From contig MU004231.1 of the NCBI GenBank assembly GCA_010405405.1, positions 422,153 through 486,152 of the forward strand: DNA of 64,000 bases, in the 5' to 3' direction. Positions 1-64,000 of the stretch are shown here, piece after piece; positions within the stretch are counted from its first letter, which is position 1; every line of letters begins with the position of its first letter. The position numbers and the translations under genes were made by a program. The notes beneath the pieces were generated by a model. It did not search any database. It was not told the DNA's origin and saw nothing but the letters and a program-made list of their open reading frames with translations. The stretch comes from Microthyrium microscopicum (lineage: Eukaryota).

Positions 1-199
1 TATAATATCTCTAATAATTATAATATCTTTACTATCTACTATATTTATAATATTTATAATATATTAAATATCTATAATATTTATAATATCTATAATATCT
101 CTAATATCTTTAATATCTTTAATATTTAAAATATCTATTATGTTTCTTATATCTACTATATTTATAATATTCTAGATACTAATATAGGTATAATATAGT

Positions 200-2530
200 A
201 GATAGCTCTAATTACTATATATAGAGCTACTCTAGAAACTAGCCTTACTAGAATAATTACCTAAATACCTAGAATTATTTAGGATTGTCTAGGATTATCT
301 AGAAGGATTAGAAGCTCCTACTTGTTCTTATTAGGATTAAATACTTTACTATATTGTAGTATTAGATCTTAACTTTATAGACTACCTTATTATAAGCGTA
401 TTAAGATTAAGTTCTATAATATTATACTCTTCTTACTATTATCTATAATTTGTGCCTCTTTCTCTTAGCTTAAGTCCTTATCTATAAGATAGAATAATAG
501 GGCATAATTTAGATCTTTCTTATTATTAGTAGCGTCTATAATATCCTAAAGGGTTAAAAGGTCCTTAAGGTTTAGTAGCTTAGTTTCTATTTATCCTAGT
601 TTAGTAAACTAAATATATATCCTCTCTAGCTAGTCCTTATTACTAGGTTCTATTTATATAATTTATTAGTAATTAGAGCTTATATATTTACTTAAATATA
701 TAAGACTTACTTATTAAGTCTATATAATTAGGATTATTCTACTTATTATCTATTTTATGCCTATTATTAGCTAAGAACTTACTATATAATATTACTTCCT
801 TAGGCCATAAGGTATATCCTTTATATCTATATTGCTTATTAAACCTAGCTTTAGAACTACTTTACTTATACCCTAAATATTATAGTAGCTTAAAGGAGTC
901 CTAGTTCTTATTATCTTCTTAAGTAGGTAGATTATAATTATTTTCTTATATAGGCTAGGGTTTTGCTTAAATAGTAATATTAGTAAGATTATTACTAGTT
1001 TTTTAAAGAATATACTTTATAAAACTTATTAATATTATTATAGTTAAAAGTATATACGTCTAGTATTAGCTCTTATTACTCTTTATATTATACTCTAGTT
1101 TTATATAATATAAGATCTTTAATAGTTTTTTAAATAAGTAAGCTCATTTTTTATTTTAAACGAGGTAGTTATAAGTTTTATTATTTAAGCTATTTTTAAT
1201 AACTTATTATAGTCACTAGTTAGTATTATATTATTTATTTAATAACCTAAATTACCTTAATATATAAGTAGGTTATACTAAAAATTATTAACTCTTTAGG
1301 TAATAGTCTCTATATATAGCTTAATAAGTATATAGATATACGTAATAAGTTTACTTAAAAATAGCGATTCTATAATCTCTATAGCCTAGTAGTCTTTAGA
1401 ATATTTTCTACTTTAGCTAAGTATAAGAGTTTTATACTTATAACTAGTATATAAATAGAATAATAAGTTATTAATAAGAAAGGGAATTATCTTATTAGTA
1501 AATAATATATATTCCTAGAGATATTATTAATATATAGTTATAATTTAGTCTTATTTAAAAATATAAACTTACATAAGGTTTACTCTCTCTATTTTTGCTA
1601 TACTTATATAATTTAGTAAAGTTACTATCTTTTCTTAGCTACTTAGTAAACTTCTATATATCTAGTTTCTTAGTTTTAAGTAATCTTAAGAACGTAGAGT
1701 TAAATAGTACTAACTAGTATATATTTTATTTAGTCTAGATATTTAGTAATAATACCTTTAATTATTTAGATATAATAATTCTATACTAACTAACGTAGTG
1801 CTATATCTAGGTAGTTTTTAAAGTTAGCTAAATCCTATATATACTATATCTAAGAAGATATAAGAATAAACTTATATTCTTATAGAATTAGTTATATTTA
1901 GATATAGTTAGTACTTTTAGAATATTAATTACTATAGTTAGGAACTTAGGTAGCACCTCTTCTAGATATACCTTATAGTAATAATTCTAAAGCTTATTAC
2001 TTATTATACTTTATTTACTAGTACTATTTTAATAATCTAGCTAGGGATCTAAGTTATACTTACTATTAAGAGTAGCTAAGGTTAGTTTATTTATAGTTAA
2101 CCTAATAACTCTATTATTATATAGACCTTAGCTTAGTATAAGTTCTTATTTACTTTTCCTTATAAGTAAATATAAACCCTATAATAGACTAGATTTATTA
2201 ATAAGGTTATTAGTATTATAATAATAAGCTTAGAGAGAAATAGTCGTTTAAAGGCTATATATAGCTACTAAGGTATAGAAACTAGTAGACTAGATTATAT
2301 AAATTATAAAGAGAGCCTATCTATATTTATACTATATATAAGGCAATTACTAAGAAGATAATTACCTAAGCTAGGAATAGATATTTAGTCTATATTAGAA
2401 GATAGTAGGTTATATATTTACGCTCGTCTTAGTTTCTATAAATAGAAATAACCTAGTATAGTATCTTTATTACTTATAGCTTAAGAAGGACTATAGTTAG
2501 AAGAATCTACTTTAATATTATTATATTAGC
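200..2530 (-). pseudogene. Possible RIP-decayed coding region, product unknown
   Basis: Minus strand gives protein-like stretches (e.g. GYTLWPKEVILY near 785-820) and GTAAGT-type donors. No family motif recognised. Confidence 0.25.
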
Positions 2531-3739
2531 TTATATATATAATAAGGTAAAGGTAAAATAGAATAAAAGAAATAGATGCTAGTATATTATATAATACTAC
2601 GTTACTTATTAAGCTTTTCTAAGTAATTACGTTACTATAATTAGTAAGGTAAAGAGAAAAGGTTTCTAGAATAGTTTAAGACTTATATATCTATTAGTAT
2701 TTATTAGCTTTCTAGACAAATCTAGATAAATAAATAGTAGAAATACTTAGCTACTACTAAAAGACTTATCTAAGATACTTATAAGTTCTATATTCTAAGT
2801 AGCTTCTAGAGCTTTATTAAAAGTAGCGTTTAATGCTATATAGGAATTACGACTTAGTTAACGTTTAATAAGAATTATTTTTTTAGAAATTATTAAGCTA
2901 GTTTTTAGATAGTTAAGTAAGCTTAACTTAGAGTTTAGGGCCTAGAGTTTATTAGTGCCTCTAGATTCATAAGTACTATTTTACTTAATAGTAGTATCTT
3001 TAACTTATATCTACTTAGTTAGGTTTAAAAACTCTATCTATTTATCTAGCTAGCGGGTAATTATTATATTAGCTAATATTTAGTTTAGTAAGTATATTTA
3101 GAGTATATTATATTAGTATTAAACGTCTACTTTATAAAGTCTATTCTATTTTATTTATTATAGCTTAAAAGATCTTAAGCTATAGGGTCTTATAATAAAG
3201 GTCTACTATTCCTAGTAAAGAAGAATATATAAATTAGAATCTAATAAAAGTAAATTATAGGCTAGGAAAATATATATAATAGTTTACTTAGCCTTACCTC
3301 TCTTTATACCTTAACCTTTATAAGCTCCTATAAGCCTACTCTTTATCTTACTTTTTATAATATTACTTTACCTTACTAAATTTATTATAGTTTTATTAAC
3401 TTAGTATAGGCTTGCCTAAGAAATTATATTATATATAAAACGTATTATTAAAATTTAAATATTAAAGTAAAGTAGTAGTAAGAATCTAATAAGTATAATA
3501 TTATAATAAAGATTACTAAGTATATAGGTATTCTAATAGAAATATATAATTAATAGAACTTTAGATAAGTATAGTAGAGGATAAGAAGTAGATTATATAG
3601 AATAATAAGGAAAGAAGATAATATTTTAAAAGTTATACTATATAACGTATAAAAGATATTAGTACTAGAACTAATTTTAGTAGCATTTTTTATTACTTTT
3701 TAACTCTTAATTAATATAGTATATACTAAGTATACGTAA

Positions 3740-4265
3740 AGGCTATATTCTTAAAACTTATTTAGCTATTATTATTAGTTTTTGTTAAATAGGCTATTCT
3801 AAGGACTATATAAAAAGGGTAAAAGGAAATAAGTTACATTAAGCTATTTCTACGTTACGCTATATTAATATAAGAAGTTAAACTAAGGCAAATCGTAGGA
3901 TCCTATTTAGCTATTACTTTCTATTATTATTAGATCTATTAATTCTAAGGCTACGTAAAAGGGGCTAAAGATTATTAAGTTATATTAAGTAATTTCTATA
4001 CTATACTATATTAAAGTAAAGGCTAAGTAGTAATCTTATATTATAAAATTAGATTTAGCCTACTATTATATTTAATTATTATTTAATACGCTAATTATTA
4101 TATATACTAATTCTTAGGCTATATAAAAGAGGCCTAAGATTATAAGCTTATACTAAGCTATTTCTATATCTCCTTATATTAAAGTAGAGGCTAGGTATTA
4201 ATCTATATTATAAAGTTACGTTTAGCTATATTAATCTATATTATAAAGTTATATTTAGCTATTAT
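3740..4265. repeat. Degenerate tandem repeat (3 units of ~145-170 bp) plus a 2x ~31-bp duplication
   Basis: An ATTCT(A/T)AGG..CTA(T/C)(A/G)TAAAA..GG core recurs near 3796, 3941 and 4110. TATTAATCTATATTATAAAGTTA..TTTAGCTA occurs twice at 4196-4262. Confidence 0.7.
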
Positions 4266-5454
4266 GCTAATATATTATTAAATATATAAGTAAGCTTAAG
4301 TATTATATAAGGTAAGTAGAAGATTTATAGTTTATAGTTAATAATAATAGAATAAGCTAAATCTAAATAGTTAGATAGAAGTTAGTATTAGACTTACGCT
4401 ATTTCTTATAAGAACGTCTTAATTACCACTTTATTAAGCTACTAAAAGTTTATATCCTCTTTTATTACTACTATGCTACTATAATAAGTAAAATACTAGC
4501 TACTACTATTACTTCTTCTACATAAAATAAGTTAATTATTTACTAAATTATTCTAGGAATACATAAATATATTTAGCTACTAACTTTTATTAGCTAGAGT
4601 AAGCTTATCTAGTTTATATAGGAGGACACTTTTAATAAAGAAGCTAGTATTAAACCTCTTAATTACTTTATTTAGATAACTAGTTTATTAATAATTACTA
4701 TTACGTTATTCTATAGTAACTAGTTTATCTCTCTTAATTATAAGTAAGTTATAGAAGCTACCTTTATTACTAATTAAGCTAATATAGGGTCTAAACTTAT
4801 AGAGTCTATAAGTCTTAAAGTACTATATTAGTTACTATCTTTACGTATATTAATAAATAATAGTTAGATACTAAGTATTATTATACTTATAGTCTATACT
4901 TATTTAATAAGTCTAGACTTTTTTATTATTATATAATAGTTTAATTTTAATTCTATATATTAAACCTAGTAAGACATTAGTTAACTATTATAGTACTAAT
5001 TATAGGTACTATTCTAATCTTCTATAGATAATCGCTTAATCTATATATTATATAACTATCTATTCTTCTATAAATATAGTAGTAAATATATTAACTATAT
5101 ATAGACTAGCTATACTCTAATAAGTTATATTAATTCTATAGAAACTTACTATAAGGTATATAAGAGGATACTAGAGAATAATATTCTAATAATTCTATAA
5201 TATATAGATAATCTTCTATACGCGTAAGCTTATTAGCTAGTTAGTACTATTAAATAGAACCTAATATTTATAGTACTATAAAATACTATTTCTTAGTTAA
5301 ATTCTACTAGTATGTAGAGAATAGATAATACTTTCTAATTTTATTAGATAAGACTACTAAACCTAGCTAATATATACTAAAAGTCTAATTAAGATACTTC
5401 CTTAGTATTAGAATTACTAATAGTTATTAACTCTAACCTATTAGATACTACTCT

Positions 5455-5750
5455 AGAGTTAGAGTTATAAGCTCCTTCTATTATAAAGCTTAAGGCTTCT
5501 ATTAAATAATTACTAGACTAGGAGTTATAGTAGGTACTTTATTTTATAACCCTTATTAAATAATCTTTAGAACNNNNNNNNNNCTTTCCTTATAAAGCTT
5601 AAGGCCCCTATTAAATAAGCTCTAGACCTAGAGTTATAGACTCTTTTTATTATAAAGCTTAAGGCTTCTATTAAATAAGCTCTAAGCCTAGAGTTATAGG
5701 CTATTTCTATTATAAAGCTTAAGGACCTTATTAAATAAGCTCTAGAGTAT
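5455..5750 (+). repeat. 60-bp tandem repeat (20-codon unit), probably inside a decayed plus-strand gene; spans a 10-N gap (5574-5583)
   Basis: The unit GAGTTATAG..TATTATAAAGCTTAAGGC..CTATTAAATAAGCTCTA repeats at 60-bp spacing (5631, 5691). De-RIP reading is Glu/Pro/Ala-rich. Confidence 0.85.
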
Positions 5751-7849
5751 TTTATTAAAACTAAGTTATAATTATTTCTTTAACTTAAGATAGAGGCTAG
5801 CTCTTAAGTTTTACTAAAAGCTTCTATTAAGCCTAATATAAAGCTACCTTTTAATATTAAGCTTAAGGTATTTTTTAAAGCTAGAATAGATATTACTATA
5901 TTAGGAATTAAAATATAACCTAACCCTTAAGTATTTAATAAACCTATACCTAATTAATTTATAGTACTATCTATTATCTATACTAAGTAGCTAGTAGACT
6001 CTAAACGCTATTAACTTAATAGATATATATAGACGTATTAAGAAGGTAACTAGTTTACTATATAGAAGTAGTAAGATAAGTAATACGCTTTAAAGGATAA
6101 GAAAGTATTTAAACTAAAGCTAAGGTTTAGACTAGTACGTATAGAGATTTAATATCTAAGGCTAACCTATTCTATTAGGCTATTAAGATCTAATACTAAT
6201 TTATCTTACTTAAAGAATATTTACTTTATTAACTATAAGGTTATAAAGCTAGGTTTTAACCTAAGAATTAGGTATTTTAGTATACTTTAGTATCTTATTT
6301 ATAATAATTAATATTATACTTTATTCTAATTATTAATATATTTCCTAGGTTAAAGAAGAAGAGAGAACTTATAATAGTTTAAGGATTACGTAGTAATAGA
6401 TTATATTTTATTTCTTAATTTATTTTATTACTTTAAATTTAGTAGTTTATTACCTAATTAATATAGTACTATTAATTACTTTATAAAATAAGACCTTACT
6501 ATTAATAAGAGTTCTCTTCATTTAATTAAATTTATAGAAAAGTAAGAGCTCTTTATATTGCCTATACTTAAAGAACTTTCTAAGAAACTTAACTATAGTA
6601 TTATAATTTAAAGTATTAATATTTTTCTTAAAACTATTATAGCTATTATTTATAAACTTTTTATAGTCTAGAGTATAAATATAGTTACTTACTACTTTAT
6701 AAATATATATTTATATATTTATAACTATTAAGAAGAAGTTAGAGTCTAGAAGTATATATAGCTATACCTTAAGTTATATATTACTATAATCTTAGAATTA
6801 TTTTAATTCTCTTAGCCTTAAGCTCTAAGAAGATACTAGTAGAGTTCTATTAGTAATAGACTCTATTTATTATTAATAGATACTTAAAGTTAGAATAAAG
6901 GTTTACTTACGTATATTCTAAGTTTAGGTTTTTATTTATTTCTATTAGTATATATTTCATTAGTAATAGTAAACTAATATAAGAAGTAATCTTTATTATT
7001 TATCTTTATATATAGCTTTATTATGCCCTATACTTAGCTAACGTAATTTTCTAATATATAGATAGCTTTATTTAGCTAGTAGTTATATACTTAGGTGTTA
7101 TATAATATTAGTAATTATCTTTTACTTTTCTTTATACGTATTATAGTTATTAAGACTATAGTGTAAGTCTTAAAGTTGCTTCTTTATAGCTATAGCTAAT
7201 TAGGTATATTTATTTAAGTTTATATTAAGTTATTATATTAGCTCCTTCTTAGTTATATTTAGATGCTCCTTTAAGCTATCTTACTATTTAGCTATATTAT
7301 CTTCTAAAAGTTTAACTACAATATAGAGAGATTATTAAGTAAGAAGAATAGTATAAGATTAGAGTTAGAATAGAGAGAATATACTAAAGATTAATAATAA
7401 GTATATTATAAGGATTAGGAGTTATAAATTTATTATAACGTAGAAAAAGGAATATAAGGGAAATATATTATAGTAGTACTTAAATAATTAGAAACGCGTT
7501 ATTACTTAGGACTACGTGCTACTTATAACTAGATTTACTAGTTTTAAGGGCCTATATATTAAGTCTATAGATATTTTTACGCTACTAGAAGAAGACTTAT
7601 AGATTTATATTTAGGTTAGTAGTTATAGTTAGATTATATTTACGTATAAAATATAAAGTAAGTAGTAGTATTTAGCGTTAATAGTATAATAAAGTAAATA
7701 TTCTTTAAGATTATATAAAATGTTTTTAAAAATTTCTAGACTTATCTAGACTTTCTAGACTTTTTTAGATATACTATTATTTAAAACTTATACACTTTTA
7801 GAGAAGGTTACTTTATAGATACGTTTATAGCTTAGAATTACTATCTTTA

Positions 7850-10800
7850 TATTTCTTATACTATAATGTATAATATTATAGATTTTATCCTTTAGTATAA
7901 TAAGTTAGCTAATAGTTATAACTATTCTAATACTATAGAGTTATAGCCTCTATATTATTATAGTTTTGCTTTATGACTTATTATTTAGTATATTTACTAT
8001 ACTTAGATAGTAATTAAGTCTAGTATATAAATTCTAAAAGGTAATATCTATTCTAGATATAGTTAAGATATTCTATACCTTATTATAATAAAGGTCTAAA
8101 TAGTAGATTATTCTTAGCCCTTTCTAGTAACTAGCTTCCTATATATTAATATCTTATAAGCTTTTATTATTAATGTAAGGTTTCTAGTAATAACTTACTT
8201 ACTAGTCTTATAATTTAAGAAATTATATATTTATAGAATAGATTATGCTTACTAGGATAAAAAGGATTATATAGGTAGTAGTTTAGACGTTCTAGCTTAT
8301 TTATTATTAGCTCTCTATATTTAAAATTATTAATAGCTATATAGTTTTACTTATAGGATTACTATCCTTATCTCTATTAAGTTAAAGAATATTAGTACTA
8401 AAAGATATATTATAGCAATAAAGCCTTTAGTTATAATCTTCTGCTTCTAAGAGTAAATCTATAGTAATAGCTTTAGGTTTAGTAACTCTAATAAATTAAT
8501 AAAGGGGTTAGTAATTATTATTATTATTTTGTTCTCGTTTAAAAGTAAGGTAAGTAAATTAAGAGTATACTATAAAGTTTAAGAACTATCTATAGCTATC
8601 TATACGTAGTTATTATTATATAATAAGTTCGTCTTAAGTAGGTATTATTATAGGCTTTAATATAGCTAGTTTATCTATAATTAGTATTAATTAAATAATA
8701 AGAAATAGCATAAATAAAATAAAAGTCTAATAGCTATTTTGTATAAAGTAGACTTATAATAAGATTGTGTCTTTTCTCTACTATAGTAGTTAAAAGCCTT
8801 AATATATTATCTAAGACGCTACGTTATATTCTAAATTCTATATTATATAATCTATTATAAACTTTATAGCCTTTTATGAATATAATTCTATTAGGTACTT
8901 TATTTATAAGGTACTAGAGATAAGTACCTAAGTATATATAGTCTTTAATATTTTCTAAGTTATTTCTATTAAAGTAAATAAAAGGTATACTTACCTAGAG
9001 GTAAATAAGAATAATATAAAAGGAAAATATAATATACTTAAATATTTTAGATTTAATAACTCTAGTTAATATTATACCTTCTTAGTAGGAATTAAAGACT
9101 CTTCTATTTTTAATAAATAATAATATTTTATAATATAGACTAGGTTACGCTAATTAATCTATAAAGCGTACTAATAGAACTAAATAGTAATAATTACTAT
9201 TTAGTTTTCTATTTAAAGCGCTAACCTTTTCTATTTTAATTTCTAGCCTAAATATAATTAATAGTAATAATTTAGACTTCTATTATCTCTAAATTATTAT
9301 ATTAGCTTAGTTTTATAGCTAATTATAATAGTCTAATTGTCTTCTATCTTTACTTACTACGTCTCTTCTTCTTTTATCTTTTATTTTACTTATTTTTTTT
9401 CTTTTTCTCTCTTCTTCTCTTATTCTTTATTTTTCTTACTTATAATCTTTTCTTTTTCCTTTTTCTTCTTATTTACTACTCTAAGGTATAGGTAGAGAAG
9501 GTAATAGTAATAATATTAATATAATAAATAGTTTTGTAGCTAAGGCTTATCTTATCTTAGTAGACTCTACTCTTCTCTCCTTAAAGATAATATTTTGATC
9601 TTTATATTAACTAATATATGTTTAATATAAAGATATAGTTACTATAGATAGGAAAAGATAAGTAGTAGAAAAGAGGATAAGAAGCTTTAAAGCTTAATAG
9701 TAATTTTAAGTTTAGAATTTTATGTAACTTTTTTAATAGTTAATTAGATTCTTAGATTTTAAGAGTAGTAAAATAATCCCTTTTATTAAATATATCTATA
9801 GCTTAAGATTCTATTTCCTTTAATTACTACTTTTAATTACTATCTCTCTTATAACTTATCTTATTGTTTATTATATATCTTTTATAGATAAGTATATTTA
9901 GAATGTCTAAAATTATATTAAAGAGCTCTCTAATATAGAGACTAGAACCTTTAAAGTAAGAAAGTATAGATAAAGAAAATTATTTAAGCTTTTAAAGCTA
10001 ATATTATTAATTAACTTTAATATAGTGACTATAGGTTTTATATAATAACTTTTAGTTTCTACTTAGCAAAGAGTATTTTATATCTTAAACTCTAGGCCTT
10101 CTTAGCCTCTTTAGCTACTACCTTAACCTCGTTTTTAAGTATAGTCTTTTCTAATAAGTTAGTAATTTCTTTTACCTTAGCCTTCTCTTTTAACTAAGCC
10201 TTTTTTATAGCCTTTTTTATAGCCTTCTTTACGTACTTCTTTATCTTTTTTATGTTCTTTAGTTTCTTTACGTTCTTAGCTTTTAAGTAGAAATATAAGA
10301 TATAATAAGCTTATTTTTAGTAGAGTAGATAATTACGTAGCTATAGCTCTATATTTATAAAATAATTAGTCTATACTTAATTATTTTAGAGGATTATAGT
10401 TCTTACTCTTAATTTTATTTATGTCTTAAGTATTACTTTGCTCTTCCTTAGACTTCTTAAAAATTAGCTTAAGGTGCTTTAAGTAAGTTTAATTAAAGCG
10501 TAGTAATACCTATCTAAGTAAATCCTAATAAGAGATATAGAAAGGATAAGTTACTATAACTAGAATAGGTATATATTAAAGTATATATCTAAATAAAGCT
10601 AATTATAGAGAAGTATAATTATAGTTAACGTATTAGGATTAAACGCTATTTAAATCTAGATACTATATTAGGTTTTTTAAAGTTTATATATTTATATAAG
10701 CCTATTAGGTTTATAGGAGCTTAACTAAGTTTATAGATTATCTTAATATAAGAGATAATATAATATTTATAGTTATTAGTAGTAAATATAATACTAAGAT

Positions 10801-11250
10801 AGATAAAGATATTAGGCGTAAAGATAAAGTTAAATAAGTAAGCTAAGAATTAAAACTAGTAATAGTTATTATAAGTAAGTCTTAAATTTAGGTAATAAAG
10901 TTACTTAGACTAGTAGTTTATTATTAAGGTTATAAAAGGACGTAGCCTTTCTTATTTAATTAAATAGAACTTAATACCTTAAGTTTAAGCCTTCTTAACC
11001 TTTAGTTCTTTATTCTTATCTTTTTCTATTTCTCTCTCCTTCGTTACCTTTTTCTTAGCCTTTAAATATAGATAAAGTAAATAATAGAATTAATCTTAAT
11101 AAAGAGGGTAGTTATGTAGCTAGATTTTCTCTAATTTATTTAAGCGTATTAATAATGCTAATGTTATAATATAGTATAATTTACTAACCTTTTACTAGTA
11201 GAGATAATAGATTTACTTATAGAAAAGCTAAAGTTAAAGGACTAAATTAC
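7850..11250 (-). pseudogene. Decayed gene with Lys/Glu-rich low-complexity segments and a tentative C-terminal Ulp1/C48-like peptidase region
   Basis: Minus strand at 10080-10290 and 9350-9480 reads as K/E/A-rich runs. One frame de-RIPs to (C)NDD.V at ~8620, HLLVPIF at ~8410 and VYDSL at ~8230. The catalytic His and Cys motifs are not clean. Confidence 0.3.
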
Positions 11251-11829
11251 TAATTTTTATTTTTAGGGGAGTTCTAATATTATAAATAAATAGGAGGAAG
11301 ATTAATAAAATACTCTATTAAAACGTTAGCTTAGATTATTAATTACTTAATAGTATAGATAATATAGCTCTATAATTCTCTTTAAGCTCTTTACCTAAGA
11401 TCCTAGTAGGAGCTATAGAAATTAATAGTGCTATATTATTTACTTTATAAATTAATATTACTAGGAAGAGGAAATATAAATAGAATAGCGTTTATAAATA
11501 AATATAGCTAGGTTATATCTTATAGATACACGCTAGAAGATATTTAGCTAAATAGATACTTTATAGGCTATAAGGCGTTATTATCTATCCTTATTATTCT
11601 TCTATCTCTCTCTAAATTCTTTTAGCTACTAGATATATTTATTAGTTTAGTTAAGATATTTAGATTTACTATAAAGGCGTATTTTATATATTAATAGTAA
11701 TAATATTAACTTTAAGTATATTTTCTAATATTCTATATTATTAACAATTTAATAGTAATACTTTAACTCTTACTATAAACTAAACTAATTATATATAAAG
11801 TTATTTATTAAATTTATTATTTCTAGGCT

Positions 11830-14800
11830 TTATCTTAATTATAACTAAACTCTCTTTAATATTCTAGTATATATTATTTTTAATATTCTTTAGGTATTTC
11901 TATATCTCTTCTATAGATAGAGAAGCTAGGGCTTCCTTAGGTTAGAATACTAGTTTAGTTAATTTAGGCTAGGTTAGTCTTAATTTAAGATATATTTATA
12001 AATCCTTAAGTCTTATTAGTTATATTACTTAACCTTTAGAATAAGCCTTTATAAAACCTATAATATTTAACTAAAGCTTATTAATATTTTATAATAGTAT
12101 ATTAATTAGATTATTATCTAAGTATAATACGTTAATTAAGATATACTTTACTATATTACCTACTTAAAGAACTTTTCTAGTACCCTAAGTCTAATTGCTT
12201 AGTAATATTAAAATAGATATTATAATTAGATGCTTTGCCTATTACTAGTTGTTTCTAGTACTATAGCTACTATACGTTCTAACTAGAACCTAAATATTCT
12301 TATTAAAAAGGTATTTACTTACTCTTAATAGCGTTTAACTACTTATAGTAAACTTTAGAATATTTTAGAAGAAGTAATAGATATTAGCTTTATTACGTAA
12401 GGATAAGCTAGTTCTTAAATAGCCTACTTTAATTAGAGATAACTTTTTACTTAACGTGCTAGTTTTACTAAAATAAGGTGCTTAAAGATTAAATTTCTTA
12501 ATTATATATTAAAGTACTATTATAATTATACTAGTAGAAGTAGAATACTTTATAATAATTAAGACCTTACCCTATTATAAGCCTTATTTCTTTTGCTCTC
12601 TATTAAGAAAGTACATTTCTAGGTTAGTATAGACTTTTTTAATAATATTTACTACGTACTATATTTAAGCGCTTATCTTTAAAAACTAAGGGGCTTCTTT
12701 AATAAAGAGATTATTCTTAGGCTTAGCTAGTTTCTTAGAGTTAGGCTTTAGAGGTAAGCTATTATTAATTCTTACTAGTACGTAATAGAGATTATCTTTA
12801 GCCTATTCTTTAATTTTCTTTATCTATTTTAATATTAATAGATAGGGCACCTTAATAATAGGTTTATAATATATAATCTTAGTAGAGGTTTAGTAGACTA
12901 TATAGTTAGCTAGCTTAGCTTATATTTATTTAGCTTAATGTAGTTTACTTTTACGCTAAGTACTAGAGTTATTAATAATAGTTATCCTTAGTTTGTTTAT
13001 TTACGCTACTATGTATTTATTAAGCTTATTTATAAGCTATATTACTTTTAGGTCTATCGTATTAATAATAATAAGCCTTATTTTATTTAGAGGTAGTATA
13101 ATATACTTTTAACTAAAAAGCTTTATATCTATTATATAGTAGAGTTTAAATAAGGTATATATACTAGCTAAAGTGGCGCTTGCTTAGGCTTATTCTTTTA
13201 TAAGCTATTTCTCTTCTTTTTTATTAGAATACTTATATAATCTTATATCTTTTATAATAAGTATAGTAATTTAACTAGAAATAGTATTAAATAATAAAGG
13301 AGTAAATAATACATAGTTATTAGTAAAGATTGCCTAATTTTTCTTTAATTTCTATTTAAGAAACTTCCTAATATCTTTATTAGTATTAGAGAAGTAAATA
13401 TATTATATATTTACTAAGTAAGTAATTAGGTTTAGTTAGCTTATTATAGTATTATAATATGTCCTAGATTAACCTAATATAGTAGCTTTAGACTATATAC
13501 TATAATAGTACTTTAGTAGTATATAACTAGGTATATAGGTTTTTTTATTAATATTAGAATAAGTTAAATTATTTAGTATTTAATATCTATAAGACTTATC
13601 TAAGACTAAGACTCTAATTATAAAGTATTTTTAATTATATAAGCGTTTATCTTTATTTATTACTAATTCTATATTAGTATAGAGGTAGTTCTTAGGTTTT
13701 AGAGTTTTATAATATTTAGTTTTCTATTTTTCTAACTACGCTTATAAGAGTCTTATAATTAGTTATAAGACCTAGGATATATATAAACCTAATATCATTA
13801 ATATAATAATACTAGTTTACTTAGATATTTTAAAATTAGTTTTAAAATTAGTAAAAAGTTTACATATATAAGAGACTTTATTTAAGAATATAAACTTAGG
13901 TTTTATACTTAAATAGTTAACGTAGAGGGTAAATACCTAGTTAGGCTTACTTTTATATTTTAAGGTATTAATTACTTTTTTCTATTTATTTAACTAAACT
14001 AAGATTATAGATATAATTATTTATATATAGTTTATACTAATAATAAGAGTATTATACTAGTAGTTATTAGGGTTAATATAAGTTATAATAGATAGTAACT
14101 ATACTAGCAATTTCTTAAAGTAATAGTATATTATAGATTAGTTAAGACTCCTTAACTATATATAAAGACCTTTCTCTTTATTCTTAAGACCTTAATAACT
14201 AGAGACCTAAACGTCTAATAAATATCTCTTAAGAAGCTTAGGTTTTTTTTCTTTTATAAGGCGCTACTTCTTTATATATATTACTACGCTTTTAATTTAT
14301 TAATTATTTATTTAAATAGTAACTAGTATTTAAATAGTTTTCTCTAAGCCTAAAACGTTTATAATATAAAAGCTTTACGTAAGGATAATATACTTATATA
14401 TAATTATTACTCTAATAGCTTAATAAATTTAAATATTAACTTTAAATCTAAGAATAATAAAGTCTAATATATTACTCTTATTTTTATAATTAAAGAATAT
14501 ATATATCTTTCTCTAGTCTTTAAGTATTAAGTGCTTATAAGTTTTACTTTATAATAATTTTGCGTAGAAGCTTATAATAAAGGAAGCTTTTAAATTCTTA
14601 TCTTTAACTATTCTAAACTCTTTACGTTCTATATATATATTATAAAATAGTTTAGCTTATAAAGCTTTAGTATATAGAGCTTTACCTATTATAGAAGACT
14701 TAAGTATAATAAATCTACGTTTAGTATAGTTAAAGTAGTTAATAAAGAAACTAGTTCATTCTTAGATATATTTATTTTTAGAAGTCTTTAATATATAAAA

Positions 14801-17390
14801 GTTAATAATATTAGGTATTAGTTTATATATATTAGATAGATAAGGTTTAATTTGTTTCTTATAAGCTTACTATATATTAATTCTTATATTGCTATTCTTA
14901 CTATTATAATTATATTATTACTTATCCTTATAAGGTTATAATTCTTAGAGGTATTTTACTTTTATACTACGTAACGTATTTACTTTATCTAATAAAGAAG
15001 ATAGTAAGTTTAGTAACTAAGATTTAGATAGCGTAGTAACTTTTTTTATAGTTAAATTATTTACTTTAGTAGCTATAGAGTTATCTAGTATAGTAATATC
15101 TTTCTTAGTTAAGTCTTTAGCATTTATAAGAATATTTACTATAAGTAGTAATAATTCTAAGTTATTAGTAGTAAGATTAATAACGTCCTTAATGCTAATA
15201 AGATTAATAATATACTTAAAGGAACTTAAAGGTTTAGTATAGCTAGAAAAAGATAGCTTATTTTAAGAAGATAACATAGTTAAAGAAGCTAATATACTTA
15301 GAGAACTATAGCGTTTTCTTAAGTAATTAAGAAAGGGTTTAGTTATTATTAAATAACTTAATTTTCGTAAAATAAAGAGTAATATAATATAATCTAGAGT
15401 AGTAAAATTGGGTCTTTATAAATAACGTATTTTAGATAGATAATTAATATTTATAGAAATTAGTACTTATACTTTGCTATCTTCTATCTATATATTACTA
15501 ATAGAAGGCTTAAGGCTTTAAGGCTATATAAGTTTATTACTATTTAGAAGTAGTACTTAATCTTGTTATACGCTCTCTATCTCTAACTTAATAATACGTT
15601 CTTTAAGTTCTTAAAAAGATATAGTAATAATATTTATAGGTCTAGCGCTATCTAGAAGTAGTACTTAATCTTATTATATACTTCCTATCTTTAGCTTAAT
15701 AATACGCTCTTTAAGTTCTTAAAAAGATATAGTAGTAGTATTTATAGGTCTAGCGTTATCTAGAAGTAGTACTTAATCTTATTATACGCCCTTTATCTCT
15801 AGCTTAATAATATACTCTTTAAGTCCTTAAGAAGATATAGTAGTAGTATTTATAGGTCTAGCGCTATTTAGAAGTAGTACTTAATCTTATTATATACTCT
15901 CTATCTCTAGCTTAATAATAGGCTCTTTAAGTCTTTAAGAAGATATAGTAGTAGTATTTATAGGTCTAGCGCTATCTAGAAGTAGTACTTAATCTTATTA
16001 TATACTCTCTATCTCTAGCTTAATAATAGGCTCTTTAAGTCCTTAAGAAGATATAGTAGTAGTATTTATAGGTCTAGCGCTATCTAGAAGTAGTGCTTAA
16101 TTTTATTATATGCCCTCTATCTCTAGCTTAATAACGCGTTCTTTAAGTCCTTAAAAAGATATAGTAGTAGTATTTATAAGTCTAGCGCTATCTAGAAATA
16201 ATGCTTAATTTTATTATATGCCTCTTATCTCTATATTAGTAGTAGTATTCTAGGGCTATAATATTTAGACTAGTAAGCTTAGAGGAGTATAATATTCTTA
16301 GCTACTATTCTTATTAATTGCTTCTAAGATTAGAGTTAATTTTGTCTTTACTTCCTTACGTTTAGACTTGCCTCTATTTTTCCTACTAAATAAGCTTATT
16401 TATACTAAAGTCTATTATTCTTTATAATTATAAAAACTAGATTTATTTTTAAATTTTTTTTTATTTATAGATACTAAAAGATTATAGCTACTACTAACTC
16501 TTTTTATATCGTCCTTATTATTATAGTACTTTTACTTTATTCTACTAAGCGGTACTAGTAGAAATTCTAAGTCTTCTTCTTTAGAATTATCTAGATTACT
16601 ATTTAAATTTATTTTAAAATCCTTAACTAAGCTATTTTTAGAATCCTTATCTAAGCTATCTTTATTATCTTTAATAACCTTACTATCTTTATTATCTTTA
16701 GTAACCTTATTATCTTTATTATCTTTAGTAACCTTACTATTTTTATTAAATTAGTTAGGAATAGGATCTTTATACGTATTATATTTATATATTAATAGTT
16801 TAGTAGTAAAGGTAGGTTAAGTAGTTAGCTAGGGATCTATATAAGATTAAGTATAAGGTTTCTTATTATATTTATTTTAAGGTAAAGGAGAAGGGCTTAG
16901 AGTAGAAGTAACTAAGGCCTTACGCTTTTATTTACTAGTATAAATTTTCTTTAAGAGAGATTTAACCTAGGTAACCTTAAAAGTAATCTTTCTTAGCCTA
17001 TAGGGATTATTATAGGCAACTTTAGTAAAATTATATATATCTAAACTTATTAAAATAGTTTAATTATCTTATATTTAACCTATACTATAAATTGTATTTA
17101 GACTTTTAGATAGGTTTAACTTTAGGCTTATTATGCCTTTAAAGTACTCTATACTAATCTTAACTATATATTTATAGATATCTATATTTATCTTAGATAA
17201 GTTAAAAGGGCCTAGTTTATATATATCTTTTAGGTCTAGTATAACTTATTTTTATAAGGAGTTCTTAGTAAATACTAGTATAATTATATTAAGGTCTTTA
17301 CTATCTTAAGTATTAGTTTTCTAAAAGGTAGATAAAGACTATTAAGTTTTATAGTATTTCTTTAAAGTAGGCTTTTTTTTTTTTAATTAT
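11830..17390 (-). pseudogene. RIP-inactivated SNF2-family (SF2) helicase/ATPase
   Basis: All in one minus frame, with de-RIP residues in brackets. Motif I: FYI.(D)VLGL(G)KTI(Q) at ~14325-14375. Motif II: VLVLD(E)S(H) at ~13589-13612. GKVLII at ~12555-12572. Motifs V-VI: VLV(G)TY..(CG)T(G)NN(WQ).AKHLII...(Q)G(AG)KVL(R)VGN at ~12155-12290. Both ends are approximate. Confidence 0.82.
15540..16235 (-). repeat. 108-bp tandem repeat, ~6.4 copies (36-codon unit) in the N-terminal part of the SNF2 relic
   Basis: GAAGTAGT(A/G)CTTAAT anchors at 15547, 15655, 15763, 15871, 15979, 16087, with a variant at 16195. Copies differ almost only by transitions. Confidence 0.96.
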
Positions 17391-17404
17391 ATACGTGTAG
17401 GAGA

Positions 17405-17567
17405 GTCTAATAGAGCTAAAGAAGATAGCTAAATAAATCTAGATAGTATATAGCTATTACTAGAGGTATATACGTAAGATTAGAAAGGGTCTAGTAGAGC
17501 TAAAGAAGGTAGCTAAGTAAATCTAGGTAGTATATAACTATTACTAAAGGTATATATATAAGATTAG
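17405..17567. repeat. Two tandem copies of an 84-bp unit just upstream of the SNF2 relic
   Basis: GTCTA(A/G)TAGAGCTAAAGAAG..AAGATTAG at 17405 and 17489. Confidence 0.9.
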
Positions 17568-19999
17568 TTATACTATAGTATATTATTATAATAACTTCTT
17601 AAGGTACCTTAGAAGAAGTTATTATTACCTTTATTAGTATAGCTTAGCGCTATATTCTTACTAGTATTAAATTACTATAAAGTTTAATATAGGCTATAGC
17701 TATTAAAACCTAGCTAAGGTAGAATTATACCTTTAAATCTAAATATTATAAAGTTATACTAAGTTAGGTTATACTATATAAATAGTAGAAGTTATATTTT
17801 ATAATAGCTAGGCTACTATTATAGTTAATAGTAGACATTACTATTTTAAAAGCCTAGTAGTAATATTATATAGCCTTAGTATTTATATTAGTTAAATAAA
17901 GGATAAGACGTAGCTAAACTTAGGCTATTACTTTATAGTTACGATATATTTAGTAATATACTATTAATAGGGTTTAAATAGTAAGTATGATTTTCTTATA
18001 GTCTATTTATAGTTTTATAAAGCTAGTTAGGAAGCTAGAAATAGTATAACTAATATTTTTTAAAAGTAGAATTACTATACGTATCTTTATTATTAAATAT
18101 TATAAACGCTTAGGTTATTTATAGAATAATTAGGATTATATCTAGCTTTAAAGTAAAATAATTATATAGATTATAAGGCTACTTTTGCTACTTATATTAT
18201 TCTTAATAAGCTTATTTATTACTAATAAGATATTACGCGTATAAAAGTATAATCTAGTTTAGGGCTTTATAAAAAGGGATATTAAATACTAATAAGATAA
18301 TAGCTTAGAAGAATTATAAATTACGTTTAATAACTTTAATATATTTAAGATTATAGTTAATAGTATTAGTAAGCTATCTAATTACGCTAAATTAGTTAAG
18401 AATATCCTTTTTTATAATAAAGATAATATTAAGGACTATTTTGTTAGTATAATAGCCTAATTCTATATAAAGGTTTATTTTAGTTACGTTATTCTTAGCT
18501 CTAACTATCTACTTAGCCTACTTATAATCTCTCTAATTATACTTAGAGTTTGCTTTATAAATTGTCTTTACTACGTTATTTATAGGGTTTAGTATAGATT
18601 TATTAATAAAGTTAATAACGCTAGAAGAGGAAGATTTATTAGATATAGTAAATTAGTAGTAGATTAAAAGTAAAAAGTATTTAGTAAGGATATATTAAAG
18701 CTAGTAAGTTAAGTTAGCTAAAATATTTATTTAGTACCTCTAAGTAGTATTATACTATATCTTTAAAGTTAGCTATTATAAAATATTATACCTATAGGCT
18801 ACTACTAGCTAAAAGTAAGGTTTATACTAAAGGAGAGCTAGTTCTAAAGGTCTATATATAAAATACTAAAACTTTCTAAAGTAAGGGTACTAAGGGAATA
18901 GCTTATTTAATGTTATAATTAATTTATAAGGAGGAATTATACCTAGAGGCCTTATTAAAGGAATAGTTAGGTATATAAAAGTCTTAAGCTATAGAATTAA
19001 GAATACTAATTTATATCTTTAACTTAAGGAGAAGAATTTAATACCTATAGAGCTAAACTAAAGCGATTACTAAGTATATAAAATACTAATAGCTAAAAAA
19101 TAGATAAATTAAAAGAACTTATTTAATCTAGTAATTATAGAGGAGTAGTAAGGTAGAGATATAGTAGTAAGAGAGGAAGTATTAAAGGCTTAGAGAAAGG
19201 ATATTTTAAAATAGTAAAGTAGAGCTTAGCTAATATAAGCTTAAACTTAAAAGGAAGTCTTAGCTTATATAAGGTTAGCTAAGTTCTTAACTTAGTAGTT
19301 ATAATATAAGGTTTAGTAGTAATTATAATAGAATAAGAAACTATAATTAATATTTATATCTATACTTAATATTTAAAAGGAAAGGAGTAGTCTTTCTTAA
19401 TTTTAAGAGCTATATAATTATTACGTATAGGCTTTAGTAAGGTTTCTACCTATTTAACTAGAAGATTCTATACTAGAAGAGGAAATATTTCTATTTTCTT
19501 ATTACTAAATCTCTCTTATTACTATTCTCTTATTACTATTCTATAATTATTAAATTAAATAAGTTCTTCTAAATCTATCTTATACTTAGTTATTATATAT
19601 AGAATAGCGTAGCTTTATAATAACTCTATTAGTAGATAAACTTTTAGTTACGTCTTTAGTAGAGAAAATAATTCCTTACTCTATTTCTATAACCTCTTTC
19701 TTATTACTACCTCTTTCTCTTACTACTTTTTATAATTATAAGAATTAAATAAGTCTTCTTAAATAATTCCTTAAGTTTATCTTTTTATAAATAGTATAGC
19801 TTAGTAACCTAAAGTTTAGGCTAAATAGCTAACTTTTAATAGTTACGCCTTTAGGCTTTAGTATAGTAAGTAAGTTACTACTTTTATTACTATTATTTAT
19901 CTTCTTTTCTTAATACTTCTCTTTCCTTAAAGAAAATACTACCTAAATTCTTTATATCTTCTATCTCTTCCTTAGCTCTTACTCTACTTATTATAAGTA

Positions 20000-22900
20000 T
20001 AGCTACTTATAACGCTTTATATACTTAGTAATTAGTATATAATTATAATAGCTAAATCTATAGCTAAAATATAGATAAAAACGAAATTCTTACTAAGATC
20101 TTTAGCTATCTAGCTATTATAATCCTAAAACTTCTTCTTAATTAGCGTAAAACTTATACTTCTTATAAAAATAGTAAGCTAAATAATTCTAAAGCTATTA
20201 AAATATAAGTTTAAAGAAATTTATTTCCTTATTCTTAGCTAATTACTTATATAGACTAGATTCTATAGCTATCTCTATCTACCTAGCTAAAGAGGATTCT
20301 TTATCTATATTTCTAGACTTAAGTAAATAAAATTCTAAGACTAAGGATAAAGATAAAGTAAAAGTCTAGAATAGTTTAGAAGCCTCTAAATATACCCTTA
20401 TACTAACGCCTTAAATAGATCTTAAGAATTCTTAATATACTATTTATAATCTTATAGTAAATTTATCTAATAGTAAGTCCCTAATCTAGTAGATCTATAG
20501 CTTATAAGTATATTTAGGTAAGCCTTATTTAGAAGATATACTAAAGAAAGGTCTAAAAGTAGCTCTTAGTAGAGATAATCTAGTTAATAAAGTAAATTAA
20601 TACTTAGGTAATAGTATTAATAATAAAGTTAATTAAGATAGTATTACTAATAAGCCTAAATATATATATAGATTAAAAAAGAAGCATTAATAGGCTATAG
20701 TTTCTAATATTAAAGTATAATTCTCTACGATAAAAAATAATAAATAGGTTACCTAGTTTATATTAATCTTAACTATCTATCTATATTTTAGAGATAAAAG
20801 AAATACTTTTAAAGTTAATAAGAATAAAAATAATATATAGGAAAATATTATAACTCTAATAGTTAAAACTATTTACTTCTTACTAGATAATCTAATTATA
20901 GAGAAGAAAAAGATAGACTAGATAGTTACTAAGTTTTTTATAGTTATTCTAGAGAAGTAACTTATCTAATTAGCTTATAAGATTAATTAAGACGTTAAAT
21001 ACTATAGAAGTATACTAGCTATAGGCTATATAACTATGCTTATTATTAAGATATATCTTAACTTATTAAATAATCCTTTTTAAGTCTACTCTACTATAAC
21101 TAGTAATTTAATAGTTAGTAGTAAGGATACTAAATTTAACCTATTTCTCTACTATCTCTAATATACTATTTAGAATTAGTACTTTATAGTCTTTTAGTTC
21201 TTTAGGGTTAATACTAGCCTAGCTATACTTATAGAAAAGAATCTTCCTTAGCTAATCTCTTAAGGCGCGTAAACTAATTTAGATATTATTCTTATTAATA
21301 TTAATTATCTATTTATAAATAGCGTCTTTAGCTTATAGAAGGGTTATATTGCCCTCTTAGATAATTATAATAATCTTATAAAAGTAAAGAATAATAGAAT
21401 TATAAGTTTATTATATATAGTCTATTCTTTAGTCCTATATCTATTTATAGCCTAGAGTATAGATCTAGTAGAATAGCTTTATTAGGCGTATAAGTAGAAT
21501 AAGGCTCTCTATAATACTATATTACACGCTACTAAAATATTAGGAGATAAAGACTATAAATTCTTAGTAAGCCTTAATTTCTATACTATAGTAAATAAAT
21601 GTAAATATTCCTATTTTTAAGAGGGTAATATTTATATAATCTAACTTAAGCTAGGAGCTAGACTTAAGAGCTCTTAATTTATTACTAAAGTTATTAACTA
21701 GGATTATAATATTTAAGCTACCTATAACGTGCTTATAATTATATACTATTCTTCTATTATACCTAATAATAGATATACTAATAATGCTTAATTTTCTTTA
21801 TTCTAAATTTCTAAAGAAGTTATTATTCCTTTAGACTATAGCTAATTAATTAAGAATCTACGTAAGGCCTTTCTTAAACTAAAAAGGCTAGAGATTAAGG
21901 TATATATATATAATTTAGATAAGCCTATTATACGTTAAATAAATAGTCTTAACTAGGCATAGTTAAAATAAAAAGAATATAATCTAGATTGCTACTTTAC
22001 TATAGTACTTAGCTTATATCTAGACTCTTTAGAATATTAGCTTTTATTAGAGAAGATTCTTACTATTTATGCTTTATTCTTACTTCTTAGAAAGGTAGAG
22101 TTTAGTATTATATTAAAGCATACTAAAGAAGTATTAATAGACGCTAACGCGCTAAAAAAGTTAACTATAAAGATTAATAAAGTATAAGAAGATACTTTAT
22201 TAAGTAGCTTATCCTCTAGTAATATTAAGAATAATATATTAAAACCTTTAACTAGTTAGACTAAAGAAACTTTAAAGGAAATAAGTAGTAGTTCTACTTT
22301 ATAAAAGCTAATTAATAAGCTACTTAATCTAGATTTGTCTAACTATATAACTAAATCTTAGTTTAAATAGGAATTTAAAGCTAATAATAATAATACCTCT
22401 TATTCTTCCTTCCTCTTCGTTTAAGATAATGTTAATATAGAATCCTTAAATGCTACTATAGTAGTGCTCCTTTATTCTACTAATAATAGTACTTCTTAGC
22501 CCCTTTATCTTTCTATCTAAGATAATATTAATATAGAATCCCTAGATACTATTATAGTAGCGCTCCTTTATCTTAATAATAATAGCACTTCTTATTTTTC
22601 CTCCTTCTTTATCTAAGATAACGTTAATATAGAATCCTTAAATGCTACTATAGTAGTGCTTCTCTATTCTATTAATAATAGTACTTCTTATCCTTTCTCT
22701 CCCTCTATCTAAGATAATATTAATATAGAATCCTTAGATACTACTATAGTAGCGCCCCTTTATTCTACTAATAATAGTACCTTCCTCCTTATAGAGTCTT
22801 AAGCTTAGAATTAATAGACTAAGCTAGAGGTTGCTAAAGCTAATAGTAAATAGGGTTAGTAATTAAAAGTAGCTAATAATAAATAGGGTTAGTAATTAAA

Positions 22901-23077
22901 AGTAGCTAACGACAAATAGGGTTAGTAATTAAATACAGCTAATAACGCTAATAATAATAATAATAATAATAATAATACCTACAAAGATATACCTAAAGAT
23001 ATTTCTAATTCTAATAAATAGTTAGATAATAAGATTATGCCTATAAAAAATACTAATAATACTAATAATAGTAATAC

Positions 23078-23108
<31 letters not shown>

Positions 23109-25300
23109 ACTAATATTAATAATACTAATATTAATAATAATTAGTACTAGTTGTTAAGCACTTTTGTAGGACTAGGTATAGCTACTTTTATATAATTACT
23201 AAAGACTAACTTTAGAATTACCTTAGAAGAGATTTAAAATCTTATAAAAAAGGTAGAGTAGATTAGTATTGTAAAAGCTCTTTATAAGGATTAAAAAGAG
23301 TTTATTAATGTTATTCTCTTAAAAGGTAGTAAGGATAGACTTAATATCTACTATACTAGGCTAGGATGTAGTAAGACTAAAATTATAAAAGCTATAATAG
23401 CAATATTAATTGCCTTTGTAATGTTCTATTCTAATTTTAAGATAAAGATTTTAGCTATATATACTATAAATATATAATTAGATAACCTTATTACTAAGTA
23501 TATAAATATTTATATAGAAGTTAATCTTATAAACCTTTTGCGATTTTTTACTATCTAAGGATACTTAATTAAGATAGAGAAATCTATTGCTTTAAGGAAA
23601 TTAAAAGAGGTATAAATCTAAGTCTACTAAAATTAAGGTCCTAGTACGTAATAGTAGAATATAAATAATATAGATAACTATAGTATTAATATTCTAAATA
23701 CTAAAATAGTATTACTTACTAAATAGTATAGTATTTACTACTTATAGTAACTCTACGTAAATACTAAACGTTAAGACTTTAAAGGTATTTATAACTATTA
23801 TATTAAACGTTTTAAATACTTATTTAGGGAATTTATAAGTTAAGCTAGTAAGATAATTAGCGTAATTAACTTAGTAATAGAAAAGTAAGAATATAATATA
23901 GATATAGCTACTAAAGAGTTACTTAATTATGCCTTTAATTTTTAAATTTTTAATAAAAAGTATTATAGTAAGGAGAAGCTCTTAAAGTTAGAGAGCACTA
24001 ATTATAGTAAACTACTACTAGATATAGAGTAATATTGTTTATAATTAATAATTACTCTTTTTAGTTTTATAAACTATAACGCCCTATAAGAGTTTTTCTA
24101 GGTAAATTTTATAGGTATTAACTTATAGATTTATAATGAAGTAGTAGTATTATATAGACTATAGATAATAGCTATTATATCTCTATATAGACCTTAAATA
24201 ATTATATAGACTAGAGATTTATTCTAGCTTAAACCTATCTATAATCTTAAATATAAAAAAGTTGCGTTTTATAATAGTTCTTAAGTATTATTAATATATA
24301 ACGCTATAGTGAATAGCTTTAGCTAAACTATACTAAAACGAGTATTTAGATTTAATTTATCGTATTATAATCTCCTTAATAATATAGGCTACAAAATTCT
24401 TAAATATACTAATAATAATAACTCTAAATTTAACTAACTACAATATATTGTGGGCTAGCTCTTCCTATCCTTAGAACGTAGAAAAGATATACTATTTATA
24501 ATATTTATAAATATTAGAGATAGTAAAGTTAAAAAGGACGTTACTAGTTTAAGTTCTAATGTTTATAATGTCTATATTATAGCCTTTATATAGATTAAAC
24601 TTCTATTATAGATGTAATTAAAAGGTATTAATATTATAATTATTACTCCTTACCTTACGTAAACTAGCCTCTATGCTAAAACTAAAGGTTAGCTACTTAA
24701 ATAGATTATTACGTATATTTAAGATAATTATATATATACTTAGTAAGACTATTAAGATATACCTTTATAATTTAGCTAGGTTTTAATAACTATTTATAAT
24801 AATAGCTTTAGTACTAAGTATAATTAGAATCTTATTAATCTTGTTTAAAAAGATTATACTAGTTTTTTTATAGAAAACTTATAAATAAATGCTATAGTAT
24901 CTTAAGGCCGCTTATCCTTATTCTTTAGTAACTTAAAGCTTTATAGTACTATGATAGCTCCTAGTGCTAAGAGATAGGAGGAGTTTAAATAATCTATACT
25001 TAGTAGATTACTAAAGTATTTTATTAATAATAGCTATATGTAGTATATACTATTTACTAATAATTACTCTTATTAGAATTTAGAGAAACTTAATATTCCT
25101 AACTTTAATAGAGTAGTTTCTTATTATAAGAAAGAGCTAAATATATATAAGGAGATTAAAACTATTATACTTAAAGAACTAAAGGTAATTAGAGATCTTA
25201 TAGAACTAACCTTACTTTATAGTTTTAAACCTAAGGATAAAGAATTTAAAGCTAATAAAGTTAATAAAGAAGGTAAAGTTAGTAAAGATTAGTAGTAAGG
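20000..25300 (+). pseudogene. RIP-inactivated UPF1/DNA2/NAM7-like SF1 helicase (AAA_11 + AAA_12 type)
   Basis: All in one plus frame. Walker A (AGP)GC(G)KT at 23355-23378. Walker B (D)E(AA) at 24135-24146. Motif III (G)D.F(Q)LKP at 24213-24236. IITPYL(AQ) at 24639-24662. (R).NA.VS(R)GR at 24882-24911. The 5' boundary is uncertain. Confidence 0.88.
22385..23140 (+). repeat. In-frame repeats inside the SF1 helicase relic: 4x96 bp, ~3.5x33 bp and (AAT)n tracts
   Basis: AAGATAA anchors at 22423, 22519, 22615, 22711. A GCTAA....AAATAGGGTTAGTAATTAAA unit at 22839, 22872, 22905. AAT runs at 22950-22977 and 23055-23140. Confidence 0.92.
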
Positions 25301-25899
25301 AATAGTAATAAGGAAAAGAATAGTAAGAAGGTTTAAGTTTAAAGTAAGATTTATTTAGCTAATTAATTAACTAACTTAGATAGTATAATAGTTAGTACTA
25401 AATAGAAAAAGGGTTTAGGATAAAAAGATTATATAGATAAGAAAATTTAATAAAAAAGAATATATAAGGAGGTTAGATTAAAAAGATAGATAGAATAGTA
25501 CTATTACTAGAAAAGTTAACTTATTAAGTTAGTAATTAATAATATAAAGTTATGTAACGTATCTCTAGCGTAATATTATAATTTATTAGTTATATAAGAT
25601 TAGCTAGTATCCTTACTTAGTCTTAGTACTAGCTATCTAGAATATTTAGAAATGTCTAATACGTTTAGAAATATTTAGTAAGTAAAGGTATATTATATAT
25701 ATAATAAAATATTATTAGGTAATATTCCTAAGAGTTAACTTTGCTACTTAAGCTTTAGAATACTAAGTAAAATTAAACGCTAGTTATTACTAGTATAAAT
25801 TTAATGCTAAATTTACTACTTATATACTAAGGATATACTTATATCTTTAAAAGTTAATAAGGACAAAATAGGTATAGAAGTTAATATACTAGCGTAATC

Positions 25900-28800
25900 C
25901 TTTTAGTATTACGTATAATAATAGAGAAAGATAATTAGATATAGATATATCTAACTTATACGTTTTAATCTTTTAATATATATTTAACCTAAATAAGTTA
26001 TATTACTATTCTTATAGACTAATCTTCTTAAATGTAGGTATATTAAGTCTTTTAAATAATATATAGTTTCTCTTTATTGTAAATTCTTATAATTGCCTCT
26101 AAAGGCCCTTTAATTAAGTATAAAGATTAATATTAGTAATAGAAACTCTAGTAAGAAAACCTTCTATAAATAGTTCCTCTACTAGTATAAGATTTACTAC
26201 TTATTCTAGTTATAACTATACTATGTCTAAAACGCCTATAATAGAAGATAAGATAATTGCGTCTTTTACTATATCTTTATCTTTAGCTACCCTTAAAGCT
26301 ATAGAAAGAGTTATTACTCTAATATAGCATAAATGTAGTTTATAAGATAGAATAGATAAGGCTAATAAGTCTTAAAAGTCTAAGAGTAGTATATAATATA
26401 TAGTTAATAAAGTTATTATATATTTATAATAAAATTTAAGATATCTAGTAGGTATGCCTATATTAGCCTATAGAACTAATAAAAGCTATAACTAGATTAA
26501 TAAGTATAAGCTACTACCTTAAGATACTATTAAGATAGAGTACTAATATTATTATTTAGGAAGAGAAAAGCTCTATAGAGGAGTAAAGCTATAGAGTTAA
26601 CTAGAGAAAGAACTAGAGTTTACTAGTTAGGTAGTTTCTAGTAGTGTGTTAAAGAATAAGGTAAACGAGTTATTCTAGGGAATAGCCTTTAGGAGTAAAA
26701 TATATAACTTACTTAGTTAGAAAGTAAAGGATTATAAATTATTAATAGAAAATATTAATAACCTTAAAGGCTTTATACCTAGCTAATAGGAAGTAATACT
26801 TAAGGAACTACTATATAATAAGATAAAAGGCATTAAAAATCTTCTAGGTAGTAAAGTTAAGGTATACTTTTAGAGTATCTTAGAGATTATTAAATTCTTT
26901 ATCTCCTATAAGCCTTTTATTAAAGACTTCTACTTTAAGCTTATAATATAAAAGGATAAAGATAGTAAGTATATCTATATTAATACTTAATTAGTAGAAA
27001 GATAGTAGGAATTATAAAATAAGGTTAATTTAGGTATTATACTTATTCTTATCTACTAAGGGTTAAATAAAACTATAATATCTAAATAATATAGTAATAA
27101 CTATATATAGGCTTACTATATAATTATTTTTAATTTATTAGGAAGTATTAGAAGAGCTATGAAAAGACTAGGATTTCTTCTTATTATAGTACTCTCTAGG
27201 CTAAAAGGTATAGACGTTAATAGTAAACTTAAGATATTTTATAACGCTATAGATATTATGTTTAAAGGTTTAATACTACGCGTTTAAGTATTATAGAGCT
27301 ATTTGCTAATAAAATATAGAACTTAGAATAGTTTTTAAGAGTAGTTACGTTATAGTAACTACTAATAGCTAGTTTTAAAGGTATCTTCTAATTCTTATTT
27401 ACGTAAGTATAAATTATAAAGAGCTTATTATAATTATAGATATCTAGTCTAAATATTACTATCCTATTTGCTTAGTGCTATAACTATATTAGTAAGACCT
27501 TACTAGTAAATAGGCCTATTAGACTTATATAACTTTATAAAAGAATATATTAAAGTAAGAAGTACTTTGCTACGCTAATTAGAAAAGAGAGTATACTAAG
27601 TAGCTTATTACTACTAATAATACTAAAGATAAAGACTATATTTATAAAATTTATAATTTTGCTTAGAATTATTCTTTATTAAATATTTACGTAGTAATTA
27701 CTTTTAATCTACTATATATATTCTTTTTAAATAAACTAGTTAAGTAAGTAATAGATTAGACGGCCTAAATTATTTTAGAAAAGAGAGTACTAGTAATATC
27801 TATAGTACTAGTAGCTAAAATAAAGAATAATAGAGCTATATAGAAGACCTATGCCTATAAGATGCTAAAGATTAAGAGAAAGGATAGTAATATATTAAAG
27901 ACTAAGTAGAAGAGGAAAAAGAAGAAGTTTATATTTAGCGTAAAAGTAAAGTTTATAATTAATTGTAGGTTTCTATAGTATTCTATTTATCTAGGCTTTC
28001 TAAGGATAGCCTAAGGCTACTATAACGTTTAATAAAAGACTAGCCTAGAATTATAAGTACTTTTAAAGTAACTTATAGCTACCTTAGCTCTACTCTTAAT
28101 TCTAAAGGACCTAATTATAATAAAATTTATTAAAGCTTTAATAGATGTTATTATATTTTCTAGCTATAAGTTATATAATAAGAATATACTTAAATATATA
28201 TAAGTCTATTTATAAATTATAGAATATACTAAAATAGTAATATATAAGTATAAGACTCCTTAAGCTAGGTTTAAAGGGCTTAATTTCCTTAAGTTTTATA
28301 ACTTAATCTATCTTGTACTATCTATTTATATATTTAGCACTATAGATAGAACTAGTTCTAGCATTGTAGAAAAGTTATATTAGGAGTATACTATACTAGT
28401 AGCAAAATAGACTAACTTTTAACCTAGTTAGTACGTTTAGATAATCTACTATTTTACTAATTATATTAAGAATATAATCTAGAATAATAATAATAACTAT
28501 AACTATTAAGTCTATAATGTTACTAAGAAGAAGATTATGTTTAAAGGAACTTATTCTATAATTATTCTATTAAGTATGTCTAAATATAGTTTATAACTCT
28601 AATTATATTATATAGATAAGCTATATAATAAAAGTATTTATAAATCTAGTATACTTCTTACTAGGGACGTTAGTAAATAGGCTAAGCTTAATAACCTTAA
28701 GGGTTATTTATATAGCTAGTTAATTAATTGCTATAAAGAAGACCTTAAGAAGTACTAGTCTTTTCTAAAGCTAATACTATTATATATATAGAGTAAAGAA

Positions 28801-29740
28801 ATATACTTAAATAAAGATCTTATTAATGATAGACTAGACTTTATATACTCTAGTAAAGTATTATATTCTAATACTCTCTAGCTAAGTTACCTTATTATAA
28901 TACTATATAGTAGTATAACTTATATAATAGATAATAATAAGAATGATATATAACCCTTTATAGCTTACTATAAATAAGAATAGCAAAAAGATAAGGATAA
29001 TAATTAATAGTATAATGAAGTCTTAACTAAGAATTATTAGTAACGCGACTTTATATAAGCTTAGACCTATCCTATATTTAAGAAAGAGCTTAATAATAAT
29101 TTTAGTCTTTTAGGTTAACTTTTTATATAACTACTTATTATTTATATAGTATATAATATAGATTAAATAATAAGAGATTTTAAATTATAATATAGATATA
29201 CTAGATTTTTTATAGCTTTAATTTAAGAGTATATACTAATCTTAGAAAAAGCTATAAAACTTACGTTTAATAAGCTATTAGGTCTTATATTATTTAAGCT
29301 AGCTATAAAGTTAAAAGTATATAAACTAAATAAACTATTAACTATTATATATATAGTTCCTTATAAAGACTTAAAGTATCTTAATTACTATTAGTTAAAT
29401 CTATACCTTAATTATAATAATTATACTAGAATATATAACCTAATTACCTTTAGTAAATAAAGAATTAAGGTAGCTAAGGCTAAAACTATAGTAAGACGTA
29501 AGGCCCTAAAGAGAAAGAATAAAGAGCTCTATAAAGCTTAGGTTAAAGTTTATCTTAAGAAGCTTACTAATAGAGTAAAGAAAATAAAGCGTAGTAATAA
29601 AAAAGAAATAGAAAATAGAGAGGATAAACTAAATAGTAATAAAAAGAGTAAGTAAAAGATTAGCAAAGATAGTAAAGAAGAGATTAGTAATAATAGTAAA
29701 GAAGATAGTAATAATAATAGCGAAGATATATAGTAAAATA
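25900..29740 (+). pseudogene. RIP-inactivated Plavaka transposase
   Basis: De-RIP reading from 26862: VYF(R)SILEIIKFFIS(H)KPF..D...(G)K(R)IY.....ER(WW)EL(Q)...G(SD)KT...(W)AYY..I.NL(P)GSIRR. Then (ADG)..R..(P)IL....(D)YKE and (C)PICLV(P) at 27360-27480, (D)LL(H) at ~27706, and NF(P)KF(H)...SI(R).F(G)T.D....VEKL(H)...(R)TN at ~28280-28415. Acidic C-terminal tail. Confidence 0.9.
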
Positions 29741-32662
29741 AAGGTCTAATAAACGTTTTATTATCTAAGAGTTATATATTTTATAGACTACTAAGTATTA
29801 TTATTATTATTATAATATTATCTTCTAAGTAATTTAGTTTTATTAGTATTAGTTATAGACTTAAATATAATAGTTAGTATAATATAGAATATAATAGAAT
29901 AAATTAACTTAGGAACTTTAGGAATATATATTTATATAGAATAGTATATATATAAGAGGTAAAATTATCTATTCTTTTTAATAGCTTTTAATTTATAATT
30001 CTTTAAATAAAATAATAGGCTATTAATTTTAAATTCTTTTTCTTTAGTACTTATAGTAATCTAAACTTATTTTACTTCTTTACCTTACTTCTAATATATA
30101 TATCTTCTCTATACTTTATTTTAAGCTTTTATAAAGAGCTTATCTAGTTACTAAACCTAAACGTTACCTAATAATTATCTACTACTTATAGTAATAATTA
30201 AAAGGGTAGCTATTTACCTTTATTATATATCTTTATTGTCTTAGTTTCTAATAACCTTCTTTATTTATAATAACTTGCTTAGTTAATTAATAGCTTTACT
30301 ACTACTTATTATAATACTATTATATCTTTTATTTAATTCTATTATAAACTATATACTATAGTTTTTAAGATAACTAAAAACTATACTTAACTCTTCTAGT
30401 ACCTTTATTTAAAGTACGCTCCTATTTAAAAAATATAAATTATAAATACCTAGAATCCTAGACTATTCCTTAACTCCTTAAAGCTATTATACTAGTTAAA
30501 TTAACCTCTAAGCTAGAAGAAAATAATAATAATGCTCTAAACTTAGATATAGAATCTCTCTTAGAAACTAATTAAACTAAACTTAAGTATAAAGTCTACT
30601 TAGACTCCTATATTACCTATTAGCAAAACCTTAGTTCTACTAAATAGACTACTAACTAACTTATAAATACTATATTACTAGACTCTCTTTAGTAAGATAT
30701 AGTCTTAGAAGTAGATAAGTAAGTTATTACTATATAAGTATATAAAAACTAGATCTTTAAGTAAGGCCTTAGCGTCTTTTTAAAAGTGGTTAGGCTATTA
30801 GTGTTAGTACTAATAATAGAGGAAGAGATATAGGCATAGTATTTTAATATGTATTAAGATATTTATAGGGCGCTAAATTTATAGCTATCTATATAATATA
30901 TACTATATTATAGTTTAGTTAGAGTATAGTAGAAATTTTCTCTTCTTAGCTATAAATAGTAAAGCTTATAATAAAAAGATAGTTATTATATAAAGATATA
31001 AGGTATCTCTTTTTAAATAGATAGGAAGAAAGGATAAGATATAAATATAGATAATATACTATTTAAGAAAAGTAAAAATAAAAGTTTAATATAGGCCTAA
31101 TAGAATTTGTAGTCCTATTAGAATATCTTTAATTTCTTTATTTTTAAGTAAGTAGGACTTTATAGTTAGAGCTTTTAGATTTATTCTTTACGTCTTAATA
31201 AATATAAAGCTAGGTTTCTTTTAGTATAGTGTATTCTAGACGTTAGTACCTAATCTTTTTAAGTCGTTATAGATAAGTATATTAATATTAGTTAATTAAC
31301 TCTTATCTTATTTCTTCTATACATTAAACTTACTTTACTAGTACTACTTATTATCTTCTAGCTAGCTCTTAATTAATAATTATATTAGCTTTAGTAACTA
31401 ATTAATTCTTATCTTACTATAGATAGTAATACTTCTTCTATTTAATACTATAAATATAGTAGAACTAATTAACTATATTTATAATTAATTTTCTAGTATA
31501 TTAGTATAAGATAGAAACTTAAAAAGCATAGCTTACTATATATAGTAGCAGCTAGTATCTAGTTTAATTATTAATTTATAAGCGTTATAATGCTATTAAT
31601 TTATCTTTATAGCTAGTATAAGTATAGCTTATAAAGCCTTATCTTTAAGATAATTACTATACTTTATTAGTTTAGAATTATAATATTTTAATATGTGTTA
31701 AAAAGATAGTATCTATTATTTAGAGTATTCCTAAAATAAGATATAGAAGCTATTAATAAGGATAAGAGACTTTAAAGGTTTAAGTATCTTTTTATATTAT
31801 ATTATTAAAAAGATATAATAACTAAGCACCTTACTTAGTATATTTAGCTTTCTTATACTAAATATATATCTAATAGAAGCATTTATTATACGTTATAACG
31901 TTAAGACTTAAAACTATAAGTAGAGTAAGGAATTTTTTATAGCCTAATTTATTATAATAAAGCTAGTTCTTAGTAGTAAACTTAATAGCTACTAACTAGA
32001 AAGCGTTTAATTCTTTAAGTAATAGAATTAGCGTAATAAGCTTAATTATAACTTTTTATTAATAGCAACGTAGAGGGAAGTAGTTTTTATCTTTAATAGC
32101 TAATAAGAAGAGCTTTTTTAGAAGATTTAGAAATTATTATTCTTTAGTAGCTTAATAATAATATTGTAAAAGCTTTTAGTAGTTAAATAGAAAGAAATAT
32201 TAGATAGTACTATTAATAGGTTTAGGGCTAAATATCTTTAAAGTCGTAACTAAACTAAAACTTACTAGAATATTACTATTATTAAACTAAACTTAACTCT
32301 TACGTATTCTATCTTCTACTAATATTCTTAATACGTTTCCTATACTCTACTATACTTCTTTTTACTTATACTTATAGCTATTATATTTTATATTATATTT
32401 AGGTACCTATTACTATTATTTAAATTAAATAAGTAGCTATTTATAGTAGCTATAATATATAATAAACCTATAACTAAAATTAAGCTAAACTATATACTAA
32501 AGTAGAAGGTTATTAAGATTTTTAGACTTATTAATACCTTATTTAATATACTCTAGCTTATATTTATTAATACTATATTAGAGCGCTAAAGCGCTAGAGC
32601 TAGATCCTTTTCCTAATTCTTTTAATTTCTTACTACTAGGGTATAGGCTCCTTTCTATCTTT

Positions 32663-33040
32663 AAATAAGTTTAAGTAATAACTTATAGAACTTAAGGTAG
32701 TATTATATTAATAATAAAATAGTATTAATATAATATTATTTCTTAGAGAGTTAACGTATAGCTACTATAAAGGTAGAATAGCCTTAGGGTAGTGCTATAG
32801 AAGAGTAATTATAGCGCTAATACTAAGGTAAACGTTACTATATTACCTTAATAGTATTCTTATAAGTATTATACTATAAGTATATACTAATTATATAATA
32901 ATAATAATAATAATACGTAGTAGTATACTATTAGGGTATAGATTTCTTCTTTTCTATAAATAAGTTTAAGTAATAACTTATAATACTTAAGGTAGCATTA
33001 TATTAATAACAAAATAGTATTAATATAATATTTTCCTTAA
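32663..33040. repeat. ~85-bp direct repeat, two copies ~295 bp apart
   Basis: AAATAAGTTTAAGTAATAACTTATA..ACTTAAGGTAG.ATTATATTAATAA.AAAATAGTATTAATATAAT at ~32663 and ~32958. Confidence 0.85.
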
Positions 33041-33849
33041 TAAGATTTTATAGAAGAGAAATAGTATATTAAATAAGAAGTAAAAGACTTATTAGTAATA
33101 ATAGTAATTTATATAAATAATAGAATTTTACTTTAAAGTTACTATCCTAACATTTTTATTTATTATTTAGGAGCCTAGTAGTATTATAGTAAGCACTACT
33201 ACTATACGCTCTATAAACCTAATTTATAGAACGTTATATACTTATATTATAGCTTATTATACTATAGGATATACTAAAGTTAGCTCTAATAGTTTAAATT
33301 AAGTCTTTATAGATATTCCTAGACTTTTAAGTATATATAAACCTATATTTACTTATAAAGCAGATTAGTATATAGATAACTATTATCTTATACCTACTTT
33401 ATCTTATACTTGCTATATAGTTACTTTTATTATAAATCTATATTACTAAAGTAATTTCTAAAGTTAAGGATAAAGTTAAAACTAGGCTAGTTACTCTATC
33501 TAAGTAATATCTTATACTTTAGTACTTTAAGTATAAAAGATACTCTACTAACGTTATTACCTACTAGGATAGTATATTAGAAGGATAATACGAAATAGCC
33601 CTTAATACTAAACTTTCCTAACTCTATAAACTATATAAAGGGCTCTATCTTATTAATAATACTACTATAAGTCTTCTACGTATAATACTTATTATTATAG
33701 CTAAATACTCTTATAATTACTATTCTACTAGCCTCTAAGATACTAGCTATAAGGGTAACTATTACTTTTTAGCATTTATATAAGAGTAGCTTACTATTTA
33801 CTATAAGGGTTAAGACTTTAATTATATACTAATAGGATATATATACTAT

Positions 33850-34560
33850 AGAAAATTATAAATACTAGATAAGGTTCTTAAAGTAGATAATTATATATCT
33901 AGTAATAAGGCTACTATTTTTAAACTATTAAGTAGGATATTAAGAAGGATTTTAAATACGTAACTACTCTTAATAGTAATAGAGATTAACTTAATGCCTA
34001 TTATGCTCTACCTTAATATTTATTATTACTTACGCTATTACTTACATACTTATTAGTCTTAGTTATTTCTAAATAGATTGCCCTTATCTTAAGCCTACTA
34101 CCTAAAAACTAGTCCCTTACTATTATTCTTATTATTATAGATAATTAATATATTACTAAAGGGTACCCTTAACTAAAGTAATTATGCACTTACCTTATTT
34201 ATTTAGCTTACATTATCCTATAATAGACCTATACTATTAAAATATAAAGTTAGAGTTTATAAAGTTAATAGTAATATTATTACTCCTTAAGATGCTTAAG
34301 TAAGGCTTTATAACTAGCTTTAACTAGCTTTGCTACCTATATTCTAACTAACCTATTTAGGATAGTAATTATAACAATATTAAACTACTAAACTTCTCTA
34401 TTAGTATAGGAGCTATATCTAGTATAGAAGTAATACTTTTAACTTAATATATATTACTATAAAGGAAAGCTATTACTACTTAGCTTCCTTAGAGAACGCT
34501 ATGTCTAGAGGCTATTACTACTATATATAGCTATATTACCTTTTTTTACTTACGTTTTTA
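33850..34560 (+). pseudogene. Tentative protein-kinase-like relic
   Basis: TAT AAC AAT ATT AAA CTA CTA AAC TTC TCT ATT AGT (~34370-34405) de-RIPs to H-N-D-I-K-P-P-N-F-S-I-G, like the CK1-type catalytic loop HRDIKPxNFxIG. No clean DFG follows. Confidence 0.3.
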
Positions 34561-35014
34561 AAGTACCTTAGAAGTCTAGGAACGTTTAGAAAAGTACTTT
34601 AGGTATTTACTACTTAGTATTCTTTATTCTTTATAAGGTCTACTTTATATAAGGAAAGATTAAAGATATTATAGTAATACTTAGTATACTACTCTACTTC
34701 TACTACTATAGAAGTTGCCTCTATAGCTACTACTTTAGCCTTTCTATATCTTTACTTTAACTATTATAGAACTTATCTTTATTATTACTACCTTCTTCTC
34801 TATTATTATCTTAACTACTATAGAATTTGCCTCTACTATATATTTTATATATCTTAAGGCCTTTAATATTTTAGTTAGCTTTATAAGTAAAGTAGTAGGG
34901 TTATATTAAAGTTTAGAAGTAGTAAGAAAAAAGGAGATAAAGATAAAAGATATAGCTAAGCTATTATTAGAGCTACTAAGTAGATACTAAAGGAAGCGTA
35001 ATTAATAATAATAA

Positions 35015-35275
35015 TAACTACTACTTCCTTTTCTATTAAACCTACTTCTATATTAACTACTATAGAATTTGCTTCTATAGCTACTACTTCTTTCTTTATT
35101 AAACCTACTTCTACTTTAATCGCTATAGAATTTACCTCTATAACTACTACCTTTTTCTTTATTAAATTTATCTCTACCTTAATTGCTATAAAATTTGCCT
35201 TTATAGCTATTATCTCCTTCTTTATTAAACTTACCTTTATCTTAACTATTATAGAATTTGCCTTTATAGCTACTA
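35015..35275 (-). repeat. 63-bp tandem repeat, 4 copies (21-codon Ala/Glu-rich unit on the minus strand)
   Basis: TATAGAATTT(G/A)C.T.TATAGCTACTA recurs at 63-bp spacing. Partial copies at ~34705 and ~34815. Confidence 0.88.
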
Positions 35276-36739
35276 TGATTACTATAGTAAGATATAAAGA
35301 GCTTATTAAGTTAGAGAATATAGAAGTTAAAGTAGTAAGGAGATAAACCTTAGGTAAAGATTATTCTTAACTATATTAGAATAATAAGTATTTAAAGATT
35401 TAGTAGTTACTAAAGTAGTTACTAAGGTATAATAACCTTTCCTTCTTAATTAAGATAGTGCTCTTCTTAAATCTTTTCTTTAGCTTTAACTTAATTTAAC
35501 CTCTTTTTTCTCTTTTTACTTTGCTTTCTACTTAGCCTAAGTATAAGGAAAGCGCCTATTAAAGTTATTTTAATAGCTTTTATATAGCGTAATACTAAAG
35601 TATTACTATACCTAAAAAAGTATATTTCTTTATAGCTACCTAAGACTTTAAACCTTATATATAAAATAAAAGAAATTTTATTTTTTTATATTATAGACGC
35701 TCTTTATATAGAAAATAGGAAAGATTAATAACTAAGTATAGATAGCTTATTTCTCTTCTTTACTCTACTTTCTATACTTATTTAGTTCCTTTAAATTAAT
35801 TACGTAAGATATATACCTACTTTATAGTCTCTTTCTTTATAATAGACGTAATAGATAAAGTTTTAGGTAACTCTTACCTTCTTAAATTAGTAGTAGACTA
35901 TATATATTTATATACTTATTTACTATAAGAGCGTAAAGAAGTTATAAAGCTCTATCTTATTTGCTATTTAGTTAATATTATGCTATTATATATAATAAGA
36001 CTACTTTTTATAGGCTTATATTTATTAAGATATAGAAGTAGCTATATAGTTTTATATAAGTAGGTGCTATTTTTTACTTATATATACTTAATAAGTAGTT
36101 TTAGTTATATATAGCGTATAGATAGTATATATATAAATATTTAGTATAGCTATATAACTTTTATACTATTAGAGTTATAGATATTAAGTAGTTTAGTAAT
36201 ATATTTACTACTAGTAGATAGAAAAAGGTATTTTAAGTATACCTTCTTAGATTAGAAGTTAACTAAATAGGTTTACTATTTTTAGACTATAGTTAACTTA
36301 GTAGAGTAGTTAAGGACGTAGATTCCTAATACTAGGAAGTACTTACTAATAAGATAGTCTCTTCTAGGTAAACTAAGCAAAGTATTTAACTAACTCTATA
36401 TTATATTATAAAAGAAAAGTAGATAGCTTATCTTAGAAGAATTCTTTATTAAGCTAGTAAATTATAGTAGAGTTATAAGGAGCTAAGAGATTACCTTTAG
36501 CTACTACTCCTTATAATAGATATCTTAGTAGCTATTTAGTTTATATTAATTAAGATAGTATCTAACGCTAGCTATAATAATTAGCTAACCTTTCTTTAAC
36601 CTCTTAATATATTCTTTAATTACTTTTGCTAATTTAACGTAAATATAGCTATAATTAGACTACGAAAAGTCTTTCTATTTATTAGAGCTAATTTATAATA
36701 GCTTTATCTTAATAGTAGCTTATTAGCTCTTTAAGGATA

Positions 36740-39700
36740 CTATACTAGTACTTAACTTATAACTTCTTATATTTTAGTTAATATTAACGTTAGTAAAATA
36801 GCTTTCTACTCTAGTAGGCTACTACTTAAGCTTATAATATCCTATTAGAGTAATTATAGTACTACTAATATATATAAATTAGCTTAGTTCTTATTTTGTA
36901 TTTACGTAAAACTAACCTATCTAAAAGAGTAAAAGAATAAAGCTAGCTAGGTAGTTATATAAGTAAAAAGTATATATAGCTTAGCTAACGTTAATAATAG
37001 CTACTCCTTTAATAAGAAGTTATTACTTAACCCTAATCTTATACTTAGAGAATTAACGTAAAGTTTCTATATTTAGTATAAGCTATAACTACCTACTATT
37101 TATACTAGTGCTTAACTTATAACTTTCTATATATTAGTTAATATTAATATTAGTAGGGTAGTTTTCTACCCNNNNNNNNNNNNNNNNNNNNNNNNNNNNN
37201 NNNNNNNNNNNNNNNNNNNNNNNNNNNNNNNNNNNNNNNNNNNNNNNNNNNTAAAGTTTCTATATTTAGTATAAGCTATAACTACTTACTATCTATAGAT
37301 TATTATCCTTATTTAGTAATCTATTAATAACTAGCTATTCTAGCTTTACTATATTTATAATAAGAGCCTAGATATTTTAATAGAAGCCTATCTTCTTGCT
37401 TTTAAGAGTATACTTAATAGCTATAATTTCTTTATATGCTTATAAAAGCTAGCTAGGCTAAGGACGTTAAGAAGCTATCTAATTACTAAGTTGTCCTTTA
37501 CTATTGCTTACCTAAGCTTCTAAAGCACTAACTATTATACCTACTATAAGAATATTTAAAGGCTATAATTTTGCTACTAAAGCTTTAGGTAATAATACTA
37601 AAAATAAGTCTAGTGCCTAAATAATCTTAATTATATTAGAGTTAAAGTAAACGCGATTATTATTACTATAAATAACTACTCTAAGTATCTAATCTACCTA
37701 CTTATAGACGAAGTTAAGGTAGTCCTTAGCTACTTCTTTAATAAGTTAGAAGTATAGATATATTTATTAACGTAATTACTTAGTTTTATACTTTAACTTT
37801 ATAAGAGTATACGCTAAATACTTAAAAAGAAAGTAAAGTTAATAAGAGATAGACTTAGTAATAAAGAGCATAGAATATATAGACTCTTTAACTACTCTAG
37901 TTAATAAACTAACCTCTATAGTTCTTAACTTAGAAGGTATAACCTATAGGTATATAAGATTTATTAGTAATTAGCTAATATATATTCTAGAAGTATTACT
38001 TACTAATAGATGCTTTAGAGTCTTAAAATTCTTTAATTACTTTATTGCTAAAACTAGTACCTAGCTTATAAGAATTCCTTATAGTACTATAATTAAACTA
38101 CTTTTAGTACATTAGTAGGTTAATAACTCTAATATTATTAGATATTTTGCTCTTCTTTATAGAAGCTTCTCTATTACCTAATTTATTTATTAGTCTTAGA
38201 CTAAGAAAATACTTATTACTATAATATAGGCTTTTTTATCTTAATAATTAGTATACTCTTATTAACTTAAGGATAATTACTTTTCTTAATAATATTTATT
38301 AGATTGCTAAGTTCTTACTAATATAAGAATTATAAAGATACTAAATCCTTAATCTTAGCTTTATATAGTGTTCTTTAACTATGTCTATTATAAGGAAACT
38401 CCTTTCTTTATCCTAAAAGAAGAACCTATATAAGACGCTACTAAAATATTTAAGGAAATATTTAAAAAAATCTAGTCTATTTACTATTACTTTTATTATT
38501 ATAGTTAACTAATATACTACTAAAAATATTATTACCTTACCTACTCTTAATATCGTTACTACTTTATCTAGGTATTAAATATATCTAGATATAATAGAGA
38601 TTGCTAGTAAGTAACGTTCCTATATATAGTAATAACCCCTAAATAACTATTATTACTCTAAGTATCTAATCTACCTACTTATAGATAGAGCTTAAGGTAG
38701 TTCTTAGCTACTTCTTTAACTAGTTAAGAGTATAGATATATTTATTAATGTAATTACTTAATTTAACTATAAAGGTAATATACTATTTACTTAGTAGGGC
38801 GTAAGATATAGAAATAGCGCTATCTTAACTAGGAAAGAAAGATTATTACTTCTTAGTAACTACTTTAGTAACTACTAAGTTTTTAAATATAACCCTAGCT
38901 TTATATAGCGTTTTTTAACTATATCTATTATAAAGGAACCTCTTTTATTATCTTAGAAGAAGAGCTTGTATAGAATACTACTAAAACGACTAAGGAAATA
39001 TTTATCTACTTAATACCTCTACTACATTACTTAAGTATCCTTACCTAGTTTAATAGCTATATAATAGTACCTCTATTAGACTAGGAATAGTAGATAAATC
39101 TCTAACTTTACTAGTTACGTAAAGAAGTAAGTAGTACTATATAATTAAAATAATAATTAGGCTACTTTTAGCTTAATTTATGTACTATTTACTATTACTC
39201 TTATTATTATAATTAACTAATATACTACTAAAGGTACTATTACCTTACTTACTCTTAATATTGTTACTACTTTATTTAGGTGCTAAATATATCTAAATAT
39301 AATAAAGGTTACTAATAAGTAATATTTCTATATATAGTAACGACTCTTAAACGATTATTATTACTCTAAGTATCTAATCTATCTACCTATAGATAGAGCT
39401 TAAGGTAGTCCTTCCTTTACTATATTACTTAAGTATCCTTACCTAGTTTAATAGCTTATTAAAGATATTTATAGAGGCTTATAATATATTAAATATTTCT
39501 TCTTATTATTAAGTAGAATTATACTAGAAATATATTCTGCCTAATAAATTCTTTAGACTTTAAATCTAATACATATATAAACTACTAGAGTTAGGAATAC
39601 TACTAGAAGCCTCTTAAGTCTAGCTTAATAGACTATATAATAGTACTAGATATAAAAATTTTTAAAAGAAACTCTCTTATTCCTATAGAAAAGATAATTT

Positions 39701-41560
39701 AAGAAAGAAAGAAGTTAATAGCGCCCTTTAAGTAGCGTAAGGTAAGAAAGACTTTTTTAGTATACTATAATTAGTCTTTAATATTAATCTCTATTAAATT
39801 AAGAATAGTAAATAAATCTCTAACTCTACTAGTTATATAAAGAGGTAAGTAACACTATACAATTAAAATAATAACTAGGCTACTTTTAGCTTAATTTATA
39901 TATTATTTACTATTACTCTTATTATTATAGTTAATTAATATACTATTAAAGGTATTATTACCTTACCTACTCTTAATATTATTACTACTTTATCTAGGTA
40001 CTAGATATGTCTAAATATAATAAAGGTTACTAGTAAGTAACGTTCCTATATATAGTAACAATCCCTAGATAATATATAGTATTAAGGATCATAAGGCTTT
40101 ATATAAAATTTTTAGAGTATACTATAGGTATAATTAGATACGCTAAATAGATTTACTACTATAGGCGCTAGTTATTACTCTAAGTATCTAATCTACCTAT
40201 CTATAGATAGAGCTTAAGGTAGTCCTTCCTTTATTATATTACTTAAGCATCCTTACCTAGTTTAATAGCTATATAATAGTACTAAATATAGAAATTTTTA
40301 AAGAAAACTTTCTTATTCCTATAGGAAAGATAATTTAAGAAAGAAAGAAGTTAATAGTACTCTTTAAGTAGCGTAGGGTAAAAAAGACTTCTTTAGTATA
40401 CTATAACTAGTCTTTAATATTAATCTCTATTAGACTAAGAATAGTAAATAAATCTCTAACTTTACTAATTATATAAAGGAGTAAGTAGCATTATATAATT
40501 AAAATAATAACTAGGCTACTTATAGCCTAGTAGGAGTAATATCTTACTCTTAGTATAGTAAGTATATAGGACCTTATTATAAAGAATTATATAGTATATA
40601 GAATAAGTAATACCTTAAAGCATAGAGTAAAATTAGAGATAGAAGTTCTAAGTATAGGCATTAGTAATACTATAATTAATAATAGTGCTAAGGTAATAGT
40701 TACTATTATAGTCTACGTCCTAGAGACTAGTAGGATAAAAGTAGGTATAATAGCACTTTATAATAATAAGAAGTATTATATATAGACTTAGCTTAATTTA
40801 TATATTACTTACTATTACTCTTATTATTATAGTTAACTAATATACTATAGAAGATACTATTACCTTATCTGCTCTTAATATTATTACTATTTTATTTAGG
40901 TACTAGATATATCTAGATATAATAAAGGTTGCTAGTAAGCAACGTTCTTATACGTAGTAATAACTCCTAGATAACTATTATTACTCTAAGCATTTAATTT
41001 ACTTATTTATAGATAGAGCTTAAGGTAGTCTTTAGCTACTTCTTTAACTAGTTAGGAGTATAGACGTATTTATTAACGTAATTACTTAATTTAACTATAA
41101 AGGTAATATATAGCTTACTTAGTAAGGCGTAAGATATAGGAATAGCGCTATCTTAATTAGGAAGAAAAAGTTATTACTCCTTAGTAACTACTTATAGTAG
41201 TAACTACTAAGTTCTTAAATACTTCCTTAGTTAGCTATAACGAATATAAGAAATATATCTTTTTACTAGGTCTAGGAGATAAAAGCCTAGTTATATGTCC
41301 TGCTTATAACTTGCTAGGACTAGAATAATAATATTAAAGGCTAATTAGAACATTTAGGAAAGATAGACTATAAAGGTAATATATAGCTTACTTAGGGCGT
41401 AAGATATAGAAATAGTAATATCTTAACTAGTTAGAAAAGGCTATTACGCCTTAGTAGCTAGTTATATAGTAATTTTTAATTCCTTTCCTTAAAAATTATA
41501 TTTTCTACCTAAAGATTATAACTACTTTATCTAAGTGCTAGATATATCTAGATACTAATA
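36740..41560. repeat. Mosaic of shuffled, dispersed direct-repeat modules; contains an 80-N gap (37172-37251)
   Basis: Module TACTCTAAGTATCTAATCTACCTA..TATAGA..AAGGTAGT at ~37677, 38654, 39362, 40175, 40982. Module TACTATTACT.TTATTATTATA.TTAA at ~38482, 39190, 39908, 40810. Module ACTATAAAGGTAATATA..GGCGTAAGATATAG at ~38766, 41094, 41367. Module AATCTCTAACT.TACTA.TTA at ~39097, 39815, 40451. Confidence 0.9.
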
Positions 41561-41600
41561 TCTAGATATATCTAGATATATCTAGATATATCTAGATATA
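41538..41600. repeat. Self-complementary 10-bp microsatellite (CTAGATATAT)n
   Basis: Directly visible, about 6 units, at the right end of the mosaic block. Confidence 0.9.
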
Positions 41601-41684
41601 TAAAAAGTTATTAGTAAGCGTTATTTATATCCTATTATACATAGCTTTAGCTATAATAAATTTACTTAAGTATAGTATAAGCTA

Positions 41685-42135
41685 TACTTAAATAATTATA
41701 ATATACCTAATAAGTTTAAAATATTTTAAATAGTTTTATAATATTTCTAATAAAGTATATATTATCTTATACGTATCTAATATTTTTATAATAAGTTTTA
41801 AATAACTATAATGTACCTAATAAGTTTAAAATATTTTAAATAGTTTTATAATATTTCTAATAAAGTATATATTATTTTATGCGTATCTAATATTTTTATA
41901 ATAAGTTTTAAATAACTATGATATACTTAATAAGTTTAAAATATTTTAAATAGTTTTATAATATTTCTAATAAAGTATATATTATCTTATACGCATCTAA
42001 TATTTTTATAATAAGTTTAAAATAATTATAATGTACTTAATAAGTTTAAAATATTTTAAATACTTTTAAAATATTTTTAATAAAGTACGTAGTTATCTTA
42101 TACGCATCTAATATTTTTATAATAAGTTAAATATA
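41685..42135. repeat. 110-bp minisatellite, 4 copies
   Basis: AT(A/G)TAC(C/T)TAATAAGTTTAAAATATTTTAAA at 41701, 41811, 41921, 42031. The period is not a multiple of 3. Confidence 0.96.
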
Positions 42136-42879
42136 ACTTTTCTAGTATAATACGTAGTCTAATTTATAATGCATGATAATTTTTTTACGATATAAAAGGT
42201 ATAGCAATAAGTTATAAAGCTAATAGTATTTAAGTAAAGCTAGATTTAAGGTTCTACTCTAAACGAGTAGACTAAGATACGCTTAACTACTTTTAGATAA
42301 TATAAGACGTTCTTAAATAATATTTTAAGTTATGCAAAGATATTAGTCCAATTAAATAGCTCTTAGTAAGACTTAATTATTAGCATATAATACCTAATAT
42401 TGCATCGTAACTTTAAAGTCTTTTTAACTTTATACTAATATATCTAACTTTAATATTTATACCTTCTATTACGATATAATTTACCTTAATAACTATAGTT
42501 TAAGACTAGGCATAATTAGCGTTACTTATACCTATAGCTTATATATAACTTCCTTATTATCTATGCTATAATCTTTTTAGCTATTAGCATTCCTATATTT
42601 TTTATCTTATAAAGCTAGCTAATATTAATATCTTCTACGTCTAAAGTAATAACTAATTTATATTGTAACGTATATTCTTACCTATTATAAGATAGCACTA
42701 ATATTTCCTTAAAAGCTAAAGGTAAAGTTGTAAAGCTAATTTTATTATATACTAGTATACTAGATTTAAGTATATAGTATAATCCTTTCTAAAGCTTTAC
42801 ACGTACTTAAAAGTCTTATTATAATATTAGCTATTAAGTAGCATTCTTAACTTAGTATAAGCATTCTCTTTCTTAAAGT

Positions 42880-43770
42880 CTACTTATTAGCTTTATTCTA
42901 AGAGCATAATTTATATGCTAAATACTATATATTCCTCCCTAAAGACTATTGCTAAAAATCTACTTATTAGCTTTATTCTAAGAATATAATTCGCGTGCTA
43001 AATACTATACATTCCTCCCTAAAGACTACTACTAAAAATCCGCTTGCTAGCTTTATTCTAAGAATACAATTTGCGTACTAAATACTATATATCCTTCCCT
43101 AAAGACTATTGCCAAAAATCCGCTTACTAGCTTTATTCTAAGAATATAATTCGCTACGTTAAATACTATTATATCCCTTCCTAAAGACTATCGCCAAAAT
43201 CTGCTCGCTAGCTTCATTCTAAGAATATGATTTACTATGCTAAATACTATTATATTCCTCTCTAAAGACTATTGCCAAAATCTACTTACTAGCTTTATTC
43301 TAAGAACATAATTCGCTACGCTAAATATTATTATATCCCTCCCTAAAGACTATTACTAAATATCTACTTACTAGCCTTCTTTTAATAGTATTATTTATAC
43401 AATATAAGAATATATCTTACTCCCTAAAGACTGCTACTAAAAGTCTACTTGTTAGCGTTCTTCTAATAATATTATTTATATAATATAAGAATATATCTTA
43501 CTTCCTAAAGATTGTTACTAAAAGTCTACTTGCTAGCATTTTTCTAATAGTATTATTTATACAATATAAGACTATATCTTGCTTCCTAAAGACTATTACT
43601 AAAAGTTTGCTTACTAGCTTTCTTCTAATAGTATTATTTATATAATATAAGAATATATCTTACTTCCTAAAGATTACTACTAAAAGTCTACTTGCTAGCG
43701 TTCTTCTAATAGTATTATTTATATAATATAAGACTATATCTTCCTCTTAAATACTACTACTAAAACCTTC
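42880..43770. repeat. 80-82-bp tandem array, ~11 units of two graded subtypes
   Basis: CTAAAGA(C/T)T anchors at 42939, 43019, 43099, 43181, 43262, 43343, 43424, 43505, 43586, 43667. The unit interior switches near 43365. Confidence 0.95.
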
Positions 43771-43954
43771 TTAATGCCTAATAATAAACTAATATATTAA
43801 CTATAAATATATACTCCCTAGCGTAGTAAAGATTACTTTAAATAAAGCTCTTATTATAGGTTATTAACTAGTATTTTAGTAGCTAATAATATATATATTT
43901 CCTATTTCTTAGTACTTACTATAAGTTATTACTAACTTATTAATTATTAAGAAA

Positions 43955-44460
43955 TACTACATATTATATACTATAACTTGTACTCATTTTTCTTTTAAAC
44001 TACTACTAAATATCTTTCTACTTTTAAATATTAAGAGATACTATATATTGTATACTATAACTTATACTTATTTTTCCTTTAGACTACTACTAAATATTTT
44101 CCTACTTTTAAATATTAAAAGATACTATATATTGTATACTATAACTTATACTTATTTTTCTTTTAGATTGCTACTAAATATCTTCCTATTCTTAAATATT
44201 AAGAGATATAGTATATTATCTATCCTTATTTACGCTTATTTTTCTTAATACTATTACTAAATATTTCCTTGTTATAGACTATTAAGAGATATAGTATACT
44301 ACTTACTCTTACTTATGCTTATTTTTCTTAGTATTATTACTAAATACTTCCTTATTATAAATTATTAAGAGATATAGTATATTGCCTATCTTTACTTACG
44401 CTTATTTTTTATAGTACTACTACTAAATACTTCCTTATTATAGTTCTTTAAGAAATACAA
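43955..44460. repeat. Tandem array of three ~84-bp units grading into three ~80-bp units
   Basis: CTA(C/T)TACTAAATA..T.CCT..T....TATTAAGAGATA recurs. The 28-aa repeat ORF 44048-44248 reflects the 84-bp period. Confidence 0.88.
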
Positions 44461-44469
44461 TAAAGTACT

Positions 44470-45900
44470 TAATAATAATAGGACTTCTTTTTTCTTTAGC
44501 GCTATATTTAAAGGTATATCTTTATTAAAGTCTAAGTAATATAGTAAGTAGCCTAGTAGCGCGTATTATTTATTTCTTTCTAAATATCCTTATCCTTTAA
44601 AGTTATAATAGTAAATTATATAGTTAATTATATTACTGTTTGCTAGCCTCTTTATTAGCTATATTTCTTTCTATTTTAAAAACTTATATTCTAAATTACT
44701 TATATAGTTAAACACTTATATACTAAATCTATCTCTATCTTTTCTTTATATTAAACTATAGTATAGAACTTCTTAAAAGCTATATCTTCTTATTTAAGTA
44801 TTCTTTAACGTAAGATTATAGCACTATCTTATAAACTAGTAAGCTCTAATTCTCTAAGAATAGATATCAATATTATAATATTTAAAATTTAGAGTTTAAA
44901 GTAAGTATTATCCTTCTAATATATTAAACGTAGTCTTTCTATATACTAACTCTATTATAATCTAGAGAATTAGAAATATTAAGTCTCTATACTAAACTAG
45001 TACTACTTATAATAGCTAAAGACAAGATCTTTATAGTTAAATTTAATTACTATAGTATACCTATCTAAGCCCTATTTAATCTTATACGCTATAAACTAAG
45101 CAATAGCTAATAATATGCTTATCCTTTCCTCCTTAATAATTCTAGATATAGCAAAGTAAAGCATATACACTATAGCGCATCCCTTAACTTACTAATAATA
45201 ATTAAAGATATATTTATTATTATTAGTTTATAAGAAGAAGTTCTATAATCTATTATAGAATTAGTTTTTAGACGCTAGCCCTTTTAGTATAGCTATTCTT
45301 AAAACTATAGCTAATAGTATTACGACGTAGTAAGTGCTTTATATATAGACAAAGTCTTTAAATCATAGCGTCTAGAACATAATACTATTTATAGTGCCTA
45401 CAAGTAGATTAAGGTATAAAGATATCCTTAGGATACCTATAAGTCCTTAGTTCTAATATTAAAATAATATAACTAATAGAGACCACCCCTAGTATTTACG
45501 AGATAAAATAATAGATAGCTTATAGCAATATTCTTACAAGCTTATTAAATCTAATTACTATACTAATACCTAGTTAAATTCCTAACAAGCTCGTAGCCTC
45601 TATTAATAACCTTTTAAGCTTATTAACAAATATTGTTCTAAGACCTAGTAAGAGCTTTTATGAGAGGACTATACTATAATTAAGTTCTAAAGGGTTTCTT
45701 ATAGTACTTAAAGGAGGTATTAAAGTATAAATACTACTTTAATAACTTACTTAGTAAACACGCGTACTCTATGCTAAATTATTATAACGAGTTAATATAC
45801 TATCCTTTAGCACGTCTTTAAACTTATTATAATAGGTTAAAGAGGATATAAAGCTTAATATTAAGGCTAAAAGATATAAGAATAACTTATTTTATAATAT
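44470..45900 (-). pseudogene. Probable decayed coding region of unknown product, running into the 42.9-44.5 kb arrays
   Basis: One minus frame from 45900 reads protein-like for over 200 codons, interrupted only by RIP-type TAA/TAG. No motif recognised. Confidence 0.35.
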
Positions 45901-46809
45901 AGGAGTATTTAGTAAAGTATATTAGTTATTTATTAACTCTTCTACTAATATTCTATATAGACGTATATTAAAGAAGAAGAAGTAGAAGAAGTTAAATATT
46001 AAAAAGATTAAGTAGTTAAATATACACGATTTATTAGCTTCCTTTTATTAGATATAGAGTTACTCTAGGCTTTAATATTACTTCTAATAGTTTAGCCTTT
46101 CAAACCTTAAAGGTTTAAATATATTATCTACTACTTTATTAAGAAACATCTCTACTTAGACGTAGCTATACCTCTACTAAAAGTAATAATAGTATATAGA
46201 CTAATTAAAGTCGTATCTACTTAATATAATCTAGTAGACTCTAGTCCTAACGCCTTAATCTACTATAATAACTAAGGTCTAAGTAAGAGACTTAGAGCTA
46301 CTTAGATATAGTATACTATATTTAGATAAGGTGCTAATAATTAAAGTAGTAGAAATTAATATATCTTACTTATATTAAGAAGTTAGAAAAGTATAGTCTA
46401 GTAAAGTTATTACTATTTAATTATAAATCTTTTATATTCTAATAAGATATTAGAAGATATTTAAAGATATAAACTAATAAGATGCCTTTAAACTTAAGGG
46501 TTACTATATAAGATAACTCTTATAGAACGCTCTAAACGTTACTTCTAATATTAAAGTTCTAACCTCTCTCTATAAGAGAAAGACACTAATTCTATATTAC
46601 CTCTAGCTCTATTATAACTTATCTAACTATAAGCTTTAAGTAGTTAAAAGTCTTAATATAAGTAGTACCTCCTTAGCTAACTATATTAGTTTATAACTAA
46701 TAATATATTAGGCCTTTATTCCTAGTAGTATAGTAATAGCTAATATATTCTTACTAACTAGCAACTAGTACAAACTTACTATATTTACTACTTCTAATAG
46801 CTTTATAAC

Positions 46810-47860
46810 GCGCTTTAACGTAATAGCTATCTATTAAGGCTTTACTAACAACGTAACGTTTAACTACTAGAGCTTTAATAAATAAACCTAGAATACTTAT
46901 AGCTATAGTACTTTAATGCGATAGCTATCTATTAAGGCTTTACTAGTAATGTAACGTTTAACTACTAAAGCCTTAATAAATAGACCTAGAACACTCATAG
47001 CTATAGTACTTTAACGCAATAGCCGTCTATTAAGGCTTTACTAGCAACGCAACGTTTGACTACTAAAGCCTTAATAAATAGACCTAGAATACCTATAGCT
47101 ATAGTACTTCAACGTAATAGCCGTCTATTAAGGCTTTACTAGCAACGCAACGTTTAATTACTAGAGCCTTAATAAATAGACCTAGAATACTTATAGCTAT
47201 AATGCTTTAACGTAATAGCTATCTATTAAGGCTTTACTAGCAACGTAACGTTTAACTACTAGAGTAAGAGTAATAGGCTTAGAATAAACTATAGCTATAG
47301 TGCTTCAACGTAATAGCTATTTATTAAGGCTTTATTAGCAACGTAACGTTTAACTACTAGAGTAAGAGTAATAGGCTTAGAACAAACTATTACTATTATG
47401 CTAGCTACCTAGCTAACTATAGCAACTTTACTAGCTATATAACCTTCTACCACTAAGGTAAGAATAATAAGCTTAGAGCAAACTATTCCTAGCTTAGCTA
47501 AGTATACTAACGTTATAAGCTTACAACCTTCTACTACTAGGGCGAGAATAATAAGCTTAGAGTAAACTATTCTTAGCCTAGCTAAGTATACTAACGTTAT
47601 AAGCTTATAACCTTTTATTACTAGAGCAAGAATAATAGGCTTAGAGTAAACTATTTCTAGCTTAGCTAAGTATACTAACTTTATAAGCTTATAACTTTCT
47701 ACTACTAGAGTAAGAATAATAAGCTTAGGGCAAATTATTTCTAGCTTAGCTAAGTATATTAACTTTATAAGCTTATAACCTTTTACTACTAGAGAAAGAA
47801 TAATAAGCTTAAGGTAAATTATTCCTAGCCTAGCTAAGTATACTAACTTTATAAGCTACG
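46810..47860. repeat. Composite array: six 98-bp hairpin-containing units grading into five 84-bp units
   Basis: (C/T)TATTAAGGC at 46831, 46929, 47027, 47125, 47223, 47321. AGAATAAT at 47461, 47545, 47629, 47713, 47797. Confidence 0.96.
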
Positions 47861-50800
47861 TAACGTTTAACTATTAGAGCTAGTAAGTTAAATATTAGCC
47901 TTAATTATTCTAATAAGCTACGTTAGTTATATAATAATTAATTACTAGAATAAGATTAACGAGCTAGAAGTATAGTAGACCTAAATATTATAATGACTAA
48001 ATAATATATAAGTATTTGTAACTTATTTAGCTTATGCGAATAAGCCTAAAACTAAAACCTAAGGAAGAATATATAGCTATAAGATATATATCTACATCTA
48101 GCACTAGCTTAATAATATATTCTTTTCTAGTATAATAATAAGTTAGGCATAGATTAAGGAATAGTTTTAATACTTTAACTATAAGTTAGAATCTCTCTTA
48201 TTACTTTATTATTCTTTACTAACTCTAAGCCTTAGATAGCTATATATAAAATAATTATAATAGAATCTCTAATATTATATATACTAAATTATTTACTAGC
48301 TTATACCTACTCATACTTATTCTAGTTATTATTAAGTAGTCCTACTTTAGTTAAGTTAATATTCTATAGTAAACTCTATAAGAGAGTAAGTTAAACTCTC
48401 TATATTACGTACTACTAAGGTAAAGAACTATTCCTAGTATTCTATTAGCTAAGATCTTCTAATAAGTTCTAATATTAGATTGTATTATATTAAATAAAAA
48501 TAAAACTAACCTTACTACTAACCTAACTAACTAGTAGTCTACTAATAATAATAATTTATAATTACTAATAACTTATAATTACTAATAGCCTATAATTATA
48601 ATTCTTATTCGTTCTAGACGCTAGGAAATAGCTCCTTAAAGAGAATATTTCCTACTAAGTAAGATAAACCTAAATTACGTATAAAGTCTTTATTATATAA
48701 TCTTACTAAGTACTTACTAAAATCCTAAGTACCTAACGCGTATTTATATTATAACCTATATTTGTTCTATACTTCTTTATAACCTCTATTGTTCTAGCAT
48801 TAGTTCTTTCTCTATCTATATCTTATACAATATATTAAAACTATCTATAAAAAAGATAGTTACTATCTAATATTAGCTCTATTATCTTTTTGCCTAACGT
48901 AGATTATACGTTATATAATAATATAAAAGTAGAGCATAGGATATACTTAAACTAAGACTTTAGCTTTAATTAATATAATCTAACTAAAAGGTAATAATAA
49001 TACATATAGGTAGAAAGTAATAGTAAATACTAGAGTAATAGAAGAAGTAAAATATAAGCAATATTAAGAAGCATATAGAATAAGTATAAAAAAACGTTAA
49101 GATTATATATACTACTTTAAAGAATCTATACTAACTATAGTTCTATAGGAAGTAGATTAACGTTTTATTTAGGTAGGCTACTACTATAATTCTTTCTATA
49201 TAGAGTAAGCTAAAGTACCTAGTAGTTCTATTATTAATACTTATACTAAATACGTTACTTCTAAGCTTATAGATATATCTTCTACCTCTATCTCTTCTTT
49301 AGGAAGTACTTTTAAATAAGCTAAGATAAGGTAGAAAACGCATCTAAGGCTAAAGGTACTTTTATATAAGCTAATCCTCCTAAAGAGACTTATAGAGGTA
49401 AATAATATATCTACGTTAGGAGGATTATATATATATCTTAAGTATAAATCCTTATTACGGCTCTATTCTTCCTTAATCTTATCTAAATTATAACTACTAT
49501 AAGGAGCAAGTCTACTTAAGAGATAGGTAAAGAACATTCTATATAAATAGTAGTATAAGAAAATACGCAAACTACTATAATTATCTCTTCCTTTCTATAG
49601 TAGGCATATACTACCCAATTCTTTAGTAATTATAGTAACTAAAGTAGCTAGCAATGCTATAACCTTATATAAGTTATAAATATCTTATTAGATATAGAGG
49701 AAACTATAGCTATTAAACCCTTCCTAATTCCTTACTTATATTATACTACAAAGTAGTATATAAGCTATAGCCACTAGATCTAGCATTGCTAAAGTTCAAA
49801 TCTATATGAAAATTTACTAGTAAGTTTCCTTCCCTATTTATTAATTAATATAAATAGTTATATTAATAGCCTAGATTTAGACCTACATACGCTCTTTCTT
49901 ACTAATTAATTATAAACATATAAATAGTATACTTATTAAACTCTACTTTAGTAAGATTCTAGAGTCATTACCTTACTACGTAAGTAGTCTTTAAATAAGT
50001 GCTTTAATTAGTACATATGCCTTCTAGGTCTATCTATTATAAGAAACAATAAACCTTAAAACTACCTATTAGTTATTTAGAAATAGTAATATTTAAGAAA
50101 GCTAGCTAGCATCTTACTTTAATAATAACCTTAGCAAGAAGTAAACATCTAATGTCTAATAAGCTTACTAGATCTACTCTACTATCTACCTATATACTAC
50201 TATAGCTCCCTCCCTTAGTAATATATATATATAAACGTTACTAATAACTCTTTAGTAATTAGAGAGAACTACTACTAAGTTAGAAGCAATATATAGGGCA
50301 ATTAATAGTCGTAGTCTAGGTTACGCTAATATATAGTACCTAAACATTAGAAAGGTAAAGATCTTACTAAATAAAGAGAATAAGCAAGCTAGTAAGTATA
50401 TTATTTAGTTATAACTTTCTATATACTTTACTTATATTACTCTTTTTGCCTATCCTCTTTCCTTCTTAAGTAATACTTAGAATACTCTTAAACTTTACTA
50501 TATTTACTTCTCTAATAGTACTTTTCTTACTACTTTTAGCTACTATAGCTTCTTATTAAATATTTATATAGTAAGAAGTTAAAAGAATTAGCATAGAGGC
50601 TAGCAGAATAACCTTAATAATTAATAGAATTAAAGATACCTAATTATGCTCTTTACCTACCCTACGATAGAGTTAAAATATAGCTAATTAACTCTATAGA
50701 AATAGTATTAATAGCTACTATAGCGTGCTAGCTGTGCTATTTATTTACCTTATAATAAAGCTAATATATAGCTAATTAACTTAATAGAACTAGTATTAAT

Positions 50801-52149
50801 AACTAGCGCAACGCGCTAGCTATACTATCTACTTATAAATTAATGACTTTAATACCTAAGTAATTAATCCTACTAAGTTAGTGTTAATAGTTAGCGTAAG
50901 GCGTAATATATAGCGCTATTAATACCTACTACGTAATTACCTAATAGATTATATAGAAGGAGCAATAGGAGCACTTTAAAATAATTTATTAAATAGAGAA
51001 AGTAATTTAACTATGCTTATAATATTACTAAAGTAAATAAAGTAAATCTACCTATTATAAGTCTTAGAGGTCCTAAATATAGTAATAGGTATATACTTCT
51101 TAATAGGATTACTAAACTCTAAAAGCTTACTAGACTATTAAGAGCATAACATATTATTACTATTTATAGATATATACTACTTCTTCTTCTCCTTCCTTTT
51201 CCTTAACGATTACTTCCCTTAGGTTCCTATATAGTGGAGCTATTATTTCCATCCTAATAACGATAGGTAATAGTAGCTAATTAAAAACTCTCTAAGACGT
51301 TAACTACCGCCTAATAGTAGTTATAACTACTACTAGACTAAATAGTTAATAAACCTTCTACTATACCCTACTAACCTAGACTAATATTAATATCCTTATT
51401 ACCTTAAATGCTATAGCTAATACTAGAGTAGAAAGTTAGGAACTATCTCCTTAAAACTAGCCTACGCCTTTATTAATTTCCTTACTACTTTAGACGTATA
51501 TATAGTATATTTTACTATACTATAACTTTATTAGACAATATACTAACTTCTTCCTAAGATAAGGCTATATTAAAGCTAAAGGAGGCTACTACTCTATCTA
51601 TGGTAGGAGAAACCTAAGCACTAACTATTCTTAGACAAAACTTAAAATATTATAGAACTAATACGAGATAGAATATAATTATCTATTGTTCTATATATTA
51701 CTTTATAGAGAATCCTATATTATAATAAGTAAGGCTAAGACGTTAATTCAAACTATTAATATAAATAACATTAGTTTACCTAGTAGCATAAAATTACCCT
51801 TATCTCTATACTTTAAGTTAACCTAGAATGAGCCTAAACTAATAAATAGATATAACTAATGCTTAAATAGGAAATTATAGCGACTCTAAACTCCTCTATA
51901 TTTAACGTATAATAAAGGTTAATATACTATCCTATATCTAGGACGCGCTTAGAGTTATCTATTAAATTAATCCTATTATAAAAATAAGAAAGTATTCGTT
52001 AGTAAGGCTAAATTAAATAGCGTAATCCTATTAGCTAATATTATCTTACATTATCTTATATTATCTAACATTTTCTAATATTAATTAGATTATATTATAA
52101 TAGATAAGATCTTATTATATCCTACTATAATTTTAACTTTATATGAATT

Positions 52150-55100
52150 ATAACTAAAATAGAAACCTTAGATAAATATATATTTATAAATTAACTTCTA
52201 TAGCTTTAAATACGCTAGGATTATCTCTATTAAATAATATATTGCCTATAGTCTCCTTTATAGCAATCTCTTCTTATACATCTAAGTCGTTACTATTAAC
52301 GTCTTAGTTAAGAATATTAATAGGCCTAGTTATAATATTATTTCCTATATAATCTTGCCTAATAGTAGTTTTACGATTAAAAGACTTAGCTTTAATATTA
52401 AGCTTATTAAGTCCTATCCTCTTTATATCTAGTAAGTTATAATATAGGCTATAGTTCTTAATTATAAACTAGGGTTAAGACTTCGTAAGGCTATCTTTAA
52501 TTAGATTCTAGCATAATAAGAATATATTATACTCCGTACTAGTATTAGTATACTTATTACTAGCCTTATATATAAATGTACGCATAAATGCGTTTTATAA
52601 ATAATATATATATATATTATAGAGGTAGACTCTATTAAATATTACCTTAACATTATAAGTTAAGTTACTAAACGACTTTATATCTTTACTATAGTTGCTA
52701 TTTAAATACTCTAATCTAAGATCTATAAGCTTAAAGGAGTTCTTATAGCCTTCTTAGTTAACTAAGCTTAAGGCTAGAATAGACCTTTAAAGTTTAAGAG
52801 TATTTATATTAAATAAGTTCTACCTAAGCTATAGTATTTTATCCCTATAGTTATTCTAACTAGTACTATAAAAGTAAATAGTTAGGGAGTTAACTAAAAG
52901 GCGTAAAAGTCTAATATTACTATACCTAAGGGCATATTATATAGTTAAAAGTAACTTAATCTCTTACAAGTACTAGTATATAATTTAGAACTTAATATTA
53001 TTACTCCTATCTAGGCGCCTATCCTATACTTCTCTTATAAAGGCTATTTAATAAATATCTTTAATAATCTTATTAAACTATTCTAAGGATAATCTATTAA
53101 TATAAGATTTAAGTAGTTCTAGGACAATAAAGAATAAATTATTAATACGCCTAAGATAGTAATCTTTCTAGTCCATACTCTATAAAAACAATACTAGGAC
53201 TCTACTACTAAATCCTTATATTAAGATAAGAATAACCTAATAGGTTTAGGTATTATTACGCTTTCTATAGCTTTATCCCTATATACTAACGTTATATATA
53301 ATAGAATATAGAGCTAGTATATTAACTTTAGAAGAATCCTAATAGGTTTAAATAATATAGAAGAAGTAGTTTATATATATATAGAACTACTTAGGAACTA
53401 GATAAAGGAACTTCCTTAAATCGTATAATTATATTTTATTAAATGCCTTAGCCTTAATAGAGCAATTAATCTTTATGCTTAACTAATTACTATAGGTAAG
53501 AAATAGCCTCTTTCTAAAGATCCTAGTACTTAGATCTAACGCTTATAAACTATTAGTAGAGTTTTTATTACTAACTATATCTAAGATGCTAGATAATGAT
53601 ACTAGTACGAAATCTACTAAAGGAATACTATATCTAAGATTAGAAGACGTACTTATATTACTAATAGACTTAATATCTATACTGCCTTCTTTATTAGACG
53701 CCTCTCTAATTTTACTATTATTAAGCTTGTTTACGTTATTATCTTTAACATTAATCTACTTATTATTATAGTTATTATCTTTAAAGCTACTACTAGATAG
53801 GAATATATTCTTAAATATATCTACGTTAGATTCATTCTAGCTAGAGATATAATAAACTAATAAACTCTTACTATATATTTAGGCAAAAGATAAATAGGCT
53901 ACACTAGATAAAGAGGCGTCTAGTCTAGAATTAGATAGAAAGAATAAAATAGACGCTATAATATCTAATAATAAGGCTATGTCTCCTATATTATTAATTA
54001 AAGGTTTTAGAAAGCTAAAATATTATAAGAAGATTTCATTATATACTTAGTAAGTACTATCTATTATTCCTTTATTCTCTATAATAGTATTAAGCTAATT
54101 AAACTCTATCTTATATAGTACAAGTATATTAATATCTAGTATACTAGGCTAGTATTTATCTTTTTTATGCTTTATAATCTAAGGTTTAATAATATCTAGA
54201 ATACTACATTTTAAAGCGTCTATAATAAGGTACTAGCTAATAGTTTTAATATATTTACCTTCTTAGCTATTAGCCTTTACTAATAGGCCTTCCTATATTA
54301 ATTTCTAGTTAAACTCCTTTATTAAATTATATATATTTTATATTAGTCCTTCTAGAGGTAAAGATAGATAGATTATAATAATAGTAGTAGTAATAGCTAC
54401 TATAGTTATAATATTACCTACTATCTTATTACGCTTATAAGATATAAAGTTTATATTATTATAATATAAGATAGCTTAATAGTTTAGTACGCATTATCTA
54501 ATATTTCTCTATATATTAGGTATTAGCAATATATAAGTTCTTTTAAGGTTATAAACTTAAGATTTTTAAAGATCTTATAAGATATATAAAGATCTTATAA
54601 TATATTTAAAGATCTTACAACATATTTAAAAATCTTATAAGATCTTATATTTAATACTAAGTATAATACTATTATATACTAAGGCTTATCTTAAAACCTT
54701 CTTTATATACCTTAGTATAGTCTTATAACTAGTATATACTCTAAGAGCTACTAGTAAGTCTATAACCTATCTCTTTATACCTAACCTAAGTAAATAGATA
54801 CTAAGCGTTACTACTAAATAGTTATTTATCTCTCTACTTCGCTAATAAAGAATAATTACTATAATTATATATATAAGCTTCTATTTTAGCTTATTACTCT
54901 ATTTATATGTCTTATAGTTCTAATTACGTATAAGTTTATAAAGAAAGGCTATCTAAATAGGTATAGTATTCCTTATCTTTTTAATAGCTTTCTTAAAGTT
55001 AATATTTATACTATCTACTCTACTACTAAAGCGGTTAAAACCTATAAGTTTTATAAAGACGTAAAACTCTATCTATAGTCTAGAATTAGTATAATACTTT

Positions 55101-55580
55101 AGCAAAATCCTATTACTTAATAACTCTTCTATAACGTTCTTTAAAAACGTATAGTAAGTAGTAACATTAGCGTATAGGTTGCTATTAAGAATAATATTAT
55201 TATAACTATCTTTTTAGCTAGCCTACGATAGAAGAAACGATTTTATAGTTATCTTCTAATCTTAGATATATTTTAGTATTATAGTAAGCTTTTATTTAGC
55301 TAAATTTAGGCTCCGCCATAGTGTTATTATTACCGCTAGTTATAAACAACCTAATAGTTTAGCATTATTAGGCTCATGTTAAATTCTACTTAAGGTATTC
55401 CTAGGATTTATTATAGTTATTATATTACTAGAGATATATAAATATAGACTCTTTATTATTATAAAGATAAATCTATCTTTACTACTATTATTACTAAAGA
55501 GAGGCACGCCTAGCCTATATAGAAATTAGGTTATCTCTATAAGACCTTCCTCTACGACGCGTACTTTTAATAGAAAGTAT
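52150..55580 (-). pseudogene. RIP-inactivated DUF6589-family protein (putative DDE transposase, Academ-like)
   Basis: Ordered de-RIP motifs on the minus strand: L(G)IYLL(GS)GIKR(R)VIDLL(A)AL(G)V(C)TSYKT at ~54725-54805, a probable intron with 10/20-bp repeats at ~54490-54690, Y(D)NINF at ~54455, EN(E)G(T)ID(G)TY at ~54065, (HGDQ)LS at ~53485, (P)VPK(W)F(H)I.(M)N at ~53385, (GD)I(G)LL at ~52915, ID L(G)LE(H)LN at ~52700-52726. N-terminal RR(G)GR(PR) near 55545. Confidence 0.85.
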
Positions 55581-55728
55581 AATTTATAAAATTAATAAAG
55601 AAAAAGACAATAATTATAATAATAGTAGAATTATTAAAAATATATATATATTAGTAGTAAGGACATGGTTATAATAATATAGGCATTTACTAACAACCAC
55701 GAAGCGCGTCGCACTAAAAAGGTCCGAG

Positions 55729-55862
55729 TTAGCCTCAGACCCTCCTGCGGAGGGAGCCCGCGGACGGGCAGGGTTAGGGTCTAAGAACTAAGATAAAACC
55801 AATGCAGGTTGGCAGGGCTAAGTGGAAACTCAGCCTTGTCGACAGCCTCATGCGTGGCACTA
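55729..55862. other. GC-rich multi-hairpin and candidate element terminus
   Basis: CCCTCC-tgc-GGAGGG (55740-55754) and GCCCG-cgga-CGGGC (55756-55769), enclosed by the imperfect inverted pair TTAGCCTCAGAC (55729) / GTCTAAGAACTAA (55779-55791). It lies ~150 bp upstream of the DUF6589 start, at the RIP boundary. Confidence 0.5.
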
Positions 55863-58800
55863 CAATCCTAACAAGTCGAGTATCGTTCACTTTTTAAAGG
55901 ATTGATATACATTGTCTAGAACAGTCTTAAGCAAAGAAATAATCAAAGATGACTTGTAAATTATCACATGCACATTACTGCGGTTTGACCTCACCGCATA
56001 GCGTCATTTTGTTGCCTGTTTGTGTGGGAAGCGGCCTATTGGCTTCTTTCGTGATGCCTTATGCCATGTCAAAATAACCTCGCCCTTTGTTGTCTCTTTC
56101 GATGTAAATGTCCCTTTTCGTCTACTACTTCCCCTGAAAAAGAAGTGTTTCTCACCCTCGTGAATACTGCGTGATGCACACTAGGTTTGGAGTGCATACA
56201 AGTATGTGCTTGATGTTACCATATCATCGTGAATGGCTGCGCCAAAATATGTCTTTGTCTAATTGACGCCTTCAGAGTCAAAAATCTCGAAGGCACTACG
56301 TGGCATAGTTGTCCCGAAGATTAGATTAGACTCATTTTCAATTCCAACTGGCTGGAATGTAGAGCATCGATATGTTATTGGAGGCCTTGCAATGCCGCAG
56401 TAATGAGCAAATGAGAGCACTGTAAAGCCTCGTGCTTAGCAAGGCGGTATGTCAGCAGATGGGCTTGCAGGTTACTTGCAAGTTGCAGGCGTGAAATCAA
56501 GGCTTAGAGCTCCGGAGTCTAGAGGCGTTGTTGGTAGATATCTCCATTTCCTTGATTCTGCATGGCAGATGCAAAACCGGTATTCAACACAGACCGCGAT
56601 CGCCTGTATGTAGTTTGCGCATATAACATATGATCCAGTAACGAACAGAGCTCAGCAGATACTTATTTATAACTCAAAGAAAATTGTAATTATTACTAGG
56701 GATGGACCATGACCTCTCAGTCTTCGACGTGGCGCTGCACCAGTGCAAGTTAAATTGATTGATGTGGACGGAATTCAAACGCTCTCGTGGCGCCAGATGC
56801 GATTTGGAATGTGATATCATCCTCTTTTCTTGTTTGAATACCAATATTGTGCATCTTTACGGTGACTGCTCCGACTCATACTGCTAAACTCGAAGATCTT
56901 GTCTGCTAGGGGGAAGGGAGCCAATTGTACCAATTGTTACCGTTTGGAAAGGCAGATTTGTTCTCCACGGAGACCATGCAGCGTTCCTAGACTAGAGAGT
57001 ATTGGAGGTTTTCTGACGATGTGCCGATTAAGGAGTGTCCAGGTACGAGCAGTCTCTAGACTGCTATGATTTGTGAAACCAAGCTGTCAAACAGGGAAGG
57101 TTGCGAAAAGGGAAGAGAAAAAGAAGCTCATTATCAACTAGGTTGGCTATAGGTGAAAGCCTATCACTATGACCAAGGATGATTGTGTCCACGTCAATTG
57201 CAGAAGATGGTATCCAAGGAACTGGTGCATATGCGGTCTGGGAATCTTGGTTCTGTCTCTTCTGTTCGGCAGATGCGCTAGTGACTCTCAACAACTTTCA
57301 TAACAGGCGTGAGGTTACCTGTGACCAATTAGTAAAAGATCCGACATAGAAACGGTCTAATAAATGAAAACGGATTCAATCCCAAGTCTTTGGGTCAGAT
57401 ATTGTACAGTGACAATACACGATGCTTTTCAAATGGTCACTCTAAGGATAAGGGGGACATCATGGGCGGTAGGGGAGGCCCGTCGGCTTTTTTTGCTACA
57501 ATATGTTGATCATGATATTTTCGGAAGTGGTTGCTCATTTGACGCATTTAGTTCATGACCTATACATTGTTAATTACAGAAGAGAACAAACCAAAACCAT
57601 TTGACCATTCAGAGTGTATTGAGGCTCATATCATATGCCACGAGAAAAATAAGCGTGAAATGCCCCGGAAGCAAAAGCCCATTTCAGTCTTCGTAAGGAG
57701 TACTGGAAAGATGAAGAAGAACATTGGCATGTTAGGACCATGGCTCTCATAGACATCTCGGTCATTATCGTGCCATTCTGTATTTCGACATGTAAGTATT
57801 TGCCCAAGAGTAGTTATTTTGATTGATATTTTCCATAGATAAGGAACGTCTTTTGAGACTCGATAGCGCGAACGAATCAGGTATTATTTTGGCGTTGATC
57901 GACCGGAGTAAAATATTTTACCTTTCGTTCAACGAGTCCAGGCCTGATATCGTACGAAGTAGAATAGCTGCAAGGTTGATTTTAGGCGTTGACGAATAGT
58001 TCTCCATTCCGTAAGTTACAGACCAGAAGTCTCAGCGGGATGACCGATGAATGCCACGCGTTGAAGTATACGATTGATTAACGGATTGTTTTGATGCGCG
58101 GGATGGGTAAAAAAGGGTCCGAAGCCCATGGCTTGTACTGGGTATAGCACAGCCTTGCTCGTGTGAGTGGAAGTTGCAGATGACAGTAAAATAAAATGTT
58201 GAAACAACCCGAAAAGGGAGAAATTGGCCGATCTTCTATATTCGGATCAAGGCGCTCCATGGCGTTGACAGTGTTGACAGTTTGGGGTAAAGGCGCCTTG
58301 AAGTAAAGGCTGCTTATTCTGGAATCTGCAACTATCTTGCGCCTTTTGACGCGCGCGTCATTCCATTGGCTCAACTTCATAACCAAATGCAACGAATAAC
58401 AGGACTACATGCGCCATTCATAGTGGCTTGAAAGGTGGGACATTGGGCTGTGAATACCCCGATGTTCGACGGTGTAACTCCTAGTGGGGCTTTGAATCAT
58501 TAATATTATCAAAAGATCGTTGGGATAGAGCTGTGAGTGCTGGGACAGCAAGGTGTCGCAGTCTGTATAATCTCAAAGAGGTAAGATATTCAGGATACCC
58601 AGCATGACCATGATGAGTTGTTGATGCCGAACAGTGTAACTGCACCCTGTCCTTGCGGAGAAAGGTAAGGAGATACCTTTTACCAAGGGCATGGGAGAGG
58701 CTCGAACACAACAGAACTAGGGTGACAATTCGCTGTAGACAATGTACAGTATTTCGTAGTAGTAGTGGTACCTTAGAAGGACTTACTCGTGGCAGTCGAT

Positions 58801-60066
58801 TTGATTCATCAGATCTCGGAACAGACGGAGGGTGGCAAAAGGGACAAGATCCGAGGACCTGTCGAAGCCGAGCAAATAAACTCTTTTTAGTTTCCTGGCG
58901 TCGCGGCGCGCTATGGTGAATGCTTCCCGGGACCCGACATGCGGTAAGCAGTTTGTCAATCAAAGCCACGCCGTTGAGTCTTGTGAGTCTTGACTCTTGA
59001 TCATCTTCTCAAAGCAGATACTCAAATCATAGATTTGACCCGGAGAAGAGCGTCTCGCGGTGTGTGGTTTTGCAGTCTTGCAGACAAGGCAGTTTCAGCG
59101 ATACCGCTTAATTGAATGGTCCAGGCAAGTGTCGACCAGATCAACTGAATGAATTCCTCATTGAGTATCGCATCTGGTCAGGCTTTCCAGGCTGATTCTA
59201 GCACGTCCTAGGGTCCTGAATTTAGATGCTCTCCAACGTCGAGGGAAATGGTGGCGTTGAAGACCGTGGGGACCATACCGTTCTAACCGTGTGCCTACTG
59301 CCTACCGTGCCTATTAGCAAGGCGGGTTGATGCAGCTCTGCAGGCTTTTATGGGATTCTGTCATTCTGACGTTGATGGTCGTTGGCTTAAAAGTTTTATT
59401 GCCGATTCAAAAGGCTGCAAACTACTCCGTACTTGACCTACGCTGAAAGCCACACTTCCAATCTTAGATCCTCGTTGCTGCACTGTACTGGCCCACTACC
59501 TTCTCTCAGTACCACCGTGCTGGATCGAAATATTTTACGCAACCTTTAAAAGACGGGCCTTCATTCGTGACGGACCGTCTCAAATACCCCTTAGCCGTTT
59601 CCAAAGCTAGATCGAGCGCGCTGCGACCGCAAGACTACTAGACTAGAGTGCATCCCGCTACATTCAGCGCTCAATTCTTATTACCTGGCAGATATTACAT
59701 ACCTTATGTACTGTACTGACTCCTGAGATCGATAAGATCATTGATCTTGTTCATTGATATCAACCCTCTGTACCTTCCTGTTCTTGGATTTATATACTTG
59801 GCTGCTCCTTCCCACATTCAATCCACCAACTCGGTTTCGAACATCGTTCCTTCCTCATTCTGTTTTGTTCTTGCACCTACCTACTAGTACCTATCCACCG
59901 GGCTCTCCACACCTTCTCCCCTCAACCCCATCAAAGATCTTGTTGTCCATTTTGTCCACTTTGCAAACCCTTTGTCCTTCTTTTTGACACACTTCCCCAC
60001 GTGATTATCTGTCCCTTTGGCAGCCTTGTGGTTGTCTGTGCGTACACTTTTGGTGGCAATTTCGCC

Positions 60067-60943
60067 ATGCCGAACAGCAGTACGAGCAACAGTCGCGGCG
60101 GCGGGGGAGATCGATCCAGCAGTGGTCGGACAACCAAAAAACGCATCAGTGATGAAGAGTGGGTGAGCCACAAGGAGGCTATTGAGCGCCTATACCTGGA
60201 TGAAGGCCGCGATGTGAGAGAAGTGCGCGATACCATGAAGCGAGACTACGGCTTCGAAGCACAGTAAGTTTCCAGCCTTTGACCACCTTTAGATGCCTAG
60301 CTCATCGATCCAAAGCGAAAAGGCATACAAGCGAAAGTTCGAGGAATGGGGCCTGATCAAGAATATTCCCAAAGACGAAGGCCTGTTCATGGTGAAGAAG
60401 CGCGAATCACGTCGAGGTGAAGAGGGCAAGGATACCATTTTCAAGCGACGTAGAAGACAAGACGGACCCCTTCAGCTGGTTCTCGACGAGAAAATCGACC
60501 GCATAGCTGATAGATATGCGCACGATCTCAACAGCTTCCCGGATGACCCAGGTTAGACACGAACTTGGTAGTCAGCCTGACTTTGCTAACCTCACCATGT
60601 AGCCACGCCAGACAACATCGAGTACGATACTCCTGATGCGACACCTGGGGACGAAAGACCTAGACCTGCTAGACCACCTACTAGTGCACCCTCACAATCG
60701 GTAGGGAATCCACATGATGGGCCTCCACAAGGCGCAGTTCCTCAGGGTCCGGGTGGGTGGGCCTTTCCAGCTATTGCAGTGCATCCTACTCCTTCTCAAC
60801 CACCAGCGGGTTACTTCATTGCTCCAGGACCAGGGACTCCTCACATAATTGCTCAAACCCAAGTTCATCCTCAGCAGCAACAGCAACAACAACAACCTCA
60901 GAATCAGAACTGGGAGGGCTGGGTACCACCACAATACTTCTGA
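60067..60943 (+). CDS. Clr5-domain protein, ~257 aa; exons 60067-60263, 60316-60551, 60603-60943
   Basis: Clr5 signature EEWVSHKEAIERLYLDEGRDVREVRDTMKRDYGFEAHEKAYKRKFEEWGLIKN. GT-AG introns with branch sites (GCTCAT, GCTAAC) keep the frame. Pro/Gln-rich C-terminus ending in TGA at 60941-60943. Confidence 0.92.
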
Positions 60944-63174
60944 CTAAATCCGGCGCCAGAGAACTTGTTGGACTGGAACGATTTCCCTACGAGCGACCTA
61001 GCCTGGAAGTTTGATGACATTAAATCTCATGGCGGCAAACAATGCTGTTACTCCTGACGGTGTCATCAAAACTGCCTGACTGGCCACTACACAGACTTGG
61101 TTCTGCTTCTAGGACTTTTTGGTACTTCGGAAGATCTCCTCACTCTCGTTGGAATATCTGAAATGAATCTTGACGGCAACACAAAAACAATTAGCCAGAT
61201 CCGGTATAGCGGCACTGCATAGAATTTTGGAGTCTGCATCGTGACGCATCTTCCATCGGCGGCTCTCTGGCATGGCGTACGGGGCATAAAGGATATACCA
61301 GGAATGTAAAGGTAACAGGAAGCATTGTAATTATCGAGGATATCCGCACCCGGACCTCATGGGATATAGGTTCTCTCGTTTTAGTGTTAAAGATATAATT
61401 TTCAGCTCATTATTGCTTATGATGCTTTTCCTGAGTGTCGACTAATTTGACATTTGCCTAGCTCTTTCTGACAGCTCATATTTCCAGGACAGCAACGCCG
61501 TGCGATGGGGTATTCAAACTCTTTGGAATCTGTGGTATTAGAGCATTGGAGAATGTTGGGTTTCTATTTGAGTACTAATTGACCCACTCAGCGGAATGAT
61601 ATCATCAGAGCGGTGACAAGAGGCATGGCTGCATGGAAAATACTAGAACTGAAGTCGGAGTAAACTCCGAAACATCCGATATATAAAAGGACCACCCACC
61701 ATTGTTTACTTTCGCACACAGGCTTGGACGACAAAATAGGGGTCGGGCTAAAGTGACCACTGCCTACGGCTTCTGTGGCTCGTCTTCAGCGGATCTGTAC
61801 AAAGCCTCGTCCCCAGCAAATAAGAAATGCTTGATCGAATAGCTGGTCAGCATAAGAGAATAAGCTTTTTAGCCTACATTGACCCGTCGAGGCTGTGGCT
61901 TGAAAGAAAGAAACACCCTTTGCACGAGCGAGAATCATGAATCAGAAATGCCGACAACAGCTCCTTTCAGGCAGCACATGAGAATATATTTAACCTTCTC
62001 CCTTCTCTGTGCGCGAAAACCAACATTCCAGGTGTCTATTTACTGGTGGAGTTATTTCCGACACTCCCTATAACAGGCTATAAGCTGAAAAAAGAGCGTC
62101 CCATACGAGAATATGTCAGATGGTGATCAACCAATTAAAGAAGCAGAGGGTGTCACTAAGGCTTATGGCAAGTGCCGTAGCTTGGGTCCAGAACACCACT
62201 TTGCGAAAAAAACACCTGGGGAACATGGTTGTTGTACGTTTAGAGCATCGCATGGGTTAAGGATTGCGCAATTTTGTCTACTTTGGCTTTGATATGTTCC
62301 CAGTAATCTGGAAACAAGCGAATTTGATCCCACAGTGCTGGCACAACGTGCATGATACCTTCAGTATGGCGTGAGTTATGTAGCATTTCGTTTGCAGGAC
62401 TTGCACGTTTAGAGTACTCTATTTTGAGACAATCATCAGACTATTGTTGTCTATTTGATAGCCACAAAGTGAATGGTTTACAGGTACGGTAGTAGACGAT
62501 AGCAGCAATAATGAAAAGGTTCCTACTTCATATGTTTCTACACGGTTCTCCTTGAGTTGCTCGATCGTTATGTCGTAGAGAGAACGATATTCTGGAGCTG
62601 TACCCGCTAATTGCCTTCATCGTGGCTTTGAATGAGACTCCGCAACTACTTCGCATACTCATTTGCCATAATCCAATTCTCAAAAATGGGCGGGTGGCAG
62701 CGACGGGCAGCGGCGGAAAGCGCAGTGATCTGATGCCATTTATCGATATACATTTTTGACCAATTAAATTGAATGCAAAGCTAATGCTGAAACGCCTGTG
62801 CTGGCTTACAGGTAGTGGTAGTAACTGCATTGTGCTGTCAAGATCCAGAGTACAGGGTCTCTCTTAGCTCGTTTATTAACGGCTGGTTCCTCATCTCAGC
62901 CCATTATCACGTCAAAGTAGTGACTACTGACTCCACCTCAGATACAATTAACTATCTGCTTATTGTATCACTTCTCGCGCCGTATATAGAACCAGCTGAT
63001 TACTTGTATCCTTTGGTCCCACAACATAATCCCAGTCCTACTCCAAATACTCCAGTTTCTTTGTCCGGCCTCCAACACTTCGTATATCGAGTACGTTCGT
63101 AGCCATCAAACGCGATCTGGAAATCCCAAACAATCCCAACTCCTCCCTCTCCACTCACACCATTCGGATTCGTA

Positions 63175-63454
63175 ATGTCAGTTTCCCGTTTGGTCGCCGC
63201 TGCGTCACGGCAATACAGCACCCACACATCTCACAACAGTGATCGCGTTGCTGGCGCAATAGGTTATGCAATGACAGGATATCTCGCTGGCGCATTTGTC
63301 CTACCTTTCGTACCGCCATATCTTGCATCTCGGAGAACGCAGCAGGATGGTAGCTTCCAAACACGGTAAGATATACACTGCCCTTTCAGGTTGAACGTCA
63401 ACTTAACTATCACCTAGGCCACCAATAACATACACCTACCGCCCAGTCTTTTAA
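63175..63454 (+). CDS. Probable 75-aa single-pass membrane protein with a mitochondrial-type presequence; exons 63175-63365 and 63418-63454
   Basis: MSVSRLVAAASRQYST N-terminus and hydrophobic VAGAIGYAMTGYLAGAFVLPFVP. A 52-nt intron GTAAGA..CTTAAC..CTAG gives ...QTRPPITYTYRPVF*. Pyrimidine-rich leader upstream. Confidence 0.6.
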
Positions 63455-64000
63455 ACATACTTAAAGCATACAATGGTTGCGGGACAATGAGCATGAAATT
63501 GGACGACCGGCGTTGGGTGGTACATCTGAGCATTTGCATTTTCGGGGCTTGAGAAACGAGACATTCAAGGAGCATATCTCTCACAGGCAAAATGAGAGTA
63601 CACCAGATACATCGGAAATTATTTTTGCTTTGTATTATCTGTGACAAGGTTAATTTAACTATCATACAAGAAAACTCGCCATCACAACATCCCGCGGCAA
63701 GCCACAGGACAACATAAAAACCATGGGTATCCTGCAATGACTTCAAAGCTCGCGCGCCAGTAAAAGCTATGCAGCACAAGTGAGCAAAAACGCCTGTCAA
63801 TGCCAGCTTCTTTTCTTCACGCAGTGCTCAATGCGAACGCAACCCAATTCCAACCCTTGAACACATTCATATATACCCATTCATACCCATTGGACTCGCA
63901 TTCCGTCGTTTGTAGAGCCATTTGTTGTTGAGCGCCACACTCACTGTCCGCTGAGGACCGTTCGGGCTCGGCGAAGCAGGGCCACCAAAGTCAGTAGCTT

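Follow-up and report, generated by a model that had tools for sequence, protein, structure and literature searches.

A RIP-mutated, AT-rich block occupies positions 1-55,689 of the window (the whole 64,000-nucleotide stretch of Microthyrium microscopicum DNA analysed here) and extends past its left edge. Across positions 1-56,000, GC content was 0.20-0.28 in 28 of 28 two-kb intervals, and the four intervals of the flank had a GC content of 0.44-0.49. TpA/ApT ranged from 1.53 to 2.19 in all 28 block intervals and from 0.73 to 0.82 in the flank, and (CpA+TpG)/(ApC+GpT) was 0.03-0.35 in all 28, as opposed to 1.17-1.31 in the four flank intervals; the thresholds in common use for RIP are above about 0.89 and below about 1.03, respectively. 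GC content and both indices thus bore out the RIP-mutated block of the original prediction up to about 55,690, and the sharp right boundary was confirmed by a jump in GC from 0.25 to 0.53 between 55,600 and 55,900. The claim of a continuous block of more than 55 kb held as far as RIP was concerned, which was present throughout, but continuity is qualified by two runs of N (5,574-5,583 and 37,172-37,251), that is, two assembly gaps. Repeat arrays were present as described, in 19 TRF rows, and, in agreement with the earlier note, a complete six-frame Pfam scan with stops read as X gave no reverse transcriptase or integrase match, nor was there any long direct repeat pair indicative of LTRs. The flank (55,797-64,000) is single-copy and free of RIP, being represented by one contig with 0 differences over 55,760-64,000. 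It encodes a Clr5 domain (PF14420, 44.2 bits; approximately 60,148-60,261, plus strand); the Clr5 gene noted earlier is therefore real but not adjacent to the boundary, from which it lies about 4.3 kb away.

The right edge of the block carries a full-length, RIP-killed DUF6589 transposase gene (52,184-55,580, minus strand), identified by tblastn, phmmer and a codon test. As the query we used P0002 (KAF2669316.1), an intact 1,062-amino-acid protein of M. microscopicum that scores 209.7 bits against the Pfam DUF6589 profile. The tblastn alignments covered amino acids 4-28, 35-284 and 285-1062, and the relic coding blocks (55,580-55,497, 55,429-54,680 and 54,508-52,184) have kept two intron-sized gaps. 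Against Pfam DUF6589 (PF20231, gathering cutoff 27) the relic reached 34.8 bits, so about 17% of the score (34.8 of 209.7 bits) survived RIP; a DUF6589 profile made without P0002 still found it, at 261.8 bits. The gene starts about 110 bp inward of the GC jump and points into the block, in accordance with the predicted inward-pointing DUF6589 gene at the boundary. Phmmer returned P0002 as the best match of the relic (E 6e-206, 56% identity), with the second match at 29%. Moreover, 1030 of 1049 relic codons are reachable from P0002 through C>T or G>A changes only, against a fraction of 0.18 in the shuffled control. The relic carries 62 stop codons, and its translation includes D301N, D629N and a stop at Q630. 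Judged by these codon changes, it derives by RIP alone from a gene that M. microscopicum still has in intact form.

The predicted structure of the DUF6589 protein, with core pLDDT >90, contains an N-terminal helix-turn-helix and an RNase-H core with a helical insertion domain before the candidate catalytic glutamate. In a wide search with VIA-align, ranks 1-31 were all DDE transposases or retroviral-type integrases, led by Hermes (hAT, PDB 8edg; Z 10.0, 295 residues aligned), with the P element (Z 7.6, 331 aligned) and RAG1 (Z 7.1, 336 aligned) among the matches. Foldseek alone gave no structural match at E<=0.001, and the protein has no sequence similarity to solved transposases. In a comparison of 32 sequences, G628, D884, E888 and N891 were invariant and D629 was at least 90% conserved; the consensus also holds 'YDN'. 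On the model, strand 296-311 contains D301, helix 883-900 contains E888, and D629 comes after strand 624-628. We propose D301, D629 and E888 as a candidate triad, chosen from alignment and secondary-structure position rather than from superposed catalytic residues. Of 15 proteins scanned with Pfam, 14 gave DUF6589 only, the fifteenth, P0004, being a repeat artefact without a family; in none of the 14 did Pfam detect the hAT dimerisation domain (PF05699) or a BED finger. On the strength of the modelled fold, DUF6589 appears to be a family of RNase-H-fold DDE transposases. The DDE-type enzyme predicted for the edge gene is further supported by relatives with inverted termini, one of them flanked by an 8-bp target-site duplication (TSD).

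To the right of the gene, the element ends in TTATCTTAGTTCTTAGACCC (gene orientation; 55,777-55,796, minus strand), placed by a motif match and by the divergence of copies. The motif equals the terminus of the related metagenome loci L004, L005 and L016 at 15 of 20 positions by our count, and its TTATCT...AGAC(C/T)C frame is common to L006, L007 and L013. In each of the two runs of one source sample, a further three contigs part from the window, and also from one another, just past 55,796; beyond this position, 17 of 30 purine/pyrimidine matches amount to a random level. The single-copy contig begins at 55,760. From motif and junctions alike, the window boundary at 55,796 is a true element terminus. 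The terminal 107 bp (55,690-55,796, minus strand) were spared RIP in the window copy, with a GC content of 0.53 at 55,700-55,899. Other copies bear transitions there, the loose end before 55,717 giving 22 of 30 purine/pyrimidine matches.

The comparison with source reads covered 44,001-64,000. Within it, the stretch 44,447-55,796 (minus strand) is collinear with less-mutated copies from the source sample, at about twice the single-copy word depth. Pieces of less-mutated contigs were placed on 44,477-46,730 and 48,204-49,357, and at the contig loose ends at 44,477, 46,730, 48,204, 51,021 and 55,014, 29-30 of 30 adjacent nucleotides matched in purine/pyrimidine code. Differences among copies in run X2 comprised 1826 transitions (A>G 528, T>C 656, C>T 346, G>A 296) and 89 transversions, with each transversion type at 22 or fewer. 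The source sample contains multiple copies of the DUF6589 element. The collinear copies that a mobile unit implied were found over 44,447-55,796, at the DUF6589 end only. No inverted partner of the terminus was found in the entire 64-kb window, and 40-43.5 kb held no terminus-like sequence.

The anatomy of relatives was drawn from 19 metagenome loci, 15 of them distinct; phmmer found many fragmentary family members in metagenomes, and Basidiomycota and Mucoromycota predominate in the Atlas clusters of DUF6589. Two elements are complete. L007 (981-10,540, 9.6 kb) and L016 (8,678-17,287, 8.6 kb) both have terminal inverted repeats of 16-18 bp starting TTATCT...AGAC; L016 is flanked by an 8-bp TSD, CATAAGGT, and none was seen for L007. 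One further relative spans at least 13.5 kb, and, as L006 shows, the family can accommodate 4 kb or more of additional DNA. L004, L005 and L016 have a common left end and unrelated flanks. The terminal motif was seen in six loci and is kept among relatives that are only about 40% identical in amino-acid sequence. Of the 15 distinct loci, 10, both complete elements among them, pair the transposase with a convergent RecQ-like SF2 helicase, and 8 also have a small Cys-rich gene; in relatives, both genes lie 0.5-2.5 kb beyond the transposase stop codon. Searches of the window gave no relic of either, although the DUF6589 profile made without P0002, used as a control, still found the transposase relic, and the lineage of the window copy is unusual in that 44,447-55,796 lacks the helicase and small-gene relics that relatives carry. 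In M. microscopicum, a single 2.5-Mb contig encodes both P0002 and the helicase homologue P0201 (KAF2669323.1); their accession numbers differ by 7, which leaves six gene models in between. No P0201 relic was found inside the window.

RIP severity within the block changes at 41.2-41.8 kb (log-likelihood ratio 37). The CpA+TpG to ApC+GpT ratio was 324/3535 (0.092) to the left of about 41.5 kb and 252/1246 (0.202) to the right, and severity was even from 44 to 55.7 kb. The heavier tier (1-41,500) yielded no Pfam family above cutoff. The lighter tier (41,500-55,796, minus strand), which we read as a dead copy of the DUF6589 element, has a left limit inferred solely from RIP severity, and RIP severity could vary inside one element. 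Tandem arrays in the lighter tier have units of 110 bp (four copies, 41,688-42,128), 81 bp (11 copies, 42,875-43,765), 84 bp (six copies, 43,935-44,457), 98 bp (5.6 copies, 46,813-47,362) and 84 bp (5.3 copies, 47,410-47,857). The 7.7 kb to the left of the transposase gene, collinear with other copies, is non-coding in appearance, and 37.8-51.3 kb is rich in tandem arrays and without coding-like periodicity. Coding-like stretches, with three-base purine/pyrimidine periodicity and few stops, lie at 12.0-17.7, 20.1-25.5, 27.3-30.6 and 34.2-36.0 kb; all four run in part into tandem arrays with a period divisible by three, and none had a match in searches of Pfam and PDB sequences. The SNF2 helicase, SF1 helicase and Plavaka relics of the original prediction could not be recovered by the six-frame Pfam scan, with stops as X, the sensitivity of which falls on RIP-mutated sequence; it gave no SNF2_N, Helicase_C, PIF1 or AAA_30-type domain. 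Likewise, when the four frames that looked most like coding sequence were compared with PDB sequences by phmmer, a search whose sensitivity RIP also reduces, no SNF2, SF1 helicase or Plavaka was returned. Pfam domains of the KDZ (Kyakuja-Dileera-Zisupton)/Plavaka group were absent from P0002, its relatives and the window, where a more degraded relic could escape Pfam. DUF3435 had no match in the six-frame scan of 1-57,002, and DUF6589 occupies the place where a Starship would have its captain.

With moderate confidence, we favour a RIP block of two tiers, in which the right tier is a dead copy of a DUF6589 cut-and-paste transposon and the left tier consists of older repeats. The element probably extends leftward from 55,796 for about 14 kb as a whole, with 11.35 kb shown. 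It would have moved by DDE-catalysed excision and integration and spread until the M. microscopicum genome held at least four of its termini, and RIP would then have inactivated the copies, leaving D301N, D629N and 62 stops in that of the window. The left tier, from 1 to about 41.5 kb, would be older and more heavily mutated repeat DNA.

It is unlikely that the DUF6589 element is confined to about 52.2-55.8 kb, truncated just past the stop codon, with 41.5-52 kb made of unrelated repeats that adjoin it in several copies, for instance after segmental duplication of a repeat-rich region. Such a truncation would account for the missing helicase and small-gene relics at the very place that these genes occupy in relatives, as well as for the array-rich character of 37.8-51.3 kb, and the roughly twofold depth of the less-mutated contigs also fits a duplicated segment. 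However, the even RIP severity, which changes only near 41.5 kb, and the collinearity in purine/pyrimidine code, unbroken at each of the five points sampled from 44,447 to 55,014, argue against it.

We consider it very unlikely that the whole block of more than 55.8 kb is one giant cargo element mobilised by DUF6589, as originally proposed, with its helicase and left terminus lying left of the window. The terminus at the right edge and the inward transposase are both real; the left terminus and helicase that relatives possess are both missing from the window; other copies are collinear for at least 11.35 kb, to the limit of the stretch compared with reads; and the family accommodates extra DNA, as in L006. 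The genes between P0002 and P0201 on one contig further indicate that a larger unit could exist. Nevertheless, taking this intact locus as a template predicts a P0201 relic in the window, and there is none. The step in RIP severity at about 41.5 kb, the mere 8.6 and 9.6 kb of the two complete relatives and the lack of any verified SNF2, SF1 or Plavaka relic likewise speak against all 55.8 kb being one unit, and the block contains two assembly gaps. Furthermore, AT-rich, RIP-mutated blocks of such length in ascomycetes are usually patchworks of many elements. Finally, it is scarcely credible that DUF6589 is an ordinary host gene, duplicated and RIP-mutated, whose 'terminus' is the end of a duplicated segment: the Pfam label 'unknown function' and the single passing mention in the literature searched would permit this, but the DDE-transposase fold, the 16-18-bp inverted termini in two loci, the motif shared by six distant loci and the window, the unrelated flanks in three copies with at least three more junctions in the source sample, and the many fragmentary members in metagenomes all contradict it.

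The two-tier reading places a DUF6589 transposon beside several known systems. The AcademH lineage of Academ DNA transposons was reportedly described by Kojima (2020, Mob DNA 11:15). AcademH elements are described as fungal, low-copy DDE-type TIR transposons of Ascomycota, Basidiomycota and Mucoromycota, with a transposase and a separate DEAD/Helicase_C helicase (PMC10799480). DUF6589 relatives similarly combine an SF2 helicase and a transposase within one TIR element, although the window copy has no helicase; they differ in TSD length, at 8 bp (L016, n=1) against the 9-10 bp given for AcademH (PMC10045372). A 2017 account presents the Academ RNase-H-like domain as lacking a Pfam match (PMC5751038), which is consistent with a family catalogued as a DUF at a later date. 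The DUF6589 family may be AcademH, a comparison made by description rather than by Academ sequences.

Likeness to hAT elements, which make 8-bp TSDs, lies in Hermes as best structural match, in an RNase-H core into which a large helical domain is inserted ahead of the candidate catalytic glutamate, and in short 16-18-bp TIRs with an 8-bp TSD. In contrast, Pfam detected neither the hAT dimerisation domain nor a BED finger in DUF6589 proteins, and a helicase partner is not a known hAT feature; the TTATCT... terminus does not resemble those usually described for hAT. KDZ/Plavaka elements resemble DUF6589 elements as fungal DDE transposons with accessory genes, and the Zisupton TSD is given as 8 bp, but the partner gene described is a TET/JBP dioxygenase (PMC12730594), as opposed to the helicase of DUF6589 relatives. 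Starships, described as large cargo carriers, share the mobilising gene at the element end, pointing inward, and a Pezizomycotina host. They are moved by a tyrosine recombinase captain (DUF3435) instead of an enzyme of DDE/RNase-H fold, and they span tens to hundreds of kb, whereas complete DUF6589 relatives measure about 9 kb.

A transposase at the border of a RIP-mutated isochore is no evidence for a giant element. If the giant reading were true, the locus would represent a Starship-like giant whose mobility came from a DDE enzyme and not from a tyrosine recombinase, and the intact locus KAF2669316.1-KAF2669323.1 would be its living example. Purine/pyrimidine-coded alignment offers a simple route from RIP-mutated copies back to intact ones. 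If the family is not AcademH, the one TSD seen being of 8 bp rather than 9-10 bp, it would constitute another group of helicase-bearing DDE transposons. A Pfam family of 'unknown function' gains a function and an anatomy, as its members appear to be the DDE transposases of fungal TIR transposons. The literature searched mentions DUF6589 once, in passing, with a possible role in virulence or epigenetics, and a transposon-derived reading of DUF6589 would correct such annotations.

The window is RIP-mutated and AT-rich from base 1 to approximately 55,690, and in 28 of the 28 two-kb windows of this block the GC content was 0.20–0.28, TpA/ApT was 1.53–2.19 and (CpA+TpG)/(ApC+GpT) was 0.03–0.35. The final 8 kb showed GC values of 0.44–0.49 and normal RIP indices, and the GC step was located at 55,600–55,900, confirming the RIP-mutated block with a sharp right boundary described in the original prediction. 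The block contains two N runs (5,574–5,583 and 37,172–37,251) and numerous tandem arrays. Self-comparison of the window by BLASTN and in purine/pyrimidine code yielded these arrays, local repeats and one 98-nt inverted pair and nothing else, with no LTR-like pair or pair resembling terminal inverted repeats; tRNA and Rfam searches gave no match. A complex local repeat cluster occupies 37,700–41,200, with segments of approximately 230–390 bp at a spacing of approximately 720 bp and 83–89% identity.

Pfam scans of the six frames of 1–57,002, with stops written as X (E<=0.01 in the first three scans, E<=1 in the others), returned DUF6589 as the sole family above cutoff (34.8 bits vs 27; minus strand, approximately 52.7–53.5 kb), with no match to SNF2_N, Helicase_C, PIF1-type, Plavaka, KDZ, RT, integrase or DUF3435. 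Together with the self-comparison, these scans bear out the earlier observation that RT, integrase and LTRs are absent, but the SNF2, SF1 helicase and Plavaka relics reported alongside it found no counterpart by Pfam or phmmer, at a sensitivity limited on such degraded sequence. An ArgoL1 match at approximately 36.7 kb (16.3 bits vs a cutoff of 22) was taken as chance. Stop density and purine/pyrimidine (RNY) periodicity delineated four coding-like stretches (12–17.7, 20.1–25.5, 27.3–30.6 and 34.2–36 kb), their signal being partly due to tandem arrays with a period that is a multiple of 3. Comparison of the coding-like frames with all PDB sequences by phmmer gave nothing apart from two cbb3-oxidase matches (E 0.09 and 0.23), likewise regarded as chance. 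Word-based protein searches with RIP-mutated translations were blank even for the DUF6589 relic, although its ancestor was in the database, and such blanks are therefore uninformative.

A full HMMER search with the X-masked translation of this relic recovered 148 relatives, headed by P0002 (KAF2669316.1; 1,062 aa; E 6e-206, 56% identity, with the runner-up at 29%); its gene lies on a 2.5-Mb contig of Microthyrium microscopicum, and the source annotates the protein as hypothetical, with a DUF6589 domain. P0002 maps to 55,580–52,184 on the minus strand with two intron-sized gaps kept, upholding the prediction of an inward-pointing DUF6589 gene at the boundary, and mapping detected no second copy of its gene in the window. 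The relic carries 62 stop codons, and its translations read N, N and stop at residues D301, D629 and Q630 of P0002. Moreover, 1,030 of 1,049 relic codons were reachable from the P0002 residue via C>T/G>A alone, compared with 0.18 in the shuffled control. The relic thus represents the entire gene, copied as DNA and killed by RIP, whose intact counterpart survives.

DUF6589 was the only Pfam domain in 14 of the 15 relatives scanned. With 32 relatives aligned as input, AlphaFold modeled P0002 at a pLDDT exceeding 90 over approximately residues 270–460 and 610–1010. Foldseek found no match for this model in the PDB at E<=0.001, nor did a profile of the DUF6589 protein alignment A1 match any PDB sequence. 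An exhaustive VIA-align search with the model placed DDE transposases or retroviral-type integrases at all of ranks 1–31, including Hermes (Z 10.0, 295 aligned), the P element (Z 7.6, 331 aligned), RAG1 (Z 7.1, 336 aligned), Tn5, ISCth4 and IstA; helix-turn-helix domains matched residues 238–290. In the model, D301 is part of the first long strand, D629 follows the strand at 624–628, and E888 is situated on the helix at 883–900; E888 is invariant and D629 almost invariant in the DUF6589 alignment. From their placement in the model, we infer D301, D629 and E888 to be a candidate catalytic triad.

Scanning of metagenome contigs identified 19 DUF6589 loci, 15 of them distinct. Three (L004, L005 and L016) have unrelated left flanks followed, from one point, by a common sequence beginning TTATCTCATAAATCAGACCC, and a terminal motif of the same type lies upstream of the DUF6589 gene in L006, L007 and L013. 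An inverted copy of the motif closes two complete elements, of 9,560 bp in L007 (981–10,540) and 8,610 bp in L016 (8,678–17,287), with no further complete element found among the other loci. An 8-bp duplication, CATAAGGT, flanks L016, and no target duplication was found around L007. At L016 (17.7 kb, GC 0.39), the complete element is AT-shifted with broken ORFs, yet it shares 80% identity with the L004/L005 copy, which looks intact; the L016 element is itself probably RIP-mutated. Downstream of the DUF6589 gene, a convergent ORF of approximately 920–990 aa with DEAD and Helicase_C domains was present in 10 of the 15 distinct loci, the remaining five having at most 2.9 kb of downstream DNA each, and the source names of its relatives were often RecQ-type SF2 DNA helicases. 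Between these two genes, eight of the 15 (L001, L004/5, L006, L007, L008/9, L012/13, L016 and L019) carry a small Cys-rich ORF (for example, L007:4961–5308, minus strand) with no Pfam match, whose core, GHIGRIMETELG...C-x2-C-x6-C...C-x2-C...C, looks like a binuclear zinc cluster. Other neighbors of DUF6589 genes were a DDE_Tnp_4 (PIF/Harbinger-type) ORF (L018:7760–8569, minus strand) and an ORF of 742 aa weakly resembling APH (L002:2517–4742, minus strand).

Read from 55,796 in the orientation of the gene, the sequence of the window is TTATCTTAGTTCTTAGACCC, which has the frame TTATCT...AGACCC in common with the metagenome loci. We compared source-sample contigs with the window over 44,001–64,000. 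A single-copy contig showed 0 differences from 55,760 to 64,000, and three others parted from the window just past 55,796; the mutual agreement of these three was only 0.64, and they matched the window at 17/30 purine/pyrimidine positions, as expected at random. Across the block, contig differences were nearly all transitions. The shared terminal frame and the divergence of contigs beyond 55,796 place the end of the DUF6589 element at this position, and the genome holds at least three further element ends. The last 107 bp of the window's element copy are RIP-free. A telomere-like AGGGTTAGGGT immediately inside the terminus (55,770–55,780) and TAGGGTTAG within a 33-bp tandem unit at 22,838–22,945 are probably coincidence.

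Beyond the terminus, the flank (55,797–64,000) contains just two ORFs of at least 120 aa in 8 kb, and nine of the ten flank ORFs scanned had no Pfam family. The Clr5 gene said to adjoin the boundary is real (59,758–60,556, plus strand; PF14420, 44.2 bits; interrupted by a short gap resembling an intron) but lies approximately 4.3 kb away from it. Sequencing run X5, from another study and labelled as a different organism (B), contained short pieces at low depth that match the flank and 55,682–55,835 with zero differences, and so apparently includes this organism or a very close one; it provided neither an empty site nor a strain comparison.

Toward the left, loose contig ends at 44,477, 46,730, 48,204, 51,021 and 55,014 matched the adjacent 30 nt of the window at 29–30 of 30 purine/pyrimidine positions, and therefore represent less-mutated copies collinear with the window. 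This collinearity ruled out the ends at 44,477, 46,730 and 48,204 as those of small independent elements. Collinearity of the less-mutated copies with the window extends at least from 44,447 to 55,796, at approximately twice the single-copy word depth; in source-sample run X1, the word depth of these copies was 223.6 over 44,477–46,730 and 230.2 over 48,204–49,357, vs 116.8 for single-copy sequence. One strong change point in RIP severity was located at 41.2–41.8 kb (0.092 to the left vs 0.202 to the right, LLR 37), and a palindromic microsatellite, (CTAGATATAT)n, lies nearby at approximately 41,590–41,650. RIP-tolerant, pattern-based and purine/pyrimidine searches of the window revealed no inverted partner of the terminus, their matches equaling those of the controls. 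Left-terminus candidates at 3,342, 6,399, 10,073 and 3,470 were at chance level, with equally many in shuffled or reversed controls, and a mild cluster of weak terminus matches at 8–12 kb was not significant after correction for bin number. Searches of the window with 94 helicases by tblastn, among them P0201 (KAF2669323.1), the homologue from M. microscopicum, and with two helicase profiles detected no helicase relic, and one small-gene profile detected no relic of the small Cys-rich gene. A control DUF6589 profile built without P0002 scored the relic at 261.8 bits; the helicase and small-gene profiles would therefore detect a RIP-mutated relic. P0201 and P0002 are on the same contig, seven accession numbers apart.

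In the literature searched, DUF6589 received a single mention, in passing. The element differs from Starships in enzyme class and is not a member of that group. Hermes, a hAT transposase, is the best structural match of the P0002 model, and an 8-bp target-site duplication is in keeping with hAT; a hAT dimerisation domain was not found in DUF6589 proteins by Pfam. The pair of DUF6589 transposase and helicase genes resembles AcademH, described as a DDE transposon of fungi that is low in copy number and encodes a helicase with DEAD/Helicase_C domains (PMC10799480, PMC10045372); the AcademH target-site duplication is cited as 9–10 bp (PMC10045372), compared with 8 bp in the L016 element (n = 1).

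The most economical account of the block is one of two tiers. The right tier would be one copy, now dead, of a DDE transposon with a DUF6589 transposase, 11.35 kb of which has been delineated and which is probably approximately 14 kb long, and the left tier would be older, more heavily mutated repeat DNA adjoining it. The original prediction of a single giant DUF6589-mobilised element spanning the whole RIP block has no positive result in its favor, and we consider it improbable; what leaves it room is the missing left end and the absence of the family's usual partner genes from this lineage's collinear stretch. The twofold word depth of the less-mutated copies hints at two near-identical copies free of RIP mutation, and hence at recent activity of the element.
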